Shown here: one piece after another, positions 1 through 64,000 of the stretch
How the letters are laid out: every line of letters begins with the position of its first letter
Position numbering within the stretch: position 1 is the first letter of the stretch
From: Gemmatimonadales bacterium
GTDB lineage: Bacteria > Gemmatimonadota > Gemmatimonadetes > Gemmatimonadales > GWC2-71-9
Reading direction: 5' to 3'
Length of the DNA stretch: 64,000 nt
NCBI GenBank assembly: GCA_052389555.1
Contig: JBQTHV010000172.1
Coordinates: forward strand, 326-64,325
The notes under the pieces: model-generated
What the model saw: only the letters and a program-made list of their open reading frames with translations
Database searches by the model: none
Told to the model about the DNA's origin: nothing
Translations under genes and position numbers: made by a program

Positions 1-266
1 CCGCATGTAGGTACCGCCGCTCTGGTGCATGGGCCACGGCTCGAAGTCGTGGAACAGCATCTCGACGTTGGTAAAGGCGGCATCGGCCCGCCGGATCAGC
101 TCGATCAGGCCGGTGAATTCAGGCTCCTGGTAGACCGAAAGCCTGCGGGTTATGATGGCGTCGCCGGTGAGCGCGAAGGTGAACTGCCGCTGCGCCGCCG
201 CGGCCGTCGGTGTCGCGAGCGTGAGTCCGAAGGCCAGCCGGAACCAGGCTCTGATCATACGAGGTT

Positions 267-1418
267 TCAAGGGCTCGCGACCCCGGGGCAGCGAGTTTCG
301 CAACGGGCCCGGATAACCCGGTCGACGAACCCGAAATATTGATCGCGAGTCACGCTCCGCTGCCGGCCCGGCACGGTCTTGTGGGCGATCACCATGTCGA
401 GCTTCGGGATCACCGTGATGAACTGGCCCACCGCGCCGATGCCGGTGTAGGCGCCTTCCCACGGTCCCGTCGCCATCGGTCCATCAAAGACCCACCACAA
501 ATATCCGTATCCCAGCCGGCCGCCGCGTATTCGCTCGGGGTTCATCTCGTTCCAGCGGGTTACCGGTTTCGTGATGCGGCCGACCCAATCGGCGGGAACC
601 ACCTGGCGGCCGTTCCATCTTCCACCGCGCAGGATCAAGAGCCCGATCCGGGCCATGTCGCGGGTCGAGAGCCACATGTGATACGCCAGGTGCTTCGACT
701 GGGTGGTGTCGCCCGACTTCCGCTGCATCGCCCGATTGAAATCTTCCATCGCAATGGGCCGGGCAAGGTCGCTTTCCAGCGCGTCGTAGATGTTGCGGCC
801 GGTCTCCTGCTCGAAGATGGTGCCCAGCGCGTTGAAGTCCCAGTTGCTGTAGAGGAAGTACGTGCCGTGGCCCTGCGATCCCCGGGGGGGAGCGTCGGCC
901 AGGTTGTCGCCGGCGTTCGAGGCCGGATGGTACACCCCCGACCGGGCTCCGAGGAGATCGGCGATGGTCGCCTCTTTTTCCTGGTCGCTCAGACCGCCGC
1001 GGTCGTCGATTCCTAACTCACGCAGAGTCTTATCGAGCCGGACTTGGCCACGAGCCACATAGTTGCCGTACAGCATGGCAAGGACGCTCTTCCGAACCGA
1101 CGCGAGATAACTCATGGTATCGAGGTCCCCATAGCTCAGGAGGATGCGGCCGCCGACGGCCACCAGAGCGGCAGCAGTGTGGAGGGTGCCGAGATACGCG
1201 GCCGCTGAATCGAGACCGGGACGGGAGTAGCCCGAGCTTTCCGGGACCGCGATCCGCCCCCAGGTTGTGCCGGGATAGACGGATGGAGTGACGACGAGCG
1301 GGGTGACGGCATCCGGGCCGGTCCGGCTCGCCCCTCCGCAGGAGAAGAGCCCGGTGGCCAACCCGAAGAGCAGGGAGCGGGCCGCGCGATGGGGCCGCGC
1401 CATGAGGCGGGCGGACAC
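267..1418 (-). CDS. serine hydrolase, beta-lactamase/PBP-like family
   Basis: 383-aa ORF. Has S-x-x-K motif (ASVRKS), a hydrophobic N-terminal signal-like segment, and a C-terminal GYGYLWW / TGIGAVGQ region typical of class-C-fold serine hydrolases. Confidence 0.8.
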   Translation of the reverse strand: MSARLMARPHRAARSLLFGLATGLFSCGGASRTGPDAVTPLVVTPSVYPGTTWGRIAVPESSGYSRPGLDSAAAYLGTLHTAAALVAVGGRILLSYGDLDTMSYLASVRKSVLAMLYGNYVARGQVRLDKTLRELGIDDRGGLSDQEKEATIADLLGARSGVYHPASNAGDNLADAPPRGSQGHGTYFLYSNWDFNALGTIFEQETGRNIYDALESDLARPIAMEDFNRAMQRKSGDTTQSKHLAYHMWLSTRDMARIGLLILRGGRWNGRQVVPADWVGRITKPVTRWNEMNPERIRGGRLGYGYLWWVFDGPMATGPWEGAYTGIGAVGQFITVIPKLDMVIAHKTVPGRQRSVTRDQYFGFVDRVIRARCETRCPGVASP

Positions 1419-1519
1419 GGGAGTCGGAGTCCTGGGTAAGATACGATCGAGTGTACCTTACCCTTCCCCCCGACGCCAGATAGCGGCGAGTCGGGCCTGA
1501 ACCGCTAGGACCCGCTATA

Positions 1520-2734
1520 ATGCGCCGATTCTGCCCGATTCTGGGCGCCACGCTCGCTGGGCTCGTTGGGTGCGACACCGGATCCCCAAGGCTGGGCATT
1601 CCAACCACGGACACACTTCCCGGCGGGATTGTGCGGGTTACCAGTCCCGCCCCCACGGCCTGGACCGGCGAGCAGGGCTGGCGGTTCGTCGAAGACCTCC
1701 GGATCAACCCGCCCGATGGTGCCCCGGGCGAGCTCATCAATCCTCAGAGCGTGGCTGTCGATGAAGCGGGTCGGATCTACGTAGCCGACCAGCGGCCGGC
1801 GGTCATCAAGGTGTTCGATGCCGAGGGGCGCTTCGTCCGCACCATCGGTCGCGACGGCGAGGGGCCGGGCGAGTTCCGCGTCGCGTACATCGCGGCTGGG
1901 TTCGGCAGCCTGGTCGTCCACGATCCGCGGCTCGCCCGCACCTCGGCCTTCGATACCGCCGGCGCCTACCTGCGAAGCTGGCGATCGGCCTGCTGCGTGT
2001 GGTCGCGCATTATCCTCGACCAGGCGCAGCGGATCTGGATCCCGGTCTCCATGGACGCGGCAGGAACCGGGTCCCGCGCGAGCCATCTGCGATTCACCCT
2101 CGACGGGAGCATCATCGACACGGTCTTCATGCCGCTTCGAGAGGAAGGCAAAGGGTGGGAGATCAAAATCGAATCGGGCAATACCCGGCGGACCTTCGGC
2201 ACGACCGTTCCGCTGCTTGCCCGCCTCGAATCGACCGTGTCGCCCCAGGGCTTGGTGGTACACGGATGGAGCGGGGCCTACGAGCTTGCTTCGGGGCCGA
2301 ATGGTCTCGATACGCTGAGGATCGTGCGGCGGGCGTGGACTGCAGGACCAATCACGGAGGCTCGCAAGCGTCAGATCGTCGAGGAGATGATTCAGAACTC
2401 GCGAACGTGGATGCAAGGCGTCGATACCGCCGATATGCGGCGCGCCTTCCGGCTGGAGGACATCCCATCCACGGCGCCGGCGTTCGAGGCGTTGGCCATG
2501 GATCTCGAAGGGAACACCTGGGTTCGACTCGGCCCAACCGAATCGGGAGAAGACCGGTACGATGTCTTCGACTCGACCGGCGCCTGGCTGGGCGAGACAG
2601 TCCTCCGGCTTCGGCGTGCCGGCGGGCCCTACACGGTGTGGGGCAATGGGTGGATCGTCGAGGCGCAGGAAGATGCCGACGGCCGGCCGGTCATCGTCCG
2701 CCTTCGGCGCCAGCTGCGCAGATCCTCGCGGTGA
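1520..2734 (+). CDS. 6-bladed beta-propeller (NHL/TolB-like) lipoprotein
   Basis: 404-aa ORF with lipobox LAGLVGC and blade signature GRIYVAD..VFDAEGRFVRTIGRDGEGPGEF. Paralog of 18146..19402. Confidence 0.75.
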   Translation: MRRFCPILGATLAGLVGCDTGSPRLGIPTTDTLPGGIVRVTSPAPTAWTGEQGWRFVEDLRINPPDGAPGELINPQSVAVDEAGRIYVADQRPAVIKVFDAEGRFVRTIGRDGEGPGEFRVAYIAAGFGSLVVHDPRLARTSAFDTAGAYLRSWRSACCVWSRIILDQAQRIWIPVSMDAAGTGSRASHLRFTLDGSIIDTVFMPLREEGKGWEIKIESGNTRRTFGTTVPLLARLESTVSPQGLVVHGWSGAYELASGPNGLDTLRIVRRAWTAGPITEARKRQIVEEMIQNSRTWMQGVDTADMRRAFRLEDIPSTAPAFEALAMDLEGNTWVRLGPTESGEDRYDVFDSTGAWLGETVLRLRRAGGPYTVWGNGWIVEAQEDADGRPVIVRLRRQLRRSSR

Positions 2735-2779
2735 CGCTGCCTCGGGATCGTCAGAAAACGGACGCTAGGGAGGCGCAAC

Positions 2780-3280
2780 GTGTCACAGCGTGATATGCTC
2801 ATGGAATCCCTCGACCGCGCCTATAATAGCCGTTCCTGGCATGGCACCAATCTTCGCGGCTCCCTTCGTGGACTCAGCCTCGCGCAAGCCACCTGGCGCC
2901 CGGGCCGGGGACGCCACAACATCTGGGAGTTGGTAGTCCACGCCGCCTACTGGAAGTATGTCGTGTGGCGGCGGCTCACCGGCCGGAAGCGGGGATCCTT
3001 TCCCCTCGAGGGATCGAATTGGTTCAGACGCCTGGAGACGAGCCCGAGCGCCGGAAGCAATCGGGAGCGGGCGTGGAGACAGGATCTCGCCCTATTGGAT
3101 CAAATGCACGAAGAGCTGCGAAAGGCGGTCGCGCGAATTCCCAACCGGAAGTTGGATCGCCGAGCGCCCGGTCCGGGTACTTTCTCGAACCTCGCCATGA
3201 TCCTGGGCGTTGCGGCGCACGATCTCTATCACGCCGGCCAGATCCAGCTCCTCAAGCGGCTCTACGAGGGGAAGAGGTGA
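2780..3280 (+). CDS. DinB family protein
   Basis: 166-aa ORF with a DinB-type four-helix His pattern (HAAYWKY..., AHDLYHAGQIQLLKR). The stop codon lies inside the left arm of a repeat hairpin. Confidence 0.8.
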   Translation: MSQRDMLMESLDRAYNSRSWHGTNLRGSLRGLSLAQATWRPGRGRHNIWELVVHAAYWKYVVWRRLTGRKRGSFPLEGSNWFRRLETSPSAGSNRERAWRQDLALLDQMHEELRKAVARIPNRKLDRRAPGPGTFSNLAMILGVAAHDLYHAGQIQLLKRLYEGKR

Positions 3281-3324
3281 GAGGTAAGAGGTGTTGTGAC
3301 CTCTCACCTCTCACCTCTCACCTT
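3271..3324. repeat. zipper hairpin built from GAGAGGT heptamers (family 1)
   Basis: GAAGAGGTGAGAGGTAAGAGGTG - ttgtg - ACCTCTCACCTCTCACCTCTCACC. Lies between the convergent DinB and lipoprotein genes, so it is a possible bidirectional terminator. Confidence 0.85.
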
Positions 3325-3336
3325 ATCGTCTTCCGG

Positions 3337-4101
3337 TCAGTCGTCGAACTTGACTTCCTGGAATCCGTTCTTGAGCTCGGCCTCAAACTCGAGCAGCTCC
3401 CCGGTCGCCGCGAAGTCGAACGCTGAGAGATCCAGGACGGTCCCGTCGAACCGTCGGAACCAGACCGAAGGGTCCAGTTCGATGGTGACCGTTTCGTTGT
3501 CCTGATCCACGACCAGCGGCGGGACCAGCGCCTTCTCGATTTCGATCTCGGCATCGAAGAAGACCGTGAACGGAACCGGCTGGCCCCCGGTCGGCGTAAA
3601 GGTGCCGACCACCACCATGCTCGCCTTTTCGGGCCAGTTGGGGAATGCCGCGCGTGCCGCCGCGGCTACCGCCTCGATTTCCCCTTCTTCCTCATCGTCG
3701 TCATCGAAATCGATGTCCTCGACCTCGAACTCCAGCTCGTGGTAGGTGCCGGCCGGAACCATCGCCGTGACGGCAACCAGGTTGTCGCCGTCGAGGGGGA
3801 GCCGGACGAAGACCGGCGGCGCCTCGAACTCTTCGCAACCATCGTCCGATCCCTGGCTCTCGCACGCGTCGTCGTCCGCTTCCAGCTCGAACTCGTTCAC
3901 GATGAAGCTGATGTCGCTGATGCGGAGCGTCCCGTTGGACCCGGTGATCACCAGATCGTTGCCATTGACGGACCCGGCCGCCGCGGAGGTACGGAACCGG
4001 ATCCCGACTCGACTCTGCTCTCCCGGGGCGAGGGGATCATTGCTGCAGGCGCACACCCCGACCAGAAGGAGGAGCCCTGCCAGAGTGCTCTCGATTTTCA
4101 T
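3337..4101 (-). CDS. acidic lipoprotein of unknown function (possibly DUF4382-like)
   Basis: 254-aa ORF with signal plus lipobox LLVGVCAC and long D/E-rich stretches. The family assignment is from memory only. Confidence 0.65.
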   Translation of the reverse strand: MKIESTLAGLLLLVGVCACSNDPLAPGEQSRVGIRFRTSAAAGSVNGNDLVITGSNGTLRISDISFIVNEFELEADDDACESQGSDDGCEEFEAPPVFVRLPLDGDNLVAVTAMVPAGTYHELEFEVEDIDFDDDDEEEGEIEAVAAAARAAFPNWPEKASMVVVGTFTPTGGQPVPFTVFFDAEIEIEKALVPPLVVDQDNETVTIELDPSVWFRRFDGTVLDLSAFDFAATGELLEFEAELKNGFQEVKFDD

Positions 4102-4197
4102 AGCTTACCTCGGCTGTCTCGATTCGATCCAGCGGCGGAACGATAGATCCGCCTTCGGTCATGGAGACGATCGAGGGTGCCTTGGGGAGACAGGCAG

Positions 4198-5673
4198 CTA
4201 ATGGCGGGACGGCTCGATATCCACCTGGATCGCGCGCCACTTCCCCTGGCGGAACCGCAGCACGCTCAGGCCGCTGCGGGTCGCGTGGCCCAGCAGGATC
4301 GCGAGCCAGATGTCGGCCGGTCGTAACCCGCGGCTGGCCTCGAGGAGGGTGAGCAGGCCAAGGGGCAGCGCGACCTGGGAAATGAGGCTGATGACGAGGG
4401 GGGAACGGGTGTCTCCGGTGCCCTGCAGGCCGCCGGTGTAGGTGAGCGCGGTCGTCACCAGCAATCCCGAGAGACTCAGGAAACGCAGGAGCTGGGTACC
4501 GATTCCAACCACCACCGGGTCGGTCATGCCGAAGAGCCCGAGGAGTTGCCCCGGAATGGTGAGAAAGAGCGTGCCCACCGTGGCCGCGAGGCCGAGCCCG
4601 AAGTAGGCCGCCACGTGCACCGACTGGACGGAGCGCTCCGGCTGTTTGGCGCCCAGGTTCTGGCCCGCCACGGCCGCCGCGGCGCCCATGAGCCCCACCG
4701 ACGTCCAGGTGATCAGCGAGAACAACTCGGTGTATCCCACGGCATAGGCCGCCTGGGCCTGGGCGCTCTGCTCGAGCGAACCGATGAACCTGAGCAGCAG
4801 CACGCCCGCGACGTTCATCGCGATCCCCTGCACGCCCGCGGGCAGTCCGAACCGAAAGAGGGAGCGGATCACCGCCCAGTCCGGGCGCTTGTCCATGCCT
4901 CGCGGCCAGTGGATCACCATCCGCCCGGTGGTGAGCAGATAGAGCGCGATCCCGCTCACGATCGCGCCCGCGATCACCGTCCCGAGCCCGGCGCCCGCGG
5001 TGCCCAGCGCCGGAATCGGCCCTAACCCGCGGATCAGGATGACATTCAGGGTGATGTTGAGCGCGGTGAGCAGAATGCCGAGCCGCATCGGGGTGCGCGC
5101 GTCGCCGGCCGAGCGGAGCGCGGCACTCAGCATGAAGAAGAGCATCATGCCGAAGCTGGCCACCAGCATGATTCGCAGGTAGGGGAGCGCCTGGGCCTGG
5201 ACCTCGGGCGTGGCATGCACCAGCCGGAGCAGGGCGGGCGACAGCACCCAGCCGAGCGGGGCAAGGATGATGAGCGCCATGCCAAGCGAGGCAATGAATG
5301 CCTGGTAGACGGTGCGATTCACCTTGTCGGGCTCGTTGGCCCCGGCGAACCGCGCCACCAACACGCTCATCCCCGTGAACAGCGAGTTCACGAAAATGAT
5401 CACGACGATGAAGATCTGAATCGAGACCCCGATCGCGGCGTTGGCGGTGTAGCCGACGAAATGGCCCACCATGGCGTGATCGATCAGGCCCTGCATCCCC
5501 CCGATCACGTTCTGGATCATGGTGGGCCAGGCGAGCTTCCAGACCGCCCGCGCGATCGGCCCTTCGACGATGGCGCGGTCGAAGGGTTTCCCGCCCGGCC
5601 GGGGTGGCGGTGGCTCGGCGCTCGGCACTCGGCGCTCGGCGGCGCTCGGCCGCTCGGCGGGGGGTGAGGTCAA
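4198..5673 (-). CDS. MATE family efflux transporter
   Basis: 491-aa ORF, about 12 predicted TM helices, N-terminal MATE signature WPTMIQNVIGGMQGLIDHAMVGH. The N-terminal tail is encoded by a GCTCGGCG-type repeat array. Confidence 0.9.
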   Translation of the reverse strand: MTSPPAERPSAAERRVPSAEPPPPRPGGKPFDRAIVEGPIARAVWKLAWPTMIQNVIGGMQGLIDHAMVGHFVGYTANAAIGVSIQIFIVVIIFVNSLFTGMSVLVARFAGANEPDKVNRTVYQAFIASLGMALIILAPLGWVLSPALLRLVHATPEVQAQALPYLRIMLVASFGMMLFFMLSAALRSAGDARTPMRLGILLTALNITLNVILIRGLGPIPALGTAGAGLGTVIAGAIVSGIALYLLTTGRMVIHWPRGMDKRPDWAVIRSLFRFGLPAGVQGIAMNVAGVLLLRFIGSLEQSAQAQAAYAVGYTELFSLITWTSVGLMGAAAAVAGQNLGAKQPERSVQSVHVAAYFGLGLAATVGTLFLTIPGQLLGLFGMTDPVVVGIGTQLLRFLSLSGLLVTTALTYTGGLQGTGDTRSPLVISLISQVALPLGLLTLLEASRGLRPADIWLAILLGHATRSGLSVLRFRQGKWRAIQVDIEPSRH

Positions 5674-5682
5674 GCGCGCATT

Positions 5683-6165
5683 TTAACCGCGCCGGACGTA
5701 GTCGTCGAGCCGGTCGAAGCTTCTGGCCGCCCCATCCCTCATGCCGCTCTCCATGGCACGATCGCGCGCTTCCTTCGAGGGGTAGCGGATGGTCACGGTC
5801 ATCCGGGTGCCGCCGTTCTCCTCGGTGAGTACCAACGTGTTTACCGTCTGGGGCCAGTCGCCGCCCCACGCCTCGGTGTGGACCAGCCGCTCCGGCGGCT
5901 TCACTTCCCGATAGGTCCCTCGCATCTCCATCTCGGTACCGTCGGTCCGGCGCCAGGCGTAATGCCAGGCGCCACCGGGCCGAAGGTCGATTTCGCAAGT
6001 CGGCATGCTCCATCCCTCGGGGCCGAGCATCCAGTGCGGGACGTGGCGGGGATCGGTCCAGGCCTCCCACACCTTCTGGCGCGGTGCGTCGAACCAGCGG
6101 GTAAAAGCGAACTCCCGGTCCGAGGGGGTGCTGAAGGCGGTGGGGTTGGTTCGAGCGGCAGACAT
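5683..6165 (-). CDS. SRPBCC / AHSA1 (Aha1-like) domain protein
   Basis: Internal ATG at 6165 (MSAARTNPTAF...). FTRWFDAPRQKVWEAWTDP and the C-terminal SFDRLDDY are typical of ArsR-linked AHSA1 proteins. The longer ORF to 6261 would overlap the upstream regulator. Confidence 0.8.
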   Translation of the reverse strand: MSAARTNPTAFSTPSDREFAFTRWFDAPRQKVWEAWTDPRHVPHWMLGPEGWSMPTCEIDLRPGGAWHYAWRRTDGTEMEMRGTYREVKPPERLVHTEAWGGDWPQTVNTLVLTEENGGTRMTVTIRYPSKEARDRAMESGMRDGAARSFDRLDDYVRRG

Positions 6166-6202
6166 CAGGCACTCTCCGATCGGGTGAAGTGGTACGGTGG
6201 CA

Positions 6203-6568
6203 CTACCGTCGCCGGCGGCGCGGTCGCTTCTCGCCGTCCCCGAGGTGCTTGAGGTAGGCATCCAGGCGGTCGAGACTCGCTTCCCAGAACCGGCGATACC
6301 GAGCGACCCACCCGGCGGCCTCCTTGAGGGGACGGGGGTCGAGCCGGCAGGGCCGCCACTGGGCCTCGCGGCCCCGAGTGATGAGGCCGGCCCGCTCGAG
6401 GACCCGGAGGTGCTTGGAGATGGCGGGGAGGCTCATGGCGAACGGGCGGGCCAGCTCGGTGACGGCCGCCTCTCCCCTGGCCAGGCGGGCCAGGATAGCC
6501 CGCCGGGTGGGATCGGCCAGGGCGGCAAAGGTGGCGTCCAGACGGCGGGGCGCGGCAAGCTGAACCAT
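6203..6568 (-). CDS. ArsR/SmtB family transcriptional regulator
   Basis: 121-aa ORF with winged-HTH signature LADPTRRAILARLARGEAAVTELARPFAMSLPAISKHLRVLERAGLI. Confidence 0.85.
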   Translation of the reverse strand: MVQLAAPRRLDATFAALADPTRRAILARLARGEAAVTELARPFAMSLPAISKHLRVLERAGLITRGREAQWRPCRLDPRPLKEAAGWVARYRRFWEASLDRLDAYLKHLGDGEKRPRRRRR

Positions 6569-6616
6569 ATGGTTAAATAACTAATAGGTTAACTATGATT
6601 GCGCAAGAGGCAAGCA

Positions 6617-6639
6617 GTGAGAGGTGAGAGGTGAGAGGT
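6617..6639. repeat. three direct GAGAGGT heptamers (family 1, no inverted partner)
   Basis: GTGAGAGGTGAGAGGTGAGAGGT in the nadE/arsR-family spacer. A small perfect hairpin GGGTAC-cgaaa-GTACCC follows at about 6664-6680. Confidence 0.8.
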
Positions 6640-6743
6640 CCCATAAACACTACGCTCGGCAGGGTGGGTACCGAAAGTACCCGAACCGGATCGTTTCTTC
6701 CCCGTCGAGCCGTCCCTGGCCCCTGTTCCCCGGCCTCCGGCCC

Positions 6744-8807
6744 CTACGTATTCGGCACGTTCCGCCGCAACTCATCCAGCCACACCGTAGCCGTCGCATC
6801 GCTGGGTGCCCGCCAGTCCCCTCGCGGCGAAAGGGAACCGCCCGACCCCACCTTCGGCGCGTTAGGCAACGCCGAGCGCTTGAACTGGCTCTGCTCGAAA
6901 AAGCGCAGCAGAAACACCTCGAGCCATCGCGTGATCTCTGCGAGCGTGTACTGATGCCGGCGCTCCGGCGGTAGCAGCTCGGGCCAGGTGCCCCGCTCCC
7001 GATCACCCCAGGCCTGGTGCGCGAGGTATGCCACCTTGCTGGGCCGGAACCCGAAGCGGGCGGTGTAGTACAGGTGAAAGTCTTGCAGCTCGAAGGGACC
7101 CACCACCTCCTCGGTGCTCTGCAGCACGTCTCCGGAGGCCGGAACGAGCTCGGGCGAGATCGCCGTCTCGAGAATGGAGTGCAGCGTCTCGTTCACGTCG
7201 GCCGGGAACTCACCCGACCTCGCGACCCATCGGATGAGGTATTGAATCAGGGTCTTGGGGATGGACGCGTTGACGCTGTAGTGCGCCATCTGGTCGCCCA
7301 CCCCATAGGTCGTCCAGCCCAGCGCGAGCTCGCTCAGGTCGCTGGTCCCCACCACCAGGCCGCCGTGGAAGTTGGCCAGCCGGAACAGGTGGGAGGTCCG
7401 CTCCCCCGCTTGCACGTTCTCGTAGGTCCGGTCGTGGACCGGCTTCCCTTCGGCCGCCGGATGGCCCAGGTCCCGCAGCATCTGCTGGGCCGAAGGCCGA
7501 ATGTCGATCTCGCCGGCGGTGATGCCGAGCGCCCGCATCAGGCGCCGGGCGTTCGTGCGGGTTAGGTCGCTCGTCGCGAAGCCGGGCAGTGAGAAGCCCA
7601 GCACGTTGGTGCGCGGCAGGCCGAGGCGGTCCATCGTCCGGGCCGCGACCAGCACCGCCTGAGTCGAGTCCAGCCCTCCCGATACGCCCATGACCACGTT
7701 CTCGATGCCGGTGCCGGCGAGCCGCTGGGCCAGGCCATGGACCTGGATGTGGTACGCCTCGTAGCAGCGGGCATCGAGCTGGGCGGGATCGCTTGGCACG
7801 TAGGGAAACCGCTCGACGGTCCGGCGGAGCTCCTGGGACCCAGGGGGGACCTCGAACGCGAAGGGGACCCGCCGAAGTTCCCTAACCCGCTCCCGGTATT
7901 CACCCGCCTGGTCGTTGAAGCTGGTGAGCCGGGAGCGTTCCTGCACGAGCCGCTCGAGGTCGAGGTCGGCCACCGTGAGCTGCTCGTCCGCAGCAAAGCG
8001 CGAGGATTCGGCCAGCAGCACGCCATTCTCGTAAACCAGGGCCTGGCCATCCCAGGCGAGATCGGTAGTCGATTCGCCGGCGCCCGACGCGGAGTAGAGA
8101 TAGGCGGCGACGCACTTGGCGGACTGGCCGGCGCAGAGCTGCCGCCGGTAGTCCGCCTTCCCGATCGTGATATTACTGGCCGAGAGGTTGGCCAGGATCG
8201 TCGCGCCGGCCAGGGCTCCCCAGGTGCTGGGCGGGATCGGGACCCACACGTCCTCACAGATCTCCACAAACAGCGCGAACCCATCGAGGTTGGTCGCTTC
8301 GAAGATCAGGTCATTGCCGAACGGGATCGCCTGGCCGAGCAGACCGACCTCGCGTCCCACCGCCAGCCCGCCCGGCGTGAACTGGCGGCGTTCATAGAAC
8401 TCGCGGTAGTTCGGCAGATAGCTCTTGGGAGTGACGCCGAGGAGACGGCCCCGGTAGATCACCACGGCGCAGTTGAAGAGCTTGCCTTCGAATCGGAGCG
8501 GGGCGCCGACGATCAGCACCGGGGAGAGCGACCGGCTCTCGGTAATCAGCCGATCGAGGGAGCTCAGGACGGCATCGAGCAGCGCGTCCTGCTGGTGGAG
8601 GTCGTCGTTGCTGTAGGCGGAGAGCCCCAACTCGGGGAAGAGGGCGACAGCGGCGTCGAGTTCCGAGGCTCGGCGCGCGAGCCCGAGGGTGCGCTCAAGA
8701 TTGAAGGCGGGATCGGCAATCCTAACCCGCGGCGTCGCGACCGCGCCGCGGATGAACCCGTGCCGGTAGATCGAGCGGAAGGGGAGAGACGCGGGCGGCC
8801 GGTTCAC
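6744..8807 (-). CDS. nadE: glutamine-dependent NAD+ synthetase (long form with N-terminal nitrilase domain)
   Basis: 687-aa ORF with an N-terminal carbon-nitrogen hydrolase domain and a C-terminal synthetase domain carrying the SGGLDS PP-loop. Confidence 0.92.
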
Positions 8808-9493
8808 GACCGGGCCACGCTTTCCTCGCGCAACGCCCTGACCGAGGTGACCGTCACGCCCGCCTGGGTGAGCTCGCGCCGGACCCGCTCATCGCTGGCA
8901 GGATCGACCGGCCGGGTGAGGTCCCAGAGAAACATGGCCCGGAACCCCGCCGCCGCGGCGTCCTCGGCGCTCCACTTGACGCAGTAGTCACGGGCCAGCC
9001 CGCAGAGCAACACGGTGTCGATACCTCGCTCCCGCAGGTAGCCCGCGAGACCCGTCGGCGGGCGCTCCCCATGCCGGTCCCAGTTGTTGCGAAATCCGCT
9101 GTAGGAGTCGGTATCCGGGTCGGTCCCCTTGCGGATGATGGCCGCGATGCGCTCGGTCGGCAGGTCGGGATGGAGCGCGGCGCCGGGGGTCCCCTGCACG
9201 CAGTGGTCCGGCCACAAGGTCTCTTCGTGCCCGTGCACCTGGATCACGTCGAACGGCTGGTGACCGGGATGACTGCTCGCGAACGACACATGGCCCCGCG
9301 GGTGCCAGTCCTGGGTTGCCACGCACAGGGCGAACTCGCCGCTGTTGACCAGCTGACGGATCGGCGCGACGACTTCATCGCCCTGCCGCACCGGCAACGC
9401 GCCGCTTGGCAGGAAGTCGGGCTGGAGATCGACCACGATGAGCGCCGAACGCCAGGGTTCGCGATCGAGCGGTGAGGATGAGGCTATCGGCAT
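8804..9493 (-). CDS. pncA: nicotinamidase/pyrazinamidase (isochorismatase family)
   Basis: [19 protein letters not shown], a WPDHCVQGT metal/active-site region and CGLARDYCV catalytic Cys. Start taken at the internal ATG (MPIASSS). The stop overlaps the nadE start by 4 nt. Confidence 0.85.
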
Positions 9494-9623
9494 GCGCACC
9501 TCCGGTACCGGGAAGCTAGGAAATCCGAGTACCACGCTCAAGGTTTCGCGAACTGGTGTCGTTGGCGACTGCCAGGTTTGTGGAGTACACTACCGTCCGG
9601 CGCACCGGCATCGAGGAACCGCC

Positions 9624-10121
9624 ATGACACGTCTGTCTCGCCCAGTCCGGGAAGGCTTGATCGTGGGTTTCCTGGCCTACCTGTCGGTGGCGGTGTTCTA
9701 TGCGCTGTTCGATCTGCTCGCGGCTCGGGGCCCGCTCTACACCGTGAACATGGTGGGCCAGGCCGTCTTCCGGGGCCTCCGGGATCCCGCCGTGCTCCAG
9801 CTCCCGGTGCCGCTCGACACGGGGGCGATCTTCACGTACAACGCCCTCCACCTGTTCGTGTCGTTGGCCATCGGGATCATCGTGGTCCAGCTCGTGGCGC
9901 AGGCGGAGCGAACCCCGGCGCGGGGCCGCCTGGCCCTGGCGGTCATCGTGGCAGGATTCGGGGTAACGATCCTGGCGGTAGGATTCCTAACCCGCTCAAT
10001 CCGTCCTGTGCTGCCCTGGTGGTCGATCGTGGTGGCCAACGGACTGGCGGTGGTGCTGGCCGGATTCTATCTGACCCGCCGGCATCCGGGGATCTGGCGG
10101 CGCCTCGCCTACGCGACCTGA
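9624..10121 (+). CDS. hypothetical integral membrane protein
   Basis: Start at ATG 9624 preceded by GAGGA. Four hydrophobic helices and no recognised family. Confidence 0.55.
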   Translation: MTRLSRPVREGLIVGFLAYLSVAVFYALFDLLAARGPLYTVNMVGQAVFRGLRDPAVLQLPVPLDTGAIFTYNALHLFVSLAIGIIVVQLVAQAERTPARGRLALAVIVAGFGVTILAVGFLTRSIRPVLPWWSIVVANGLAVVLAGFYLTRRHPGIWRRLAYAT

Positions 10122-10154
10122 CGGGTCGGGCGCGCTCGTCATGACCCATCGCGT

Positions 10155-10221
10155 GGCTCGGCACCCGGCGCTCGGCGCTCAACGCCCGGTACCCGGCACT
10201 CGGCACTCGGGGCTCGGCACC
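10155..10221. repeat. tandem GCTCGGC(N) octamer array (intergenic)
   Basis: GGCTCGGCACCCGGCGCTCGGCGCTCAACGCCCGGTACCCGGCACTCGGCACTCGGGGCTCGGCACC. The same word family occurs at 5617, 14888, 30885, 44085-44465, 53643 and 56690. Confidence 0.8.
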
Positions 10222-10304
10222 TGGCCGGGCGGTCAGACCCGCGTTTGACCACGCGGCTCTACAGGGTCAATTTCTTCGCGTCCATTCCTCATCCGGTTGA
10301 TTCC

Positions 10305-13300
10305 ATGACTGCTCCTCGCGTGCTCTCTAATCTTGCTCTCGGCTTGCTTGCCGCTGGCATGCTGGTCATCCCCGACACGCCCCTGGCCCAGACCCGCAGC
10401 CCCGCGCCTGCTCGGACCCTCGCCTCCGTGACTCTCGATTCGGCGTTTCTCGCAGGATTCCGCTGGCGCAATGTCGGGCCGGACCGGGGCGGGCGCTCGA
10501 TTGCGGTGAGCGGAGTCCGAGGCCGGCGCAACGAGTCGTATTTCGGTGCGACCGGCGGCGGCCTCTGGAAAACGACCGATGGGGGAGAAACCTGGTTCCC
10601 GGTGACCGACAAGCAGATCACCAGTGCCTCGGTCGGTGCGGTGGCGGTGAGCGAGACCAATCCCGATGTCGTCTTCATTGGCACCGGCGAGTCCTGCATT
10701 CGTGGGAACATCATGCCGGGTGACGGGGTCTACCAGAGCACCGATGCGGGGAAGACCTGGACTCACGTCGGGTTCCGCGAGTCCCACGCGATCTCCAAGA
10801 TCCGCATCCACCCCGCCAATCCCGACATCGTCTTCGTGGCCTCTTTCGGGAAGTACAGCGCGCCGAGCTCGGAGCGCGGGGTGTACAAGAGCATGGATGG
10901 CGGGAAGACCTGGCGCCGGGTGCTCTTTCGCGACGACAAGACCGGCGCGGTCGATATCTCGATCGATCGCAACAATCCGAATGTGATCTACGCGGCGCTC
11001 TGGGAAGCGTTCCGCAAGGAATACACGATGTCGAGTGGCGGGCCGGGCAGCGGGCTGTTCAAGAGTACCGACGGGGGTGAGACCTGGACCGAAATCACCC
11101 AGAATCCCGGTTTACCGTCGGGCGTCATCGGCAGGATCGGGGTCGCGGTGTCCGGGGCAAACTCGAATCGCGTGTATGCCCTGGTCGAGAACGAGAACGG
11201 CGGACTGTTCCGGAGCGACGATGCCGGGGCTACCTGGTCGCTGGTCAACGACAACCGGGCGATTCGGCAGCGGGCCTTCTACTACACCCACGTGTTCGCC
11301 GATCCCAAGAACGCCGACGTGGTATACCTGCAGAACACCGCGATGTTCAAGTCGACCGACGGCGGCAAGACCACGACCAACCTCGGCCAGGGAACCCACG
11401 GGGATCATCACGATCTCTGGATCGATCCCGACGACCCGGCTCACCTGGTGGACGGCAATGACGGCGGCGGTGCGATTTCGACGGTCGGCGGTGGCGGCCG
11501 GTGGACCGCGCAGGATTACCCGACCGAGCAGTTTTACCACGTGGTCACGACGAAACACATCCCGTATCACGTGTGCGGCTCTCAGCAGGACAACTCGACC
11601 CTCTGCATTCCGTTCAATTGGAATGCCGGGGGTGCGTTCCGGTTCGGGGGAGGGCCGGGCGGACCGGGCGGACCGGGCGGTCCCCCGCGCGATCCTACGT
11701 CGGGCGGGATGGCGGTCGCGTACCTCGCGGGCGGCGGCGAGCCGGGGTACATCGCGCCGGACCCGCTCGATCCCGACATCTTCTACAGCGGCACCAACAA
11801 CGGCCGCTACGTCGACAAGTACAACCGCCGGCTGGGCACCTCGCGCGAGGTGAATCCCTATCCCTGGTTCTACTCCGGCGAGGCCGCCAGGGACATCCGG
11901 GAGCGCTGGCAGTGGACCTTCCCGATCATCTTCTCCCCGGCAGATCCCGGGACCCTCTACGTGTCCTCGCAGCGGCTCTGGAAGACGACCGACGGGGGAC
12001 GGACCTGGACCGCGCTGAGCGGTGACCTAACCCGGCACGATCCGGCGACGCTGGGGCACTCGGGCGGCCCGATCACCGGCGACATGAACGGGCCCGAAGT
12101 GTATGCGACCATCTTCTCGGTCGGGCCGGGCAAGCGGGACGTGAACGTGATCTGGACCGGCTCGGATGACGGGCTGGTCCACCTGACCCAGGACGGCGGG
12201 AAGACCTGGACCAACGTCACGCCGAAGGAGATGCCCGATCTCGGCCGGGTGAGCCAGATCGACGCGTCGGCGTTCGCTTCGGGTACCGCGTACGTCTCGG
12301 TGCGGCGGCCCCTGCTCGATGACCTTTCACCCTACATCTTCAAGACCCACGACTTCGGGCGCACCTGGACCCGGATCGTGAGCGGGATCCGGCCCGATGC
12401 CTACGTGCACGCGGTTCGCGAAGATCCCACCCGGCGCGGGCTGCTCTACGCTGCGACCCAGCATGGGGTCTACCTCTCGTACGACGACGGCACCAGCTGG
12501 CAGTCGCTCCGGCTCAACATGCCCGACGTGCCGGTGAGCGACCTGATCGTGGAAGGCAACGAGCTCGTGATCGCGAGCCATGGCCGGGGATTCTGGGTGC
12601 TTGACGATATCGCGCCCCTCCGCCAGGCCACGCCCGACGTGCTGGCCCGGCGCGCCCATCTCTTCACGCCTTCGACCGGAGTCCGCTCGGGCACCGGAGT
12701 GACCGTGAGCTGGATGCTCAAGACCGCGCCTAACACGCTCAAGCTCGAAGTGCTGGATTCGACCGGCCAGGTGCTTCGCACCTACACGACCCCGACGCCA
12801 GCCGACTCGGCGGCGGCTGCTCCGGGTGGAGGAGGGGGTGGGGGCGGGGGTCGTTTCGGTGCCACCAGTCCGCTACCCAGGGGAACCGGCATGCAGCGGT
12901 TCACCTGGGACCTCCGTACTCAGGGGATCACCGGATTCCCTGGCATGATCCTGTGGGGCGCAGGTCTCAACGGTCCCGCGGTTCCGCCAGGCCGGTACCA
13001 GCTCCGGCTGACGGCGGATGGCCAGACCCTCACCGCGCCGGTCTCGGTCGTGCGTAACCCGCGGATCACCGAGGTGAGCGACGCCGACCTGCGCGCCCAG
13101 TACGCGTTTTCCAAACGGGTCCGCGACAAGGCCGAGGAGGCCAATCAGGCGGTGATCGCCATCCGTCGCGTCAAGACCCAGCTCGCCGAGCGGCTCAAGC
13201 AGTCGAACGATGCCGCCCTCAAGGCGGCGGGCGACCGGCTGGTCGCGAACACCTCGGCGGTGGAAGAGAACATCTACCAGGTGCGGAATCGAAGCGGGCA

Positions 13301-13532
13301 GGATCCGCTCAACTTCCCGATCAAGGTGAACAACCGCCTGGCGAATCTCCTGTCGATGTCGCAGCGTGGGGATGGGCCGCCGATCAATAACATGCCGGAG
13401 ATCTTTGCGATCCTGTCGGCGGAGCTCAAGCAGTACACCGGCCGGCTGGCGCAGGTCTGGGCGACGGATCTCGTGGCGGTGAATCGGGAGCTCGCCCGGC
13501 TCCGGTTGCCGCCGCTGGATCCGACTAAATAG
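10305..13532 (+). CDS. secreted BNR/Asp-box repeat protein (sortilin/VPS10-like, glycosyl-hydrolase-like beta-propellers)
   Basis: About 1075 aa from ATG 10305 with a signal peptide. Many Asp-box motifs (TTDGGETW, STDAGKTW, SMDGGKTW, STDGGKT, TQDGGKTW, SYDDGTSW). Confidence 0.85.
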   Translation: MTAPRVLSNLALGLLAAGMLVIPDTPLAQTRSPAPARTLASVTLDSAFLAGFRWRNVGPDRGGRSIAVSGVRGRRNESYFGATGGGLWKTTDGGETWFPVTDKQITSASVGAVAVSETNPDVVFIGTGESCIRGNIMPGDGVYQSTDAGKTWTHVGFRESHAISKIRIHPANPDIVFVASFGKYSAPSSERGVYKSMDGGKTWRRVLFRDDKTGAVDISIDRNNPNVIYAALWEAFRKEYTMSSGGPGSGLFKSTDGGETWTEITQNPGLPSGVIGRIGVAVSGANSNRVYALVENENGGLFRSDDAGATWSLVNDNRAIRQRAFYYTHVFADPKNADVVYLQNTAMFKSTDGGKTTTNLGQGTHGDHHDLWIDPDDPAHLVDGNDGGGAISTVGGGGRWTAQDYPTEQFYHVVTTKHIPYHVCGSQQDNSTLCIPFNWNAGGAFRFGGGPGGPGGPGGPPRDPTSGGMAVAYLAGGGEPGYIAPDPLDPDIFYSGTNNGRYVDKYNRRLGTSREVNPYPWFYSGEAARDIRERWQWTFPIIFSPADPGTLYVSSQRLWKTTDGGRTWTALSGDLTRHDPATLGHSGGPITGDMNGPEVYATIFSVGPGKRDVNVIWTGSDDGLVHLTQDGGKTWTNVTPKEMPDLGRVSQIDASAFASGTAYVSVRRPLLDDLSPYIFKTHDFGRTWTRIVSGIRPDAYVHAVREDPTRRGLLYAATQHGVYLSYDDGTSWQSLRLNMPDVPVSDLIVEGNELVIASHGRGFWVLDDIAPLRQATPDVLARRAHLFTPSTGVRSGTGVTVSWMLKTAPNTLKLEVLDSTGQVLRTYTTPTPADSAAAAPGGGGGGGGGRFGATSPLPRGTGMQRFTWDLRTQGITGFPGMILWGAGLNGPAVPPGRYQLRLTADGQTLTAPVSVVRNPRITEVSDADLRAQYAFSKRVRDKAEEANQAVIAIRRVKTQLAERLKQSNDAALKAAGDRLVANTSAVEENIYQVRNRSGQDPLNFPIKVNNRLANLLSMSQRGDGPPINNMPEIFAILSAELKQYTGRLAQVWATDLVAVNRELARLRLPPLDPTK

Positions 13533-13540
13533 GAGATAGT

Positions 13541-13642
13541 GAGCAGGAGGTAGTAAGAAGGGAAAAGCTCTGTCGGTCTCAGGTGATTTCGACCGGGAGG
13601 GTTTGTCCCTGCTTACTACCTCCTACTTACTACCTCCTGCTC
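13541..13642. repeat. zipper hairpin built from AGGAGGTAGTAAG words (family 3)
   Basis: Left arm GAGCAGGAGGTAGTAAGAAGGGA, loop about 40 nt, right arm TCCCTGCTTACTACCTCCTACTTACTACCTCCTGCTC. Lies between convergent genes. Confidence 0.85.
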
Positions 13643-13644
13643 GT

Positions 13645-14220
13645 CTAGCGAATCCGAACCGGACCTCCGAAGGACTGCACTGGGGAGCGGCCGCCCCGGA
13701 GTGGCGGCGCCAGCCGGTTGATGAGCACACCGATGCCGGCACGACCGGTCCCGTGGATCTTGCAGTCGTCGCGCGGCCCACCCATGCCGCCGCGAATCAG
13801 GATCGTCGGCTCCCCGCCCGACCCTCCCCCGGCGGTTGACCCACCCGCGTGACTATTCCCGTTACCCTCTGAGGAAGCGAGCGACAGGGGACCGGCCGGC
13901 ACGGGAACTTCGCTGAGTGCAGGCGCCGCAGCACTCGCAACCGTGGTCACCTGTATCTTGGGAGACAGCTCGAGCTCCGATGACTCCGGCGTCGCGCGAA
14001 CCGCAGTCGACCACCGAACCGGTGCCGAGCGCCGGGCGAGAACCGGCAAGCGCATCCCCTGAGCGACCTCCACTGGTGTAACGACCGCCGAATCGTTCGC
14101 TGCAGTACCCAGGAGCTCGAGGTTCCGTTCCCGGGCCGCGGCTGGCGCATCGGGCTTGGAACATGCGAGAGCGATGAGGCCGGCAAGGGAGACTGCTGTG
14201 ACGAGAAGCGGGGCCTTCAT
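13645..14220 (-). CDS. hypothetical lipoprotein
   Basis: Start at internal ATG 14220 (MKAPLLVTAVSLAGLIALACS, lipobox). Low-complexity Gly/Ser-rich C-terminal half and no recognised family. Confidence 0.5.
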   Translation of the reverse strand: MKAPLLVTAVSLAGLIALACSKPDAPAAARERNLELLGTAANDSAVVTPVEVAQGMRLPVLARRSAPVRWSTAVRATPESSELELSPKIQVTTVASAAAPALSEVPVPAGPLSLASSEGNGNSHAGGSTAGGGSGGEPTILIRGGMGGPRDDCKIHGTGRAGIGVLINRLAPPLRGGRSPVQSFGGPVRIR

Positions 14221-14339
14221 GGAATCCGCCAGGGGAAGGTTGCCAGGGCGAACTGCATATGCCGGACCACCATAGGCGTGCCGCGCAAGCAGCGATGGCA
14301 CATCCGTTTGCGGTGGCTCGACTACTCGGGAGACAAGCC

Positions 14340-14867
14340 ATGATGTACCGTCCGGAGGACAGATTGTCCCGCCGGTGGGACAAGCTCGGCGGGGTCGTTT
14401 TGCTCAGCGGGCTCCTCGCTTGTGCCGGGGGCCCCGAAGGGAGCTCGGCGGTTCCATCCGAGGGCGCGCTGCGCGACACCCTAAAGCATCTGATCGAAGG
14501 AGCCTATGATTTCGGCCAGGCCGGCGTGCTCGAGCGCATGGGGGCGCTGTATCCGGATGCAGGTCGAGTGGTTTCGGCGAGCGGGGGCAAGATCATCGCG
14601 TCGGCCGATTCGCTGCGCGCGGGTCTCCGGACCTTCTGGGAAACGGCGGGCCAGTACATGCAGGACGCGCGGTGGGAATGGGGCGAGGTCCTGGTTGATC
14701 GGCTGGGCCAGGATGCCGCGGTGCTCACGGCTACCTGGCGGATTCCTCACGTGGCGCCGACCGGCAGGCCCCATGTGATCCAGGGTGCGTGGACCGCAGT
14801 ATTCAGGCGGATCAACGGCGAATGGAAGATCGTGGTCGAGCATCTCTCGACGCCGCCGGGTGGGTGA
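14340..14867 (+). CDS. SnoaL-like / DUF4440 (NTF2 fold) protein
   Basis: Start at ATG 14340. C-terminal WTAVFRRINGEWKIVVEHLS is typical of NTF2-like DUF4440 proteins. Confidence 0.6.
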   Translation: MMYRPEDRLSRRWDKLGGVVLLSGLLACAGGPEGSSAVPSEGALRDTLKHLIEGAYDFGQAGVLERMGALYPDAGRVVSASGGKIIASADSLRAGLRTFWETAGQYMQDARWEWGEVLVDRLGQDAAVLTATWRIPHVAPTGRPHVIQGAWTAVFRRINGEWKIVVEHLSTPPGG

Positions 14868-14887
14868 GCTAGTCTCGGTAGCCTAAC

Positions 14888-14920
14888 GGCTCGGCGGCTC
14901 GGCGGCTCGGCGGCTCGGCG
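14888..14920. repeat. four tandem GGCTCGGC octamers
   Basis: GGCTCGGCGGCTCGGCGGCTCGGCGGCTCGGCG, immediately downstream of the DUF4440-like gene. Confidence 0.85.
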
Positions 14921-15000
14921 ACCGGTTTTCGGCGATTGACTCTCCTCATGCCCCCGTTGAAATTGGGCGGTCCATTCAACCCGCAACATTCGTTGTTGCT

Positions 15001-15573
15001 GTGTCGATGAAGTCGTTGCTTTCAACGGCGCAAGCCGATGCTGTGCAGAGTCGCCGAGGTTTTCTTGCTACGATGGCCGTTGGTGGGCTCGCGCTCATCA
15101 AGGCCCCGCGACTCCTCCGCGCGATGGACGCCCCTCGCTCACTGGCCCTGCACCATCTCCACACCGACGAGCGCCTCGCGGTCCAGTATTATGCCGCCGG
15201 CGAGTACGTGCCCCAGGCGCTTCACGAGGTAAATCACCTGTTGCGGGACTGGCGCCGCAACGAGATCCACCCAATCGAACCCGAGCTGCTGGACCTCCTC
15301 AACGAGCTGCACCGCGCCACCGGGAGCAAGGAGCCGTTCGAGGTGATCTGCGGGTATCGGTCACCCCAGACCAACGCCATGCTGCGCCAGCATAGCAAGG
15401 GGGTTGCGTCCAACAGCCTCCACCTGGTCGGAAAGGCCATCGACATCCGGCTCTCCGATGTGCCGCTCAGCCGACTGCGAGACGTGGCCAAGTCCCAGAA
15501 GCGGGGCGGAGTGGGGTACTACCGGGCCTCGAACTTCGTACACGTGGACACAGGGCGGGTCCGGTACTGGTAG
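15001..15573 (+). CDS. DUF882 / peptidase M15A family murein endopeptidase (YcbK/MepK-like), Tat-exported
   Basis: 190-aa ORF with twin-arginine signal SRRGFLATMAVGG and a zinc-peptidase core (SLHLVGKAIDI, FVHVDTG). Confidence 0.85.
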   Translation: MSMKSLLSTAQADAVQSRRGFLATMAVGGLALIKAPRLLRAMDAPRSLALHHLHTDERLAVQYYAAGEYVPQALHEVNHLLRDWRRNEIHPIEPELLDLLNELHRATGSKEPFEVICGYRSPQTNAMLRQHSKGVASNSLHLVGKAIDIRLSDVPLSRLRDVAKSQKRGGVGYYRASNFVHVDTGRVRYW

Positions 15574-15576
15574 TCG

Positions 15577-15661
15577 GACGGCAGGACGGCAGGACGGCAT
15601 GACGGCAAGATGGCAGGTAACTACCCTGAGTCCTGCCATCCTACCGCCCTGCCGTCCTGCC
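15577..15661. repeat. zipper hairpin built from GGCAGGAC octamers (family 6)
   Basis: GACGGCAGGACGGCAGGACGGCATGACGGCAAGATGGCAGG - loop - GTCCTGCCATCCTACCGCCCTGCCGTCCTGCC. The right arm encodes the last codons (GGRTAGR*) of the L,D-transpeptidase. Confidence 0.85.
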
Positions 15662-17176
15662 ACCGGCGAGCTCCCGACCGAGTCGCGCGTCGTGTCCGTA
15701 GATGTCCTCCCCGAACCGAACCGTGCCCTCGGGCTCCGCAAACGCGGTGTTGTAGTAGAGCACCACGGTGAGCGGTCGCGGCAGGTTAACCCGCACTGAG
15801 ATCGGCGCTCCTGGATCCATCGCCGCCGCGATCCGGTCGGGGGGCCAGTCGGAACTGCCCGAGAGTACCCAGGTAGCCAACCCCAGGGGATCTTCGACCC
15901 GTACGCAGCCGTGACTGAAGTCCCGGCGGGTCCGGTCGAACAGCTCTTCGGCCGGCGTCCCATGCAGGTAGATGTTCTGGCTGTTGGGGAAGACGAACTT
16001 GACCGCGCCGAGAGCGTTCTGAGGGCCCGGCCGCTGGCGGATTCGCAGCTCGCCGCTGGCAACCCGGTCGAGCGATCCGGAGGATGGGCGCACCGACTCC
16101 GCCTCGTCGCTCTGGCCGCTCACTATCTCCATGTTGTGCCGGCGGAGGTAGTCGGGATCGCGATCGATCGCCGGAATGATTTCGTTCCGCGCGATCGAGA
16201 GCGGCACGTTCCAGTACGGCCGGAAGATCACGTAGCGCATCTCCTCGATGAAGACCGGCGTCTGGGTATCGAGCGCCTTGCCCACGATGACGCCGGTCCG
16301 GAAGAGTGGGGGCCCCGAAGCGAGCGGCGAGCTCCAGGCGGTGAGCTCGAACATCGGGATATTGACGAGCACGAACGGCTCGTTGGGAAGATCCCTGAGC
16401 CAGCGCAACCGCTCCAGCGCCAGCTCGAGCTGCCTAACCCGCTGCGGCAGAGGGACCCCGAGTGAGTCCTCCGCCGGTTCGTCCAGGGCTCGCTCCCGCG
16501 CCCGGTAGTCGGCGAGGGCCCCGCGAACCAGCCGGTATTGCGCCAGGGCCGGGGTCAAGGCCTCGACCACGGCGGCGACCCCGCCCTGCTCGAGACCATC
16601 CAGCAGGAGCGCCACGTAGTCGTGACGGTCGGCCGGCGGGTCCATCGAGAACCCTACCCGTCGCGGGTTAACCCGGCCGGTATGCAGGTCGCGGAGATAG
16701 CGGAGGAACGCGACGCTGAGCGCGGCATCGAGTTGAGCGACCGCATCCGGCGCCGCTTCCCGTTCGCGCCCCAGCCGGCCGGCCAGGCTGTCGAGCTCGG
16801 GCACTCCGTAGTCAGGCGGCCGCAATCCGTCCGCATCGGCCAGATTGAGCTGGCGGAGCGCGTCCTGCCCGGGGCGGGAGAGCTCACCCTTGGCGGTGGT
16901 CCAGACCGGGGTCCATGCCGCGGTTTCGTAGAGTCGGCGCAGATTGCTCCGCTCCGCCGACGAGGCCCGTAGCCAGACCGGGAGGCCGCGACCGGTGCCG
17001 GCAACTCGGCGGACCGCGGCCGCGACCTCGCTGCGGGAAGGCTGATCCTCCCTCCCGGCGCACCCACCCAGCGTCGCGGCCAGCGCGAGCAGGGCCAGGC
17101 GCAAGCGGCCGAAGCGCCGGGTTAGGCGCCGCCGCCTGGGACGGTCCCCTCGAGCGGATATCCGGCCTGTTGCCAT
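15641..17176 (-). CDS. L,D-transpeptidase (YcbB/LdtD-like, YkuD catalytic domain)
   Basis: Catalytic SHGCVRV motif with an N-terminal PG-binding-like region. Start uncertain: ATG 17176, or TTG 17104 giving MRLALLALAATLGGC. Confidence 0.85.
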   Translation of the reverse strand: MATGRISARGDRPRRRRLTRRFGRLRLALLALAATLGGCAGREDQPSRSEVAAAVRRVAGTGRGLPVWLRASSAERSNLRRLYETAAWTPVWTTAKGELSRPGQDALRQLNLADADGLRPPDYGVPELDSLAGRLGREREAAPDAVAQLDAALSVAFLRYLRDLHTGRVNPRRVGFSMDPPADRHDYVALLLDGLEQGGVAAVVEALTPALAQYRLVRGALADYRARERALDEPAEDSLGVPLPQRVRQLELALERLRWLRDLPNEPFVLVNIPMFELTAWSSPLASGPPLFRTGVIVGKALDTQTPVFIEEMRYVIFRPYWNVPLSIARNEIIPAIDRDPDYLRRHNMEIVSGQSDEAESVRPSSGSLDRVASGELRIRQRPGPQNALGAVKFVFPNSQNIYLHGTPAEELFDRTRRDFSHGCVRVEDPLGLATWVLSGSSDWPPDRIAAAMDPGAPISVRVNLPRPLTVVLYYNTAFAEPEGTVRFGEDIYGHDARLGRELAGGRTAGR

Positions 17177-17253
17177 TCTGCGATCCCGCCCGGGAAATGG
17201 CTCAGGTTGGTGAACCCGGCCCTGGTCCCGTCTGGCTGTCGGCGTTGGCTCCA
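17122..17253 (-). pseudogene. possible rhodanese-domain C-terminal remnant
   Basis: Only the last ~35 codons of ORF 17122..17625 look familial (AGFTNLSHFPGGIAEWQQAGYPLEG). No active-site loop or N-terminal half is present in any frame. Confidence 0.3.
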
Positions 17254-17406
17254 CCCCTTCCATGCCTCCACCCATGGTGACGAAGGAGGGGGAACCCGGG
17301 TGACCGGAGTCGAACGGTTCCGCGACACCGGCGATTGTGCTCCCGGAATAGGCTGGATCGTCCTCCCCCGGGAGTTCTCCATCCACACTTCAGCGGGAGG
17401 CGCGCC

Positions 17407-17574
17407 ATGCAGGTCAAGGATCCGGTCTGCGGGATGACGGTCGAGAACACGGCCGCTCTCAAGTCCACCTACCAGGGGACGACGTACTACTTCTGCAGCG
17501 AGCAGTGCCAGAAGACCTTCGACGCCAATCCGGCTCGGTACGCGACCCCGGCGGGTGCCGAGGCAGGGCGGTAG
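17407..17574 (+). CDS. YHS/TRASH domain metal-binding protein
   Basis: MQVKDPVCGMTV...YYFCSEQCQKTFDANPARY from ATG 17407. Confidence 0.8.
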   Translation: MQVKDPVCGMTVENTAALKSTYQGTTYYFCSEQCQKTFDANPARYATPAGAEAGR

Positions 17575-17710
17575 GACGGAACCACGGTAAGACGGTAGGT
17601 TGGTAGGAGGTTTTGGGCAGCGCAACCTCTTACCGTCTTACCGTCTTACCGTCTTACCGTCTTACCGTCGTCTTACCGTCTTACCGACTTACCGCCTTAC
17701 CGCCTTGCCG
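17567..17710. repeat. zipper hairpin built from CTTACCGT octamers (family 5)
   Basis: The right arm has about 10 tandem CTTACCGN units (17626-17710). The left arm has degenerate complementary ACGGTAAG/GGTAGG units. The right arm encodes the dodecin C-terminal tail. Confidence 0.85.
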
Positions 17711-17917
17711 TTTTTCATCGAGCATGAACGAGATCTTCGCATTCACCCGGTATTCGGTGATCTTGTTGTTCTCTACGGTGGCGGTGAAGTTGTCGACCCA
17801 GACGGACTTGATGCCGTGAAGCGTCTTCGCGGCCTCTTTGACTGCGCGCTTCGCCGCGTCATCCCAGCTGGTCGGCGACTGCGCGATGACTTCGATGACC
17901 TTGACGACGTTGCTCAT
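17681..17917 (-). CDS. dodecin family flavin-binding protein
   Basis: 78-aa ORF. MSNVVKVIEVIAQSPTSWDDAAKRAVKEAAKTLHGIKSVWV...YRVNAKISF matches the dodecin pattern. Confidence 0.8.
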   Translation of the reverse strand: MSNVVKVIEVIAQSPTSWDDAAKRAVKEAAKTLHGIKSVWVDNFTATVENNKITEYRVNAKISFMLDEKRQGGKAVSR

Positions 17918-18145
17918 GACTTGGGCCTCCTGCCCGTAGAGGATTGGAGTTCAAACAGCCTGCGGGAGAGACGACGAGCCCTTGCTAGCGCTGCACGAAG
18001 GGACCGGCCGAGCGCCGAGCCCCTGGCGCCGAGCTTCGTCTAGCGATTCCTCCTCCCAGCGATAGAATAGAGCTTCGGGCCGAAAGTGGCCAACCGGCCC
18101 CGGCCCTGACCGGGTAACCCGGTGTCCTCTCCTGGGAGTTGTCCC

Positions 18146-19402
18146 ATGCGCCCCTGCAGCTTGCTCGGAGTTCTCATCCTGCTCGGCTCTGCGTGTCAGG
18201 CTGGCGCTGGGGGAAGCCGGGCCAGTCCCGTAAGGGTCGTCGACTCCACCACCGACAGCATCATCGTGCAGGTGCGCGGCCCTGTATCTGAAGACGCCGT
18301 GCGACATCTGGTCGAAGAGGTCCGCATCGCCCCGACTGCCGACGACACGACCCTGTTCAGTCAGGTTTCCGAATTCGACGTCGATCCTGCCGGACGCATG
18401 TGGGTCTACGACTTTCAAGTCAACCAGATTCTCCTCTTCGATGCCGCTGGTGGGCTCCTTCGGAGAGTAGGTCGGCAGGGCGCCGGGCCGGGCGAATTCA
18501 ATTCGAACAGCGGGATGGCGGTGCTGGGGGATACGGGACTTGCCATCTGGGATTCGCGGAACGGGCGGGTGTCGTTCTTCTCTGGGGCAGGAGAGTTTCG
18601 GACCAGTTGGCGCATGCCCACCGGGTTCTTCACCAACGACGGGCTCGTGACCGACAGGTCTGGTGCCCTGTTCGTCAAGCAGCCGATTGCCCGTCCGAAG
18701 GAGGGTGAAGTCATCGGGCGCATGGGGTTGGTGCGTTTGGGCGAAGGGGGAACGATGAGGGATTCGTTGAACCCGCCGGACCTCCCGGTCGAGCAGGTTA
18801 ACTATGTCGGCGTGACGAAGGATGGCGGTGCGCGCTCCTCTTACGGCGCCCCCTATGGGCCGTCGTATCACTGGTCCTGGCATCCGGACGGTTACTTCGT
18901 CGTGGGCAACGGCGGATCCTACGAGATTGTATTGGCCCGGCCGAATAGCAAGCCGATCGTGATCAAGCGCGATGTGCCCCGGGTTCCGGTTGCGGAAGAA
19001 GAACGGGGAGAAGGGCGCGCCTGGATCACCTACGGCATACGGCAGACCGTTCGGGACTGGACCTGGTCGGGTCCGGATGTGCCGGCGGTGAAGGCACCCC
19101 TGCGCAGTCTATTCATCGCTCGCGATGGACGCATTTGGGCCACGGTGGCCTTCCCTTCGGAACGAATCCCGGATGCAGAGCTCGCCGTCTCCCGCGATCC
19201 TAACCGGCCGGTCTCCCACTTCCGCACTCCGCTGGTTTGCGAGGTCTTTACGCCAGACGGCCGATTCCTCGGCCGGGTGAGCTTCCCTCCCCGGACCCAT
19301 CTGGTTGAGGCGGATGGCAATACCGTATGGGCCCTCGGTCGCGATGAGAACGACCTGCAAGCAATCGTCCGCTACCGGATCGAGCCTGGATTCGAGCGCT
19401 AG
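18146..19402 (+). CDS. 6-bladed beta-propeller (NHL/TolB-like) secreted protein
   Basis: ATG 18146 (MRPCSLLGVLILLGSAC). Blade signature MWVYDFQVNQILLFDAAGGLLRRVGRQGAGPGEF. Paralog of 1520..2734. Confidence 0.75.
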   Translation: MRPCSLLGVLILLGSACQAGAGGSRASPVRVVDSTTDSIIVQVRGPVSEDAVRHLVEEVRIAPTADDTTLFSQVSEFDVDPAGRMWVYDFQVNQILLFDAAGGLLRRVGRQGAGPGEFNSNSGMAVLGDTGLAIWDSRNGRVSFFSGAGEFRTSWRMPTGFFTNDGLVTDRSGALFVKQPIARPKEGEVIGRMGLVRLGEGGTMRDSLNPPDLPVEQVNYVGVTKDGGARSSYGAPYGPSYHWSWHPDGYFVVGNGGSYEIVLARPNSKPIVIKRDVPRVPVAEEERGEGRAWITYGIRQTVRDWTWSGPDVPAVKAPLRSLFIARDGRIWATVAFPSERIPDAELAVSRDPNRPVSHFRTPLVCEVFTPDGRFLGRVSFPPRTHLVEADGNTVWALGRDENDLQAIVRYRIEPGFER

Positions 19403-20044
19403 CTAGTCGGAAGCGCGAGCGGTATCGTGCTCGACCGGCTCCGGCTTGAAGCGCACCGTCACCGGCTCGCGCAGGGTCACCCTGAGCCGCTGGCCCGCGG
19501 GCAGCACGATATGACCGCCCGGCGTAGCAAGCGCGACCCCGGTGCCGATGACCGCCCCGATCACCGCGCCCTTCACGACGTCGCCGGCGATCGCGCCGAT
19601 CACTCCCCCCGCGACCGCCCCGCCGCCGATCTCGAGCGCGCTCTCCTTGGCGTCACTCTTGCCCTTAACCCGGAACGGCTCGGCGTCCACGGCGTAGCGC
19701 CGGCCTTCGAGCTCGAGCTGGGTGAATCGAATGGTGAGCTGGGGAGCCCCGGAGATCCGGCCGCCACCCTTCGCGTAGGTCACCTCACCGTGCAATGACG
19801 CCCCGGCAGGCAGGGCGAGATCCTCGTAGAGCGCAGTCTGCTGCGCGGTCTTGATTTCGACCCGGTCTCCCGCATCACTCTTTTCGGTGGAGACCGTCTC
19901 CTGCAGCTTGCCTACGAGCCGGGTGCCGGCCGGAATAGTGATCTCGCGCTCGCCTGAACGCGCGACGACCGTGGCGGTCACGATTCCCGCCGCTGCGACC
20001 AGCAATCCCCCGACGATCCATCGGGTCGTTCCGGTGATTTGCAT
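19403..20044 (-). CDS. hypothetical membrane-anchored protein with glycine-zipper segment
   Basis: ATG 20044 (MQITGTTRWIVGGLLVAAAG). C-terminal GGGAVAGGVIGAIAGDVVKGAVIGAVIGTG glycine zipper. Confidence 0.55.
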   Translation of the reverse strand: MQITGTTRWIVGGLLVAAAGIVTATVVARSGEREITIPAGTRLVGKLQETVSTEKSDAGDRVEIKTAQQTALYEDLALPAGASLHGEVTYAKGGGRISGAPQLTIRFTQLELEGRRYAVDAEPFRVKGKSDAKESALEIGGGAVAGGVIGAIAGDVVKGAVIGAVIGTGVALATPGGHIVLPAGQRLRVTLREPVTVRFKPEPVEHDTARASD

Positions 20045-20126
20045 TCGTCCACCTCCCAAGGCACTCGTAGCCATAGGGAGTGACGTTCCACCCGGATTTG
20101 GGAACACGTACTCTACTCGCTAGCTC

Positions 20127-21143
20127 CTATTCACCAACCGGCCGCCGTTCGCGGCGGGTCAGCTCGCCGACCTCGGCGCGCGCGGCGGCGTCGCCGAAGA
20201 TCTTCTCCCCATCGTAGCGCCCGTTCTCGATGAAGATCTCGGAGATGTGCTTGCCCGAAGTCACGCTCCCGGCGAGATGGATGCCCGGGATGTTCGCCTC
20301 CAGCGTCTCGGGATCGAGCTCGGGACGGCAGGAGTGGGGGTCGAGGGCGATCCCGATGCGCCGGAACAGGTCGAAATCGGGGTGGAAGCCGGTGAGCAGG
20401 TAGACCCGATCGGCGGGCACTCGCTCGGTGCCGTCGCCCTCGGTCTCGATCGAGACGGCCTGCTCGTCGATCCCGGTCACCCGGGCGCCCCAGCGCGCGG
20501 CAATCTCGCCCGCTTTGATCCGGTTCTCGAGGTCCGGCTTGAGCCAGTATTTCACCGAGGGGCGGAGCTCCTTCCGGCGATAGACCAAGGTCACCGAAGC
20601 CCCCGCGCGGAAGCAGTTGAGTGCGTGCTCCACCGCCGAGTTCTTCCCCCCGACGATCACGATGCGGAGGCCGGAGCTCAGATGAGGCTCGTCGGCGTAG
20701 TGGGAGACCTGCGGGAGGTCCTCGCCCGGCACGCCCAGGTGGTTCGGATGATCGAAGTAGCCGGTGGCGAGGACCAGCCGGTCGCCGCGCAGCTCCTCCG
20801 GCCCGTGCCGGGTTAGGAGGCGAGCGCGAATGCCGCCGCGACCCGGCTCCGCGCCGGTGAGCTTGACGTAGGGTCGGATGCGGAGCCCCTCGGCGCGCGC
20901 CACGCCGCGATAGTACTTGAGGGCTTCTTCCCGGGTCGGCTTGGCGCCGGCGCAAACCAGCGGATGTCCCCCGATCTCGAGGCGGTCCGGTGTGGTGAAG
21001 AAGGTGAGGCCGACCGGATAGCGCACGATCGAGTTGGCAATGGCTCCCGCATCGATCACCAGCGGGTCGAGGCCCCGGCGCTTCGCCGAGATCGCGCAGG
21101 CCAGCCCGATCGGCCCGGCGCCGACGACGAGAATCTGGGGCAT
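20127..21143 (-). CDS. ypdA: YpdA family FAD/NAD(P)-dependent disulfide reductase (putative bacillithiol disulfide reductase type)
   Basis: 338 aa. GAGPIGL dinucleotide motif, IVGGKNSAVE second Rossmann motif and C-terminal IFIENGRYDG. Collinear with B. subtilis YpdA as I remember it. Confidence 0.85.
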   Translation of the reverse strand: MPQILVVGAGPIGLACAISAKRRGLDPLVIDAGAIANSIVRYPVGLTFFTTPDRLEIGGHPLVCAGAKPTREEALKYYRGVARAEGLRIRPYVKLTGAEPGRGGIRARLLTRHGPEELRGDRLVLATGYFDHPNHLGVPGEDLPQVSHYADEPHLSSGLRIVIVGGKNSAVEHALNCFRAGASVTLVYRRKELRPSVKYWLKPDLENRIKAGEIAARWGARVTGIDEQAVSIETEGDGTERVPADRVYLLTGFHPDFDLFRRIGIALDPHSCRPELDPETLEANIPGIHLAGSVTSGKHISEIFIENGRYDGEKIFGDAAARAEVGELTRRERRPVGE

Positions 21144-21162
21144 GGCGAAATCTAGCTATCGG

Positions 21163-21250
21163 GGCTATTGGCTATTAGCTATTGGCTATTGGTCAACAGC
21201 CCGACGGGTTAGGACAGTGTCCAATAGCCAATAGCCAATAGCCAATAGCC
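21163..21250. repeat. zipper hairpin built from CCAATAG/CTATTGG heptamers (family 2)
   Basis: GGCTATTGGCTATTAGCTATTGGCTATTGG - TCAACAGCCCGACGGGTTAGGACAGTGT - CCAATAGCCAATAGCCAATAGCCAATAGCC. The loop carries CGGGTTAGG. Confidence 0.9.
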
Positions 21251-21636
21251 TACTTCCACTCCCGCAACGCAAACACATTCCCCTCCGAATCCTCGAAGAA
21301 AGCCATCCACAGCGTGCGGTCAGGGGCCCGATGGATGATATGGGGGCCGTCGCGGAACCGGACCCCGCGCTCCGTGAGCGTGGCGTAAGCCCGGTCGATG
21401 TCGGCGACCTCGAAGTAGAGGACGGAGCTCGGATGATCGAACTCGGCGGTCTCGGCGGCTCCCAGCATCAGCCAGACGGTGCCGCACTGGAAGAAGAGGA
21501 GGCCGGGCGCCTCGAAGAGGAAGGGGAGGCCCAGGGCCTCCTGGTAGAAGCGCTTGGCCCGGACCAGGTCGGCCGCGCGGACCGCGATCTGACCGATGGA
21601 CTGAAGCAGGGGCGGGGTCATGCGGGTTGCCTCCAA
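21250..21636 (-). CDS. VOC (glyoxalase/bleomycin-resistance/dioxygenase) family protein
   Basis: 128-aa ORF with a paired beta-alpha-beta-beta-beta pattern (IGQIAVRAADLVRAKRFYQEALG; EDSEGNVFAL). Confidence 0.85.
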   Translation of the reverse strand: MEATRMTPPLLQSIGQIAVRAADLVRAKRFYQEALGLPFLFEAPGLLFFQCGTVWLMLGAAETAEFDHPSSVLYFEVADIDRAYATLTERGVRFRDGPHIIHRAPDRTLWMAFFEDSEGNVFALREWK

Positions 21637-21718
21637 TCGGACAATTAGTTAGTAGGCAGGTGCTCAGCGCGACCGCGAAGGGTCGCCGGCTCCTGCAGGC
21701 GGCGGAGCAGCCCGGGCC

Positions 21719-22051
21719 CTAACCCGGGGCGACCGTGCGCCGGAACGCTTCGGCGCGCCCGCGGGTTAGGGCCGAAGCCTCCTGCTCTCCCGCCGCCTCC
21801 TGCACCGAGGCCAGGAGGTCCAGGAGCAGGGCCAGCCCGAGAATCCGGTCGGGGTCGCGCAACAGATTGGCGGCGCTGGTCACGTCGAGCCGCGGAACCA
21901 CCTCCGCCAGCGACCCCAGGTGCTGCGCCATCGCCTCTTCCAGGTGCAGCCGGGCCGCCTCCACGTCCTGGGGCCCGGGCCCGGCCAGCATGCGCCGGAT
22001 CACCCGGGCGATCTGCTCGATCCACCGCAACACCACGTCGCGCTGGGTCAT
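21719..22051 (-). CDS. hypothetical protein translationally coupled to nagB
   Basis: ATG 22051 overlaps the nagB stop (ATGA). 110 aa, helical, no recognised family. Confidence 0.5.
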   Translation of the reverse strand: MTQRDVVLRWIEQIARVIRRMLAGPGPQDVEAARLHLEEAMAQHLGSLAEVVPRLDVTSAANLLRDPDRILGLALLLDLLASVQEAAGEQEASALTRGRAEAFRRTVAPG

Positions 22052-23880
22052 GACTCCACGACGTAGGCCTCCATCGCGAAGTACTCCGCGAGGCCGAGGC
22101 GGTCGAGCGTTTCGGCGGTCTCCTGGTTGCGAGCCTCGACCCGCTGCCAGAACTCCCGCTGATCGGGACCCGGAAAGAGGGCGCGATCCTTCTGGGATTG
22201 GTGTTTGAAGATTGCCTGGATCTTGACCGCGAGCTCTTCCTGCGAGAGGGGCACCAGCCAGGTAGCATCGGTCACCGGCCATTCCTGCCAGGCGCCGCGA
22301 TAGAGCCACACTTCGGGCCGCTGATCGCGCTCGGCGAGGGCCCGGTCAATCGCCTCTTTGCACATCCGATGGGTGCCGTGGGGATCGGAGAGATCGCCCG
22401 CGACGAAGATCAGCTCGGGACGGCACTCGTCCAGCAGCGCCCGCACGAGCGCCACGTCGGCGGGTCCGATCGGGTCCTTGCGGACCTGACCGGTACGATA
22501 GAAAGGGAGATTGAGGAACCGGGCCCGCTCGCGGGTGAGCCCCAGGGTTTCGAGTGCGCTCACCGCCTCGGCTTCCCGAATCATGCGCTTGATGTCTTGC
22601 ACCGCGGGCGAATCCACGTCGCCGGGCGCCTTTCGGGCCAGAAAGTCGCGGACCTCATGCGCGAGCTGGCCGGCCGCCTCGCGATTCAGTCCCTGGACCG
22701 GGGCCAGCCGCTCCAGGAAATCGAGATAGCGACGCACATCGTGATCGAACACCGCGATGTTGCCGCTGGTCAGGTAAGCCACCGTGATGGCGTTCCCATT
22801 CTGGACCAGCTTGTAGAGCAGACCGCCCATCGAGATGACGTCGTCGTCGGGATGCGGGGAGAAACAGACTATCCGGCTCTTGCGGGGGAGCCTGGAGCGG
22901 CCCCGAATCTTGGCGCCGAGGGCGTTGAACACGAAGCCGTTGACCGCGCCCGGCGCGCCGAACCGCGCTACCAGGGCGGAAAGTCCATGCTCGAGGTAGT
23001 CCCGGTGGGTGAGCTTGAGAATGGCGCGCCCGATGGTGCGAGAGAGCCAGACCACCGCGCGCACCACCAGGGCATCGGTCCACTCGACCTCGTCCACCAG
23101 CCACGGCGTCGCCACCCGGGTCAGTTCCGCGGCCGCCGCAGGATCGAGATGCACGGTGACGCGGGGGTGACCTTGGAGGAAGGTAGCGGCCACGTCGGGC
23201 TCGACCGGGCCCTCCACCGCCCGCCGCACGATGGCCGCTTTGTGCTCCCCGGTGGCCAGCAGGGCGATTTCGCGCGCCTCGAGGATCGTGGCGATCCCCA
23301 GGGTGACCGCCTCGCGGGGGACGTGGCTCTCCCCGAAGAAATCAGCGGCTGCGGTGCGGCGGGTTAGGGTATCGAGGGTAACCAGCCGGGCCCGGCTCTC
23401 GGCGCCCGATCCCGGCTCGTTGAACCCGATGTGCCCGGTCTGCCCGATGCCGAGGATCTGGTAATCGATGCCGCCCGCCGCGCCGATGGCGGCCTCGTAG
23501 CGGGCGCATTCGGCGGGGACCTGGTCGCGGGGGAGATCGCCGCGCGGAAGGTGGGTGTCGCTGAGGTCGATATCGACGTGCTCGAAGAAATTCTCCCGCA
23601 TGAACCGGTGGTACGAGTGAATGCTGTGCGGCCGCATGGGGTAGTACTCGTCGAGGTTGAAGGTGATGACCCCGCGGAAGCTCAGGCCCTCCTCCCGGTG
23701 CAGGCGAATGAGCTCGCGATAGACGCCGAGCGGCGTCGAGCCGGTAGCGAGGCCCAGCACGGGCCCGCGGCCGCTCGCGCGCTGTTCGCGGATGACCTCC
23801 GCCATCCGGTGGGCGACCGCGCAGGCGAGCGCCTCGGGCGATGGGTGAACCGCGACCGGGACCCGTTCCGGAGTACCCAT
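22048..23880 (-). CDS. nagB: glucosamine-6-phosphate deaminase, long form fused to a PIG-L/LmbE-type deacetylase domain
   Basis: 610 aa. N-terminal NagB/6-PGL fold (LGLATGSTPLGVY, LGIGQTGHIGFNEPGS) and C-terminal LmbE signature SPHPDDDVISMGG. Confidence 0.88.
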   Translation of the reverse strand: MGTPERVPVAVHPSPEALACAVAHRMAEVIREQRASGRGPVLGLATGSTPLGVYRELIRLHREEGLSFRGVITFNLDEYYPMRPHSIHSYHRFMRENFFEHVDIDLSDTHLPRGDLPRDQVPAECARYEAAIGAAGGIDYQILGIGQTGHIGFNEPGSGAESRARLVTLDTLTRRTAAADFFGESHVPREAVTLGIATILEAREIALLATGEHKAAIVRRAVEGPVEPDVAATFLQGHPRVTVHLDPAAAAELTRVATPWLVDEVEWTDALVVRAVVWLSRTIGRAILKLTHRDYLEHGLSALVARFGAPGAVNGFVFNALGAKIRGRSRLPRKSRIVCFSPHPDDDVISMGGLLYKLVQNGNAITVAYLTSGNIAVFDHDVRRYLDFLERLAPVQGLNREAAGQLAHEVRDFLARKAPGDVDSPAVQDIKRMIREAEAVSALETLGLTRERARFLNLPFYRTGQVRKDPIGPADVALVRALLDECRPELIFVAGDLSDPHGTHRMCKEAIDRALAERDQRPEVWLYRGAWQEWPVTDATWLVPLSQEELAVKIQAIFKHQSQKDRALFPGPDQREFWQRVEARNQETAETLDRLGLAEYFAMEAYVVES

Positions 23881-23942
23881 GCGGGGAATCTAGGGGACCA
23901 CGGGGCCAGGGGCCGGGGGTCAGGGACCAGGGAAACCCGGCG

Positions 23943-23976
23943 TTGACATATCAAAAAATATTGATATATTGGCCCT
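23943..23976 (+). promoter_or_regulatory. sigma70-like promoter with AT-rich palindromic operator; leaderless arsR
   Basis: TTGACA (23943-48), 16 nt spacer, TATATT (23965-70). Inverted repeat ATATCAA-n6-TTGATAT spans the spacer and -10 box. The arsR ATG (23977) is only 6 nt after the -10 box. Confidence 0.6.
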
Positions 23977-24297
23977 ATGGTTCGTACCTCGGCCTTCGAG
24001 ATCACCCGATCGGCGCGCGCGTTTCACGCGCTCTCGGATCCGATCCGGCTCCGGCTGGTCGATCTGCTCCGGGGTGGCGAGCGGTGCGTGGGTGAGCTGA
24101 CCGAGGCGCTCGACGCGGGACAGAGCCGGCTGTCGTTTCACCTCGGCGTCCTGAAGGAGGTCGGCCTGGTGCTGGACCGGCGGGAAGGACGCTGGGTGTA
24201 CTACCGGGTCAATCCGGAGCAGATCGCGCGGCTGGCGGGCGCGCTGACCGATTGCTGCTCGCCGGGGAAGCCCTGGCTCAAGAACGCATGTTGTTAG
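23977..24297 (+). CDS. arsR: ArsR family arsenic-responsive repressor
   Basis: 106 aa. HALSDPIRLRLVDLLRGGERCVGELTEAL with metalloid-binding Cys residues, and a Cys-rich C-terminus (DCCSPG...NACC). Confidence 0.88.
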   Translation: MVRTSAFEITRSARAFHALSDPIRLRLVDLLRGGERCVGELTEALDAGQSRLSFHLGVLKEVGLVLDRREGRWVYYRVNPEQIARLAGALTDCCSPGKPWLKNACC

Positions 24298-24328
24298 AGG
24301 AATCCGCCAACCGATGAAAAACAACAAC

Positions 24329-24409
24329 AATCCACAGATTACACGGATTAGCGCGATGAACCGCGCAGTTCAATGACCGAATCAGCGTAATCCGTGTAAT
24401 CTGTGGATT
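24329..24409. repeat. perfect 22-bp inverted repeat (AT-rich) in the arsR-arsM spacer
   Basis: AATCCACAGATTACACGGATTA - 37 nt - TAATCCGTGTAATCTGTGGATT, followed by GCTTTTTCTG. A partial third copy TATCCACAGACCACAAG lies at 24423-24439. Confidence 0.85.
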
Positions 24410-24459
24410 GCTTTTTCTGCGGTATCCACAGACCACAAGTCTAACCCTGGGAGACGAAG

Positions 24460-25278
24460 ATGGACCCGACGATTCGGGAAGCGGTCAAAGAGAAGTACGG
24501 CCAGGCAGCCCAGCGGGTGCTCGAGGGCAAAGAGGCAGACTGCTGCGCGAGTAGTTGCTGCGGTGGGAGTGCCGATCCGATCAGCAGCAACCTCTACTCG
24601 CAGGCGGAGACGGCGCTGGTCCCCGAGGGGGCGGTGTTGGCATCACTCGGCTGCGGCAATCCCACCGCGCTCGCCGAGCTCAAGGAAGGGGAGACCGTGC
24701 TCGATCTGGGCAGCGGCGGTGGGATCGATGTCCTGCTCTCGGCGCAGCGAGTCGGTCCCACCGGGAAAGCCTACGGGATCGACATGACCGACGAGATGCT
24801 GGAGTTGGCGCGCGAGAACCAGCGGAGGGCCGGGCTCGCCAACGTCGAGTTTCTCAAGGGCGAGATCGAGGACATGCCGCTCCCGGACGCTTCGGTGGAC
24901 GTCATCATCTCCAATTGTGTCATCAATCTTTCGGCCGATAAGTGCAAGGTCATTCACGAAGCCTTCCGGGTGCTCAAGCCGGGCGGGCGGTTCGTGGTAT
25001 CGGACGTGGTGGTGCACGGCGAAGTGCCGCCGGCAGTGCGCCGGAGCATGGAGCTCTGGATCGGCTGTGTGGCGGGCGCACTCGAGGAGCAGGAGTTCAA
25101 GGATCTCCTGACCTCGACGGGATTCATCGAGGTCTCGATCGAGCCGACCCGGATCTACCGGGTGGACGACGCCCGGGCCTTCCTCGAAGGAGCCGGCCTC
25201 GATACCGACGTCGTCGCGACGGCGATCGAGGGCCGGTTCATGGGCGCGTTCGTGCGAGGGCGCAAGCCGCTCCAGTGA
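24460..25278 (+). CDS. arsM: arsenite S-adenosylmethionine methyltransferase
   Basis: 272 aa. Conserved Cys clusters (CCASSCCGG), SAM motif [11 protein letters not shown], and the GCV Cys in WIGCVAGAL. Confidence 0.9.
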
Positions 25279-25676
25279 CCACCGTTCTCTTCGCCTGCGT
25301 GCACAACGCCGGGCGATCTCAGATGGCAGCGGCGTTCTTCGACCAGCTCGCCGATCCGGCGCGGGCGCAGGCGATTTCTGCAGGCACCGCGCCGGGTGAG
25401 CGGGTGCACGCGGTCGTGGTCACCGCGATGAAGGAATCCGGCATCGATCTCTCCGCGGCCAGGCCTCGGTTGCTCACCGACGACCTGGCCCGCCAAGCCC
25501 AGGTCTTGGTCACGATGGGCTGCGGCGACGAGTGTCCGGTGGTTCCGGGAGTCGTGCCGGTGGACTGGCCGCTCGAGGATCCCAGCGGAAAGGGGCTCGA
25601 CCAAGTGCGAGTGATTCGCGACGAGATTCGCGCGCGGGTGCTTGCACTGATCCAGGAGCGCGGCTGGAGTCGGTAG
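25275..25676 (+). CDS. arsC: arsenate reductase, LMW-PTPase (thioredoxin-coupled) type
   Basis: GTG 25275 overlaps the arsM stop. P-loop CVHNAGRS and distal Cys pair GCGDEC. Confidence 0.88.
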   Translation: MTTVLFACVHNAGRSQMAAAFFDQLADPARAQAISAGTAPGERVHAVVVTAMKESGIDLSAARPRLLTDDLARQAQVLVTMGCGDECPVVPGVVPVDWPLEDPSGKGLDQVRVIRDEIRARVLALIQERGWSR

Positions 25677-25934
25677 CTTTGCGATCCACTATGCGAGATT
25701 CCGCACGCGGTACCCCAGCGTGCGATCCCGGTTGAACTTCCCCTTCCGGCACACGATCTGCCCTCCCGCTTCGCGGTAGCTGTGTTCTCGTGCTGCATGT
25801 CGGTGCAGCTGGGCCTCATCGCGGGCGACCATTGGGCATTCGATCGAAGAGCCTCGTCTTCCGCGAGAACCGGTTGCTCGGCGCTCGGCCCTCGGCCCCT
25901 CCCTTCGATGACGAACCCGCCCCTCCGGAACTGA

Positions 25935-25961
25935 GATATGTACGACATTGTCGTACATATC
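25935..25961. promoter_or_regulatory. perfect 12-3-12 palindrome (candidate operator)
   Basis: GATATGTACGAC-att-GTCGTACATATC within the 440-bp gene-free region 25677-26119. Confidence 0.4.
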
Positions 25962-26043
25962 GCCTAGCCGAAAGGGGCTCCATCGCTCGTTCGGCTCCAG
26001 CTCCGGGCGCGGGTTAGCGCGTCCGGCGGCGTGGGGGCCAGGG

Positions 26044-26105
26044 GTCAGAGTACGTGAAACAAGGCTATTCTTACCCGCTGAAAGCCAAGTCTCACGTACT
26101 CTGAC
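26044..26105. repeat. perfect 14-bp inverted repeat hairpin just upstream of the DMT transporter gene
   Basis: GTCAGAGTACGTGA - 34 nt - TCACGTACTCTGAC, ending 15 nt before ATG 26120. Confidence 0.7.
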
Positions 26106-26119
26106 GCCTTGCGACGGGA

Positions 26120-26995
26120 ATGAAATCCGACAACCTGAGCGGCGCCGCGATCATGGTCGTGGCGGTTGGGTCCTTCGCGCTCATGGATGCCTGTCTCAAG
26201 GTCCTCTCGCCGCATTACGGGGCCATGCAAGTCGCGACTGTGCGAGGGCTGGCCACTCTCCCAGTGGCGGTGGTCTGGGCCGCCGTGCAGGGTGGACTGG
26301 ACCAGCTTTGGCGCGTGCGGTTCGGACTCCACGCCGTGCGGGGCGTGCTTGGCATCGTGAGTCTGGCCACCTTCGCGTATGCGCTGCGAAGCCTGCCTTT
26401 GTCCGAAGCCTACGCGATCTTCTTCGTGGCTCCCCTCCTGATCACGGCCTTCGCGGCCCCGCTGCTCGGGGAGCGGGTCGGAAGACGGCGCTGGATCGCG
26501 ATCGCGATCGGATTCGCGGGAGCCTTGATCGTCCTCCGGCCCACCGGCACGGGCGCGTTCACCGTTGCGGGGCTGGCCGTGCTGGTCTGCGCGACGGGCT
26601 ATGCCTTCTCAGCCATCACCGTACGCGTGTTAGGGCGCACCGACAGCACGCCCAGCATGGTGTTCTGGGTGATGGCGATGGTTGCTGCCGGCGCCGGGGC
26701 GATGGCCCTGCCCGGGTGGCGACCGATCCAATCGGTTCACTGGCCGGTCATCGGCGGGATTGCGATCGCCGGCTCGGTGGGCCAGTGGGCCTTGACGGAG
26801 GCCTTCCGCCGGGGCCAGGCGTCGTTCATTGCGCCCTTCGAGTACACCGCGCTGGTGTGGGGGCTCGGGCTTGACTGGGCCTTGTGGCGTACCCTGCCGG
26901 CGGCCATCACCGTGGTGGGCGCGGGGGTCATCGTCACCAGCGGCGTGTACCTGGTTCGTCACGAGCCGGTGCACGCCGAGGCGGAGCATCCCTGA
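26120..26995 (+). CDS. DMT superfamily (EamA-like) transporter
   Basis: 291 aa, 10 TM helices as two EamA repeats. Confidence 0.85.
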   Translation: MKSDNLSGAAIMVVAVGSFALMDACLKVLSPHYGAMQVATVRGLATLPVAVVWAAVQGGLDQLWRVRFGLHAVRGVLGIVSLATFAYALRSLPLSEAYAIFFVAPLLITAFAAPLLGERVGRRRWIAIAIGFAGALIVLRPTGTGAFTVAGLAVLVCATGYAFSAITVRVLGRTDSTPSMVFWVMAMVAAGAGAMALPGWRPIQSVHWPVIGGIAIAGSVGQWALTEAFRRGQASFIAPFEYTALVWGLGLDWALWRTLPAAITVVGAGVIVTSGVYLVRHEPVHAEAEHP

Positions 26996-28518
26996 TGCGG
27001 CTGGCCGACCTGGTGGCGATGTCCACCGCGGTCCGGGCGACCGCGAGCCGGCTCGAGAAGATCGGCCTCCTGGCTGGACTCCTAACCCGCCTCGATCCGC
27101 CCGAGGCCGCCATCGCTGTGGGGTTTCTCATCGGTTGGCCGCGGCAGGGTCGCCTGGGGGTTGGCTGGGCGACCGTGGCCTCCACCCGGCCGGGCCCGGC
27201 GGGAGCGGCCGGGCTCTCGCTCCTCGAGGTGGATGCCGTGTTCGCGCGCATGAAGTCGGTGCGGGGCGCTCACTCCGCGACGGAACGCCGCCGGCTTCTG
27301 GAGGAGCTCCTGGCTCGGGCCACCGCGGCCGAGCAGGAGTTCCTGGTGGCGCTGCTCCTCGGCGAGGTGCGGCAGGGCGCGCTGGAGGGGGTCATGCTCG
27401 AGGCGGTAGCCCGCGCCGCCGGCCTGCCAAGCGAGCGGGTTAGGCGGGCGGTGATGCTTGCGGGCGATCTCGGGGCGGTCGCCGAAACGCTCCTCAGCCG
27501 GGGCGGAGCGGGGCTCGCCTCCTCCGCGATCGAGCTGTTCCGGCCGGTGCAGCCGATGCTGGCCGACTCGGCCGGATCGGTCGCGGAGGCGCTCAGCGGG
27601 TTAGGGCGGGCGGTGCTCGAGTGGAAGCTGGATGGGGCGCGGATTCAGGTCCACCGCCGGGAAGACCGGGTTGCAGTGTACTCCCGGAGCCTCAACGAGG
27701 TGACCGGAGCAGTTCCGGAGGTGGTCGAGACGGTGCTGGCGCTCGGAGTTCGGGAGATCGTGCTGGACGGCGAGGTGATCGCCCTCGACGCGACCGGGAA
27801 GCCGCTGCCGTTCCAGGAGACCATGCGCCGGTTCGGCCGCAAGCTCGAGGTCGAGCGGCTGCGCGGCGCGCTCCCGCTCACGGCGTTCTTCTTCGACGTG
27901 CTGCGCCTCGACGGCGAGGACTTGCTCGACGCGGCGCTCAGCGAGCGGCTCGAGCGGCTCGATGCGGTGCTGCCGCCCGGGTTCCGGGTCCCGCGACTCG
28001 TGACGGACGAGGTCGCCCAGGCAGAGCGTTTCTTCGCCGAGACGGTGGCTCGCGGCCATGAGGGGGTCATGGCCAAGTCGCCCTCGGCGCCCTACGCAGC
28101 GGGGAAGCGCGGGTCGGCGTGGATCAAGGTGAAGACGCCGCGCACACTCGATCTCGTGGTGCTGGCTGCCGAGTGGGGATCGGGCCGCCGGCAGGGTTGG
28201 CTGAGCAATCTGCACCTCGGGGCCCGCGATCCCGCCACGGGCGGCTTCGTGATGCTCGGCAAGACGTTCAAGGGGATGACCGACGAGATGCTCGAGTGGC
28301 AGACCCGCGAGCTGCTGGCCCGGGAGACCAGGCGCGAGGGTCATGTCGTATCTGTACGGCCGGAGCTGGTGGTGGAGGTGGCCTTCAACGAGGTGCAGCG
28401 GAGCTCGCAGTATCCCGGCGGGGTAACGCTGCGGTTCGCGCGGATCAAGGGGTATCGGCCCGACAAGCGGCCCGACGAAGCCGACACAATCGACGCGGTC
28501 CGGGGCTTCCTGACCTAG
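26995..28518 (+). CDS. ATP-dependent DNA ligase (Lig1/LigB type with N-terminal DNA-binding domain)
   Basis: ATG 26995 shares one nt with the upstream stop. Motif I EWKLDGAR, motif III FFFDVLRLDG, motif IV EGVMAKS, motif V WIKVK. Confidence 0.9.
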   Translation: MRLADLVAMSTAVRATASRLEKIGLLAGLLTRLDPPEAAIAVGFLIGWPRQGRLGVGWATVASTRPGPAGAAGLSLLEVDAVFARMKSVRGAHSATERRRLLEELLARATAAEQEFLVALLLGEVRQGALEGVMLEAVARAAGLPSERVRRAVMLAGDLGAVAETLLSRGGAGLASSAIELFRPVQPMLADSAGSVAEALSGLGRAVLEWKLDGARIQVHRREDRVAVYSRSLNEVTGAVPEVVETVLALGVREIVLDGEVIALDATGKPLPFQETMRRFGRKLEVERLRGALPLTAFFFDVLRLDGEDLLDAALSERLERLDAVLPPGFRVPRLVTDEVAQAERFFAETVARGHEGVMAKSPSAPYAAGKRGSAWIKVKTPRTLDLVVLAAEWGSGRRQGWLSNLHLGARDPATGGFVMLGKTFKGMTDEMLEWQTRELLARETRREGHVVSVRPELVVEVAFNEVQRSSQYPGGVTLRFARIKGYRPDKRPDEADTIDAVRGFLT

Positions 28519-29658
28519 TCAGTCCGGCAACTGCTCGAACGGCAAATTGCCGATCCGGTAGCTCCCCCAGTCGCGGTAGTCGAAGTGCCACCACTCCTGC
28601 GGATACACCGTGAGCCCCTCGGCTTCCATAACCCGCCGGAGCAGGTCGCGGTGCCAGCGTTGCCGGGAGGTTCCTCCGGGGTAATCAGGATAGGATCGAT
28701 GAGAAAACTCGTCGTATCCCCCGGGCATTTCGACCGGCTGCCCGGTCCTCCGGTCGTAGAGAGTCAGGTCTACCGCAGAGCCACGGTTGTGGCGAGAGCC
28801 GCCGGCGGGATCGGCCACGAAGTCGTGCTGGGCCGGAGGGGTCGCGTCCCAGAAGATCTTGGTGACGTACCAGGGCCGGTAGGCGTCGTGGATCAAGAGC
28901 CCGTATCCTAACCCGCGGAGCTTCCGGTGGGCTCGCACCAGAGCCTCGGCGGCGGGCCGCTGGAGGAAGGCCCGGGCCTGAGAGTACACTGGGACGCCGA
29001 GAAAGTTGCGGCTCGTGGCGTAGCGGATGTCGAGCCGGATGGTGGAGTCGAGGCGCACCAGCTCCACGAGGTCGGTTGCGCGAAACTCGCCGGACTCGGC
29101 CGGTGGGGTTGCGGCCATGGCCTCGCCGCGAAGCTCCTTGACCGGCTGCACCGGCACGATGCGGAACCCGGTCTCGTCGCCGAATGGCCGGCGCCGCCAG
29201 ATCGAGTCGTTGACCGCCACGGCCGGCGCCACGCCCGGTGCGCCCGTCCGAAAGCGGAACACCTGGCCGGCTCCGCGGAAGCGATCCGGACCGTCCGGCG
29301 TCAGGGTGACTTCAGTGGCGGAATCGAACCGAGCGAGGAGTGCCCCGTTCCGCTCGAGCACCATAACCCGCGTGACCGAGTCGCTCCCGTATTCGCCGAT
29401 GAGCCCCCGCCACCCGGCCGGTGGCTCGGCTGGCGGAGCTTGGGCGGGCGGCCGGCAGGCGAGGCAGAGAGCGGCCAGGCTGAAGAGACGGACTGACGGA
29501 CAGCCGGACCGACGGACAGATGGGGGCGCGCAGAAGGGGGTCCTCTGAGGGCGCTTCCAGCGCCGCCGACCTTTCCCGTTCCGATGATCTGGCCCGGTGC
29601 GGCGCTGCTTGCGCCCGAAGAGGACCCCCTTCAAGCGAGCCCTATCGTTACCGCCCAA
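28519..29658 (-). CDS. D-alanyl-D-alanine dipeptidase (VanX/DdpX, peptidase M15D) with N-terminal extension
   Basis: LLIHDAYRPWYV, SRHNRGSAVDLTLYD and WWHFDY zinc/catalytic motifs. Start uncertain (TTG 29658 from the track); the signal-like LFSLAALCLAC lies about 45 codons in. Confidence 0.8.
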   Translation of the reverse strand: MGGNDRARLKGVLFGRKQRRTGPDHRNGKGRRRWKRPQRTPFCAPPSVRRSGCPSVRLFSLAALCLACRPPAQAPPAEPPAGWRGLIGEYGSDSVTRVMVLERNGALLARFDSATEVTLTPDGPDRFRGAGQVFRFRTGAPGVAPAVAVNDSIWRRRPFGDETGFRIVPVQPVKELRGEAMAATPPAESGEFRATDLVELVRLDSTIRLDIRYATSRNFLGVPVYSQARAFLQRPAAEALVRAHRKLRGLGYGLLIHDAYRPWYVTKIFWDATPPAQHDFVADPAGGSRHNRGSAVDLTLYDRRTGQPVEMPGGYDEFSHRSYPDYPGGTSRQRWHRDLLRRVMEAEGLTVYPQEWWHFDYRDWGSYRIGNLPFEQLPD

Positions 29659-29681
29659 CCGCCCAACCGCCCAACCGCCTG

Positions 29682-30998
29682 TTATGGTTTCGGCCGGGCC
29701 CGGAATTTCTCGTACAGCTCGGTGTGCCGGTCGTCCCAGGGCTGCAATTCGCCCCTGATGAACACGTGCTTCACCTGGGTTCGCACATCGAGCGGATCCC
29801 CGGTGGTCACGAACAGATTGGCAGTCTTGCCGTTCTCGATGCTGCCCAGGCGGTCCGCCACCCCCCAGATCTTCGCCGGGTTAATCGTGATGGACCGGAG
29901 CGCCTCTTCGGGATCGAGCCCGTACGCCGCGGCCAGCGCGGCGTTGTACGGCAGGTTCCGGGCATCGCCGTTGCCGCCGTCGGCGGTCTGGAAGGCGATC
30001 AGCACGCCCGCTCTCGCCAGCACACCCGGGTTCGCGTAGACCGCATCGTACGGGTCTTCACCCTGAGGGGTCTGGGTGGTGGGTCCAACGATCACCGGAA
30101 TCTTTCGCGCCGCCAGTGTATCGGCCAGCTTCCAGGCGTCTTCCGCCCCTCGCAGCACCACTCTCAACTTGAACGTGTCCGCCAGGGCGAGCACGCCCCG
30201 AATCTGCTGCTCGGTGGACACGTCGAAAACCACCGGCATCTCGCCCCGGAGCGCCGGGCCGAGCGCAGCGTAGGCGAGATTGGTCTGTGCCGGGTTAGGG
30301 CGCTCGCTGTAGGCCTTGGCGTTGCGCAGATACGAGTAGAGTGCCTGCACCTGGCGGTTCTGCGCCTCCCCGTTCTGCTGCTGGCCGCCGAACCTGCCGC
30401 CGCCGCCCCCAAAGCGTCCCCCGCCACCGCCGATCCGCGGATAGGTCATCACCATGGCGGCCTGGCCGCTCTCCGCCATTTCGTACGGCGTCCAGCCTGC
30501 CATGTCGATGAGCGCGGCCGTTCCCTGCACCAGTCCGCCCTCGGCCGAGGTGACCACCGTGGTCACCCCGTTCGCGCGGGTTATGCCGATGTGCTCCGAA
30601 TGGGGGTTGACGGCGGTCAGCACGTCATTCTGCGGATTGAAATCACCGAGCTCCCGGGTGTCCTGTCCGCCCGGCACCGAGCCGATCTCGACCAGGCCGA
30701 GCCGGGTCCCCGAATCGATCAGACCGGGATAGACGAACATCCCGGCCGCGTCGATCACCTTCGCGTCTGAAGGGATCGCGATACCGGTCCCGACTGCGGC
30801 GATCCTGCCGTCGCGGATGATCACGGTGCCGTTCGCGATCCGGGTACCGACCACCGGCACGATGGTGGCGTTGGTGATTGCATACGTCGTGGCTCGGCGC
30901 TCGGTGCTCGGTGCTCGGCGCTCGGCACTCGGCGCTTGTGCCGCGAGGGGCGCCGCGAGGGCGCTCGTCAGTACACTCCCAAGGAGAAGTCGGTTCAT
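29682..30998 (-). CDS. amidohydrolase family protein (secreted), 1 of 3
   Basis: 438 aa. Signal peptide, then a repeat-encoded SAERRAPSTERRAT segment. Metal-dependent hydrolase N-terminal beta-sandwich (NATIVPVVG..IIRDGRIAAVG, PGLIDSG). Internal GGGGGRFGGGGGRFGG insert. Confidence 0.85.
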   Translation of the reverse strand: MNRLLLGSVLTSALAAPLAAQAPSAERRAPSTERRATTYAITNATIVPVVGTRIANGTVIIRDGRIAAVGTGIAIPSDAKVIDAAGMFVYPGLIDSGTRLGLVEIGSVPGGQDTRELGDFNPQNDVLTAVNPHSEHIGITRANGVTTVVTSAEGGLVQGTAALIDMAGWTPYEMAESGQAAMVMTYPRIGGGGGRFGGGGGRFGGQQQNGEAQNRQVQALYSYLRNAKAYSERPNPAQTNLAYAALGPALRGEMPVVFDVSTEQQIRGVLALADTFKLRVVLRGAEDAWKLADTLAARKIPVIVGPTTQTPQGEDPYDAVYANPGVLARAGVLIAFQTADGGNGDARNLPYNAALAAAYGLDPEEALRSITINPAKIWGVADRLGSIENGKTANLFVTTGDPLDVRTQVKHVFIRGELQPWDDRHTELYEKFRARPKP

Positions 30999-32416
30999 GG
31001 GGCACCGTCACTGGTCGTGGCGCGGGGACGCTGTTTGAGCTGCTCGATCAGGTGCTCCAGCGTCGGCGCCGTGTTGCGGTCGAAGAACACGCGTCCGTCG
31101 ATCAGGGTCATCTCGACCCGGCTCGCCGGCGCGAAGGGATGGCCGTTGAACACCGCGAGGTCGGCATCCTTCCCGACATCGATCGAGCCGGTCATCTTGT
31201 CGATGCCGAGCTGGATCGCCGCGTTCAGCGTGATCATGCGGATCGCGGTCTCCTCCGACGCCCCGCCGTACTTCATGGCCTTGGCGGCCTCCTGGTACAG
31301 CCGGCGGGCCCGCTCATCCGAGTCCGAGTTGATCGTCACGATCACCCCGCGCTCCGCCATGAGGGCGGCGTTGTGGGGAATCGCATCGTACGCCTCGAGC
31401 TTGTAGGCCCAGTTGTCGGCAAAGGTCGACCCGCCAGTCCCGGCCGCCGCGATCTCGTCGGCGATCTTGTAGCCCTCCAGCACGTGCTGGAGACTCGCGA
31501 GCCGGAATCCGAAATCCTTGGCGACCCGGAGAATCATCAGGATCTCGTCCGATCGGTACGAATGCGCATGGACCAGCCGCTTGCCCTCGAGCACCTCCAC
31601 CAGGGCGTCGAGCTGGAGATCGCGCGCCGGGGGAATCGGCTCCGGCTGCCCGCGTTTCCAGGCGCGCTTCGCGGTGTCGTAGGTCTTCCATTCCGCCTGG
31701 TATTCCCGGGCCCGCGTGAAGGCATCGCGCAGCACCTCTTCCTGTCCCATGCGGGTGCGGGGATAGCGTTGAGTCTGGCCCGGTAAGACGCTGCGGTTGG
31801 TCTGCCGCACGTTCTCGCCGAGCGCGAACTTGATCCCGGGCGGCGCTCCGGTGAAGAGCATCGAATCCACCGGCAGGCCCCAGCGGAGCTTGACCACCGC
31901 GTTCTGGCCGCCGATCGTGTTGGCCGAGCCGTGCAGAATGTTGAGCGCGGTCACCCCGCCGGCCAGCGAGCGGAACAGGCCGATCGCATCTTCCCGCAGC
32001 ACGTCCTGGATCCGCACCTGCGCCGTGATCGAGCGGCTCCCCTCGTTGATCCCCTCCGACGCACTGTGGGAGTGGGCGTCGATGATCCCGGGCATGACGT
32101 ACTTCCCGGCGCCGTCGATCACCTGCGCTCCGGCGGGCACCGTCACGGAAGCTCCTACCGCGGCGATCTTGCCGTTCCTGATCAGCACGGTGCCGCGCTC
32201 GATGGTACCGTGACTCGCGGTCAGAATGGTGGCGTTGGTGATGGCGACCAGCGTGCCCGCGGGAGGAATGGGGACACTCAATGCCGGCTGGGCTACGGTT
32301 TGCGGCTGATTGGCCTGGCCCTGTCCGTAGGCGGGAGCGGCCAGCGCGAAGATGGCGCCGATGCCGAGGATTCGTCTGGCCGCCTGACCGTCCGACCGTC
32401 TGTCCGTCTTCATCAT
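30995..32416 (-). CDS. amidohydrolase family protein (secreted), 2 of 3
   Basis: 473 aa. PGIIDAHSHS metal-binding HxH motif. 4-nt overlaps with both neighbouring genes. Confidence 0.85.
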   Translation of the reverse strand: MMKTDRRSDGQAARRILGIGAIFALAAPAYGQGQANQPQTVAQPALSVPIPPAGTLVAITNATILTASHGTIERGTVLIRNGKIAAVGASVTVPAGAQVIDGAGKYVMPGIIDAHSHSASEGINEGSRSITAQVRIQDVLREDAIGLFRSLAGGVTALNILHGSANTIGGQNAVVKLRWGLPVDSMLFTGAPPGIKFALGENVRQTNRSVLPGQTQRYPRTRMGQEEVLRDAFTRAREYQAEWKTYDTAKRAWKRGQPEPIPPARDLQLDALVEVLEGKRLVHAHSYRSDEILMILRVAKDFGFRLASLQHVLEGYKIADEIAAAGTGGSTFADNWAYKLEAYDAIPHNAALMAERGVIVTINSDSDERARRLYQEAAKAMKYGGASEETAIRMITLNAAIQLGIDKMTGSIDVGKDADLAVFNGHPFAPASRVEMTLIDGRVFFDRNTAPTLEHLIEQLKQRPRATTSDGAP

Positions 32417-34065
32417 GGCCTCCGCTGCGCCGTGAAGGTAGCGCTCCCGAAGTTGCCGAGGTCAGCGGTTCCCGTCATCTGGTCGGCGGTTACCTCGCCC
32501 CGATAGTTGATCGTGAAGCTCTGGTTGCCGACCTGCATGGTCATGCTCCAGGTAACATTCCGGCCGGAAACCTGGCCATCGCTGATCTCACTTGATCCCA
32601 TCATGCTGGTCATGGTTCCGGAGAACGTGCGGCCGCTCTGGGAGACGGTCATGGTGATCTCCATCGGTCCCTGCGGCGAATTCATCGTCATTGCCCAGGT
32701 TCCGCCGAGCTGAGCGGGCGCGCCGCCGTTGTTGCTCCCTCCGGCGGCGCGGGCCGGTGGTGGCGGGGCGACTTCGTACCGGATTCCATCGACGAACACC
32801 GCGCTCACCCGCGCGGAGTCGGTGAGGAGATCGCCGCTCGACACGACGAGATTGGCGATCTTGCCGGGCTCGATACTGCCCAACATCTCGCGGGCGCCGG
32901 CCAACTCGGCGGGCCGAATGGTGAGGGCTTCGAGTGCCACCGAGGCAGGCAGACCGGCCGCGATGGCCTTGCGCACGTTGGGGAGGAAATCGCGCGAGCC
33001 GCCGGAGGCCAGCGCGAAGCGAACCCCGGCACGATGGAGCGCTGCGGCGTTTCCCTCGATGAGGTTCTGCACCTCGCGGGTGGCGGCCGCGCTGTCGCCC
33101 GGTGGGCGGCGCTGGCTCAGCCGATAGGACCAGCGAGTGACCTGAGCCGGCTGGGGGAAGTTGACCGACACCACGACCGGCTTGCCGGTCAGGGCATCGA
33201 GCGCCAGCCAGCCTTCGGTGGCGCCGACCACTAGCGCCTTGAGGTTGAACTCACCCGTCAGCCGCAGGGCGCGGCGGATCTCGTTCTCGTTGTTGGCCTC
33301 GATGAACGCCGGCAGCTCGCCCCGCACGACCGGCACCAGCGCTTCGACCTTGGCGTCGTGCTCGGGACGCGGCACGCCGCGCGGGTTGGCCCGGTAGCGG
33401 TCGAGCAGGTGGGCGTGATGCTGCGCGTCGTAGAGCGACTGGCGCTGGTAGGCGATCACCCCCAACAGGCTGCCGGGGTAGTCTCCTCCTACGCCCTGGT
33501 AGCCGATGTGCATCGCGACCGGCGCCCGCAATACGGCGCCCGCATCCGCGCTGTCCCGCAGGGGAATCAACGCCGAACTGCCCCGGAACAGTCCTCGCGA
33601 TGGGGAGACCAGGATCGCTGTGATGCCCAGATCGCGGAGCGGCTTGATCTCGGCGGGTGGGATGTTGAGCTCTTTTACGGCCTCCCGTTCCGGCTCGAGG
33701 CCGCGGGGACCGCGCTGGGCCGCTGCCGCCGCTTGACCGCCGCCGCCGCCCCCTCCAGGGCCTCCGCCGCCGGCAGCCGGCGCGGGAAGTCCGAGCGAAG
33801 AAGTAAGATCGATAAAGCCGGGAGTCACTGTCTTGCCGCGCAAGTCGAGCACCCGGGCGTCGGGCGGTACCGTGACCGACGGGCCGACCACCTCGATCAG
33901 ACCTTTGCGAATGATGATGGTGCCTTGTTCGATGACGCCGCCGGTGACCGTTTGAATCCGGGCGTTGGTCAGCGCCCAGGTGTCCGGTTGTGCCGCGGCA
34001 GACTGCAGGGGGGCCAACGAGATGGCTGCAAGCGCCAGCGCGCCGGCAGCCCGGGAGGGACGCAT
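32413..34065 (-). CDS. amidohydrolase family protein (secreted) with extra C-terminal beta-rich domain, 3 of 3
   Basis: 550 aa. N-terminal amidohydrolase sandwich (NARIQTVTGGVIEQGTIIIRKGLI, PGFIDLTS), a poly-Gly/Ala insert, and a ~100-aa C-terminal extension. Confidence 0.85.
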   Translation of the reverse strand: MRPSRAAGALALAAISLAPLQSAAAQPDTWALTNARIQTVTGGVIEQGTIIIRKGLIEVVGPSVTVPPDARVLDLRGKTVTPGFIDLTSSLGLPAPAAGGGGPGGGGGGGQAAAAAQRGPRGLEPEREAVKELNIPPAEIKPLRDLGITAILVSPSRGLFRGSSALIPLRDSADAGAVLRAPVAMHIGYQGVGGDYPGSLLGVIAYQRQSLYDAQHHAHLLDRYRANPRGVPRPEHDAKVEALVPVVRGELPAFIEANNENEIRRALRLTGEFNLKALVVGATEGWLALDALTGKPVVVSVNFPQPAQVTRWSYRLSQRRPPGDSAAATREVQNLIEGNAAALHRAGVRFALASGGSRDFLPNVRKAIAAGLPASVALEALTIRPAELAGAREMLGSIEPGKIANLVVSSGDLLTDSARVSAVFVDGIRYEVAPPPPARAAGGSNNGGAPAQLGGTWAMTMNSPQGPMEITMTVSQSGRTFSGTMTSMMGSSEISDGQVSGRNVTWSMTMQVGNQSFTINYRGEVTADQMTGTADLGNFGSATFTAQRRP

Positions 34066-34206
34066 TTCCAGCCTCCGGACCGGTGTCGAGTTGAAGCAGG
34101 ACCCCGTCGAGCGGGGCCCGAGAATCTACGTCGGACGGTAAATTACGCGCTATTGCCGAATCAGGTTGAGATGCAGGGGACCGGGGCCAGGGGCCGGGGA
34201 CCAGGG

Positions 34207-34560
34207 ATGGAAGTGCAAGTCTTCGGGGTCCGGAAGAGTCCCGCAACCCGCGCGGCACTTCGGTTCTTCGCTGAGCGGCGGATCAAGGTGCACTTCGTGG
34301 ATCTGGCCGAGCGGCCGGCCTCTCGTGGCGAGCTGACCCGATTCGCGCAGAAGCTCGGAGTGCCTGCATTGATCGATCGGGAGTCGCGGCGCTTCGCCGA
34401 GCTCGGCCTCAATGCGGCGGGCTATTCCGAGGAGCGCTGGCTCGAGCGCCTGGTGGAGGAACCGCTACTCCTCAGGATGCCGCTGGTGCGGCGGCAGCAG
34501 CAGCTCACGGTCGGACCGGCGGAGGCAACCTGGAAGGAATGGGTGAGCGGTGAGCGGTGA
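34207..34560 (+). CDS. ArsC/Spx/YffB family (glutaredoxin-fold) protein
   Basis: ATG 34207. MEVQVFGVRKSPATRAALRFFAERRIKVHFVDL... matches the family layout but lacks the N-terminal CxxC/Cys (S at that position). Confidence 0.75.
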   Translation: MEVQVFGVRKSPATRAALRFFAERRIKVHFVDLAERPASRGELTRFAQKLGVPALIDRESRRFAELGLNAAGYSEERWLERLVEEPLLLRMPLVRRQQQLTVGPAEATWKEWVSGER

Positions 34561-34580
34561 GAGGTGAGAGGTGAGAGGGA
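34541..34580. repeat. direct GTGAGCG/GTGAGAG heptamer array (family 1)
   Basis: GGGTGAGCGGTGAGCGGTGAGAGGTGAGAGGTGAGAGGGA, spanning the stop of the ArsC-family gene. Followed at 34664-34745 by CCGTCCTG/CCGTCCAG octamer units inside the next ORF. Confidence 0.8.
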
Positions 34581-34618
34581 GCCGCGTCAACAGTCGACCA
34601 TCACGGGGACGGCGTAGT

Positions 34619-35569
34619 GTGAAGCGAGTACGCTGGAGTGGATTGCTGTTGGCGGGCCTCTTACCGGCCGTCCTGCCGTCCGGCCGTCCCGCCGTCCTGT
34701 TTCCGGCCATCCAGCCGTCTAGCCGTCCAGCCGTCCAAGCTCCGCCCGGGACCGACATCTATCTCGTCCCGCTGGCGCGGCGGGGAGCCGAGCTCAGGGC
34801 GGGGACGCCGGTCAACCTCACCGCGCGCGCGGGTTATGATAACCAGCCGTCTTTTTCACCCGATGGGCGGAGTCTGTACTACACCTCGGCCCGGGAGGGT
34901 CAGACTGATATCGTCCGGTACGATCTCGATTCCCGCCGAACCACGCAGGTACTCTCGACCTCTGAGAGCGAATACTCGCCCACCGTAATGCCGGACGGGC
35001 AACATCTCTCCGTGGTTCGGGTGGAGCGGGATTCGACCCAGCGACTCTGGCAGTTTACCCTCGCGGGCACGGCGCCCAAGCCCGTGCTCGAGGCCGTCAA
35101 ACCGGTCGGATACCACGCATGGCTCAACGCCGATACGGTCTTTGTGTTCGTGCTGGGAACCCCCGCGACGTTGCAGCGGGCCGATGTGCGCATCGGAACC
35201 GCAATCGTGGTTGCGCGCGACATCGGTCGCGGTCTGGCAAAGATTCCGGGCCGGCATGCGGTCAGTTACGTCCAGCGGGATTCGGCCGGCGGGGCGATCC
35301 ACGAGCTCGATCCCGTCTCGGGACGAAGTGGCAAGCTCGCACCGCTGCCCGAGAGGAACGAGTTCTTCGGGTGGACTCCCGCCGGCGAGCTTCTCTCGGC
35401 GAGCGGCAACGCGTTGCTCTGGTGGCGGTCCGACCGCGGTGGATGGAACGTGGTCACCCGATTCACCGAACCCGGGCTCCAGCGCATCAGCCGGATTGCG
35501 GTGAGCCCGCGGGGAGATTTCCTGGCGCTGGTGGGGGAAGACAATTCTCGGCCACCGGGCAACCCTTGA
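34619..35569 (+). CDS. PD40/TolB-like beta-propeller protein
   Basis: YDNQPSFSPDGRSLYYTS and SEYSPTVMPDGQHLSVVR blades. Start uncertain: GTG 34619 (MKRVRWSGLLLAGLL) or GTG 34571 inside the repeat. Confidence 0.75.
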   Translation: MKRVRWSGLLLAGLLPAVLPSGRPAVLFPAIQPSSRPAVQAPPGTDIYLVPLARRGAELRAGTPVNLTARAGYDNQPSFSPDGRSLYYTSAREGQTDIVRYDLDSRRTTQVLSTSESEYSPTVMPDGQHLSVVRVERDSTQRLWQFTLAGTAPKPVLEAVKPVGYHAWLNADTVFVFVLGTPATLQRADVRIGTAIVVARDIGRGLAKIPGRHAVSYVQRDSAGGAIHELDPVSGRSGKLAPLPERNEFFGWTPAGELLSASGNALLWWRSDRGGWNVVTRFTEPGLQRISRIAVSPRGDFLALVGEDNSRPPGNP

Positions 35570-35705
35570 CGCTTAGCCCCGATGCTCGGTAGCATCCGCC
35601 GCCCCTGTTGGACTGTCTCGAGGAGGAGCTATCCGGTTCCGACCATTTCGCGCCTGGCGACCAAAGCCCTCGATCGTTCCGCGCGTCGCATGCCCGCCCT
35701 ATGAT

Positions 35706-36851
35706 GTGGTAACCCGCGCTGAGGCGCTGGCGCTGGCGGCGGGCAATCCCCTGAGCTTCCTCCACGTGGTGCGCTCCGACATCGACCTGCCCGAATCGGT
35801 CGACCCGCACGATGCCCGCGTCTATGCCAAGGCGAAGGACAGCTTCGCTTTCCTGATGCGGGATGGGTTCGTGGAAGAGGGGTCCCCGTCGGTGTTTCTC
35901 TACGAAATCACGCTGGAGGGCCGCACCCAGCTCGGGGTGGTGGGCTGTGTGCACGTGGACGAGTACGAAAGCGGGGTCATCCGCAAGCATGAGGCAACCC
36001 GGAGCGACAAGGAGGATGACCGGACCCGCCACATCCTGACCCTGGGCGCCCACGCCGAGCCGGTGCTGCTGGCGCATCAGCCGACGCCGTACCTAACCCG
36101 GCTCAACCAGGCGACCCTCGAGACGGAGTCGCTCTTCGACTACACGACCGCCGGGGTGCGGCATCGCGGCTGGAAGGTGGCCGACCCGGTGGCGTACGCC
36201 GATGGATTTCGCCGGGTGCCGGCCGCCTACATTGCGGACGGCCATCACCGGAGCGCGGGGGCGTGGCGGGCTGCGGCGGAGCGAAAGGCTCATAACCCGC
36301 GCCACTCCGGCGCGGAGGAATACAATTGGTTTCTGGCGGTGCTGTTCCCGGCCACCCAGCTCCGGATTCTTCCCTATCATCGCGTCGTGCGGGATCTGGC
36401 CGGGTTGACTCCCGAAGGGTTCCTGTCGCAATTGCTGGAGGTTGGCCAGGTCGAACCGACGGACCGGCCGGAGCCCGAGCGTACCGGCTCGTTCGGGGTT
36501 CTGGTAGGCAACCGCTGGTTCCGGCTGACCCTGCCGGGTGAGAGTGTTGCCACGCTCGATCCGCTGCGGGCGCTCGACGCGGCACTGCTCCAGGCCCGGA
36601 TCCTCGAGCCGATCCTCAAGATCGGTGACCTGCGCACCGACGTCCGCGTCGGATTCGTAGGGGGGCTCCGCGGGATTGCCGAGCTGGAGCGTCTGGTCGG
36701 CTCCGGCGAGATGGCGGCCGGGTTCGCCCTGCATCCGGTCTCCATGGACCAGCTCATGCGATTCGCGGACGGGGGCCTCACGATGCCGCCAAAATCAACC
36801 TGGCTCGAGCCCAAACTGCAGAGCGGGCTGTTCGTTCACTTGCTGGACTGA
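35706..36851 (+). CDS. DUF1015 family protein
   Basis: The conserved core RKHEATRSDKEDDRTRHI is present. 35706 is the first canonical start, but conserved N-terminal sequence (IRFRPFRAWRP...CPPYDV) continues in frame upstream to about 35631 (see findings). Confidence 0.8.
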   Translation: MVTRAEALALAAGNPLSFLHVVRSDIDLPESVDPHDARVYAKAKDSFAFLMRDGFVEEGSPSVFLYEITLEGRTQLGVVGCVHVDEYESGVIRKHEATRSDKEDDRTRHILTLGAHAEPVLLAHQPTPYLTRLNQATLETESLFDYTTAGVRHRGWKVADPVAYADGFRRVPAAYIADGHHRSAGAWRAAAERKAHNPRHSGAEEYNWFLAVLFPATQLRILPYHRVVRDLAGLTPEGFLSQLLEVGQVEPTDRPEPERTGSFGVLVGNRWFRLTLPGESVATLDPLRALDAALLQARILEPILKIGDLRTDVRVGFVGGLRGIAELERLVGSGEMAAGFALHPVSMDQLMRFADGGLTMPPKSTWLEPKLQSGLFVHLLD

Positions 36852-36868
36852 CGGCCGGGAGCTCCGGG

Positions 36869-38080
36869 GTGACGAACGTGCTGGTGGCCGACAAATTCGA
36901 AACCGTCGGGGTGGACGGCCTGAAAGACCTGGGCTGCGACGTCGTGGTGCGTCCGGATGTCAAGGCGGATGCGCTCGGGGCGCTGGTGAAGGAAGTGAAT
37001 CCCAGGATTCTGATCGTCCGCAGCACGAAGGTCCTGGAGCCGGCGCTCGCCGCGGGGCCTGCCCTCTCCCTCGTGATCCGGGCCGGGGCCGGCATCGACA
37101 ACATCGATGTGGCGGCGGCGTCACGGCTCGGCATCTTCGTCTCGAACTGTCCCGGCAAAAACTCCATCGCGGTGGCCGAGCTGGTGATGGGTCACCTGAT
37201 CGCGCTGGACCGGCGGATCCCTGACCAGGTGGTGGACTTGCGGAACGGACGTTGGCGGAGGGGCGAGTACAGTCAGTCCCGCGGGCTCTTCGGCCGCACC
37301 CTCGGCATTGTCGGGTTAGGGCAGATCGGCCGGGAAGTCTCGCGCCGGGCCCAGGGATTCGGGATGCATGTGGTGGGCTGGTCGCGCAATCTCACCGACG
37401 AGGAAGCGGATCGACTGAACGTTGGCTATTGCCAAACGCCGCTCGAGGTCGCCCGTCTCTCCGACGCGGTGTCGGTCCACGTCGCCGGCACCGGCGAAAC
37501 GCGACACCTGGTGAATCAGGAGTTCCTGGCCGCGATGAGGCCGCGCGCCTATCTCATCAACGCGTCGCGCGGGAGCGTGGTCGATGAGGAGGCGCTGACC
37601 CGCGCGATCCGGGAGCGGGGCATCCGGGTCGCGCTCGATGTCTATCAGCATGAGCCGGGGGCGTCCGAGGCTGACTTCCGCCCCGCGATCCTTTCGGAAT
37701 CGGTGGTCTATGGGACCCATCATGTCGGCGCGTCCACCGAGCAGGCCCAGGTGGCCATTGCCCACGAGGTGATCCGCATCGTGGACGCGTTTCTCTCGAC
37801 CGGCCGGGCGCCGCACTGCGTCAACCGGCTGGCCAAGAGCACCGCGACCCACATGGTGTCGGTGCGGCATCACAACCGGCCCGGGGTGCTGGCCCACGTG
37901 TTCCGGGTCCTGTCCGAGGCCGGTATCAACGTGGAGGAGGTGGAGAACATCGCCTACCATGGCGCCCAGGCGGCGGCAGCCCGGATCCACATTTCCTCGC
38001 GCCCCAGCGAGCAGGTCTTTCAGGAGATTCGCGACGGGAATCGGGACATCATCAGCGTGGATGTGACGGCGATTGAGTAG
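36869..38080 (+). CDS. serA: D-3-phosphoglycerate dehydrogenase with C-terminal ACT domain
   Basis: 403 aa. NAD motif GIVGLGQIGREV, catalytic R/E/H pattern, C-terminal ACT-like segment. Confidence 0.9.
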   Translation: MTNVLVADKFETVGVDGLKDLGCDVVVRPDVKADALGALVKEVNPRILIVRSTKVLEPALAAGPALSLVIRAGAGIDNIDVAAASRLGIFVSNCPGKNSIAVAELVMGHLIALDRRIPDQVVDLRNGRWRRGEYSQSRGLFGRTLGIVGLGQIGREVSRRAQGFGMHVVGWSRNLTDEEADRLNVGYCQTPLEVARLSDAVSVHVAGTGETRHLVNQEFLAAMRPRAYLINASRGSVVDEEALTRAIRERGIRVALDVYQHEPGASEADFRPAILSESVVYGTHHVGASTEQAQVAIAHEVIRIVDAFLSTGRAPHCVNRLAKSTATHMVSVRHHNRPGVLAHVFRVLSEAGINVEEVENIAYHGAQAAAARIHISSRPSEQVFQEIRDGNRDIISVDVTAIE

Positions 38081-38200
38081 GCTATTGGCTCTTGGCTATT
38101 GGCTATTGGTCTTGTCGTGGAGCGGGCAGGAGCCATAGCCGAGGTTCCCACCCGTTCGCGGGACAACCAATAGCCAATAGCCAACAGCCAATAGCCAAGG
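38081..38200. repeat. zipper hairpin built from CCAATAG/CTATTGG heptamers (family 2)
   Basis: GGCTATTGGCTCTTGGCTATTGGCTATTGG - 57 nt - CCAATAGCCAATAGCCAACAGCCAATAGCCAAGG. Fills the serA-serC spacer. Confidence 0.9.
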
Positions 38201-38206
38201 AACCCA

Positions 38207-39325
38207 ATGACGACTGATCGCATTCATAATTTCAACGCGGGCCCCGGCGTGCTTCCGGAGCCGGTCCTGCATCAGGCGCAGCGGGACCTCTGGAACATCG
38301 CCGGCACCGGAATCGGGATCGCCGAGCACAGCCATCGCGGCAAACTCTTCGAGCGGATCATTGCGGAAGCGGAAGCGGAAGCCCGGGAGCTGGCGGGGAT
38401 TCCCGATGAATACCACGTGCTGTTCATCCAGGGTGGCGCGACGCTGCAGTTCGCGATGATCCCGATGAACCTGCTCCCGCCGGACGGGACCGCAGACTAT
38501 CTGGTTACCGGCACCTGGGCGCAGAAGGCGCTCGCGGAGGCGAAGAAGTTCGGCCAGACCCATGTCGCGCTCGACGGGGCTCCCGGGGGATTCACCCGGA
38601 TTCCTCCGGCGGCGGAGATTCGCTATTCGCCGGCGCCCGCCTATGTCCACTTCACCACCAACAACACGATCTACGGTACCCAGTGGAAGGGCGAGCCACC
38701 GGTCCCCGGGGTTGTGCCGCTCGTGGCTGATGCGTCGAGCGACATCTTCAGCCGCCCGATCGACGTCACGAAGTACGGCCTGATCTACGCGGGGGCGCAG
38801 AAGAACCTCGGCCCGGCCGGCATCACCATGGTGATCATTCGGAACGATCTGGTGGACGGCGGCCCGACGAGTCTCGCGACCCTGCTCCAGTACCGGACCT
38901 ACGTCAAGGAGCATTCGCTCCATAACACGCCGCCGACCTTCGCCATCTATATGGTCGGCTTGGTGCTCAAGTGGATCCGGGCAAACGGCGGACTGGCGGG
39001 CATGGCGGAGCGGAATGAGGCGAAGGCGAAGTTGCTCTACGACTTTCTCGAGGGCAGCGAGCTCTTTCGTGGGACGGTCGACGCGGGCAGCCGCTCCCTC
39101 ATGAACGTCTGCTTCCGCTCGCCGTCCGAAGAGCTCGACGCGCGGTTCGTGTCCGAAGCGGCGCACCGCGGGTTCGAAGGGCTTCGAGGCCACCGCGCCT
39201 TGGGCGGCATGCGGGCAAGTCTGTACAACGCGTGCTCCCTGGCGAGTGTCGCCGCGCTGGTGGCGTTCATGCAGGAGTTCGAGCGGGCCCATCGGGGTGC
39301 CGCCGCGGTGACGAGTGAGCGGTGA
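38207..39325 (+). CDS. serC: 3-phosphoserine/phosphohydroxythreonine aminotransferase
   Basis: 372 aa. FNAGPGVLPEPVL N-terminus and PLP-lysine region YAGAQKNLGPAG. Confidence 0.92.
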   Translation: MTTDRIHNFNAGPGVLPEPVLHQAQRDLWNIAGTGIGIAEHSHRGKLFERIIAEAEAEARELAGIPDEYHVLFIQGGATLQFAMIPMNLLPPDGTADYLVTGTWAQKALAEAKKFGQTHVALDGAPGGFTRIPPAAEIRYSPAPAYVHFTTNNTIYGTQWKGEPPVPGVVPLVADASSDIFSRPIDVTKYGLIYAGAQKNLGPAGITMVIIRNDLVDGGPTSLATLLQYRTYVKEHSLHNTPPTFAIYMVGLVLKWIRANGGLAGMAERNEAKAKLLYDFLEGSELFRGTVDAGSRSLMNVCFRSPSEELDARFVSEAAHRGFEGLRGHRALGGMRASLYNACSLASVAALVAFMQEFERAHRGAAAVTSER

Positions 39326-40163
39326 GCTGCCCACCCCGATCGTTGCGACCGCCTGGCTCGCGGCCCACCTCGGCGAGCCCGATCTCGTGGTGGTCGATGC
39401 CTCGTGGTACTTGCCGGCCATGCAGCGGGACGCCCGCGCGGAGCACCTCGCCGGCCACATTCCCGGCGCCGTCTTCTGGGACCTCGATGCGCTGAGCGAC
39501 CAGCACACCGCACTCCCTCATATGTTGCCGGACCCGGACACCCTGGCCCGCTCGATCGGCGGGTTAGGCATGGGCTCGGGCGACCGGGTGGTGGTCTACG
39601 ATGGGTCCGGCGCGAATCTCAGCGCCGCCCGGGTCTGGTGGACCTTGCGGGTTGCCGGCCACGATGCGGTGACGGTACTGGACGGTGGGCTGGTCCGGTG
39701 GCGAGCCGAAGGACGCCCGCTGGAGTCCGGCCCGGTAGAGCGGCAGCCGGCCCGGTTCCGGGTGCGGTGGCGGCCCGAGCTGGTCCGCTCGCTTTCCGAA
39801 GTGCGCGAGGCGATCGAAACCGGCACGATCCTGGTGGTTGACGCACGCTCGCGAGGCCGGTTTGCCGGAACCGAGCCCGAGCCGAGGCCGGGACTCCGCG
39901 GGGGTCACCTGCCGGGCGCCCGCAACCTCCCGTTCGCCGAGCTCGTGGACGCCGGGGGACGCCTGCTGAGCAAGGAAGAGTTGGCGAAACGTTTCACCGA
40001 GGCGGGGGTGGACCTCTCGCGGCCGATCGTGACGTCCTGCGGCTCCGGCGTAACGGCCTGTGCACTCGCGCTCGGTCTCCATGTGCTCGGCCACCGGGAC
40101 TACGCGGTGTACGACGGGTCGTGGAGCGAGTGGGGCAGAGTGGGGGGGCCGCCGATTGAGTAG
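39315..40163 (+). CDS. sseA: 3-mercaptopyruvate/thiosulfate sulfurtransferase (tandem rhodanese)
   Basis: 282 aa. Two rhodanese domains and active-site loop CGSGVTAC. Confidence 0.88.
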   Translation: MSGELPTPIVATAWLAAHLGEPDLVVVDASWYLPAMQRDARAEHLAGHIPGAVFWDLDALSDQHTALPHMLPDPDTLARSIGGLGMGSGDRVVVYDGSGANLSAARVWWTLRVAGHDAVTVLDGGLVRWRAEGRPLESGPVERQPARFRVRWRPELVRSLSEVREAIETGTILVVDARSRGRFAGTEPEPRPGLRGGHLPGARNLPFAELVDAGGRLLSKEELAKRFTEAGVDLSRPIVTSCGSGVTACALALGLHVLGHRDYAVYDGSWSEWGRVGGPPIE

Positions 40164-40168
40164 GCGAT

Positions 40169-40297
40169 GAGCTATCAGCTATCAGCTATCAGCTATCAGC
40201 TTGTTCTTCGAACCGCCGGGTTCTAAGACGACGCCGTGATCCAGCGGATAGGTCTGTTCGCTGATAGCTGATAGCTGATAGCTCGTAGCTGATAGCT
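40169..40297. repeat. zipper hairpin built from AGCTATC heptamers (family 4)
   Basis: GAGCTATCAGCTATCAGCTATCAGCTATCAGC - 60 nt - GCTGATAGCTGATAGCTGATAGCTCGTAGCTGATAGC. Confidence 0.9.
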
Positions 40298-40310
40298 TAG
40301 ATTCTCCACC

Positions 40311-40902
40311 ATGGACGAGCTCCCCGTCGCTCTCGCCGCCACCGACCGCCCGCTGCCACTCCGGCTGGTGCCGGTGGAGGATGACCGGGCTCCCGACGGT
40401 ATGGCGTGCATCGGGTCCTTTCTCGGTCCCAAGCTGGTAGCGCGGTGCGTAGTGCCGCCCGATGCGGCCGCGTTTCTACTCGAGCGGGGACTCTTTTCCC
40501 AGCCGGTGCGCCTCGCCCTCGCCGCTCGGGAAGAGCCGCCCGGTCTGCAGTGCCGGCTTTTCGCGCTGGTGGAAATCCCTCGCGATTTCTTTGCCGGGCT
40601 CGAGGAAGAAGAGGCATCACCCTGGGCCGCGAGCGTGCCCGGGACCGCTTACGATCGCATGATGGCGGGAGAAGATCGCGGGAGCCTCGCCGACTTGCCG
40701 GACAACGCTGAAGGCAGCGACACCGCAAGTGAGGAGCATCGTCAGGCGGCGGTCTTTCTCGGCCAGATCGTCCGGTTTCAGAAGGACCGGCGCCATCCCG
40801 GCGACCTCGCCCTCGAGACCATGGACGTGCTGCGCACCATTGTGCAGGGTGACGTGAGCGAAGTGGTCGACAAGGTTTTGGAAGACCTGCTGGGCCGCGG
40901 CG

Positions 40903-40925
<23 letters not shown>
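40311..40925 (+). CDS. hypothetical protein
   Basis: 204-aa ORF with GC-typical codon usage. Overlaps the icd start and has no recognised family. Confidence 0.5.
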
Positions 40926-42168
<1,243 letters not shown>

Positions 42169-42180
42169 CCTCCCGACACC

Positions 42181-42624
42181 ATGCACCGCGCCTGGGGTTC
42201 CTACCCGGACACCGTTCTCACCTTTCCGGATGTGGATCTGGTCATCGATCTGCGTCGCCCCCTGTCGCCTGCCATCCGCCGCCGGCTGGCGGAGCTCGGG
42301 CTGGGCCGACCGTTCGCGGTGATCACCGCCTGCAATCCACTGGGCACCCGGCTGGAGGAGCGCGCCAACCGGCGACTCTGCGCGGTGCTGGAGCGCCAGG
42401 TGAGCGCGCGCTATCCGGGCGCTCGTCCTGCGCAGGGCGGTTCGCCCGACGGAACCCATCGGGAACCGGGATGGGCCCTGCCGATCTCTCTCGAGGAAGC
42501 CAAACGGCTGGCCGGCGGATTCCTGCAGAACGCGGTGTTCTGGTACGACGGCGAGAAGTTCCAGGTTGTGCCGGTGCACGCGCCCTTCGAGGCGCTCACA
42601 CTCCCGGAAAGAGGTGAGAGGTAA
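42181..42624 (+). CDS. DUF3293-like protein
   Basis: 147 aa with FAVITACNP motif. The family call is from memory. Confidence 0.6.
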   Translation: MHRAWGSYPDTVLTFPDVDLVIDLRRPLSPAIRRRLAELGLGRPFAVITACNPLGTRLEERANRRLCAVLERQVSARYPGARPAQGGSPDGTHREPGWALPISLEEAKRLAGGFLQNAVFWYDGEKFQVVPVHAPFEALTLPERGER

Positions 42625-42729
42625 AAGAGGTGAGAGGTAAAAGAGGTAAGAGGTGAGAGGTGAGAGGTGAGAGGCCCGCGGGTTAGGATCCTCTCACTGT
42701 TCACCTCTCACCTCTCACCTCTCACCTCC
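42611..42729. repeat. large zipper hairpin built from GAGAGGT heptamers (family 1)
   Basis: Left arm 42611-42674 (GAGGTGAGAGGTAAAAGAGG... units), loop CCCGCGGGTTAGGAT, right arm CCTCTCACTGTTCACCTCTCACCTCTCACCTCTCACCTCC. Both flanking convergent genes end inside the arms. Confidence 0.9.
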
Positions 42730-43657
42730 TCGTCGCTGCCAACGCGCCAGCCGCGAACCCGACGAGCGTCACCCACAGGAGGTCGGCCACCAGCAGGTGG
42801 AGCAGCTGGAGTGCGACCGGCGCGAGCAGCAGGAGGTCGATCAGTCCGACGCCGAGCTGGGTCGCGACCAGGGCAGGCACCAGGCGGGCGGCGGGCTGTT
42901 CGAGCGCTTCGGGCCGCTCCCGGCCCACCAGCCACACCATCACGCTCAGGTAGATCCCGGTCACAATTGCGAGCAGCGGATGCATAACCCGGAGCCGCAC
43001 CAGGAGGTGCGCGGTGGGTGCGGTGTCGTCGCGCAGGCCCTGGGCCAGCGAGCTCGCGGGAAACAGGGTGTCGCCGAGGGCGGTGACCGCCCCCGTCATC
43101 GCGACAATGAGTACTGCCAGGAGACCTGCGCCGATCACCCAGGGAACGCTCCCACGGCGGGCCGCTGGCCCCGATTCGCCCCGTGCGCCCGGTTCGCCCG
43201 GTTGACGCCCGGCCCAGAACGCGGTAAGCGCGAGTGCCCCCAGGAGCAGGAAGGTGTTGAGCAGGTGCGCCGCGAGGTACCCGGCCCGGGCCAGAGAATC
43301 ATTCTCACCCACCAGCTCGAACAGCACGAGCCCGGCCCCGATGAGCGCTTCGACGACCACGAAGCCGGCCGCCCAACCCGCGGCGCGCCTAACCCGGTGG
43401 CCGCCCGGAAAGAGCCGCCGGGCCCACCACCACAGGCCGAAGACCAGCAGCAGCGCGATTCCGCTCGTCGCGCGATGGACGAACTCGATGAGCGTTTCCG
43501 TCGCCGGCGCGCGGGGAACCACCTCGGCGTTGCACAGGGGCCAGTGCCGCCCGCACCCCGCGCCGCTCCCGGTAGCGCGTACGAACGCACCCCAGAGCAT
43601 CACCGCCAGATTGAAAACGAGGATTCCCCAGGCGTACCGCCGGAACCGCATGCCCAA
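42722..43657 (-). CDS. ctaA: COX15/CtaA family heme A synthase
   Basis: 311 aa, 8 TM helices, N-terminal RATGSGAGCGRHWPLC motif and conserved His residues. Confidence 0.85.
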   Translation of the reverse strand: MGMRFRRYAWGILVFNLAVMLWGAFVRATGSGAGCGRHWPLCNAEVVPRAPATETLIEFVHRATSGIALLLVFGLWWWARRLFPGGHRVRRAAGWAAGFVVVEALIGAGLVLFELVGENDSLARAGYLAAHLLNTFLLLGALALTAFWAGRQPGEPGARGESGPAARRGSVPWVIGAGLLAVLIVAMTGAVTALGDTLFPASSLAQGLRDDTAPTAHLLVRLRVMHPLLAIVTGIYLSVMVWLVGRERPEALEQPAARLVPALVATQLGVGLIDLLLLAPVALQLLHLLVADLLWVTLVGFAAGALAATRR

Positions 43658-43682
43658 CTATAGCGGCGATTCCGGCGGGGTC

Positions 43683-44663
43683 CTAGTCGCGAATGCGGGC
43701 CCGCAGCTTCTCGAGCGAATCGGCGGGGAACGCGGGCGGCGCGACGAGCAGGTGGACGATCCGTCCGTCGCGCAGCTGCTGGGCCAGCACGAGGTCTCCA
43801 TAGGAGGTCGGGTAGACCACCCGCACCGTGTCGCCGCGGACTTCCAGGCGAGCGGGAATCAAGCCGGGGATCAGCTTGAGGGTGCCGTCGAGCCGGCGGA
43901 GCGCGTCGGGGAAATTCACCGGTTGTGCGGCGCCACCGAGTTCGAGCTTTACCGCGGAGAAGGCGGGTGTCGCCGGCGGCTGGGCAACTCCCGTGACGAC
44001 GTTCTCTTCCGCTCGCCGGGCTTGGTCGAGCCGGCCCATGACGCGTGGCTCGGCGGCTGGCTTGGTGGGCTCTGCGGGGGACTCGAGGTTCGGCGCTCGG
44101 CCCTCGGCAGCACGGTCAGCAGCTTGCTGGGCGGGCGGCACGTCGGCGCGGCGGCCGGACGGCTCGGCGGCTTGCCGGCTCGGCGTCGGTGGCTCGGGGC
44201 TCGGCGCTCGGCTCTCGGCCCTCGGCAGTGGGGCACTCGCAGATTCTATGGCGGCTCGATCAGCGGCCGCTTCGAGCCGTTCCGCCGGCGGAGCGGCAGT
44301 GTCCGCCAAGGACACCCGCTGCCCGCTCGGGAGCCCTCGGATCGCGTATCCTAACCCGGCTGCGGCAACCACTGTAGCGGCCCAGGCGAGTGGACCCACC
44401 AGGCGGCGAATCGCCGAGCGCCGAGCGCCGAGTGCCGAGTCCCGACTGCCGAGTGCCGGGCGCGGAGCGCCGCGCTCCGCGCGCACTGGCGGCTCGATCA
44501 CCTGGACCAAGCGGTCCGCTTCCGTCATCCACGCGCGCTCGGTGTCGAGCCGCGCGCGGCACTCCGCGCAACCCTCCAGGTGAGCCTGAATGGGAGCGAG
44601 CTCGGCGGAGGGAATCTCCCCATCGAGTAAGGCGTGCAGGGTTCCTTCATCAAGATGCGACAT
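43683..44663 (-). CDS. anti-sigma factor (zf-HC2 type), membrane-anchored
   Basis: ATG 44663. HLEGCAECRARL zinc-finger anti-sigma motif and a central TM helix. The periplasmic part is rich in repeat-encoded low complexity. Confidence 0.8.
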   Translation of the reverse strand: MSHLDEGTLHALLDGEIPSAELAPIQAHLEGCAECRARLDTERAWMTEADRLVQVIEPPVRAERGAPRPALGSRDSALGARRSAIRRLVGPLAWAATVVAAAGLGYAIRGLPSGQRVSLADTAAPPAERLEAAADRAAIESASAPLPRAESRAPSPEPPTPSRQAAEPSGRRADVPPAQQAADRAAEGRAPNLESPAEPTKPAAEPRVMGRLDQARRAEENVVTGVAQPPATPAFSAVKLELGGAAQPVNFPDALRRLDGTLKLIPGLIPARLEVRGDTVRVVYPTSYGDLVLAQQLRDGRIVHLLVAPPAFPADSLEKLRARIRD

Positions 44664-45162
44664 GCTGCTTCTCCTCGTCGCCAGCCGGGTCGGCCCGGAA
44701 CGCCTCGACCAGCCGGCGCCGGGCGCGGGCAAGCGTGGTACCGACCGCGCCCCGGGCGAGTCCCAACGTGGCGGCGATTTCGTCGTAGTTGAACCCTTCC
44801 GCCTTGAGCAGAAGGGCTTCCCGGTCCCGCGGCGAGAGCCGGTCCAGCGCGGCCCTAACCCGCGCGATCCGCTCGCTCCGGTCGAGCTCCTCGTCGGGCC
44901 AGGGCACCCGCTCGGTCAGCTCGGCCCGGTAGAGCACCAGGCGCCGATCGTGGCGCGCGGCGGTGCGGGCCTGCTCGCGGACCAGGTTGAGGGCTACCGC
45001 GAAGAGCCAGGGCCGCGGGTTATGCGGTGGCGCGGCCACCGCGCGGGCGAAGACTTCCTGGGCGATCTCCTCGGCCCGGTCGGCATCGCCGGTGCGGCGA
45101 TACAGCATCCGCACCAGCGAGTCGTGATACTGCGCGAAGAGATCGCCCAGCGGGACGGTCAT
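44650..45162 (-). CDS. ECF (sigma-70 family group IV) RNA polymerase sigma factor
   Basis: 170 aa with region 2 (EIAQEVFARA) and region 4 HTH (YDEIAATLGLARGAVGTTLARARRRL). Confidence 0.88.
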   Translation of the reverse strand: MTVPLGDLFAQYHDSLVRMLYRRTGDADRAEEIAQEVFARAVAAPPHNPRPWLFAVALNLVREQARTAARHDRRLVLYRAELTERVPWPDEELDRSERIARVRAALDRLSPRDREALLLKAEGFNYDEIAATLGLARGAVGTTLARARRRLVEAFRADPAGDEEKQHVAS

Positions 45163-47339
45163 CGGCCGTCAAACTCCGGGAGGAACCGTTCCAGCGCTCC
45201 GGCGCTCCACTGGGTCATCCCGCCTTCGGTGACCTTGAGGCTGGTTGCGCGGCCGGCGAGCACGATCGGATGGCCGACCGCCAACGCCGCGCGGAGCGCG
45301 GGGCGCGCCTTGATCACCGCGAAATAGGCCGGGCTGAACGGCGCAATGGTCACCGTCTTCATCGTGTCGCGCCAGGCCACGTCAGTCCAGGTGCCGTTCC
45401 GCAGGACCAGCACCCGGCCGCCGGCTCGCCGAACCGGACCGGCCGGCGCGCCCGAGCCGGTCCCGACGACTTCTTCCATCCGGCCGGTGGCAGCAGCATC
45501 GGCCGCCTGGAGCGAAACGCTGTTGGAAAGTGCGGCGCTCGCCTTGGCGGCGGCGAAAGCCCGTTCGCCGGTCATTCGGCGAGCTTCGGCCGCTCCGGCG
45601 GGCACGGGAGGCGCGGCGGCCACCACCCCGGGTTCTTGTACCAGGTAGGAAGTGTACTCGGTCAGAATCCCGTAGCGAAGGCCGAGTTCCCTAACCCGCT
45701 CGATCAGGGCCGGCGAGGCCCCTTCGAGGCGGATCTGCCGCGTCAGCTCGCCAATCCGGCGGGCCGCCCAGAGCGGCGGCAGGTACTCGTTGGCCGGCTC
45801 GCGCCGTGGGAAGGTTGCGGCGATGGTGAAGCGCTCGCGGCGGCCATTGCGGGTTCCTTCGATCACGACGGGGCCGCTGCCATCGCCGCGATAGCGAGCG
45901 AGGATCACCAGCTCCTCCCCATGGAAGAGATCGGGCAGGGTGGCGGGAGCCTGGTCCAGGAACCGGACCGGGGCCGCGACGATCCTGAGATCCACCAGCG
46001 CGGGGCGCGACAGCTTGGTTAACACGCTTCCCACGGCATCGCCGACATCGGCACCCGGCGGCACATAGGTCGCGCTGCCGCGGCCATCGACCGCGAGCCG
46101 ATCCAGAAGATAGGTATTCACATCAGGCCCGACGCCCACCGTAAAGATGCGGGCCGAGCCGATCCGTCCGGCGGCGCCGGCCGCAATCCGATCGGGAGCC
46201 TGCTCGCCCACGGTGGGTAATCCGTCGGTCAGGAGCAGGATCAGGGTAAGGCGCTCCGGGTCGGGGCGTTCTGACAGGGCCGCCTGCACCGCGCCCTCGA
46301 GATTGGTCCCGCCGTTAGCGGTGAGCTCGGTAACGAACCGCCTGGCCTGATCGAGCGACTCGGGCGTGGCCGGGCACCATCCCGCTTCGAACTCACGCAC
46401 GCCGTTGCTGAAGGTGATCAGGCGAAACCGGTCGCGCGACCTGAGGGAGGCGAGGGCCTGCCGCAGCGCGGCCTGGGCCTGTTCGAGCTTTTCCCCGCTC
46501 ATCGAGCCGGAGACGTCCACCACCAGGGTGAGATCGCGGCCGATCGCGTTGGTCTCCGCCGCCGGCGAGGGGGCCAGCAGGAGCAGCGCAAAGCCGTCTT
46601 CGCCGGCCGGAGCATGGGTCAGGACAGTCCCGCCCAATACCCCGCGCCGGAACGGGAGCACGAGGTCGAAGTCCCCGCGGACCGGTCGAGCGACCGTAAC
46701 CCGCAGCGTACCGTCCCGGCGCTCTTCGGAGATCTGATGGGTGGGCGAATACGGGTTGGCGAACTGGATCGCGTCCCGGATATCAACGGCCAAGGAGACC
46801 GAACCTTCACCACGATCGCCCGCGGCGTAGCGGAGCCGGAGCGCGTCGCCCTCGCGCCCGAGCAGCTGGGTGAAGCGCAGAATCATGGTGCGGGTTTCCC
46901 CGGGCTGTATGGGGAACACCTGGGCCCGGATCAGGCCGTGGCCGACCAGGGTGAGCAAGGCCGGGTCGCGCAACTTCCGGACGATGTTCTCGTAAATACT
47001 GCGGGCCTGCTCGGCGTTCATCAGTTCGCCCTTGAGCGCCCGTTCGCCCTGGAAGAGGGAGAAGTCACTGAACACCGCTTCACCGGGCAGGGGATAGAGG
47101 TAGGTCCCCTCGGCGATGACCGGACCATTGTTCCGGAAGCGCTCCAGCACCTCGAACCGCGCGACTCGACCTTCCACCACCGCGCGAACCGAGGACTCGA
47201 TTCGCACGATCTGGGAGGGCATGCGGACGTTGACCTGAGGGCGCTCGAGATCGATCCACCCCTGTGCGTGGGCCGGGCTGACGAGCCCGACGAGGACTGC
47301 AAGGGGAAGCACGGTGAACGAAGCGCGCGACATGGCCAT
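45159..47339 (-). CDS. secreted VIT domain + von Willebrand factor A domain protein
   Basis: 726 aa. Signal peptide, N-terminal VIT-like region, vWA MIDAS motif DVSGSM. The stop overlaps the ECF sigma start (ATGA). Confidence 0.88.
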   Translation of the reverse strand: MAMSRASFTVLPLAVLVGLVSPAHAQGWIDLERPQVNVRMPSQIVRIESSVRAVVEGRVARFEVLERFRNNGPVIAEGTYLYPLPGEAVFSDFSLFQGERALKGELMNAEQARSIYENIVRKLRDPALLTLVGHGLIRAQVFPIQPGETRTMILRFTQLLGREGDALRLRYAAGDRGEGSVSLAVDIRDAIQFANPYSPTHQISEERRDGTLRVTVARPVRGDFDLVLPFRRGVLGGTVLTHAPAGEDGFALLLLAPSPAAETNAIGRDLTLVVDVSGSMSGEKLEQAQAALRQALASLRSRDRFRLITFSNGVREFEAGWCPATPESLDQARRFVTELTANGGTNLEGAVQAALSERPDPERLTLILLLTDGLPTVGEQAPDRIAAGAAGRIGSARIFTVGVGPDVNTYLLDRLAVDGRGSATYVPPGADVGDAVGSVLTKLSRPALVDLRIVAAPVRFLDQAPATLPDLFHGEELVILARYRGDGSGPVVIEGTRNGRRERFTIAATFPRREPANEYLPPLWAARRIGELTRQIRLEGASPALIERVRELGLRYGILTEYTSYLVQEPGVVAAAPPVPAGAAEARRMTGERAFAAAKASAALSNSVSLQAADAAATGRMEEVVGTGSGAPAGPVRRAGGRVLVLRNGTWTDVAWRDTMKTVTIAPFSPAYFAVIKARPALRAALAVGHPIVLAGRATSLKVTEGGMTQWSAGALERFLPEFDGR

Positions 47340-47390
47340 CTCCCGGTTGAGGGTCGGACGGGAGATGCGGCTACTCGCCGAACTTACACA

Positions 47391-47510
47391 TTAGGAGTTA
47401 GGAGTTAGCGAGTAGCGAGTAGGGACAGCGGTGGCACGGCGATCTCGGTGCCCCTATTCGCTACTCGCTATTCGCTAACTCCTAGTCGCTACTCGCTAAC
47501 TCCTGATTCC
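47391..47510. repeat. zipper hairpin built from GGAGTTA and GCGAGTA heptamers (family 7)
   Basis: TTAGGAGTTAGGAGTTAGCGAGTAGCGAGTAGGG - loop - CCCTATTCGCTACTCGCTATTCGCTAACTCCTAGTCGCTACTCGCTAACTCCTGATTCC. Confidence 0.85.
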
Positions 47511-47584
47511 TGAAACAGTTGACCGGGATGCTTGAGGTCGGCTAAAATTCCCGGCTCGCAGCGGGCGCGGCGGGGAGACCCCGT

Positions 47585-47659
47585 GGTGGTTGTAGCTCAA
47601 CTGGTTAGAGCGCCGGACTGTGGCTCCGGAGGTTGCGGGTTCAAGTCCCGTCAGCCACC
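47585..47659 (+). tRNA. tRNA-His (anticodon GTG)
   Basis: Hand-folded cloverleaf. Extra G-1 opposite C73, acceptor GTGGTTG/CAGCCAC, anticodon loop CTGTGGC, T-loop TTCAAGT. No encoded CCA. Confidence 0.85.
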
Positions 47660-47702
47660 CTGGACGGGTTCTCGCTCCCAACGCGATCGGGGGGGGAGCA
47701 GT

Positions 47703-47775
47703 AGGTCCGTAGCTCAATTGGTAGAGCACCGGTCTCCAAAACCGGGGGTTGGGGGTTCGATTCCCTCCGGGCCTG
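47703..47775 (+). tRNA. tRNA-Trp (anticodon CCA)
   Basis: Acceptor AGGTCCG/CGGGCCT, anticodon stem CCGGT/ACCGG with loop CTCCAAA, T-arm GGGGG-TTCGATT-CCCTC. Confidence 0.85.
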
Positions 47776-47782
47776 CTTACGA

Positions 47783-47899
47783 CAGGAGGTAGTAAGTAGG
47801 AGGTAGTAAGAAGGGACAACGGTGGACACGGCGTGATTCTCGAGGCTGACTAGGGCCTCCGACGTCCCTACTCACTACCTCCTACTTACTACCTCCTAG
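47783..47899. repeat. zipper hairpin built from AGGAGGTAGTAAG words (family 3) inside the tRNA cluster
   Basis: CAGGAGGTAGTAAGTAGGAGGTAGTAAGAAGGGA - about 49 nt - TCCCTACTCACTACCTCCTACTTACTACCTCCTAG, between tRNA-Trp and tRNA-Glu. Confidence 0.9.
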
Positions 47900-47905
47900 C
47901 GAGAT

Positions 47906-47978
47906 GGCGCTATCGTCTAGAGGCCCAGGACACAGCCCTCTCAAGGCTGGAACACGGGTTCGAATCCCGTTAGCGCTA
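47906..47978 (+). tRNA. tRNA-Glu (anticodon CTC)
   Basis: Glu-type D-arm GTCTAGAGGCCCAGGAC, anticodon loop CTCTCAA, T-arm ACGGG-TTCGAAT-CCCGT. The acceptor has a G1-T72 wobble pair. Confidence 0.8.
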
Positions 47979-47992
47979 TGAAGAGAAGAGGA

Positions 47993-48064
47993 GGCCCCAT
48001 CGTCTAACGGTCAGGACACCACTCTTTCAAGGTGGTAATACGGGTTCGATTCCCGTTGGGGTCA
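47993..48064 (+). tRNA. tRNA-Glu (anticodon TTC)
   Basis: Glu-type D-arm GTCTAACGGTCAGGAC, anticodon loop CTTTCAA, T-arm ACGGG-TTCGATT-CCCGT. Confidence 0.8.
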
Positions 48065-48082
48065 TGATCCTGACCGACTCGG

Positions 48083-48155
48083 GCGCCGCTAGCTCAACTG
48101 GCAGAGCAAGTGACTCTTAATCACTAGGTTCGGGGTTCGATTCCCTGGCGGCGCA
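48083..48155 (+). tRNA. tRNA-Lys (anticodon CTT)
   Basis: Acceptor GCGCCGC/GCGGCGC, anticodon stem AGTGA/TCACT with loop CTCTTAA, T-arm CGGGG-TTCGATT-CCCTG. Confidence 0.85.
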
Positions 48156-48191
48156 CTTCGCCCTGATCGCCCTACACTCATCGAGGTTCCC

Positions 48192-48902
48192 ATGAACACC
48201 ACGAAACTCATCCCAGCCCTTCTCGGGGCCGTGACCCTTGGCGCGGTAGCCCCCCCGGCTCCGGCGCAGAGCAAGCCGTTCGAAGGTGCCGTCACCCTGC
48301 GGATTCGGGAGCTGCCGGGCGAAGTCCAGGCCTACGTCAAGGGCGCCAGGGTGCGTATGGAAATGCAGGGACCGATGGGAGCCATGGCTATGATCATGGA
48401 TCCGGACACCAATGAGACCTATATGGTCGTGCCCGCCCAGCAAATGGTGATGGTCATGAAGCGGGAGGCCATGGCGCGGATGGCCGATTCGCTGGCCAAA
48501 GCGGCAGGCGTGGGTGAGGGGACCCTCACCGCGACCGGCAAGCAGGAGACCGTGGCCGACCACGAGTGCGAGGTCTATCGCTATCGCGATCCGAAGAGCG
48601 TGCTCGATCTCTGCGTGGCCCGCGGGTTAGGACACCTCGCCACCGCCTCGCTCTTCGCAAGCCCGTCGGGTGGGATGGGCATGGGGCGGGGTGCTCCGCA
48701 ATCCGGCGCGGGACGGGGCGCGCAGTGGCACGCGCTGATCGCGGATCGCGGGTTCCCGCTCCGAATGGCGGATTCCGCGGGGGTGGCCATCTGGGAGGTG
48801 ACCAAGATCGAACCCAAGGAGGTGGACGCCAGCCTGTTCGTCGTGCCGGCCACCTACCAGCGGATGGAGATGCCGGCGTTTGGCCGCCGGCCGCCTCAAT
48901 AG
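48192..48902 (+). CDS. hypothetical secreted protein (possibly DUF4412-like)
   Basis: 236 aa with a signal peptide (LLGAVTLGAVAPPAPAQ). Met-rich beta-type sequence. The family call is weak. Confidence 0.55.
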   Translation: MNTTKLIPALLGAVTLGAVAPPAPAQSKPFEGAVTLRIRELPGEVQAYVKGARVRMEMQGPMGAMAMIMDPDTNETYMVVPAQQMVMVMKREAMARMADSLAKAAGVGEGTLTATGKQETVADHECEVYRYRDPKSVLDLCVARGLGHLATASLFASPSGGMGMGRGAPQSGAGRGAQWHALIADRGFPLRMADSAGVAIWEVTKIEPKEVDASLFVVPATYQRMEMPAFGRRPPQ

Positions 48903-48910
48903 CCCGACAT

Positions 48911-49936
48911 TTGATCCTCGTTACCGGGGGCGCCGGCTACATCGGGAGCCACGCGTGTCTCGAGCTGCTCCGGGCGGGATACGATGTGGCGGTGCTCGAT
49001 AATCTCGCGAACAGTCACGAGGAATCGCTGCGGCGGGTCCGGGAGCTGGCCGGGCGGGATCTGGTTTTCCATTGCGCCGACATGCGGGATGCCGAGGCGC
49101 TCGATCGGATCCTGGGTGCCGGCGGGGTTCAGGCCGTGCTCCACTTTGCGGGTCTTAAGGCCGTCGGCGAGTCCGTCGAGCAGCCGCTTCGCTATTGGGA
49201 CAACAACGTCGCCGGCACGATCACGCTGCTCGAGGCGATGATCCGCCACGGAGTCAAAGTCATGGTGTTCAGCTCCTCGTGCACGGTGTACGGGGATCCC
49301 GCCTCGGTGCCGATTCGGGAAGACGCGCCGGTGAGCGCGGTCAATCCCTACGGGATGACGAAGCTCACCATCGAGCGGATCCTGGCCGACGTATACCGGG
49401 CCGATCCGGCCTGGGCAATCTCCCTCCTGCGCTACTTCAATCCGGTTGGTGCCGACCCGAGCGGCCGCATCGGGGAAGATCCCAGTGGGGTCCCGATGAA
49501 CCTGCTTCCCTACATCACGCAGGTGGCCGTCGGCAAGCTACCACGCCTCACCCTTCACGGAAACGACTACCCGACCCGGGACGGGACCGGGGTACGCGAC
49601 TACATCCATGTCACCGACCTGGTGATCGGCCACCTCTGCGCCCTGGAAGAGCTCGTTCGCGGGCCGCGGCTCGTGACCTATAACCTGGGGACCGGACGGG
49701 GCTACTCGGTGTTGGAAGTGGTGCAGGCCTTCGAGCGAGTGACCGGGAGGAAGGTGCCGCGACAGTTCGGTCCGCGCCGCCCCGGAGATGTCGCCGAGGC
49801 CTGGGCCGATCCCGCGCTCGCCCGCGAATCGCTCGGCTGGACCGCCCCCCGCGGCATCGAGGAGATGTGCGCGGATGCGTGGCGGTGGCAGGAGCTGAAT
49901 CCGGAGGGATATCGGCGCACAGGAGGTAGTAAGTAG
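48911..49936 (+). CDS. galE: UDP-glucose 4-epimerase
   Basis: TTG 48911 gives MILVTGGAGYIGSH. YxxxK region and SSSCTVYG. The last codons (GGSK*) lie in a repeat arm. Confidence 0.9.
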   Translation: MILVTGGAGYIGSHACLELLRAGYDVAVLDNLANSHEESLRRVRELAGRDLVFHCADMRDAEALDRILGAGGVQAVLHFAGLKAVGESVEQPLRYWDNNVAGTITLLEAMIRHGVKVMVFSSSCTVYGDPASVPIREDAPVSAVNPYGMTKLTIERILADVYRADPAWAISLLRYFNPVGADPSGRIGEDPSGVPMNLLPYITQVAVGKLPRLTLHGNDYPTRDGTGVRDYIHVTDLVIGHLCALEELVRGPRLVTYNLGTGRGYSVLEVVQAFERVTGRKVPRQFGPRRPGDVAEAWADPALARESLGWTAPRGIEEMCADAWRWQELNPEGYRRTGGSK

Positions 49937-50030
49937 GAGGCAGTAAGTAGGGAACAGCACCTCCCGGAGCAGGAACCGTACACCGGCAAGATTTGTCCCT
50001 TCTTACTATCTCCTACTTACTACCTCCTAG
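49919..50030. repeat. zipper hairpin built from AGGAGGTAGTAAG words (family 3)
   Basis: CAGGAGGTAGTAAGTAGGAGGCAGTAAGTAGGGA - loop - TCCCTTCTTACTATCTCCTACTTACTACCTCCTAG. Supplies the identical GGSK* ends of both convergent flanking genes. Confidence 0.9.
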
Positions 50031-51356
50031 TAGTTTCCTAACCCGCGGCCACAACGCTTCGATATCAGCAACTGACACCGCCCCCACCGAGAGCCGGAAC
50101 CAGCCGGTATCCTCGGCGACTCCGAATGCCTGGAACGGCACCGCCGCGAGTCCCGCGCCGGTAAGCAAGAGCCGGCGGAGCGCCTCGTTGTCCTCTACCA
50201 CCGTGCCATTCACGGTTCGTCCGACCAGCTCCACCCCGAGCGACCCATACATGGCGCCCTCGGGCCGAACGCAATCGAGCGGCAGCCCCTCTCGCTTGAG
50301 TTGCAGCACCCCGTCCGAGACTGCGTCCAGCCGTACCCGAAGTCCGCGGGTGATGGCTTCTCTGAACTCGGCAATCGCGGCTGGCTCTCGCAGGAAGGCC
50401 GCGGTCGCCTTCTGCTCGGGACGCGGCGCCCAGGCGCCCACGTGACCGAGGAAGTCTCTCATTCGCGCGATCACCGCGGGCGCACCGATCGCCCAGCCCA
50501 CCCGGAGGCCGGTGGCCGCGAATCCCTTCGAGATCCCGTCGATCACGATCACCCAGGGCGCCGCCTCCGGAACCAGGGCGAGGGGATGGGCTGAGGGAAC
50601 TCCCGGCTGCACCAGCGATCCGTAGATGAGATCGTAGAGTACAAAAAGCGGACGACGGCGGGCTCGTTGTCTCCGCTCGTTCTCGCGAACGACGGCCCGG
50701 AGGATATCGTCCAGCACATCGGGTGCGAGGGTGGTTCCGGTGGGATTGTTTGGCGAGCAGAGACAGAGCAAGCCGGCTTCCGCCAGATGGGGCTCGAGCT
50801 GGTCGAGGGTCGGCTGAAACCGTTGGGCCGCGGTCGTCCGCACCGGAATCCCCCGCGCCTTCACCATGTCTATGTAGTAATCGTTGTTCCAGCTCGGCAC
50901 TGGGTACAGGACGGCATCACCGGCGTCCAGCAGGCAGCGGAAAGCCGCGTAGATCGCCGGTCGTCCTCCTGCGGTGATGAGGACCGACTCGATCGGGTAC
51001 TCCACGTCGTGCTCGCGCCGCACCGACTCGGCGACGGCTTCCCGAAGGGTGAGCAGTCCGTCGGATGGCGGGTAGTTGGTCTCGCCTTCACCGATGGCGC
51101 GGATAATCCCCTCCCGCAACAGCGGGGGGATCGGAAACTGCCGCGGGTCGAAGTCACCGACCGTCAGATTGCAGAGCGGACGGCCGGTGGCCACGAGGGC
51201 GCGCACCTCGCTGGCAATGCGGAGGATCGCGGAGCCGCGGAGTCCCCGAGCCATTTCGGAGAGAACCGAGTCCAGGATGAGCGGGTCTCCGAAATCCAGT
51301 GTTGTGTCGGGAATTGGGGCGCTGGTTTGGCGGGCAGGGCGGGCGGAAGCGGCCAT
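50013..51356 (-). CDS. PLP-dependent aminotransferase, class I/II (aspartate aminotransferase-like)
   Basis: 447 aa. PLP-lysine motif SKGFAATGLRVGW and NPTG motif CSPNNPTGT. Confidence 0.88.
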   Translation of the reverse strand: MAASARPARQTSAPIPDTTLDFGDPLILDSVLSEMARGLRGSAILRIASEVRALVATGRPLCNLTVGDFDPRQFPIPPLLREGIIRAIGEGETNYPPSDGLLTLREAVAESVRREHDVEYPIESVLITAGGRPAIYAAFRCLLDAGDAVLYPVPSWNNDYYIDMVKARGIPVRTTAAQRFQPTLDQLEPHLAEAGLLCLCSPNNPTGTTLAPDVLDDILRAVVRENERRQRARRRPLFVLYDLIYGSLVQPGVPSAHPLALVPEAAPWVIVIDGISKGFAATGLRVGWAIGAPAVIARMRDFLGHVGAWAPRPEQKATAAFLREPAAIAEFREAITRGLRVRLDAVSDGVLQLKREGLPLDCVRPEGAMYGSLGVELVGRTVNGTVVEDNEALRRLLLTGAGLAAVPFQAFGVAEDTGWFRLSVGAVSVADIEALWPRVRKLLGGSK

Positions 51357-51416
51357 GCCAGAAAAGTAGCGGAGCCTTGCCGTTCGGGTAGATTAGGAAG
51401 TTATCATGGAGGGGTC

Positions 51417-52106
51417 GTGCACATCCTGGTAGTCGAGGACGACGAGCGCGTTGCAGGCTTCCTCCGCCAGAGTCTCGAGGAAGACGGCTACTCAGCGGAT
51501 GTCGCGGTTGACGGGCAAACGGCCCTGGAGCGAGCCGGGCGGATCCCGGCCGCTGATCTCATCATTCTCGACATCCAGATTCCCGATCCCAACGGACTCG
51601 AGGTTACCCGGACCTTGCGGGACCGGGGCAACGCTACGCCGATCCTCATTCTCACCGGACGCGATACCCCGGAGGACATTGCGACCGGCCTGGACGCCGG
51701 CGCGGATGATTACCTGGTCAAGCCGTTTGCCCTGGTGGAGCTGCTCGCCCGAGTTCGCGCGCTGACCCGGCGGCCCATGGCCGGCGTGCAGGGCACCCTT
51801 CACGCGGGTGCGGTGGAGCTCGACCGGCTCAAGCGCGCCGTCACCCGGCAGGGTCGTGACATCCCGCTTGCCCCCCGGCAATTCCGTCTGCTCGAATACC
51901 TCATGCTGAACGCCGGCCGGCCGGTGAGCCGGTCCGAGCTGCTTCGGGAGGTGTGGAACATCACTTTCGACCCCGAATCCAACCTGGTCGATGCCCACAT
52001 CTCGACGCTCCGGAGCGCGTTGGAACGGGTCGGCGAACCCCGCCTGATCGAGACGGTTCGCGGCGTCGGGTACCGGCTTCGAGCCGGTGCTGACCAGCCC
52101 CGATGA
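51417..52106 (+). CDS. OmpR/PhoB family response regulator
   Basis: GTG 51417 after GGAGGGG. Receiver domain (VVEDDE, LDIQIPDPNG, KPF) plus a winged-helix trans_reg_C domain (VRGVGYRL). Confidence 0.9.
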   Translation: MHILVVEDDERVAGFLRQSLEEDGYSADVAVDGQTALERAGRIPAADLIILDIQIPDPNGLEVTRTLRDRGNATPILILTGRDTPEDIATGLDAGADDYLVKPFALVELLARVRALTRRPMAGVQGTLHAGAVELDRLKRAVTRQGRDIPLAPRQFRLLEYLMLNAGRPVSRSELLREVWNITFDPESNLVDAHISTLRSALERVGEPRLIETVRGVGYRLRAGADQPR

Positions 52107-52321
52107 CTTCCCCTTCCGAACGTGCGGTCGAGGACCCGCGCCGGCTCCTGGCAGAGGCGGGCCACGCGCTGCGGGGTCCTCTCACGGTGCTCCGGGGCGA
52201 GCTGGAGCTGGCCCTAACCCGCGAGCGGTCATCCGAGGAATATCAGGACGTGCTCCGCCGCTGTCTCGACGAGGTGGTGCGCCTGACCCGGCTGGTCGAG
52301 GGGTTCACGAGCAACGCCTGA
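52103..52321 (+). CDS. HisKA (DHp)-only stub of a sensor histidine kinase
   Basis: 72 aa. H-box AGHALRGPLTVLRGELELA and the second DHp helix, with no TM/sensor/HAMP and no HATPase_c. ATGA-coupled to the regulator. Confidence 0.6.
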   Translation: MTSPSERAVEDPRRLLAEAGHALRGPLTVLRGELELALTRERSSEEYQDVLRRCLDEVVRLTRLVEGFTSNA

Positions 52322-53634
52322 TGCGCCGTCTCCTCCTGGCCGGGATGTCGCTCCTCGGACCCGTCGGGCTGGCGGCCCAGCGGCCGGGCGAATGGGACCG
52401 GGTGCTCGAACCGCGGGTGGCGGCGGCCCTCCCGCAGGTGGTCGCCTGGCGGCGCGACATCCACCAGCATCCCGAGCTCTCCAATCGCGAGGTCCGCACC
52501 GCCAAGCTGGTGGCGGATCACCTAACCCGGCTTGGTCTGGACGTGCGGACCGGGGTCGCTCACACCGGGGTCATCGCGATTCTTCGCGGCGGGAAACCCG
52601 GGCCGGTGGTGGCGCTGCGGGCGGACCTGGACGCCCTGCCGGTCACCGAGCTGGTGGATCTCCCGTTCAAGTCCACCGCCACCGCCGAGTACAACGGGCA
52701 GCAGGTTGGGGTGATGCACGCCTGCGGCCACGACAATCACGTTGCCATCCTGTTGGGCGCTGCGACGGTCCTCGCGGGGATTCGCGCGCAGATCCCCGGG
52801 ACCATCACGTTTCTCTTCCAGCCCGCCGAGGAAGGACCGCCGCTCGGCGAGACGGGCGGCGCGAGCCTCATGATCCGGGAGGGCGCTCTCGAGAATCCCG
52901 CCCCGGGCGCGATCTTTGGGCTGCACGTGTGGCCCGAGCGGGTGGGGACGATCACCTGGCGGGCCGGTCCGTTCATGGCCGCCTCGGACCAGTTGCGGAT
53001 CGTGGTGCGGGGCAAGCAGACCCACGGCGCGGTGCCCTGGGGCGGTGTCGATCCCATCACGGTCGCCTCCCAGATCGTGCTGGGACTCCAGACCGTGGTG
53101 AGCCGGCAGACCGACCTAACCCGCACGCCCGCCATCGTCACCATCGGGGCGATCCAGGGCGGCAACCGCGGCAATATCATCCCGGACAGCGTGGTGATGC
53201 TCGGCACGGTGCGCACCTTCGACGAAGCGGTGCGGGCCGACGTAAAGCGCCGGATCGAGCGGACCGCGCGCTCGATCGCGGAGGCGGCCGGAGCAACCGC
53301 CGTGGCTGATTTTCCCGGCGTCAATAACCCGGTGACCTACAACGATCCCGCGCTTACCGAGCGCATGCTGCCGACGTTGCGGCGGGTCGCGGGCGAGGGC
53401 AAGCTGATCCAGACGGGCCTCCAGACTCCGTCCGAGGACTTTGCCTGGTATCAGCAGAAGGTGCCGGGACTCTTCGTCTATCTCGGCATCGTTCCCGAGG
53501 GGAAAGATCCGGCCGCCGCTCCGCGGAATCACTCTCCCTATTTCTTCGCCGATGAGGGCGCGCTTCCGGTGGGGGTGCAGCTCCTAGCGACCCTCGCGCT
53601 CGACTGGCTCTCCGGTCCAGGCCGACCTCGGTGA
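52321..53634 (+). CDS. M20D family amidohydrolase (N-acyl-amino acid amidohydrolase / hippurate hydrolase type), secreted
   Basis: ATG 52321 with a signal peptide. HQHPELSNRE, MHACGHDNH and FQPAEEG metal-binding motifs. Confidence 0.88.
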   Translation: MRRLLLAGMSLLGPVGLAAQRPGEWDRVLEPRVAAALPQVVAWRRDIHQHPELSNREVRTAKLVADHLTRLGLDVRTGVAHTGVIAILRGGKPGPVVALRADLDALPVTELVDLPFKSTATAEYNGQQVGVMHACGHDNHVAILLGAATVLAGIRAQIPGTITFLFQPAEEGPPLGETGGASLMIREGALENPAPGAIFGLHVWPERVGTITWRAGPFMAASDQLRIVVRGKQTHGAVPWGGVDPITVASQIVLGLQTVVSRQTDLTRTPAIVTIGAIQGGNRGNIIPDSVVMLGTVRTFDEAVRADVKRRIERTARSIAEAAGATAVADFPGVNNPVTYNDPALTERMLPTLRRVAGEGKLIQTGLQTPSEDFAWYQQKVPGLFVYLGIVPEGKDPAAAPRNHSPYFFADEGALPVGVQLLATLALDWLSGPGRPR

Positions 53635-54977
53635 GCGGCAGCGCCGCCGAGCCGCCGAGCCGCCGAGCCGTCCCGCCGTCCGGTCCTGCGCCGGAGCTGG
53701 CCCGCCGAATCGGGCGGTGGGCGCTCACGGGGCTGGTCATCAACGGGATCGTCGGCAGCGCGATCTTCGGGTTACCCGCGACCGTCGGCGAGCGGCTCGG
53801 CCGCGGCGCGCCGCTGGCTTGGGCCCTCGCCGCGGTGCTCATCGGGATCGTGGTGGCCTGCTTTGCCGAGGTGGCCTCGCGGTTCCGCGAGGCGGGCGGG
53901 CCGTACCTCTTCGTGCAGGCCAGCTTCGGGCGGTTCGCGGGCCTCCAGACCGGGTGGATGGCCTACCTAACCCGCCTCACTGCCGCGGGCGCGGTCGCGA
54001 ATCTCCTGGTGAGCTATCTCGGCGTGATCGTGCCCGGCGCCGATGCGGTGCCCGGCCGGTACGTCGTCCTCGCGGCGGTCATCGGTGGTCTGGCCGCGGT
54101 GAACTATCGCGGCGTCGGACCGGGCGCGGGGGTCAGCAGCGCGTTTGCCATCCTGAAGCTGCTCGGCCTGTTCGTCTTTGCCGGGGCCGGGCTCCTCTGG
54201 CTGCTTGGGCACGAGGGAATCCCGGCTCCCGCCGCTCCCCCGGGCATCGATCCCTGGCTGGCTACCCTGCTCGTGCTGGTCTTCGCGTACGGGGGCTTCG
54301 AAGCGGCCCTGATGCCGCTGGCGGAAGCGAAGAACCCCGAGCGCGACGCGCCGGTGGCGCTGTTCACCGCCCTCGCTACGGCCACCCTGGTCTACATGCT
54401 GGTCCAGACCGTGGTGACCCTCACCCTGCCTAACCCGGGCGCCACGACGACCCCGCTGGCCGACGCGGCGCGGGGGTTCCTGGGGACCGGCGGGGCGATG
54501 TTCATCGCGGCGACCGCCTTGCTCTCGACCTTCGGCTATCTGGCCGGTGCGATGGTCAATGTGCCGAGGCTGACGTTTGCGATGGCGGAGCGCGCGGAGC
54601 TCCCCCGCGGGTTCGCCGCGGTGCATCGGCGCTTCCGGACTCCGTTTGTATCGATTCTCGTCTTCGCGGGTCTGGCCTTCGTGCTCGCGGCGAGCGGGAG
54701 TTTTCTCCAGAACGTGAGTCTCTCGGTGGCGGCGCGGCTCATTACCTACGGCCTGGTGTGCGCCGCCCTCCCGGCGCTCCGGCGCCGCGACGGCACCGCC
54801 AGAACCGCTTCCCCTGCCGCCTTCCGGCTCCCCGGAGGACCGGTGCTGGCCGGGCTTGGCGTGTTAGGCATGGCGCTCATGGCGGTGCAGGTGAGCGCGC
54901 GCGAGGTGGTGATCATGGGCGTGGTGATCGTGCTGGCGAGCGTGCACTACTTCGTCGTGAGTCGGCGGGCGGATTAG
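53631..54977 (+). CDS. APC superfamily amino acid permease
   Basis: 448 aa, 12 TM helices, GIVGSAIFGLPA N-terminal signature. The N-terminal tail is repeat-encoded. Confidence 0.88.
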   Translation: MSGSAAEPPSRRAVPPSGPAPELARRIGRWALTGLVINGIVGSAIFGLPATVGERLGRGAPLAWALAAVLIGIVVACFAEVASRFREAGGPYLFVQASFGRFAGLQTGWMAYLTRLTAAGAVANLLVSYLGVIVPGADAVPGRYVVLAAVIGGLAAVNYRGVGPGAGVSSAFAILKLLGLFVFAGAGLLWLLGHEGIPAPAAPPGIDPWLATLLVLVFAYGGFEAALMPLAEAKNPERDAPVALFTALATATLVYMLVQTVVTLTLPNPGATTTPLADAARGFLGTGGAMFIAATALLSTFGYLAGAMVNVPRLTFAMAERAELPRGFAAVHRRFRTPFVSILVFAGLAFVLAASGSFLQNVSLSVAARLITYGLVCAALPALRRRDGTARTASPAAFRLPGGPVLAGLGVLGMALMAVQVSAREVVIMGVVIVLASVHYFVVSRRAD

Positions 54978-55097
54978 CTAGTGGCTATGGGCTATTGGCT
55001 ATTGGCTATTGGTCAACAGCCTAACCCGCAGGGCTTTTTCCAATAGCCAATAGCCAATAGCCAATAGCCAATAGCCTCTTCCAATAGCCAATAGCCC
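54977..55097. repeat. zipper hairpin built from CCAATAG/CTATTGG heptamers (family 2)
   Basis: GCTAGTGGCTATGGGCTATTGGCTATTGGCTATTGG - TCAACAGCCTAACCCGCAGGGCTTTTT - (CCAATAG)x5..CCAATAGCCAATAGCCC. The loop begins like the 21163 copy and carries CCTAACCCGC. Confidence 0.9.
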
Positions 55098-55100
55098 TCA

Positions 55101-56027
55101 TCAGAACAACTCCGCGATCAGGCACCGTGCGCTTCCCCCGCCCAGCCGCTCGAAGGCGGAGAGCTCGGTATGGAGGATCCGTCCCCGGCGCTCGAGCTCG
55201 AGCAGCTGTTCGGCCGTGAAGGCCCGCCAGGCCCGGCTCGACATCACCCAAAGCGGTTCTCCCGCGGTCGAGGTGAGGGCCAGGCAATTGCCGCAATACT
55301 CGGATACCTGGGCGCGGGTTAGGGAGAGGATCGCATTGCCGTCCCGGTGCAGCCGCTCCTCGACGGCGCGCCGCTGGCCCGGCTCCTCGATCGCCTCAAG
55401 CGCGATTCCCGCGGCGCCGTGCCCGATGAAGAGCAGGACGTTGGTGTGGTAATAGGGAACGCCGTTCGGGTCGGTGGCGCGGAACCCAACCAGGTCATAC
55501 CCCAGCGCCCGCGCCCATTCCGCCGCCAGGCCGGCATCGGTCCGAGGGGAAAGGGCCGCATACGCCGCACGGTGCGCGTGATCCAGCACCAGGCTGCCGG
55601 TGCTTTCCAGGAATCGGCCTTCCCGTTCCTCGCCGGAGAAGTCCAGAAACCGGGAGTAGGCAGGGCGCAAGAGCTCGATGAGATCGCTGCGCCGCTCGGG
55701 GCGCCGGTTGCGTGCCATCAGCGGATACACCACCAGGGCCGCAGGTTCTTCCCGGGGCGCCGGCGCCGCCGGGTGGGTGGAAAACCAGTTATTGCAGAAG
55801 GGGCCGTCCGGGGTCGCTTCGACGCTGCGGGTTAGGGTGACGGTCACGCCCTGCCCGACCAGCAGATCGCGGAGGTGCCGGTGCTGCTCCACCGCCAGGG
55901 CCTCGAGGCTCCGGGCCTCCTCCGGCGAGACGGCTTCCTGGAACACGTTGGTGGCCTGGGTCTCCGGGTTGAAGCGAAACCGGTGCGGTTCGATCAAGAG
56001 GACGTGCGACGCTGCGGCCTCCGCCAT
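55101..56027 (-). CDS. amidinotransferase-fold protein (arginine deiminase-related; CtlX-like citrulline utilisation hydrolase)
   Basis: 308 aa. N-terminal LLIEPHRFRFNPETQATNVFQ and C-terminal catalytic GGGSARCLIAELF. Confidence 0.8.
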   Translation of the reverse strand: MAEAAASHVLLIEPHRFRFNPETQATNVFQEAVSPEEARSLEALAVEQHRHLRDLLVGQGVTVTLTRSVEATPDGPFCNNWFSTHPAAPAPREEPAALVVYPLMARNRRPERRSDLIELLRPAYSRFLDFSGEEREGRFLESTGSLVLDHAHRAAYAALSPRTDAGLAAEWARALGYDLVGFRATDPNGVPYYHTNVLLFIGHGAAGIALEAIEEPGQRRAVEERLHRDGNAILSLTRAQVSEYCGNCLALTSTAGEPLWVMSSRAWRAFTAEQLLELERRGRILHTELSAFERLGGGSARCLIAELF

Positions 56028-56030
56028 CGG

Positions 56031-56771
56031 CTAGAACCCCAGCTTGATGCCGACCGAAACCACCGGGTGGTACCGGAGCCACGGCCGCCGGGTGATCTCG
56101 TCACGCACCTGCTCCTCCTCCCGCTCGACTCGGGCGTCGAGCTCCTCCCGCTCCGCCCCGTTGAGCTCGCTCGCGGCCTGGAGATCGACCAGCGGAGTTC
56201 CGGTAAAGCCCACCCCAAGATCGATCACGAACGCAACCCGGCTCCGGCCTGCGATCCCGATGCCCAGATAAGGCGCAGTGCGGTCGAAGGTCACGGTGGC
56301 GTCGAGGGCGCTGACCTCGCTCTCGCTGTAGGTTCGGCCGTCGAGCGTCACCGGGGGGTAGGCGGCCAGCCGGCCTTCGTTGTAGTTGAGAATGATCCCG
56401 CCGGAGAGATGGAAGATCCCCTTGAACGGATACAGATCGACCAACGCGACACCGTTCTCGAAATGGGGGGTTGCCAGGTACCGGTTGCTCTCGATGGACA
56501 CATCACGGGACAGCTCGAAGTAGTTGCCGCCGAGCCGGAAAACGACATGCGGTCCAGCATGCACCGAGAGCTCGGCGCCCAGGCCCAGGGTCGAGGCGCG
56601 GGCAGCGATGCCTACCTGTGCCGACGCCGGGGCGAACAGGGTGGACAGGGCGAACAGGACGAACAGGGCGAACAGGACCGGACGCCGAGGGCCGCCCGCC
56701 GAGCGCTGAGTGCCGAGCGCCGAGTATCGAGCGCCGGGCGCCGAGTGCCGAGTGCCGAGCCACCAGGTCAT
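56031..56771 (-). CDS. putative outer-membrane beta-barrel protein
   Basis: ATG 56771. Repeat-encoded N-terminus then signal VLFALFVLFALSTLFAPASAQ, alternating beta-strand pattern, C-terminal ...VGIKLGF. Confidence 0.6.
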   Translation of the reverse strand: MTWWLGTRHSAPGARYSALGTQRSAGGPRRPVLFALFVLFALSTLFAPASAQVGIAARASTLGLGAELSVHAGPHVVFRLGGNYFELSRDVSIESNRYLATPHFENGVALVDLYPFKGIFHLSGGIILNYNEGRLAAYPPVTLDGRTYSESEVSALDATVTFDRTAPYLGIGIAGRSRVAFVIDLGVGFTGTPLVDLQAASELNGAEREELDARVEREEEQVRDEITRRPWLRYHPVVSVGIKLGF

Positions 56772-56784
56772 AAAGGCTCGCAAG

Positions 56785-57381
56785 TTAGGTCGGTCGTGTC
56801 GCCGGAGGAAGCAGCCGGTGGCCGACCCAGGTCCCCACCGCCCAGCCGCCAAGCGCCCCGCCCACGACATCGCTCAGGAAATGACTCTCCGCCAGGAGCC
56901 GGGTGACTCCGCAGCCTGCGGCCAGCAGGTACAGAACCAGTGCAGCTTTCGGATATCGCCGCGCGAGGACCGCGGCTCCTCCGAACGCGACCATGACGTG
57001 ACTGCTCGGGAAGCCCAGGTCGTGGGTGTCGAAGAGCCGCTCGGTGAAGGGGCGATAGAAGTATTCTCCCTCGTGCAGGCCGGGCCGCTCGCGGCGAACC
57101 AGCAGCTTGAGCAGCTCGGCCGCGCCGCCGGCGATCGCCGGGCCCAGGAGCAGAGCGCCGGCCAACCGGACCTGACCCCGATCGCGGCGGCCTTCCAGCC
57201 AGAAGGCCACGGCTAGCGCCACCCAGAAGAAGATGCTCCCCGAGATGCGGAGCAGCCGGCCCCAATCATGCTGGTACACCCCGGGATATCTCACGGTTTG
57301 GAATACCCAGGGATCGAGCCACAGGGCGGCGAGCGTGGCGAGCGCAGCGCCCAAGAGCGCGAGGGCGAGGCGCCGCCGCAT
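56785..57381 (-). CDS. PAP2 superfamily phosphatase
   Basis: 198 aa. KxxxxxxRP (KLLVRRERP), PSSH and SHFLSDV motifs. Confidence 0.85.
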   Translation of the reverse strand: MRRRLALALLGAALATLAALWLDPWVFQTVRYPGVYQHDWGRLLRISGSIFFWVALAVAFWLEGRRDRGQVRLAGALLLGPAIAGGAAELLKLLVRRERPGLHEGEYFYRPFTERLFDTHDLGFPSSHVMVAFGGAAVLARRYPKAALVLYLLAAGCGVTRLLAESHFLSDVVGGALGGWAVGTWVGHRLLPPATRPT

Positions 57382-58586
57382 TAACCCGCAGCGCGGGTTA
57401 GGCTATCGGCGGCCCCGGCCAGCGCCTGCTCGAGCGCTTCCTGGCTGGCCGGCCCCGCCGCGCCCTGGAGGACGCGATCGCCGCCGCCGCGCCCGCCGCC
57501 GAGCCGGTCGAGGGCCTGCCGGAAGGCGGGACCGAGGTCCACCGCGACCGACTCCGAGCGGCCGAACACCAGCTGGCAGCGAGGTCCGGTCGTGCCGAGC
57601 AGTGCGACGGTCTGCGGTTCCCCGGTGAGCCGGAGGGCCAGCGCCTTGAGCTCCTCGAGCGGCCGGGTGTCCCACGCGGCCACGACGAGCCGGTACGATC
57701 CCCGGGGAGCGGTGGCGAGCAGGCGGCTCGCCTCTTGATCCAGTTCGCGCTCCCGGTACTCGGTGAGCTCACGGCGCGCAATCCGGAGCGTCTCCTGCAT
57801 GCGGGTTATGGCCTCCTTGAGCTCGGCCGGGGCGCAGGTGAGCGCGGCGGCCAGCTCGCGCACGATGGCGCGCTTCCGGGCGTAGTCGGCGCGGGCCCGC
57901 TCGCCGGAGAGGAACTCGACCCGGGTTCCCCCTTTCTTCCGCTCGGCGCGCTGGACCGCGATGAGGCCGACCTCGCCGGTCGCGGCGACGTGGGTCCCCC
58001 CGCAGGGCGAGAGATCGAACTCGCCGATCGCGACCAGCCGCACCGGGCCGGCGACGTCCGGCTGTTTGCGCAGGGTTAACCCGCTGAGCTCGCTATCCGA
58101 CGGGAACCAGGCCCGGATCGCGAGGTTGCCCGCGACGATCCGGTTGGCGAGCGATTCGGCGTCCGCGATGCGCTCGTCGGGGAGGGACGCGGTGGCGAGA
58201 TCGATGCTGACGGTTTCCGCGCCGAGGTGAAAACTGACGGTCTCGGCACCGGCCGCCTGGAGGAAGGCCTGGGAAAGGATGTGCTGGCCGGTATGCTGCT
58301 GCATGTGATCGTAGCGGCGCGGCCAGTCGATCAGGCCGGCGACCGGACCCGGTTCGACCGGCGCATCGAGCACGTGCAGGACGGTCTGGTCGCCATCTCG
58401 CGCGATGACGTCGATGACCGCCGCCGAGCCGAGTCGCCCGGTGTCGTGGGGCTGTCCGCCCGAGGTCGGATAGAAGAGCGAACGATCCAGTACCGCGGTG
58501 GGGCGATCTCGAAGCGCCGTGGTTTCGATCACGGTCCCCTGGAACTCGCGGGTATAGGAATCGGAATAGTAGAGACGGTCAGTCAA
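57381..58586 (-). CDS. alaX: alanyl-tRNA editing protein AlaX-L (tRNA_SAD + DHHA1-like)
   Basis: HTGQHILS and CGGTH zinc motifs. Start taken at TTG 58586 (MTDRLYYSDSY), because the longer ORF to 58616 runs into the tRNA fragment. Confidence 0.85.
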   Translation of the reverse strand: MTDRLYYSDSYTREFQGTVIETTALRDRPTAVLDRSLFYPTSGGQPHDTGRLGSAAVIDVIARDGDQTVLHVLDAPVEPGPVAGLIDWPRRYDHMQQHTGQHILSQAFLQAAGAETVSFHLGAETVSIDLATASLPDERIADAESLANRIVAGNLAIRAWFPSDSELSGLTLRKQPDVAGPVRLVAIGEFDLSPCGGTHVAATGEVGLIAVQRAERKKGGTRVEFLSGERARADYARKRAIVRELAAALTCAPAELKEAITRMQETLRIARRELTEYRERELDQEASRLLATAPRGSYRLVVAAWDTRPLEELKALALRLTGEPQTVALLGTTGPRCQLVFGRSESVAVDLGPAFRQALDRLGGGRGGGDRVLQGAAGPASQEALEQALAGAADSLTRAAG

Positions 58587-58589
58587 GAG

Positions 58590-58633
58590 CGCGCCCTGAG
58601 GGACTCGAACCCCCAACCCTCAGATCCGAAGTC
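58590..58633 (-). other. 3' part of a tRNA gene (anticodon loop to acceptor end; probably tRNA-Arg TCG) = putative att repeat
   Basis: The minus strand reads CTTCGGA TCTGA GGGTT GGGGG TTCGAGT CCCTC AGGGCGC G, with no matching 5' half upstream. The same GCGCGCCCT string starts again at 63992 at the window edge. Confidence 0.55.
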
Positions 58634-58898
58634 GAGCCGGGTATCGGGTTCCATAGGGCAACTTTACCGCTTTCATAGGGGAAACGCGGGGAGGTTGCCT
58701 TATCCCGCCCCCCGATTGGTCGAAGATTTCCCCCTCAATCTATCCCACAAAATAGCCCACCCTGGAGGCGCTCGCTTCGAGGCCCCCCGGCAGGGGCATG
58801 CAAACGCCCGGGTGGCCGATGCGGGGGGGTGTGGCGGACCAACACCCCGCCCTCCGAAAATTTTTCCGAAGATTTTTTCCTGAAAGGAGTTTGCAGAA

Positions 58899-59421
58899 AT
58901 GCCGGGCAGTCCGAAAAAGAGCGCGAGTCTAGCGAAGCTTCTCCAGGGCATGTTTGAAGAAACCCTGGTGGACTACGCGGAAGGGGACCAACCCCTCCAG
59001 GCGGTGCTCAATAAGCAAGGCATTGTGATGATCGGTTGGCGTGCGTATCTGAAAGAGCATCCTGAGGCCAAAGCGGCTTGGGACGAAGTGAAACGGTATG
59101 GGGCCGAGGCGCTGGCGGAAGCGAGTCTGGGAATCGCGGACGGAGCGAGCAGGGAGAGTACGGCGCATGTGAGCAAGGGCCAAGCTCCAGGTAGCGGTGC
59201 GGCATTGGCTCACTTCCCGCTATGATCCCAAGCAATTCGGGACCAAAGGGGAAGCCGCCGTCAATATCGGGCGGCTCTTTCTAACAGCGGTGAAGGAAGT
59301 GAACGAGGCTGAAACTCGCGAACGGATCGCGGCGATGGAGAGGGAAAAGGCTCACTGGGCTGAGGCGCGGATCGAAGCTCCAGAGGCGGAACCTCCTACT
59401 GTCTCTGAGAGGCCCGGCTAA
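58899..59421 (+). pseudogene. phage terminase small subunit-like gene, frameshifted
   Basis: ORFs 58899..59225 and 59197..59421 join into one family-like sequence (...YGAEALAEASLGIADGA...AHVSK|AKLQVAVRHWLTSRYDPKQFGTKG) if one G of the GGG run at 59177-59179 is removed. AAAGGAG RBS upstream. Confidence 0.6.
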
Positions 59422-59426
59422 GATTC

Positions 59427-61106
<1,680 letters not shown>

Positions 61107-61246
61107 TCAGGGCGGAAAAGTCAGGAGGCGCAAGGGTTCGGGTCGCTAAGGGTCCGGCAAATCCGAAAGCCGCTTTGCAAGTGCTGATTCATCCCCTAGC
61201 TTTCATGTAGCTGGCGATTCCTGCCAGGATTCGTAGCGAAGGAGGG

Positions 61247-61987
61247 ATGGCGATGAGCTTCATGGTTCGAGCCATAGAGGACATCCGGCGTCAGCAAGAG
61301 ATGTTGGGGCATCTTGACCCGATGATCCAGTTCTACCGCGATGAAGCCCAGAGAAGTCGCTTCGAGCAGGAGGAGCGTTGGCTTCGAGATGCCGAGATAA
61401 TGCGGCACGGAGAGCTTCAGGCCGAAATGGCTCGAAAGGCGGAGCTTCAGGCCGAAGCGGCGAGGAGGACGGCTGTTGAGGCCGAAATGATTCGGCAAGC
61501 CCGTCGAGACGCTGAGGTTCAGGAGGCCGTCCGGCTTGAGGCTGAAGCCCGGAGATTCCAAGAACAGATCGAGAGTGAGCGATGGCTAGAACAGGAACGC
61601 CGGGCGGCAGAAGAGGCAAAGCTGAGGGAGCGCATCTTGAATCCGCTCGGGCTCTCCCCAGTCGGGCTGCATGCGCCTAGGCTTGGAGAGACAATCCAGG
61701 AGACACAGAACCAGGGCGGGAAAATCTTCGACACGGAACGGGAGGCGCGAGAAAGAGTCCTGACTGTCTCTACTCCTCCGCAGATACAGATACCTGATTG
61801 GATATTCGAGCGCCACCGGCCTCGCCGGGCTAAGCCAGTGTCGAAACCTATTCCAGCCCCGCAGGTTCAAACTCGGTGGCACCGATTCACTGCATTCGTT
61901 CAGCGCGAAGCGCATGAGCGCGGCGCAGTATGGGCCTTCTTCGGATTCCTACTCACTGCGCTCCTAACGATCATTGCCATGCTGTAG
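61247..61987 (+). CDS. coiled-coil protein with C-terminal transmembrane anchor, unknown function
   Basis: 246 aa. Long E/R/A-rich heptad region (AEMARKAELQAEAARRTAVEAEMIRQARRDAEVQEA...) and a tail anchor AVWAFFGFLLTALLTIIAML. Confidence 0.65.
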   Translation: MAMSFMVRAIEDIRRQQEMLGHLDPMIQFYRDEAQRSRFEQEERWLRDAEIMRHGELQAEMARKAELQAEAARRTAVEAEMIRQARRDAEVQEAVRLEAEARRFQEQIESERWLEQERRAAEEAKLRERILNPLGLSPVGLHAPRLGETIQETQNQGGKIFDTEREARERVLTVSTPPQIQIPDWIFERHRPRRAKPVSKPIPAPQVQTRWHRFTAFVQREAHERGAVWAFFGFLLTALLTIIAML

Positions 61988-61994
61988 GGCGGCC

Positions 61995-62330
61995 ATGACT
62001 TCCCTGACCCCGAGGATTCCGCCAGAGCTGCCTTCGGACGAGCCGGAGGAGGAAGAGCAACTAGATACTAGCCCCTTCTTCGAGTACCTAAAGACCGCCC
62101 AAGGCCACGAGGTCGCTACTCGGCTTCTGACCATCTTGGAGGACGTGAAGAAAGCGGCGCTCTCCCATACCTCGACTCTGGCGAAGCGAGAAACATGGTT
62201 CCATGTCGCCGTATTCTCAGTCGTCATCGGTGCGGCAGTAACCCTTGCGATCCTCGACAAGTTCAGTACGCCAGTAGGGATACTCTTAGGAACGCTCGTG
62301 GGGTACATCTTCGGGAAGAAGTCCGGCTAG
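61995..62330 (+). CDS. small membrane protein (acidic N-terminus, two C-terminal TM helices), unknown function
   Basis: ATG 61995, 8 nt after the upstream stop. WFHVAVFSVVIGAAVTLAIL and VGILLGTLVGYIFG helices. Confidence 0.6.
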   Translation: MTSLTPRIPPELPSDEPEEEEQLDTSPFFEYLKTAQGHEVATRLLTILEDVKKAALSHTSTLAKRETWFHVAVFSVVIGAAVTLAILDKFSTPVGILLGTLVGYIFGKKSG

Positions 62331-62837
62331 ATGTCGGACCTTGGCATTGCCCTCTTGCCGTGGTTCACTGTCTTAGGCCTCGGAACAATCCTCGGCGCTT
62401 TCTTCCAAGCTCGCTTTCAGCAGCGCTCCAAGATTCAGCGGTTGGAGCACGATCTGAAGCAGAAGCGGTATCTCTGCATTCTCATTCTGATGCTTACCAA
62501 GCTCAACCCGGAGATAGGACTGAAGCGCGTTCATGCGATTCGACCTGACCTGAAGTCGCTCATGGACGTTGAGCAGGAGCTACAGACAGAACTGCTGAAT
62601 GGAGTCATCTACGCTGGCAATGAGGTCCTGAAGACTCTCGCTCGCTTTCTGATGGAGCCCGACCAAAGCCGGTACGTCGAAGTCGCCAATGCAATGCGTG
62701 GAGACCTGTGGGGGAAGAAGGCAAGAGTAACCGAAGATTTTCTGGAGCTTGCCGGTCTCTTTCCTGACCTGAAACCTGCGCCTCTTCCTCCTCCAGCAAG
62801 ACGCCGCGGCGTCATCCACCCAGGCATACAGGCTTAG
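62331..62837 (+). CDS. N-terminally anchored membrane protein, unknown function
   Basis: The ATG directly abuts the upstream stop. IALLPWFTVLGLGTILGAFF helix followed by a ~140-aa helical domain. Confidence 0.6.
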   Translation: MSDLGIALLPWFTVLGLGTILGAFFQARFQQRSKIQRLEHDLKQKRYLCILILMLTKLNPEIGLKRVHAIRPDLKSLMDVEQELQTELLNGVIYAGNEVLKTLARFLMEPDQSRYVEVANAMRGDLWGKKARVTEDFLELAGLFPDLKPAPLPPPARRRGVIHPGIQA

Positions 62838-62969
62838 GACCCTCCGAAAGGACGGGTAGATGACGGAGCAGGACCTTGAACTCTACCGCAGGACAAGTAC
62901 GCCTACTTCCTACTTGCGGCTGCGGCATCCGGCATAGCTTTCGCGGTTCGCTTAACATCAGACTCCATC

Positions 62970-63296
62970 TTGCACTGGTCCCTAATCCCCATTGGAGCAG
63001 CAGTCCTCAGTTGGGGTTTGAGCTTCTACCACGGCTGCCAATACCTCCAGTACGTTCAGTCCCAGATGTTTGCCAATGCGAACCTCCTCCTCGCTCAACG
63101 TGGAGAAGGCCCTGTTTCGGGAATGGAGCCTTGGAAGAGGCAGGCAGCCGTAGAGGGCATTAGCGCCGCAATGAAGAAGAATGAGGAGGCGACGAAGAGG
63201 CATTATTCGCGGCAATTTCGCTCCCTGGTTGCTGGTGCAGTTCTATTCGTCGCTTGGCACGGCCTCGCCATAGTCCTCCGGTCACTAGGTAACTGA
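62970..63296 (+). CDS. multi-pass membrane protein, unknown function (5' end possibly frameshifted from ATG 62860)
   Basis: TTG 62970 is the only canonical start. An extra in-frame TM helix (YAYFLLAAAASGIAFAV) lies upstream with no start codon, and an RBS-preceded ATG at 62860 lies in another frame. Confidence 0.55.
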   Translation: MHWSLIPIGAAVLSWGLSFYHGCQYLQYVQSQMFANANLLLAQRGEGPVSGMEPWKRQAAVEGISAAMKKNEEATKRHYSRQFRSLVAGAVLFVAWHGLAIVLRSLGN

Positions 63297-63297
63297 C

Positions 63298-63672
63298 TTA
63301 GCGGCTCGGCTCGATTCCCTTCCGCCAGTAGTCAAGGCGAATCTCAGCGCGGGCGCACTTGTTGGGCTCGGCGCGCTCCGTCTCCAGCTCCGTGATGAGG
63401 CTGGTTAGAGCATCGGTTGTCAGCACTCGCCAAAGCCTGGATGAGTCGGGGTCCTGAATGGTGCCGAGCCGTATTAGCGACTCGGCACGTTTAGTCCTCC
63501 GTGCATACCGCTCCTCGCAGTCCTTTGCGATGGCTGCGGCCTGTGATGAATCAGCGCCGTACCACCAACCAGGGAAGTCACTGTTCGGTGGCGGTGCGGA
63601 TGCGCTTGGCTTGACAACGATCCAGGTCAGAATGAGAAGCCATACGGCTACGCTGGCGACGATTACTCGCAT
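63298..63672 (-). CDS. N-terminally anchored small protein, unknown function
   Basis: 124 aa. MRVIVASVAVWLLILTWIVV anchor followed by a helical soluble part. Confidence 0.55.
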   Translation of the reverse strand: MRVIVASVAVWLLILTWIVVKPSASAPPPNSDFPGWWYGADSSQAAAIAKDCEERYARRTKRAESLIRLGTIQDPDSSRLWRVLTTDALTSLITELETERAEPNKCARAEIRLDYWRKGIEPSR

Positions 63673-63762
63673 GGTTTCGGCTCCTTCTTTGGGCTGCCTG
63701 TTCGCTCACTAGCGACTGGCCGCAGTAAGCGACTAGCAATTGAGGGTCCGCTCGGAAGGAAT

Positions 63763-63942
63763 ATGCGACTTTTGCATAGGCTGTGGGCCTGTCAGCGAAA
63801 GCACCTCCCGGCCCGCGACGTTGCGACAGCGGGCGGCTGGAAGGACACTGCAACCCTTCAGCGGGTCTATGAGGCGGCCGACGTGGAAACTCTAGAGGCC
63901 GTGGTAAACGGTGCTCGGCGGGTGAAGGGAATCGTTCGATGA
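63763..63942 (+). pseudogene. tyrosine recombinase (integrase) C-terminal remnant
   Basis: ...LHRLWACQRKHLPARDVATAGGWKDTATLQRVYEAADVETLEAVV* resembles the box II / catalytic Tyr end of a GGWK-type integrase family. No upstream catalytic domain in any frame. Ends about 50 nt before the tRNA-like sequence at the window edge. Confidence 0.45.
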
Positions 63943-64000
63943 TTTCGAGGGCAATCTATCCCACCAAACTAGCCCAGTCAGAGCTAAGTCAGCGCGCCCT

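Follow-up and report, generated by a model that had tools for sequence, protein, structure and literature searches.

Thirteen full zippers, i.e., elements in which an array of a short tandem word is followed by a loop and then by the reverse-complement array, were found in the window (the whole stretch of DNA analysed, 64 kb of a Gemmatimonadales MAG contig). They can be described as small, non-coding, evolutionarily labile palindromic elements composed of slippage-prone 7–9-nt words. The reading preferred here, with a probability of about one half, is that they represent non-essential copy-and-slip palindromic repeats accumulating at gene 3′ ends, where they probably act as U-tract-less hairpins terminating, stabilizing, or processing RNA. 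Judging from the sequence comparisons, they evolve fast and appear to be needed at no given site; they resemble LSSR/STRR in composition and REP elements or MITEs in behavior. The source organism is a soil bacterium.

The zippers were detected as pairs of a TRF array and a reverse-complement array of equal period, at most 150 nt apart. This detector returned 11 zippers in the window, but none in any of 30 shuffles that preserved the dinucleotide composition; an inverted-repeat search added Z13531 and the 9-mer element at 24323–24415, giving 13. Arrays of at least three copies numbered 54 in the window vs. roughly 3 per shuffle (range 0–8; TRF, 30 shuffles). The array–loop–reverse-complement architecture reported in a first-pass annotation of this DNA is thus real: TRF found the arrays where they had been placed, the inverted-repeat search established their pairing, and the shuffles held no zipper. 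The arms are mirror-image runs of a 7–14-base word, with TRF periods of 7, 8, 9, and 14; a word previously given as 13 nt long, AGGAGGTAGTAAG, has a true period of 14 nt and consists of two diverged heptamers (TRF). The two arms of an element differ in length and have several possible pairing registers, so the slippery pairing proposed earlier is borne out. Loops of the 13 pairs span 5–58 nt, and the G-rich array comes first in 11 of them. Folded as RNA, the zippers reach −35 to −87 kcal/mol; measured against shuffles, the z-scores lie between −5.5 and −14.2. At gathering thresholds, the zippers match no Rfam family, the sole matches being five tRNAs. In several zippers, the arms surround a GC-rich core hairpin.

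The zipper arrays are intergenic, and their distribution over the junctions is uneven. On an approximate gene map, zippers occupy 7 of about 10 convergent junctions vs. 6 of about 44 other junctions (Fisher p = 0.0008), which upholds the earlier impression of a preference for 3′ ends and convergent junctions. All seven convergent zippers overlap both stop codons or sit at most 11 nt from them. Z03273 (3271–3325; GAGAGGT; arms of about 23/27 nt, loop of 5 nt; dG −35.3, z −5.45) lies between convergent DinB (+) and hypothetical (−) genes, its left arm holding the DinB stop codon. Z13531 (13531–13638), with a 14-nt period, two copies of AGGAGGTAGTAAGT per arm, an inner AGGGA/TCCCT stem, and a 54-nt loop, fills the whole convergent junction after a BNR/sortilin gene. 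Z15576 (15569–15664; 8-mer GGCAGGAC, loop of 12 nt) separates an M15 peptidase (+) from an L,D-transpeptidase (−), both stops being in or at the arms. Both stops are inside the arms in Z17569 (17562–17711; 8-mer ACGGTAAG/CTTACCGT; YHS (+)/dodecin (−)), which has a degenerate left arm and a right arm of about 10 near-perfect copies that is immediately followed by a T run, and also in Z42610 (42608–42728; GAGAGGT x8.7/5.6; DUF3293 (+)/COX15 (−)), where the 15-nt loop contains CGGGTTAGG. The arms of Z49921 (49921–50029; 14-nt period word, z −7.8) encode the GGSK* ending of both flanking proteins, an epimerase (+) and an aminotransferase (−). Finally, Z54973 (54973–55096; GGCTATT/CCAATAG x5.7/8.3, loop of 27 nt) sits between an amino-acid permease (+) and DDAH (−). 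Zipper arms often hold the stop codons of the genes, and most zipper words include stop codons of their own.

The remaining six zippers are found at other junctions. Z21163 (21163–21250; GGCTATT/CCAATAG x4.3, z −10.1), with CGGGTTAGG in its 28-nt loop, lies between the 3′ end of a glyoxalase gene and the 5′ end of a Pyr_redox gene, both on the minus strand. Z24323 (24323–24415; 9-mer CACAGATTA/CACGGATTA, two copies per arm, z −8.4), absent from the first-pass annotation, lies between tandem plus-strand genes with A5 upstream and T5 downstream. Z38080 (38080–38198; GGCTATT/CCAATAG, z −14.2), whose 57-nt loop holds an inner GC hairpin, occupies the whole serA–serC junction, and Z40170 (40161–40299; AGCTATC x4.6/5.4, loop of 58 nt) follows a rhodanese gene. 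Z47391 (47391–47511), built of two words, GGAGTTA and GCGAGTA, is the only copy away from a 3′ end, in the divergent region between a VIT-VWA gene (−) and tRNA-His (+). Z47784 (47784–47898; 14-nt period AGGAGGTAGTAAGT, z −8.1) belongs to a five-tRNA cluster, starting 7 nt after tRNA-Trp and ending 6 nt before tRNA-Glu.

Three further loci are composites. Twelve of the 14 loci listed earlier proved to be true zippers; the two others, 6617 and 34541, did not. The former (6617–6740, between the 3′ end of an NAD synthase gene and the 5′ end of an ArsR gene, both on the minus strand) has a single GTGAGAG x3.3 array, a core hairpin, and beyond it a non-complementary GGCCCCT-like x4 array. The latter (34542–34737) comprises GGTGAGA x5.3, with the ArsC stop inside the array, a structured core, a short complement of only about 10 nt (CCTCTTACC), and the unrelated GCCGTCCA x9. 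The third composite (29486–29679) combines AGACGGAC x4.4, a strong 34-bp core hairpin (29533–29632), and a non-complementary ACCGCCCA x3.8 array. A similar composite, with non-complementary arrays flanking a core hairpin, is present at 5983 in the relative L082.

The placement of the zippers makes a terminator or mRNA-stabilizer role plausible. In a stricter version, they would have evolved in place, under selection, as dedicated factor-independent terminators acting in both directions; by means of periodic arms, very long stems could be built that halt RNA polymerase arriving from either side, no U-tract being needed. This version, considered rather unlikely, draws on the filling of 7 of about 10 convergent junctions, on the exact fit of element to junction, and on the enclosed core hairpins. 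In addition, terminator-like canonical sites in the 3–22 kb interval, none of them a zipper, occur at chance frequency (10 found vs. 8.7 expected), so another type of terminator might be needed. Z24323 with its A5/T5 flanks does look like a classical bidirectional intrinsic terminator; the earlier statement that no zipper has a clear U-tract holds for 11 of the 13, but not for this element and Z17569. Intrinsic terminators have a GC-rich stem of about 5–20 bp and a loop of 3–8 nt, followed by a U-tract; the zippers were not assigned to them, since a T run follows only these two; both kinds of element offer a stable stem-loop directly 3′ of a gene, with stems of 5–15 bp in intrinsic terminators vs. 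20–60 bp in zippers. In the six zippers compared, the transcribed strand was the more stable one as RNA in three, hence selection at the RNA level is not apparent, which counts against the preferred reading.

The related genomes, represented by stretches of about 20 kb each, speak against selected terminators. The genes flanking the zippers are syntenic housekeeping genes in four relatives, and relatives have orthologous junctions, including convergent ones, that are 7–23 nt long or consist of overlapping genes, with no hairpin; the Z42610 junction, e.g., is without an element in both L082 and L084. An obligatory terminating or stabilizing function is weakened by this, and also by Z47784, located 6–7 nt from same-strand tRNA genes on both sides: a promoter would not fit into these gaps, so the element is presumably transcribed through. 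Z47391 in its divergent, promoter-type region and the five copies inside a phage late structural operon (see below) fit terminators no better, and evolution in place leaves identical complex words at unrelated loci unexplained. In favor of the terminator version, serA–serC and an amidohydrolase 3′ end are occupied across genomes although the words change.

The orthologous sites are polymorphic, carrying the same word, another word, or no element. At serA–serC, L082 and L083 have the same word as the window, L081 has CTGAAGA, and L084 and L089 are empty (junctions of 17–19 nt). The 115-nt element Z47784 corresponds to a tRNA spacer of ~7 nt in L082; at the Z49921 site, the L082 orthologues have different C-terminal endings and lie 7 nt apart, which points to replacement of the ends by GGSK*. 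The sites orthologous to the 29486 composite bear full zippers with other words in L082 and L084. A full zipper of L084 is matched in L089 by the core hairpin and the right array only. Together, these cases argue for insertion and turnover.

The recurrence of word families at distant loci, claimed earlier, was confirmed and extended to other genomes. Identical 14-nt and 7-nt words occur at 3–4 distant loci of the window genome, and a complex 28-nt arm (AGGAGGTAGTAAGT x2 plus AGGGA) shows ~90% conservation among three loci far apart. Three words, AGCTATC, ACGGTAAG, and CACAGATTA, reappear in related genomes at non-orthologous sites, e.g., that of Z40170 in L084 and that of Z24323 in L089. The phage contig L095 harbors five copies with a conserved core of ~60 nt (98% identity across 123 nt for one pair), all situated between late structural genes of one operon. 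Because of such shared complex words and near-identical copies, the element, or at least its word, would be copied to new sites in the first step of the proposed mechanism.

Under a competing account, the zippers are pure mutational by-products, neither mobile nor functional, i.e., tolerated junk: hairpins would stall the polymerase, slippage would follow locally beside existing terminator stems, and template switching would mirror the array. The composites at 6617, 29486, 34542, and L082 5983, in which non-complementary arrays flank a core hairpin, are what it expects, and so are the intermediate form in L089, the independent evolution of the arms, and the non-essentiality of the elements in relatives. 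It remains a doubtful account, as it sits poorly with words shared by 3–4 distant loci and by non-orthologous sites of other genomes, with phage copies that are 98% identical, core included, and with a 115-nt element in place of a ~7-nt spacer.

On the preferred copy-and-slip reading, replication slippage subsequently adds or removes units in each arm separately, and sequence variants spread within one arm. This step is visible as a pattern, in the unequal arms and in an L082 zipper in which the left arm is homogenized to AGCTATT while the right arm is still the complement of GGCTATT. Template switching at the hairpin, within a strand or between strands, a mechanism documented in PMC8794818, could then create or restore the reverse-complement arm and invert the loop. 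Consistent with this, TCAACAG is common to the loops of Z21163 and Z54973, and the 14–16-nt segment after it has opposite orientations in the two, the CGGGTTAGG motif being reversed between them. In the last step, again visible as a pattern, elements persist only where the harm is small, at gene 3′ ends and above all at convergent junctions, where they lengthen up to the last codons or take their place; the bias toward convergent junctions and the location of zippers between phage late structural genes both speak for this.

If transcribed, the zippers are predicted to form RNA stems of 20–60 bp. Such stems would be likely to terminate or pause transcription without a U-tract, to block 3′-exonucleases, or to be processed in the manner of RNase III sites; effects of hairpins on RNA are known from REP elements and from the intercistronic hairpins of phage T7, which are RNase III processing sites. 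The L095 elements, lying between late structural genes of one operon, recall the latter.

Certain observations are at odds with the copy-and-slip reading. A Pfam scan of roughly 40 of the larger ORFs in the window detected no transposase, RAYT (TnpA_REP), integrase, or IS gene, nor any other candidate enzyme. A target-site duplication was visible neither next to 12 elements (20-nt flanks) nor in filled-vs-empty comparisons. Within one word family of the window, the loops are only ~40–50% identical, i.e., far more diverged than the arms, which is odd for simple recent transposition and requires arm constraint or homogenization. Strain pairs at 99.9–100% identity display zero copy-number change in the arrays, hence slippage is not extremely fast. 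The counts come from 64 kb of the window and from about 20 kb per relative, less than a genome-wide census would take.

The possibility that the zippers are assembly artefacts of low-complexity reads, raised earlier as a ground for refutation, is negligible. The window is a MAG contig, no independent assembly of its species was found (its SerC, P0001, 100% identical, has one member on one contig), and the L081 contig terminates inside an array. Nevertheless, independent assemblies of relatives carry identical zippers: L082 and L083 (ENA and NCBI assemblies, 99.9% identical) agree in all of them, and L095 and L099, each from a different metagenome, match at 100% identity along 5.4 kb, zippers included. 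Zippers are also present on a 1.3-Mb contig of L084, they are placed precisely between genes with in-frame stop codons supplied by the arms, and the same-word element at serA–serC recurs in another genome. An artefact is therefore excluded for this class of element.

The first-pass annotation did not recognize the zippers as a described class, but precedents exist. In Xanthomonas, tandem GGGAATC heptamer arrays of 2–26 units are about 90% intergenic, concentrated near or overlapping stop codons, and 70–75 per genome form close convergent inverted pairs capable of stem-loop formation; between Xcc and Xac, the repeat type is usually preserved while lengths differ (Rehm et al. 2015, PMC4692102). 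These pairs share with the zippers close, convergent, inverted same-word arrays near stops with the G-rich array first. However, Xanthomonas has one dominant G-tract word (GGGNATC), read as G-quadruplex-forming and with a preference for four units, whereas in the window seven or more unrelated words, their periods being 7, 8, 9, or 14, are found, most of them unable to form G4, in another phylum (Gemmatimonadota) and with pairing as the rule (13 full zippers vs. 3 composites). GGG is missing from GAGAGGT, GGCTATT, AGCTATC, AGGAGGTAGTAAGT, and ACGGTAAG. G-tracts are confined to solo AGGGGCC arrays at 23892 and 34174 (TRF).

A role at the DNA level, through arrays of protein-binding sites or non-B DNA (cruciforms, G-quadruplexes, attC-like recombination sites), appears very unlikely. 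Periodic words do look like iterated binding sites, integron attC sites are likewise structured palindromes, at cassette 3′ ends, and the AGGGGCC arrays carry G-tracts; the arrays of Xanthomonas fold into G4 in vitro (PMC4692102). Yet at least seven unrelated words in one genome and word turnover at the same site argue against one sequence-specific binder, and G4 requires GGG tracts, which are absent from most words. Assignment to attC was rejected: zipper ends are word arrays instead of the R″/R′ core sites RYYYAAC/GTTRRRY, the flanks are syntenic housekeeping genes and no cassettes, and the scanned ORFs include no integrase.

Like LSSR/STRR, the window arrays consist of a tandem 5–11-nt unit, typically of 7 nt, are longer than expected by chance, and are mostly non-coding. 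According to Mrazek (2007), as cited in PMC4679880, heptamers are the commonest long simple-sequence-repeat unit in prokaryotes. In cyanobacteria, 7-bp STRR forming intergenic hairpins are "not unusual", e.g., between hupS and hupL, with proposed roles in transcript stability, translational coupling, or termination (PMC2670836), although STRR are described mainly as direct arrays; in Nostoc, "only a few" inverted pairs were found (Rehm et al., PMC4692102). They differ from the zippers in words and lineage.

REP/BIME/REPIN and MITEs are palindromes scattered over intergenic regions, often at 3′ ends or in convergent junctions, that form copy families with presence/absence polymorphism; in E. 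coli, they affect mRNA 3′ ends. REP/REPIN palindromes are short and imperfect, have a conserved 5′ tetranucleotide (GTAG-type), and are associated with a RAYT gene. L095 likewise has a genuine multi-copy family with a conserved core. Unlike them, the zippers have internally periodic arms, a variable unit number, and neither a target-site duplication nor a fixed GTAG-type foot (GTAG occurs inside some words, at no constant position). As MITEs they were rejected: the arms are TIR-like, but the duplication and, in the scanned ORFs, an IS are missing.

The window set is, in sum, a richer form of a known, poorly understood repeat type. There is only a slim chance that zippers constitute a cross-phylum class of self-propagating periodic palindromes with a restricted, partly shared word repertoire; if so, dedicated machinery seeding and mirroring word arrays at hairpins would be implied, e.g., a hairpin-specific nuclease or transposase, or a polymerase/repair activity, and the zippers would be a novel form of mobile or templated DNA instead of the outcome of passive slippage. 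GAGAGGT-like, CCAATAG-like, and AGGAGGTAGTAAGT words were found again in unrelated genomes. Zippers also occur in an Anaerolineae MAG and in phages, and a Bacteroidetes MAG contains five in 21 kb, with stems of up to about 66 bp.

Tandem arrays followed by a loop and then by an array of the reverse-complement word (hereafter, zippers, designated by their start positions) represent a genuine and non-random feature of this genome fragment, so the observation made in the first-pass annotation was confirmed overall. TRF reports arrays at every locus indicated there, and an inverted-repeat search pairs them. A detector requiring a TRF array and, at most 150 nt further on, an array of the same period with the reverse-complement unit returned 11 zippers in the window vs. 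none in 30 dinucleotide-preserving shuffles; arrays with at least three copies numbered 54 vs. about three per shuffle. Together with zipper 13531 and a 9-mer element (24323-24415), which had been overlooked initially and was retrieved by the inverted-repeat search, the total amounts to 13 full zippers in ~58 kb. Their RNA folding energies range from -35 to -87 kcal/mol (z-scores from -5.5 to -14.2); an Rfam search of the window returned tRNAs only, with no match to the zippers.

Several particulars of the initial description need to be amended. Most of the loci listed do possess the zipper architecture; 6617 and 34541 are composites, i.e., core hairpins flanked by non-complementary arrays. 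At 6617, a single GTGAGAG array and a core hairpin are followed on the right side (~6706-6740) by a non-complementary GGCCCCT-like array related to AGGGGCC; at 34541, five copies of GGTGAGA and about 10 nt of complement precede nine copies of GCCGTCCA. A third composite was found at 29486-29679. The word length, given earlier as 7-13 nt, is better described by periods of 7, 8, 9, and 14 nt: the “13-nt” word turned out in TRF to have a 14-nt period composed of two diverged heptamers. A clear U-tract is indeed lacking in most zippers, the exceptions being a T run after zipper 17569 and tracts around zipper 24323. Canonical terminator-like sites in the 3-22 kb region occur at chance level.

The zippers are best interpreted as palindromic repeat elements that are not essential. 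Their words would be copied between sites, their arms would lengthen or shorten by slippage and might be mirrored through template switching, and the resulting elements would accumulate at gene 3' ends. Zippers at these ends probably form long RNA hairpins that would terminate transcription without a U-tract, block exonucleases, or be cut by RNase III.

The gene context was assessed on an approximate map (GC3-based ORF calls plus Pfam). Zippers 3273, 13531, 15576, 17569, 42610, 49921, and 54973 reside in convergent junctions, and zippers 21163, 24323, 38080, and 40170 in same-strand (tandem) junctions; zipper 47391 occupies a divergent junction, flanked by a VIT-VWA gene and tRNA-His. The proposed preference for 3' ends and convergent junctions is thus borne out, with zippers at 7 of ~10 convergent vs. 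6 of ~44 other junctions (Fisher p = 0.0008, given the approximate gene map). The remaining zipper, 47784, interrupts a plus-strand tRNA cluster (47586-48156; His, Trp, Glu-CTC, Glu-TTC, Lys-CTT), beginning 7 nt past tRNA-Trp and stopping 6 nt short of tRNA-Glu; the same five-tRNA cluster in L082, a syntenic locus from a related genome, carries no insert. The zippers fill their junctions, and most of the adjoining stop codons are located inside the arms or touch them. The clearest case is zipper 49921, where one arm word encodes the GGSK* tails of both the epimerase (...RRTGGSK*) and the convergent aminotransferase (...KLLGGSK*); the L082 orthologues terminate in ...GFAP* and ...ESVKS*, respectively, and are spaced by 7 nt.

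In 11 of the 13 zippers, the G-rich, C-poor arm is the 5' arm, which holds for both strands because the element is palindromic; a rule that the 5' arm is always G-rich was rejected on the same count. Outward-facing stop codons as the cause of this polarity were considered as well, and this explanation does not hold for the 9-mer element or the GGCTATT family, in which stop triplets are essentially lacking from the 5' arms. Several 5'-arm words (zippers 3273, 42610, 13531, 47784, 49921, and 47391) match Shine-Dalgarno sequences almost perfectly (GAGGTGA, AGGAGGT, TAGGAG), with partner arms similar to the anti-SD (ACCTCCT); this likeness could be a coincidence of the G/A-rich composition.

Comparison with syntenic loci from related genomes (SerC identity 76-87%) revealed that zippers are gained, lost, and replaced, since orthologous sites carry the same word, another word, or none. 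Thus, at the junction of serA and serC (the latter encoding phosphoserine aminotransferase, at 38207-39325), the window and L082/L083 (ENA and NCBI records, respectively) share one word family (GGCTATT or AGCTATT vs. CCAATAG), with loops of 57 vs. 14 nt and different unit numbers. The closest relative, L081 (87%), displays another word there, CTGAAGA, and in L084 and L089 the junction is reduced to 17-19 nt and the element is absent. Arrays are found at the 3' end of the amidohydrolase operon in all three genomes, with different words in each. Downstream of ArsC, the window harbors a GGTGAGA composite, L082 arrays of TGGATAGT and CAGTAGC, and L089 a 9-mer zipper; the site is empty in L084. The full AGCTATC/core/AGCTGAT zipper found in L084 upstream of the VIT-VWA gene is represented in L089 by the core hairpin and right-hand array only. 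The junctions of isocitrate dehydrogenase (ICDH) or DUF3293 with COX15 and of the epimerase with the aminotransferase, as well as the tRNA-Trp/tRNA-Glu spacer, are occupied in the window and empty in relatives, where they measure 7-23 nt or overlap and lack a hairpin. Certain sites are, therefore, recurrently occupied, and none of the sites compared requires a zipper.

An assembly artefact, which the first-pass annotation had named as a possible refutation, was not upheld. Searches yielded no independent assembly of the species in question: its SerC is recorded as one member on one contig, its exact ICDH protein has no record in public collections (the best matches, from Gemmatimonadales MAGs, are 75-78% identical), and an L,D-transpeptidase search of these collections returned no close relatives. 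Still, the architecture is reproduced in other assemblies. L082 and L083 are 99.9% identical and their zippers are the same; two zipper-bearing contigs from different metagenomes (L095 and L099) are 100% identical across 5.4 kb, zippers included; L084 is part of a 1.3-Mb contig. Moreover, the zippers fit precisely into the gaps between genes and provide them with in-frame stop codons. The L081 contig ends within the CTGAAGA array at the serA-serC site (L081 1-30), suggesting that zippers break short-read assemblies. In practical terms, this is a warning for assembly and annotation: contigs break in such elements and ORFs become over-extended through them.

The two arms of a zipper evolve independently. 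They are often unequal in length (3.6 vs. 10 units in zipper 17569; 5.7 vs. 8.3 in zipper 54973), and in the L082 zipper the left arm has been homogenised to AGCTATT, the right arm remaining complementary to GGCTATT. Such a pattern suggests that each arm undergoes slippage and concerted evolution of its own and that the two are not strictly corrected against each other. The divergence in L082 generates periodic A·C mismatches on the transcribed strand (-41.6 kcal/mol vs. -59.6 for the other strand). Selection at the RNA level for G·U pairs on the transcribed strand was considered. This idea agrees with the three tandem cases of the window, and the three in relatives show the opposite, i.e., the transcribed strand is more stable in three of the six same-strand cases; with no strand preference detectable among them, the idea was dropped. 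As to template switching, the loops of zippers 21163 and 54973 both start with TCAACAG followed by a 14-16-nt segment in opposite orientation, and spacer inversion is the signature expected of interstrand template switching (PMC8794818). This evidence is only suggestive because the inverted segment contains an over-represented 9-mer of the genome.

Copying between loci may be reflected in a 28-nt arm consisting of two AGGAGGTAGTAAGT units and an inner AGGGA/TCCCT stem, which is ~90% conserved at three distant loci with loops weakly alike, and in the words AGCTATC, ACGGTAAG, and CACAGATTA, encountered at non-orthologous positions in further genomes of Gemmatimonadota. In phage, zippers form multi-copy families with conserved cores. 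The IMG/VR phage contig L095 (GC 65%), which encodes a tail tube protein and tail protein Z, bears five zippers (L095 515-8620) in the gaps separating late structural genes, downstream of the putative capsid and tail-tube genes; all five share a conserved core of ~60 nt, and one pair reaches 98% identity over 123 nt. Another IMG/VR contig, L090, contains three AATTGAC zippers with a core common to all. Loop cores shared across word families within the window were rejected as evidence of a mobile core: the CCCGNCGGGTTAGGA likeness of the loops of zippers 21163 and 42610 stems from the over-represented 9-mer CGGGTTAGG, not from homology, and a second shared core is confined to the neighbouring elements 47391 and 47784. 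Neither a target-site duplication nor a fixed foot sequence was seen, and the scanned ORFs of the window included neither a transposase nor a RAYT; these findings weigh against a MITE or REP mechanism in its classical form. Integron attC sites and CRISPR were rejected on the grounds of gene context and architecture.

The distribution of zippers was surveyed in 80 loci around ICDH genes of bacteria and archaea. Within Gemmatimonadota, two loci feature clear zippers (L001, L016) and a third a weaker TRF pairing (L005). Outside the phylum, they were encountered in a Bacteroidetes MAG (L032; five in 21 kb, with stems of up to ~66 bp, the ~66-bp one being perfect, and -136 kcal/mol) and in a MAG of Anaerolineae (L014), along with TRF pairings in L048 and L056; nearly all other loci of the 80 lacked them. 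A metagenome scan for the 14-mer word retrieved three loci, none from the species studied here, and arrays of this word also occur in organisms with 41-46% GC.

The earlier suggestion that this is not a described repeat class does not stand, since similar elements have been documented. Xanthomonas genomes contain ~185 arrays of the GGGAATC heptamer each, of which 70-75 form close convergent inverted pairs capable of stem-loop formation (Rehm et al. 2015, PMC4692102). These arrays are biased to positions at most 50 bp from, or overlapping, stop codons, and the array type is usually kept between species with variable length (PMC4692102). In filamentous cyanobacteria, 7-bp STRR repeats with intergenic hairpins are “not unusual”, and it has been proposed that they affect transcript stability, translational coupling, or termination (PMC2670836). 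Among the long simple-sequence repeats of prokaryotes, heptamer units dominate (Mrazek 2007, as cited in PMC4679880). No account of such elements in Gemmatimonadota emerged from a limited literature search, which is not proof of absence. Hence, the kind is known; what is new is that a single genome holds many word families, that paired arrays predominate, that both convergent C-termini are rewritten, that tRNA and phage operons contain zippers, and that the elements extend across phyla. The zippers link the Xanthomonas pairs with the cyanobacterial hairpins, and all may be one widespread phenomenon.

If this reading is correct, fast-evolving periodic hairpins would mould a considerable fraction of the gene boundaries of Gemmatimonadota and, apparently, of certain Bacteroidota, Chloroflexota, and their phages; such hairpins rewrite protein C-termini, provide stop codons, and probably set mRNA 3' ends without U-tracts. 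Zippers would also provide a natural setting in which to examine how long RNA or DNA stems arise and are maintained through replication slippage and template switching, and could be used as high-resolution strain markers.

Other repeats occur in the window as well. Its commonest 9-mer, CGGGTTAGG, is represented by 38 exact copies (16 on the plus and 22 on the minus strand; ~1 per 1.7 kb) ranging up to 58 kb, e.g., at 21205-21213, 42679-42687, and 55020-55028; GGGTTAGG is directly preceded by C in all 38 of its 38 occurrences. The copies are mostly intragenic, in several frames and both orientations, with three in zipper loops. Related genomes have 1-3 copies per locus (at most 21 kb) and more distant Gemmatimonadota none, so it looks like a lineage-specific motif, uptake-sequence-like or HIP1-like. 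The GC content, ~67% in most of the window, declines to ~58% in an island at 58000-64000. The island carries, on the minus strand (59427-61067), a gene for a fusion of a DNA methylase with an Mrr-type restriction endonuclease domain, together with several ORFs without a Pfam match. A mobility enzyme was considered there and rejected, as Pfam gives just this fusion. The island is probably recently acquired DNA because it contains neither zippers nor CGGGTTAGG copies.

Arrays of the GCCGAGC/GCTCGGC heptamer occur within coding regions (5613-5641, 30892-30936, 44178-44226, 44412-44484, and 56683-56760), hence three units (21 nt) correspond to seven residues; one more array (10156-10225) lies in a stop-to-stop ORF upstream of the called start of a BNR gene. 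They encode low-complexity stretches, e.g., APSAERRAPSTERRA, immediately downstream of signal peptides or within linkers. Two inverted arrays 186 nt apart are contained in the anti-sigma (zf-HC2) gene (43683-44732). Finally, solo arrays of five AGGGGCC units with G-tracts (23892-23932 and 34174-34206), both in divergent (promoter-type) intergenic regions, possibly form G-quadruplexes.

Follow-up and report, generated by a model that had tools for sequence, protein, structure and literature searches.

Why should a single nine-base word recur dozens of times along a stretch of bacterial chromosome, mostly inside unrelated genes? The stretch analysed here (the window) is 64 kb of one contig, and its source is a Gemmatimonadales MAG from an uncultured soil bacterium. 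An exact search of both strands recovered 38 copies of CCTAACCCG/CGGGTTAGG (22 in the plus and 16 in the minus orientation), reproducing the count, split and positions of the initial annotation except for its first copy, which lies at 5021-5029 and not at 5031. The annotation had put the chance expectation below one copy and proposed a comparison with Markov models. Run at contig scale, dinucleotide shuffles gave 0.31 expected copies and Markov models of orders 1-3 gave 0.39-0.64, and permuting synonymous codons with every protein kept gave 0.27 expected coding copies against 31 observed, so that the count stands far above both Markov and codon-aware nulls. The resulting over-representation is 60-100-fold and runs contrary to codon usage.

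Of the 38 copies, 26 continue with C and 10 with G at base ten, as had been noticed, and CCTAACCCG(C/G) occurs about once per 1.5 kb. One-mismatch 9-mers, first put at roughly 25, number 27; the commonest, CATAACCCG, has nine copies against 0.2 expected and is followed by C or G in 9/9. These lie at 57802..57810 (-), within an AlaX-like gene (57381-58616, -), and, as CATAACCCG(C/G), at eight more positions spanning 146..45024: 146 (-), 28627 (+), 29362 (+), 30577 (-), 34830 (-), 36291 (+), 42983 (+) and 45016 (-). The core TAACCCG is found 66 times in the window (4-6 expected), and the full motif C[C>A]TAACCCG[C/G] has 47 copies, or 0.73 per kb.

About 31 of the 38 exact copies fall within ordinary unrelated genes, on both strands and in all four stop-free frames, read as LTR, RVR, GLG or PNP; the two frames never used are those that would include TAA or TAG. 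The LTR frame is used at 7558..7566 (-) in NadE (6744-8807, -; C CTA ACC CG, DLTR), 12026..12034 (+) in a BNR/sortilin-like gene (10245-13532, +; DLTR), 17118..17126 (-) in a YkuD L,D-transpeptidase gene (15641-17386, -; RLTR), 20809..20817 (-) in a Pyr_redox_3 oxidoreductase gene (20127-21143, -; LLTR), 23360..23368 (-) in a NagB/PIG-L gene (22048-23880, -; TLTR), 27081..27089 (+) in an ATP-dependent DNA ligase gene (26884-28518, +; LLTR), 36092..36100 (+) in a DUF1015 gene (35706-36851, +; YLTR), 42054..42062 (+) in an isocitrate/isopropylmalate dehydrogenase gene (40903-42168, +; GLTR), 52521..52529 (+; HLTR) and 53115..53123 (+; DLTR) in an M20 amidohydrolase gene, 53966..53974 (+) in an amino-acid permease gene (53631-54977, +; YLTR), and 55315..55323 (-; SLTR) and 55828..55836 (-; TLTR) in a DDAH-like gene (55101-56027, -). 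RVR is read at 7881..7889 (+; CGG GTT AGG) and 8721..8729 (+) in NadE, 16433..16441 (+) in the YkuD gene, 27436..27444 (-) in the ligase gene, 43388..43396 (+) in a COX15/CtaA gene (42722-43657, -), 44854..44862 (+) in an ECF sigma-factor gene (44650-45162, -), 45690..45698 (+) in a VIT-VWA gene (45159-47339, -) and 50037..50045 (+) near the 3' end of an aminotransferase gene (50013-51356, -). The GLG frame appears at 5021..5029 (+) in a MatE transporter gene (4198-5673, -; coding strand C GGG TTA GG, RGLG), 27597..27605 (-) in the ligase gene (SGLG), 28907..28915 (+) in an M15 D-Ala-D-Ala dipeptidase gene (28519-29658, -; RGLG), 37312..37320 (-) in a SerA-like dehydrogenase gene (36869-38080, +; VGLG), 39560..39568 (-) in a rhodanese gene (39315-40163, +; GGLG), 48623..48631 (-) in a DUF4412 gene (48192-48902, +; RGLG) and, derived from coordinates, 44350..44358 (+) in a zf-HC2 anti-sigma ORF (43683-44732, -). 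PNP is read at 30291..30299 (-) in an amidohydrolase gene (29682-30998, -; CCT AAC CCG) and 54429..54437 (+) in the permease gene. The four frames and the peptides quoted in the annotation are correct.

Because the word has three A/T bases in a genome of 67% GC, these readings force rare codons. Among window genes, 14 of the 25 CTA codons and 6 of the 15 TTA codons lie within the word; the claim that CTA, TTA and AGG are otherwise almost absent holds for the first two and fails for AGG, of which there are 51 (3.6% of Arg codons), 8 within the word. The word likewise spells 14/21 LTR, 8/14 RVR, 6/11 GLG and 3/4 PNP tripeptides in the window. Per 1000 aa, LTR reaches 1.36 in the window, whereas relatives have 0.41, other high-GC loci 0.36 and the reversed tripeptide RTL 0.32; PNP stands at 0.26, with 0.06-0.09 in the comparison sets, and both are enriched about 3-fold. 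Findlay & Redfield report a 2-2.7-fold tripeptide enrichment as a property common to uptake sequences (PMC2817400). Several residues that the word requires are unusual among homologues: NadE Leu415 (the 7558 copy) is shared by 2/119, most having Arg, and Arg27 (the first Arg of the 8721 copy) by 6/119, with Phe in 71/119, while M20 Leu266 and Arg268 occur in 20/119 and 24/119. The Thr or Leu that the word demands is an invariant residue at the NadE and M20 sites. In NadE and M20 the word combines invariant residues with variable positions that were altered to fit. Together, the use of all stop-free frames, the rare codons, the word-spelled tripeptides and the altered variable residues strongly support the annotation's view that it is the DNA word, and not the encoded protein, that is maintained.

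The remaining exact copies lie at 9986..9994 (+), intergenic and upstream of the BNR/sortilin-like gene; at 52213..52221 (+), in a sensor-kinase gene remnant upstream of M20; in hairpin loops; and in inverted pairs. The three reported loop copies are real: 21205..21213 (-) and 55020..55028 (+) in (GGCTATT)n zipper hairpins (21163-21250 and 54973-55096), and 42679..42687 (-) in an (AGAGGTG)n zipper hairpin (42608-42728). A convergent pair of exact words at 21718..21770 (21718 +, 21762 -), between two co-directional genes, pairs mutually in a hairpin of -59.9 kcal/mol. The inverted pair TAACCCGC-agc-GCGGGTTAGG at 57382..57402, which we also confirmed, joins an exact word at 57394 (-) to a partial copy in an 8-bp stem and also supplies the last codons (C-terminus ..SLTRAAG-stop) of the AlaX-like gene. 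Both inverted pairs give stable hairpins adjoining gene ends, a habit they share with paired DUS and USS.

Copies show little preference for orientation (26:21 for exact words plus CATAACCCG variants) or for transcription, with 17 genic copies on the coding and 14 on the template strand. Cumulative GC skew climbs over essentially the whole window, which suggests that it represents one replichore. Gaps between copies fit an exponential distribution (CV 0.93-1.0, KS p ~0.5), and no helically phased AT-rich flanks were seen around the window copies. The flanks are mutually unrelated beyond base 10, so the word is not a repeat element. At contig scale the claim therefore survives the outcomes that had been named as refuting it, a count no higher than the Markov expectation, embedding in a longer repeat and a strong strand skew, and the word's resemblance to DUS/USS is real. 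No exact copies occur past 57402, through the end of the window including the low-GC island. The annotation was right about this absence; as evidence that foreign DNA lacks the word it is statistically weak. Zero copies in the island has a probability of ~0.03, and the normal-GC sequence of the first 5 kb is equally devoid of exact copies. The depletion in this putative foreign island, taken alone, is not significant.

The same word is present at lower density on syntenic contigs of six relatives (L229-L233 and L235; M20 identity 76-85%; 67 kb in all), with 17 copies, nine CC and eight CA, against ~0.3 CC expected. The CC:CA ratio varies between these six, and word density varies several-fold across close relatives. 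The word is absent from a syntenic relative whose identity is 74% and from four loci of more distant Gemmatimonadota, and eighty loci of other phyla hold three copies altogether. Three sites are common to several genomes although their flanks have diverged, and the remaining sites were gained in individual lineages, each from a precursor 1-4 substitutions off, by transitions and transversions, synonymous and non-synonymous. Conservation of the word rather than its flanks, suggested as a check, is thus sometimes seen on these contigs: the 50037 word is kept in L229 and L230 with diverged flanks, CATAACCCG at 57802 is orthologous in L233, L234 and L235 with diverged flanks, and the 48623 word is also in L235, not in L233.

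Individual sites record the substitutions. At 52213 relatives have CCTGACCCG, CTCACCCG or CGAAGCCG; at 52521 they code the same invariant Leu by CTC or CTG; and at 53966 the change is synonymous, since six relatives have CTG or CTC. At 53115, L230 carries the variant GAC ATA ACC CGG and other relatives read DITK, DLTK or DLTN, while at 54429 most relatives read PDP or ADP, L233 has CCTGACCCG, and L235 spells PNP as CCG AAT CCC, without the word. At 55828, L235 has CGGGTCAGG, one transition off. We observe a word of substitutional origin and DNA-level cause that costs codon usage and proteome and has no orientation bias. Window copies are mostly unshared with relatives, a pattern that shows rapid turnover and does not in itself identify the cause. 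The word is inherited within one clade, with independent gains.

We tentatively favour, at a little under an even chance, the reading of C[C>A]TAACCCG[C/G] as a lineage-specific recognition sequence of which the complete word is favoured, with a natural-transformation drive, as established for Neisseriaceae DUS and Pasteurellaceae USS, as the best fit. The word would accumulate chromosome-wide by single point substitutions as some process favours DNA carrying it complete. A surface DNA receptor of the transformation apparatus would bind word-bearing double-stranded DNA in either orientation; conspecific fragments with the word would be preferentially taken up and would recombine into the chromosome, and because of this, mutations creating or improving a copy would spread by molecular drive, up to what protein function tolerates. 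Uptake, recombination and the receptor are inferred here; com, pil and dprA genes were absent from the 64-kb window.

The known systems offer close parallels. Neisseriaceae DUS (core GCCGTCTGAA) is bound by the minor pilin ComP; like the word, it is a non-palindromic 10-mer found roughly once per kb in both orientations, lies in genes in every frame but those holding a stop codon, and has family-level 'dialects' one base apart in related taxa (PMC2817400, PMC3630211). Its encoded tripeptides are also enriched (PMC2817400), and it too has hairpin-forming inverted pairs at gene ends. The word differs in its sequence, in occurring in Gemmatimonadota rather than Betaproteobacteria, in a competence system or receptor not being visible in the window, and in the A/T content that forces rare codons. 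Pasteurellaceae USS (core AAGTGCGGT or ACAAGCGGT) shares with the word a 9-base core with weaker edge preferences, ~1 copy per 1.2-2 kb, mostly coding, a position at poorly conserved residues, enriched one-mismatch variants, and the use of different variants by subclades (PMC2817400, PMC1626085); the word, whose uptake role is putative, lacks phased AT-rich flanks and is randomly spaced. The DUS/USS resemblance first proposed is thereby extended to tripeptide enrichment, poorly conserved residues, hairpin pairs and clade-specific 'dialects', and what is seen matches the genomic hallmarks published for DUS/USS, here with a word and in a phylum that are both new. In the literature searched we met neither a link between DNA uptake sequences and Gemmatimonadota nor a published description of the word. 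The point mutations that place the word prevail over codon preference and at some positions replace amino acids as well, a pattern known otherwise from Neisseria and Haemophilus uptake signals.

The same statistical hallmarks would be expected from any process favouring the whole word, such as binding-site selection or a repair- or modification-linked ratchet. Organism-level selection on a chromosome-maintenance site, either Chi-like (RecBCD/AddAB-type) or bound by a nucleoid-associated or repair protein, is unlikely. It would suit the exact words kept at a few orthologous sites with diverging flanks, the core genes dense in the word, and a possible mild skew (58% of exact copies on the plus strand; binomial P=0.076 for so low a count under a true 70% skew), and Chi (e.g. 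GCTGGTGG in E. coli) is also short, asymmetric and in excess in the core genome. However, Chi sites, the targets of a DNA-processing machine, are strongly oriented along the direction of replication, show only few-fold enrichment and consist of common codons, whereas the word is in large excess against codon usage, and its 26:21 orientation within an apparently single replichore has P=0.003 under the Chi-typical 75% skew and 0.02 under 70%. The sites of known nucleoid proteins are either degenerate or small in number, and one would not expect a site required at set positions to be mostly unshared between relatives or to vary several-fold in density. An origin without any DNA-level signal, through a mobile repeat (REP/MITE), a recurrent protein motif, chance or assembly artefact, is scarcely credible: three copies do sit in repetitive hairpin loops, but this reading is refuted by the unrelated flanks, the four different peptides in unrelated genes, the nulls, and the presence of the word in relatives' independent assemblies (NCBI, JGI, ENA, Logan).

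Also distinctly improbable is a reading modelled on cyanobacterial HIP1 (GCGATCGC), in which a DNA-modifying enzyme peculiar to the lineage, such as an orphan methyltransferase, targets the word, and copies build up through a modification- and repair-linked ratchet or through the help that modified copies give to the integration of incoming DNA. Typical methyltransferase targets are shorter than the 9-10 contiguous specified bases of this word. HIP1 is a palindromic, quasi-periodic octamer that two methyltransferases recognise, unlike the asymmetric, longer and randomly spaced word; copies of the word arise through several transitions and transversions, not a single repair-type change, and the sole DNA methylase in the window sits in the low-GC island. 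On the other side, HIP1 is likewise hyperabundant in genes whatever the frame, is lineage-specific and has spread by substitution without indels, the same character as the spread of the word; it has been ascribed to methyltransferases, to a mismatch-repair-like ratchet and lately to methylation-dependent transformation (bioRxiv 10.64898/2026.06.24.733823). HIP-like lineage-specific palindromes also occur in other MAG lineages, such as GAGTACTC, found 21 times in the 22 kb of L008.

The exact nine-base word CCTAACCCG occurs in 38 copies between 5021 and 57402 of the window, 22 on the forward and 16 on the reverse strand. Exact search reproduced the positions listed in the initial annotation, except that the first copy lies at 5021 and not at 5031. 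Dinucleotide-preserving shuffles gave an expectation of 0.31 copies (maximum of 2), and Markov models of order 1–3 gave an expectation of 0.39–0.64. The maximal-order Markov comparison that had been proposed initially is uninformative on 64 kb because copies of the word account for most occurrences of its sub-words, and orders 1–3 were used instead together with a synonymous-codon permutation. By swapping codons among all sites of one amino acid, with proteins and codon usage unchanged, this permutation yielded 0.27 expected coding copies (maximum of 3 in 1000 trials) versus 31 observed. When the 38 copies were aligned with 20 bases of flank on each side, the tenth base (26 C and 10 G) was the only position conserved beyond the word; positions outside 1–10 lack conservation, so the word is not part of a longer repeat. 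There are 27 one-mismatch nine-mers, the most prominent being CATAACCCG (9 copies versus 0.2 expected), which is followed by C or G in all nine, and the core TAACCCG occurs 66 times in the window versus 4–6 expected. The motif is best written as C[C>A]TAACCCG[C/G], with 47 copies or 0.73 per kb; within the scope of this one 64-kb contig, it has the length and density by which uptake sequences are recognized (a 9–12-base word at about one copy per kb).

Strand bias is absent, as had been claimed from the first count, both for the exact word (22:16, p = 0.42) and when variants are included (26:21), with binomial p values of 0.42–0.56 over the two counts. Under a true skew of 75% or 70%, a split as even as 26:21 would arise with a probability of 0.003 or 0.02, respectively. 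Cumulative GC skew climbs over essentially the whole window, which therefore probably lies within one replichore. The spacing of copies fits random placement (CV of 0.93–1.01; KS test versus exponential, p ~0.5, in a small sample). No copies are found in the 5.4-kb low-GC island (P ~0.01–0.03), and the first 5 kb of the window, of normal GC, is equally empty. The island (58–62% GC) occupies 58600–64000 at the contig end and contains a minus-strand gene (59427–61067) encoding an N6/N4 DNA methylase fused to a Mrr-like restriction-nuclease domain, which is followed by small ORFs without a Pfam match.

By Pfam annotation of ~50 ORFs, the window genes have ordinary housekeeping and metabolic functions, including NadE (6744–8807), ATP-dependent DNA ligase, a SerA-like dehydrogenase, isocitrate/isopropylmalate dehydrogenase, CtaA, an ECF sigma and anti-sigma pair, M20 amidohydrolase, a permease, DDAH and AlaX. 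Genes were called with a GC3 heuristic, and a few calls are wrong at ~50.6–52.3 kb, where an antisense ORF was called; the copy at 52213 lies within a sensor-kinase remnant and not in M20. Approximately 31 of the 38 exact copies are intragenic, 17 on the coding strand and 14 on the template strand. The four readings described initially were borne out, all four stop-free frames being occupied: L-T-R (xxC CTA ACC CGx) in 14 copies, R-V-R (CGG GTT AGG) in 8, G-L-G (xxC GGG TTA GGx) in 6, or 7 with the anti-sigma ORF, and P-N-P (CCT AAC CCG) in 3. The frames of the word that contain TAA or TAG hold no copies. These readings draw on rare codons: CTA makes up 1.6% of Leu codons, TTA 1.0% of Leu codons and AGG 3.6% of Arg codons, and the word accounts for 14 of the 25 CTA, 6 of the 15 TTA and 8 of the 51 AGG codons. 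Among called genes, it spells 14 of 21 LTR, 8 of 14 RVR, 6 of 11 GLG and 3 of 4 PNP tripeptides.

To estimate the effect on proteins, the tripeptide test of Findlay & Redfield (PMC2817400) was repeated, comparing frequencies per 1000 aa in the window with those in Gemmatimonadota relatives and in other high-GC loci (195,000 aa). LTR reached 1.36 in the window versus 0.41 in relatives and 0.36 in other high-GC loci, PNP 0.26 versus 0.06 and 0.09, RVR 0.91 versus 0.65 and 0.63, and GLG 0.71 versus 0.65 and 0.67; the reversed control RTL stood at 0.32 versus 0.65 and 0.51. Relative to the relatives and the reversed-peptide control, enrichment is thus 3.3–3.7-fold for LTR, 3–4-fold for PNP and 1.4-fold for RVR, and GLG is not enriched in the window versus either comparison set. 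Part of the effect of the word is therefore the recoding of tripeptides already in place, and part is the creation of new ones. Alignments of 119 homologues each for NadE and M20 are informative on individual residues. At the NadE DLTR site, Leu is found in 2 of 119 homologues (Arg in 66) and the next Thr is invariant (119 of 119); at the NadE PRVR site, the first Arg is found in 6 (Phe in 71), Val in 100 and the last Arg in 110. At the M20 DLTR site, Leu occurs in 20 of 119 (Val in 77), Arg in 24 (Lys in 46) and Thr in 117, and at the M20 HLTR site Leu is invariant and the change is recoding alone. Thus copies are placed where conserved residues suit the word, and adjacent variable residues are altered to complete it, as has likewise been described for the uptake signal sequence (USS) of Pasteurellaceae and the DNA uptake sequence (DUS) of Neisseriaceae (PMC2817400).

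A total of 3 copies was found in 80 genome loci that surround NadE homologues (≤72% identity, mostly from other phyla), and no locus was enriched. Gemmatimonadota contigs found through NadE (L081–L087; NadE identity of 76–78%, 85 kb), which were used as outgroups only, contain neither the word nor the TAACCCG core. Closer relatives were recovered by searching with the M20 amidohydrolase, on contigs syntenic with 44.6–58.7 kb of the window; data for these relatives come as 4–21-kb pieces, and the focal genome is represented by one 64-kb contig. Counting exact copies and the CATAACCCG variant, respectively, we found 1 and 0 in L229 (M20 identity of 85%, 4.3 kb), 1 and 2 in L230 (84%, 6.9 kb), 1 and 0 in each of L231 (80%, 7.4 kb) and L232 (80%, 6.0 kb), 1 and 3 in L233 (77%, 21.3 kb), 4 and 3 in L235 (76%, 21.3 kb), and none of either in L236 (74%). 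L233 and L234 carry an identical M20 protein and have two variant sites in common. Pooled over L229–L233 and L235, this amounts to 9 exact and 8 variant copies in 67 kb versus ~0.3 exact copies expected, and the corresponding 14.1 kb of the window contain 15 copies. L236 has the gene order of the window, yet no copies in 21.3 kb. Word-bearing relatives include GCA_035286985.1, GCA_900079655.1, ERZ25039533 contig_66025 and JGI 3300055048 Ga0556617_0000192, and ERZ27274774 k141_2325709 is syntenic and free of the word. Taken with the empty L236 and outgroups, these counts show the word to be a heritable trait within a Gemmatimonadales sub-clade. Its density varies several-fold, the balance between exact and variant copies differs between genomes as well, and the most extreme case is the window genome.

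A multiple alignment of the syntenic region traces how individual copies arise. The expectation that the word would be kept in orthologous genes while flanks diverge was borne out at three sites: 50037, common to the window, L229 and L230; 57802 (CGGGTTATG), common to the window, L233, L234 and L235; and 48623, common to the window and L235. Other sites carry the word in relatives and not in the window: at 52282 the window has CCTGACCCG, one mismatch from the word, where L231 and L232 have the exact word, and L235 has copies without a window counterpart at its positions 11805, 12492, 13044 and 16139. At window-specific sites, the relatives show the precursor. At 53966, CCTGACCCG became CCTAACCCG through a synonymous CTG to CTA change (six relatives have CTG or CTC); at 54429, a CCTGACCCG precursor (PDP) became CCTAACCCG (PNP); at 55828, CGGGTCAGG became CGGGTTAGG; at 52521, CTC or CTG became CTA; and at 53115, GAT ATC ACC AAG (DITK) became GAC CTA ACC CGC (DLTR), a site at which L230 independently reached GAC ATA ACC CGG. 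Orthologous precursors are 1–4 substitutions from the word, and no indels are involved at word sites in the syntenic alignment. The word-making changes include transitions and transversions, at differing positions, both synonymous and non-synonymous. Such varied changes exclude a single mutational hotspot, and substitution without indels excludes insertion of a mobile unit; the pattern points to a process favouring the whole word. In the same region, the window retains a sensor histidine kinase as a remnant of ~200 nt (52107–52320); in L230–L236 this gene separates the response regulator from the M20 gene, and L229 is without it.

The non-coding copies of the word are not randomly placed. Three of them (21205, 42679 and 55020) lie in the loops of zipper hairpins, in which one arm is a tandem array and the other arm a complementary array, and these are 3 of ~12 such hairpins. 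The copies at 21718 and 21762 form a convergent inverted pair between two co-directional genes, in which the words base-pair together (−59.9 kcal/mol, z = −3.9), and the copy at 57394 forms with a partial copy at 57382 an 8-bp stem that overlaps the stop codon of the AlaX-like gene. In a terminator scan, the word-bearing hairpins were not called as intrinsic terminators because none has a T-run. As an observation on the zipper hairpins themselves, at least 12 are present in the window, all intergenic (3273–3323, 13531–13638, 15569–15664, 17562–17711, 21163–21250, 38080–38196, 40142–40325, 42608–42728, 47392–47511, 47784–47897, 49921–50028 and 54973–55096), with arms made of a tandem 7-, 8- or 14-mer array and its complementary array. 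Array units include (GGCTATT)n, (AGAGGTG)n, (AGCTATC)n, (GGACGGCA)n, (CGGTAAGA)n and (AGGAGGTAGTAAGT)n, and several unit types reappear at separate loci. Predicted folding energies range from −61 to −75 kcal/mol (z-scores between −7 and −9).

The above analyses establish a drive acting on the word at the DNA level, together with its evolutionary dynamics. To our knowledge, Neisseriaceae and Pasteurellaceae are the only families with firmly established signals for sequence-specific DNA uptake. The word matches all the hallmarks of DUS and USS that could be tested, namely length, density, equal orientation, use of stop-free frames, tripeptide enrichment, location at poorly conserved residues, substitutional origin, hairpin pairs and clade-restricted variants. 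The mechanism established for those families is therefore the most likely one here, a reading we hold tentatively and in which we infer uptake, recombination and a receptor. A receptor of the transformation machinery would prefer DNA bearing the word, and conspecific fragments, if preferentially imported, would recombine and drive the word to high frequency. Pfam scans of the ~50 window genes revealed no competence or pilus genes (type IV pilus, ComEA/ComEC or DprA), searches of the literature gave no description of an uptake sequence or of competence in Gemmatimonadota, and neither strand of the word turned up in a bacterial context in the searchable literature. We describe it, from its sequence properties, as an uptake-signal-like hyperabundant word in a new phylum with a putative role in uptake. 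With somewhat more reserve, we suggest that an uncultured clade of soil Gemmatimonadales could be transformable with its own C[C/A]TAACCCG[C/G] uptake sequence, which would then be a third classical system, independently evolved and the first outside Pseudomonadota, and whose strength would recently have risen several-fold in the window lineage.

Competing explanations are partly compatible with an uptake role; they are not fully exclusive of it because HIP1, the cyanobacterial hyperabundant palindrome, has itself lately been drawn toward a transformation function (bioRxiv 10.64898/2026.06.24.733823). That the word is HIP1-like and linked to DNA modification nevertheless seems quite unlikely, since words of the HIP1 type are palindromic octamers, whereas CCTAACCCG is asymmetric and not self-complementary, with distinct orientations that were both counted. 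Its copies are also spaced at random and not quasi-periodically (CV of 0.93–1.01 in this small sample), and it is long and has diverse precursors; the sole DNA methylase seen in the window is the one at 59427–61067 in the low-GC island. Selection for a protein site appears unlikely as well, whether the word served as a Chi-like signal or was bound by a nucleoid or repair protein. Chi-type signals show ~70–80% co-orientation with replication versus the 26:21 seen here without skew, the word is enriched to an extreme degree and in opposition to codon usage, and its sites turn over quickly between relatives.

Explanations by a repeat element, a protein motif or an artefact are excluded. A repeat of REP or MITE type is incompatible with unrelated flanks and ~31 of 38 copies inside genes, and a protein motif with four frames that give four different peptides. 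An RNA-level signal fails because both strands are used relative to transcription, and systematic base-calling error at a modified motif fails on the multi-change sites and on the presence of the word in independent assemblies.

Gemmatimonadota are abundant in soil and few are cultured. A new case in this phylum would suggest that self-preferring transformation, or another whole-word drive, is commoner than thought, and the effect is large, with some tripeptide frequencies tripled and residues of housekeeping enzymes replaced. The clade offers high-, low- and zero-density genomes at conserved synteny, which suits phylogenetic profiling for a receptor or enzyme. The word is possibly useful as a binning marker for contigs of the lineage and as an element in transforming DNA; if the clade is indeed transformable, it would be a handle for the receptor search and for genetic manipulation of the group.

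The searches also returned other words and repeats. A metagenome scan for inverted word pairs matched at least 120 contigs, and among the matches listed none has dispersed copies, and unrelated iteron clusters and palindromes are present; two scans of viral contigs gave isolated pairs and nothing else. The iteron GTGCCTAACCCGGACTT, which includes the TAACCCG core, forms clusters of ~16 copies in both orientations within ~500 bp on metagenome contigs (L093, 1552–3091; L102, 1159–1679; L127, 172–599; L172, 1182–1702; L184, 10732–11200), with further members of the family on L163, L155, L173, L145, L207 and L187. This family is probably tied to the window by the search pattern alone. Contig L089 (13.7 kb), possibly a circular element or a replicon that has terminal repeats, carries a GTGCCTAACCCGGACTT cluster at each end (26–262 and 13397–13640); its high-end cluster immediately precedes the start of a 3190-aa ORF that encodes Macro, Ulp1-protease and OTU domains. 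Metagenome contigs L188 and L198 (~3.6 kb each) have 24–28 TAACCCG per contig, mostly inside the perfect palindrome CGGGTTAACCCG.

In a 22-kb locus of an Abditibacteriaceae MAG (SMAG_U3232, DASVRI010000039.1), the palindromic octamer GAGTACTC occurs 21 times versus ≤0.08 expected, dispersed about once per kb. Eight other Abditibacteriota and Armatimonadota loci lack it, and it adds a further lineage to those with a HIP-like hyperabundant word. A Pyrinomonadaceae MAG contig contains three inverted pairs of a ~28-nt repeat, GTCAGAACCGCCTGCGGTAGCGGGCGGG (L007, 3328–3400, 4337–4410 and 18255–18330), which look like a REP-like element, and a metagenome contig of 42% GC (L165) contains at 267–520 a tandem array with a 77-bp period whose unit includes the small hairpin CCTAACCCGCGCAGGCGGGTT.

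What the first reader, a model, noticed from the sequence alone, without database searches (positions are those of the whole stretch)
61247..63672. Operon of four or five small membrane/coiled-coil proteins of unknown function next to a methyltransferase-nuclease gene: candidate novel defence or superinfection-exclusion module
Four tightly packed, co-directional genes are transcribed divergently from the methyltransferase. The gaps between them are 8 nt, 0 nt, and about 20-130 nt depending on the last start.
- 61247..61987: a 246-aa tail-anchored coiled-coil protein.
- 61995..62330: an acidic protein with 2 TM helices.
- 62331..62837: an N-anchored helical protein.
- 62860/62970..63296: a protein with 3 TM helices.

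A convergent N-anchored protein follows at 63298..63672. I recognise no family in any of them. They do not match the layouts of the membrane-effector systems I know (Zorya ZorAB, Kiwa, CBASS/Pycsar TM effectors, retron 2TM).

The setting is typical of phage-defence or exclusion cargo: a mobile island, adjacency to a DNA modification/nuclease gene, and membrane-targeted small proteins. A leftover phage lysis cassette (holin/spanin-like) is the main alternative, but no endolysin is present.
Basis: inference. Interest (0 to 1): 0.75.

Follow-up and report, generated by a model that had tools for sequence, protein, structure and literature searches.

The report
Orphan membrane genes in decaying island
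The small membrane-protein genes are real, but they are a one-off set of cargo genes in a broken mobile element, not a conserved defence system; only one belongs to a wider, still uncharacterised family that travels alone in mobile and variable genome regions.

Summary
The ORFs exist roughly as described. Three are intact and tightly packed: P1 61253-61987, P2 61995-62330, P3 62331-62837. P4 is split by a frameshift (ATG 62860 / frame-0 ORF 62880-63296). P5 (63298-63672) is convergent.

They lie in a 5.4-kb low-GC element in a Gemmatimonadales MAG, integrated at a tRNA-Arg gene and flanked by a direct repeat of at least 29 nt. The element is decaying. The integrase survives only as its last ~59 codons, and a terminase-small-subunit-like gene is frameshifted.

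No known family (Pfam, PHROGs, PADLOC, NCBIfam, PDB) matches P1, P2, P4 or P5, and no relatives were found. The remote-homology search for P2, P4 and P5 was technically weak.

P3 belongs to a real, unnamed family: 175 clusters at 50% identity, in bacteria and archaea, with a confident all-alpha model and no structural match. In 96 loci its relatives never sit with P1, P2, P4 or P5. Their neighbours vary: XRE genes in conjugative elements, HNH nucleases, type I R-M operons, TldD/PmbA.

None of the 80 closest relatives of the methyltransferase has P1-P5 nearby.

A coherent five-gene defence module linked to the methyltransferase is therefore not supported. The best reading is accessory membrane-protein cargo of a mobile element, with P3, perhaps paired with P2, as the only plausibly conserved unit. 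Function is untested.

The parts
58589..58634 (-). Left copy of the att direct repeat: a partial 3' portion of a tRNA-Arg gene, from the anticodon loop to the 3' end. Not an intact tRNA.
   Evidence: The 29-nt string GCGCGCCCTGAGGGACTCGAACCCCCAAC occurs at 58589. Its first 9 nt recur at 63992 and the rest continues in L001. It aligns with tRNA-Arg of L005 from the anticodon loop onward. ARAGORN and Rfam find no intact tRNA here.
58899..59421 (+). Frameshifted terminase-small-subunit-like gene (ORFs 58899-59225 and 59197-59421).
   Evidence: The joined translation hits PF20901 Sf6_terminase (E 4.8e-5, 23.8 bits, cut-off 27) and phrog_1482 terminase small subunit (E 3.9e-5). Both matches span the frame junction. 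Neither half hits alone.
59427..61067 (-). DNA methyltransferase (N6_N4_Mtase) fused to a C-terminal Mrr-like / 'inactive REase' domain.
   Evidence: PF01555 at 1.4e-45, PF22722 NA-iREase1 at 9.9e-9, PF04471 Mrr_cat at 3.8e-7. phrog_67 at 6.8e-62. 478 relatives in GTDB genomes across many phyla. Similar genes occur in Streptomyces and Mycobacterium phages.
61253..61987 (+). P1: 244-aa tail-anchored protein. It has an E/R/A-rich helical region with three 10-residue repeats, a Pro/Gln-rich basic linker and a C-terminal TM helix. ORFan.
   Evidence: Shine-Dalgarno AAGGAGG lies 7 nt upstream. TM at residues 226-244. 30-nt repeats at 61416-61494. The word-index search of 5.8 billion proteins found only itself. 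No family hits.
61995..62330 (+). P2: 111-aa acidic protein (pI 5.3) with a C-terminal two-TM hairpin. Its stop abuts the P3 start. No relatives found.
   Evidence: No hits.
62331..62837 (+). P3: 168-aa basic protein (pI 9.5) with an N-terminal hydrophobic helix and an all-alpha domain predicted to be cytoplasmic. Member of a widespread unnamed family.
   Evidence: 175 cluster representatives at E<=1e-3, best 7e-40. 370 proteins found with the family profile. Conserved motifs. AF2 pLDDT 89.8. No PDB fold match.
62860..63296 (+). P4: disrupted gene for a protein of about 146 aa with three TM helices. ATG 62860 plus Shine-Dalgarno is in one frame; the body (62880-63296) is in another.
   Evidence: Not called by either gene caller. 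The reconstructed protein gives only a sub-threshold full-length hit to PF24838 8xMP (E 0.013, 15.8 bits, cut-off 30).
63298..63672 (-). P5: 124-aa convergent gene with an N-terminal signal-peptide-like helix and a helical domain carrying two Cys. No relatives found.
   Evidence: No hits. The single-sequence AF2 model is weak (pLDDT 68) and has no fold match.
63763..63942 (+). Remnant of a tyrosine integrase gene: the last ~59 codons only.
   Evidence: Window 63778-63924 is 57% identical to residues 392-440 of the 447-aa integrase of L005. Nothing upstream matches.
63992..64000 (-). Start of the right copy of the att direct repeat, which is the 3' end of the tRNA gene and runs off the window.
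   Evidence: L001 is identical to the window over 5397 nt and extends 20 nt further, showing ...GCGCGCCCTGAGGGACTCGAACCCCCAAC.

Best explanation
Window 58.6-64.0 kb is the remnant of a small phage- or satellite-like integrative element inserted in a tRNA-Arg gene of a Gemmatimonadales bacterium.

P1-P5 are accessory cargo genes of that element. They are not a conserved multi-gene system and are not functionally tied to the methyltransferase.

Four of them (P1, P2, P4, P5) are lineage-specific ORFans. P4 is already inactivated by a frameshift.

The only conserved unit is P3. It belongs to an unnamed family of proteins of about 145 aa with an N-terminal membrane helix and a cytoplasmic all-alpha domain. 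Family members occur as single genes in variable and mobile regions.

Most likely mechanism (inferred, not shown): P3 is a self-contained, membrane-anchored, cytoplasm-facing effector of the toxin, abortive-infection or exclusion type that benefits the mobile element. The abutting acidic membrane protein P2 may be its local partner or neutraliser. P1 and P5 are unrelated cargo.
For: **Shown: the island**
- GC drops to 57-58% against about 67% for the rest of the window.
- The island is flanked by a direct repeat of a tRNA-Arg 3' portion.
- Only a C-terminal remnant of the integrase is left. The TerS-like gene is frameshifted.
- A related intact element, tRNA-Arg/integrase/.../methyltransferase, exists in L005.

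**Shown: no conservation of the set**
- No P1-P5 relatives in the 80 closest methyltransferase loci.
- No P1, P2, P4 or P5 relatives in 96 P3-family loci.
- All the 90%-identity clusters found are singletons from this one MAG.
- P1 finds only itself.

**Shown: P3 is a real family**
-.
- Neighbours of 62 non-redundant relatives are heterogeneous. They include:
  - an XRE HTH gene abutting upstream, between a primase and a TrwC relaxase (L156);
  - HNH endonucleases;
  - a position between hsdM and hsdS (L139);
  - RhuM;
  - TldD/PmbA.

**Inferred**
- The P3 soluble domain is cytoplasmic: 0 K/R before the helix and 6 K/R in the 20 residues after it.
- P2 and P3 may form a pair: TAGATG junction, pI 5.3 against 9.5.
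Against: - No functional data of any kind exist.
- P2, P4 and P5 never had a valid deep homology search. The concatenated query failed to find even its own components. Their ORFan status rests on library scans, tblastn against phages and plasmids, and pattern scans that detect only close relatives.
- P1-P4 are tightly packed and co-directional with good Shine-Dalgarno sites at P1 and P4, which fits a real operon.
- Many P3 relatives sit among housekeeping genes (TldD/PmbA, thiolase, ThiC), so the family need not be mobile-element or defence related.
- Only about 10-20% of immediate neighbours carry mobile-element or R-M domains, and no background rate was computed.
- P2 has no DNA-binding or known antitoxin domain.
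Confidence: 0.5

Rival explanations
1. One reading: P1-P4, with or without P5, form one novel multi-component membrane defence or superinfection-exclusion system, possibly working with the methyltransferase-nuclease.
For: Tight co-directional packing with gaps of 7, 0 and 22 nt, divergent from the methyltransferase. All are membrane proteins with cytoplasm-facing domains. Mobile-island setting. No known family matches.
Against: The set is not found together anywhere else. None of P1-P5 appears in the 80 closest methyltransferase loci, and none of P1, P2, P4 or P5 appears in 96 P3-family loci. P3 relatives are solitary. P4 is frameshifted. The nuclease-like domain of the methyltransferase best matches a Pfam family annotated as an inactive REase.
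Confidence: 0.1
2. A leftover phage lysis cassette: P2 or P4 as holin/antiholin, P3 as an i-spanin-like protein, P5 as a periplasmic partner.
For: The element is phage-related, with a TerS-like gene. The proteins are small and membrane-bound, with 1-3 TM helices.
Against: No endolysin and no holin or spanin PHROG/Pfam match. Charge distribution predicts that the P3 soluble domain is cytoplasmic. P3 relatives occur in archaea, in conjugative elements and inside housekeeping operons. No co-directional lipobox ORF exists for an o-spanin.
Confidence: 0.07
3. P2-P3 is a toxin-antitoxin-like addiction or abortive-infection pair: a basic membrane-anchored toxin (P3) neutralised by an acidic membrane partner (P2). 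The rest is unrelated cargo.
For: Abutting genes (TAGATG) with pI 5.3 and 9.5. In other loci P3 relatives are translationally coupled (gap 0 to -4) to XRE HTH genes (L117, L156, L160). Others sit next to an addiction-module antidote gene, a DUF2442 gene, or in regions rich in TA-type small genes.
Against: Many relatives have no coupled upstream gene. P2 has no relatives or antitoxin fold. Upstream partners also include enzymes (ICMT, HsdM, HNH), which argues for plain adjacency.
Confidence: 0.15
4. The cluster is functionless: decaying or never-functional ORFs in a dead element.
For: Three of about nine island genes are visibly broken: integrase, TerS-like gene and P4. Four of the five proteins have no detectable relatives.
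Against: P1, P2, P3 and P5 are intact with coding-type codon-position GC. P3 keeps all invariant family residues. The Shine-Dalgarno site and translational coupling are preserved.
Confidence: 0.15

Closest known systems
Prophage and mobile-element 'moron' or superinfection-exclusion membrane proteins (for example P22 SieA/SieB, T4 Imm, conjugative entry-exclusion proteins). Named from my own knowledge.
   Same: Small inner-membrane proteins carried as non-essential cargo of integrative elements near att/int. They are fast-evolving and often ORFans.
   Different: No sequence or structural similarity to any of them was found. P3 is well conserved across phyla and domains, unlike partner-specific exclusion proteins. 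No phenotype is known.
Phage holin / spanin lysis cassettes
   Same: A cluster of small proteins with 1-3 TM helices in a phage-derived element.
   Different: No endolysin, no family match, no o-spanin, and the P3 domain is predicted to be cytoplasmic.
Csx28 (PADLOC 'tm_HEPN'), the membrane accessory protein of type VI-B CRISPR
   Same: Architecture of P3: one N-terminal TM helix plus an all-alpha cytoplasmic domain of about 120 aa. Three of 67 family members give weak hits (best E 0.004).
   Different: No Csx28 match in the PDB fold search or the PDB profile search. No R-x4-6-H motif after the invariant R123 in the family consensus. No cas13b nearby.
Type II toxin-antitoxin modules
   Same: P2/P3 are abutting genes, one acidic and one basic. 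Some P3 relatives are coupled to XRE or next to antidote-type genes.
   Different: P2 is a membrane protein with no antitoxin domain. Most relatives have no conserved partner.
PF24838 8xMP (octameric membrane protein family)
   Same: The reconstructed P4 aligns over nearly the full model length (12-132 of 136) and has a similar size.
   Different: The score of 15.8 bits is far below the 30-bit cut-off. The query is a hand-repaired frameshifted sequence. TM composition can produce such hits.

Membership tests
Unnamed P3-like family (N-terminal TM helix + all-alpha domain, about 145 aa) | Significant full-length sequence similarity to family members | tested here: met
   phmmer against 1.84 billion representatives: best E 7e-40, 76 hits at <=1e-10. 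The family profile finds 370 proteins.
Unnamed P3-like family (N-terminal TM helix + all-alpha domain, about 145 aa) | Conserved residues and motifs (K43, R46, Y47, R71-P-D73, E87, F106, R123-x-D-L-W) | tested here: met
   All are present in window P3. They appear as invariant or near-invariant columns of A1 and A2.
Conserved multi-gene system (P1-P5 as one unit) | Co-occurrence of two or more of the genes in other genomes | tested here: not met
   tblastn of P1, P2, P4 and P5 against 80 methyltransferase loci and 96 P3-family loci gave nothing at E<0.01.
Known anti-phage defence systems (PADLOC-DB v2) | HMM match of any component | tested here: not met
   No hit for P1, P2, P4 or P5. P3 had only a Cas8a noise hit at E 0.045. 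Family-wide, only 3 of 67 members gave weak tm_HEPN hits.
Phage lysis cassette (holin-endolysin-spanin) | Endolysin gene in the cassette | tested here: not met
   No muralytic domain in any island ORF.
Phage lysis cassette (holin-endolysin-spanin) | Match to a holin or spanin family; i-spanin N-in/C-out with an o-spanin lipoprotein gene embedded or adjacent | tested here: not met
   No PHROG or Pfam lysis family. P3 charge bias predicts C-in, and there is no co-directional lipobox ORF. Topology is predicted, not measured.
Csx28 / tm_HEPN | HEPN R-x4-6-H motif and structural similarity to Csx28 | tested here: not met
   No His follows the invariant R123 (consensus MRKDLWGKK). Csx28 is absent from the Foldseek PDB hits (best E 4.8) and from the PDB profile search.
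PF24838 8xMP | Score at or above the Pfam gathering threshold (30 bits) | tested here: not met
   15.8 bits, E 0.013, on the reconstructed P4.
Type II toxin-antitoxin pair (P2-P3) | Abutting or overlapping two-gene operon with an acidic and a basic partner | tested here: met
   TAGATG junction. pI 5.28 and 9.51.
Type II toxin-antitoxin pair (P2-P3) | Toxicity of one partner and neutralisation by the other; a recognisable antitoxin fold | not testable with these tools
   No antitoxin domain in P2. Toxicity needs an experiment.
tRNA-integrated tyrosine-recombinase element | Direct repeat of the tRNA 3' end at both borders, with an integrase next to the tRNA | tested here: met
   Direct repeat of at least 29 nt. 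The integrase is present only as a C-terminal remnant, 57% identical to the L005 integrase.
Sf6-type terminase small subunit (PF20901) | Score at or above the gathering threshold (27 bits) | tested here: inconclusive
   23.8 bits, E 4.8e-5, on the joined frames. phrog_1482 TerS at E 3.9e-5.

The most novel reading that the evidence does not exclude
P3-like proteins are a new, widespread family (bacteria and archaea, at least 175 clusters at 50% identity) of single-gene, membrane-anchored anti-phage, anti-mobile-element or toxin effectors with an all-alpha fold not seen in the PDB. In this island the acidic membrane protein P2 is its cognate neutraliser or sensor.
Probability: 0.15. Interest if true: 0.6.

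Novelty: new member of a known kind. Interest (0 to 1): 0.3.

Why it matters
As a five-gene system it matters little, because the set appears to be a one-off in a dying element.

The useful by-product is the P3 family. It is conserved, has no Pfam model, and gives a confident structural model with no PDB match. It turns up alone in conjugative elements, inside type I R-M operons, next to HNH nucleases and in regions rich in TA-type small genes of uncultured soil and sediment phyla.

If it proves to be a defence or toxin effector, it would add a single-gene membrane effector class from lineages that current defence catalogues barely sample.

Tried and rejected
**Searches that failed or found nothing**
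- Concatenating P2-P5 into one query for the word-index search returned nothing, not even the component proteins that are in the database. I treat it as void, not as a negative.
- Viral-contig pattern scans for P1, P2, P3, P4, P5 and the P3 profile found no relatives.
- tblastn of P1+P2+P4+P5 and of P3 against GenBank phages and PLSDB plasmids found no match.
- A metagenome pattern scan with P2+P4+P5 found none.
- PDB sequence searches for P2, reconstructed P4, P5 and the P3 profile gave only noise.

**Structure searches**
- Foldseek of the P3 model against the PDB found nothing.
- Against BFVD it gave only two uncharacterised Siphoviridae proteins at E 0.3-0.4.
- The P5 single-sequence model has low confidence and no matches.

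**Leads considered and dropped**
- A weak P4 hit in L002 (E 0.025) lies antisense to a 206-aa ORF that reads like a GNAT acetyltransferase by eye. I rejected it as chance.
- Literature searches for '8xMP' and 'octameric membrane protein' returned nothing relevant.
- The promoter and terminator scan found nothing in the cluster.
- Csx28-like, spanin and holin readings were considered and rejected; see the membership tests.
Full report
**Source and setting**

The exact proteins of this region are deposited only for one MAG, 'Gemmatimonadales bacterium', locus tags ACT4PM_13710-13735, on a 64,442-bp contig. One 5,417-bp Logan contig from SRR34758880 is 100% identical to window 58604-64000.

GC falls from about 0.67 to 0.575-0.62 over the last 6 kb of the window.

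The string GCGCGCCCTGAGGGACTCGAACCCCCAAC occurs at 58589. It begins again at 63992 and runs off the window, with the rest visible in L001.

Its reverse complement aligns with a tRNA-Arg gene of a related locus from the anticodon loop to the 3' end. No intact tRNA is present at the left copy.

The 5.4 kb between the repeats is therefore an element integrated into a tRNA-Arg gene.

**The element is decaying**

- Only 63778-63924 matches an integrase: residues 392-440 of the 447-aa integrase of L005, at 57% identity. Nothing matches upstream of that.
- ORFs 58899-59225 and 59197-59421 look like two halves of one gene. Joined, they hit Sf6-type terminase small subunit models (PF20901, E 4.8e-5; phrog_1482, E 3.9e-5) across the junction. 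Neither half hits alone.
- L005, from a Gemmatimonadaceae MAG, shows what an intact relative looks like: tRNA-Arg, integrase, a 541-aa ORF, small ORFs, then a 67%-identical methyltransferase.

**The observation**

The ORFs are present and have coding-like codon-position GC.

| Gene | Coordinates | Main features |
|---|---|---|
| P1 | 61253-61987 (+) | Shine-Dalgarno AAGGAGG 7 nt upstream; 244 aa; E/R/A-rich helix with three 10-residue repeats; Pro-rich basic linker; TM helix at the very C-terminus |
| P2 | 61995-62330 (+) | Acidic, pI 5.3; C-terminal two-helix hairpin |
| P3 | 62331-62837 (+) | Start abuts the P2 stop; pI 9.5; one N-terminal helix |
| P4 | 62860 / 62880-63296 (+) | Split by a frameshift (below) |
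| P5 | 63298-63672 (-) | Convergent, 1 nt from the P4 stop; begins with a signal-peptide-like segment |

P3 has no K/R before its N-terminal helix and six K/R in the 20 residues after it, so its soluble domain is predicted to be cytoplasmic.

P4 is broken. ATG 62860, with a good Shine-Dalgarno site, reads 25 codons to a stop at 62935-62937. The body of the gene is open in another frame from 62880, encodes a further TM-like helix there, and has no canonical start before TTG 62970. Neither public annotation calls it. The same sequence is in both assemblies, but they probably share reads.

**Known families**

- Pfam, PHROGs, PADLOC and NCBIfam give nothing significant for P1-P5.
- The repaired P4 gives only a sub-threshold, though full-length, hit to PF24838 8xMP: 15.8 bits against a 30-bit cut-off.
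- PDB sequence searches are noise.

**Is the set conserved?**

The methyltransferase has 478 relatives in GTDB genomes from many phyla, up to 71% identical. Similar genes occur in Streptomyces and Mycobacterium phages.

tblastn of P1-P5 against the 80 best methyltransferase loci, with 10-kb flanks, found none of them. The only real hit was the integrase remnant in L005. A weak P4 hit in L002 lies antisense to a 206-aa ORF that reads like a GNAT acetyltransferase by eye.

P1 finds only itself among 5.8 billion cluster representatives. All the 90% clusters found are singletons.

P1, P2, P4 and P5 have no match in GenBank phages or PLSDB plasmids, in IMG/VR pattern scans, or in a JGI metagenome pattern scan (which covered P2, P4 and P5).

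Caveat: the concatenated deep search for P2-P5 did not recover its own components and is void. P2, P4 and P5 therefore lack a proper remote-homology search.

**P3 is different**

An exhaustive phmmer search found 175 cluster representatives at E<=1e-3, with the best at 7e-40. The family profile finds 370 proteins. All those that carry a name are 'hypothetical', apart from one JGI auto-annotation as 'Flp pilus assembly protein TadB', and none has a Pfam domain. The named ones come from Acidobacteriota, Chloroflexota, Omnitrophota, Planctomycetota and a Thaumarchaeota MAG.

Members are about 140-150 aa with a Gly-rich N-terminal helix and these conserved motifs: E-x-K-x-x-R-Y, R-P-D, E-x3-E-x2-N-x2-L-F-A-S-D, M-R-K-D-L-W-G.

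AlphaFold2 with this alignment gives a confident all-alpha model, pLDDT 89.8.
- Foldseek finds nothing in the PDB; the best E is 4.8.
- In BFVD it finds only two uncharacterised Siphoviridae proteins, at E 0.3-0.4 and TM-score up to 0.72.
- Eleven of 67 members weakly hit phrog_26017, of unknown function. Three weakly hit PADLOC tm_HEPN.
- Nothing was found in sequenced plasmids or phages.

**Contexts of P3 relatives**

In 16 loci obtained from exact look-ups and 80 from a metagenome scan, no relative of P1, P2, P4 or P5 is present. Neighbours are heterogeneous:

- In about 7-12 loci the gene follows an XRE HTH gene with a gap of 0 to -4 nt. It sits between a large primase and a TrwC relaxase plus coupling protein, which marks a conjugative element (L156).
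- In 6 loci it is next to an HNH_repeat/HNH endonuclease, including an archaeal integrase island (L096).
- In L139 it sits between hsdM and hsdS. In L132 it sits just before hsdS.
- In L142 and L150, RhuM follows it.
- In 9 Acidobacteria loci it lies between the two TldD/PmbA genes.
- Elsewhere it follows a thiolase or precedes ThiC.
- Other neighbours are DUF2442, PDDEXK_3, PRiA4_ORF3, an addiction-module antidote, GIY-YIG and Replic_Relax.

P3 relatives therefore behave as solitary accessory genes, often in variable or mobile regions, with no fixed partner.

**Interpretation**

The five-gene module is not supported. The best reading is cargo of a defunct integrative element, with P3 as the only conserved functional unit.

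Its architecture (N-out/C-in anchor, conserved charged residues in a cytoplasmic helical domain) and its frequent mobile-element, R-M and TA-type neighbourhoods make a self-contained toxin, abortive-infection or exclusion-type effector the most likely role.

The abutting acidic P2 is a possible local partner. All of this is inference.

A lysis cassette is unlikely. There is no endolysin, no lysis family match and no o-spanin candidate; the P3 domain is predicted to be cytoplasmic; and P3 has archaeal and conjugative-element relatives.

The nuclease-like domain of the methyltransferase best matches an 'inactive REase' Pfam family. By inspection it carries S-V-K where Mrr-type enzymes have (Q/E)-x-K, and this is conserved in L002 and L005. 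It is more likely an orphan or anti-restriction methylase than half of a defence system.

**Verdict**

- Observation: partly confirmed.
- Interpretation: partly supported. The genes are novel and sit on a mobile element, but they are not a conserved module.
- Overall interest is low to moderate, and it comes mainly from the uncharacterised P3 family.

Noticed in passing
window 59427-61067 (C-terminal ~150 aa): The restriction-endonuclease-like domain of the methyltransferase carries ...ISVKAGK... where Mrr-type nucleases have (Q/E)-x-K. The same S-V-K is kept in homologues from L002 and L005. Pfam's best match is the 'inactive REase' family NA-iREase1. The gene is probably an orphan or anti-restriction methylase rather than a restriction enzyme fusion. 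Close relatives span more than 10 phyla and occur in Streptomyces and Mycobacterium phages.
   Followed up: partly
window 58715-58752 and 63931-63968: A 38-nt direct repeat (76% identical, core CAATCTATCCCAC) lies just inside each end of the island. These may be arm-type integrase binding sites.
   Followed up: no
window 61416-61494: Three tandem 30-nt repeats inside P1 encode 10-residue repeats (ELQAEMARKA / ELQAEAARRT / AVEAEMIRQA) within the charged helical region.
   Followed up: no
window 63294-63300: The stop codons of convergent P4 and P5 are separated by a single base, with no terminator-like hairpin. Transcripts of the two strands would overlap.
   Followed up: no
L139 1096-4316; L132 2022-3140: A P3-family gene is inserted between hsdM and hsdS of a type I R-M operon (gaps 21 and -4 nt). 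In L132 it sits directly before hsdS. From my own knowledge, this position is often occupied by accessory defence or abortive-infection genes.
   Followed up: partly
L091/L092/L141/L143/L144/L163 (about 6001-6441 in L091): In several Acidobacteria contigs a P3-family gene sits co-directionally between the two TldD/PmbA metallopeptidase genes (gaps 73 and 31 nt). This is a housekeeping-looking context, conserved across loci whose flanking genes are only about 50-85% identical.
   Followed up: partly
L005 4632-11647: An apparently intact relative of the island: tRNA-Arg(ACG), a 447-aa integrase, a 155-aa ORF, a 541-aa ORF, small ORFs, a 275-aa ORF, then a 67%-identical methyltransferase. None of its non-integrase, non-methyltransferase genes has a counterpart in the window.
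   Followed up: partly
L003 11638-12741: Directly downstream of a 71%-identical methyltransferase in a Gemmatimonadaceae MAG lie a 208-aa ORF with a C-terminal TM helix and a 155-aa ORF with two TM helices. The arrangement is analogous to P1/P2, but there is no sequence similarity.
   Followed up: no
window 47586-48155: A cluster of five tRNA genes on the plus strand (Rfam RF00005, 61-70 bits).
   Followed up: no
tool behaviour: A concatenated 511-aa query to the word-index protein search hit the 8000-candidate level and returned no match, not even to its own component proteins, which are in the database. Negative results from such queries should not be trusted.
   Followed up: yes
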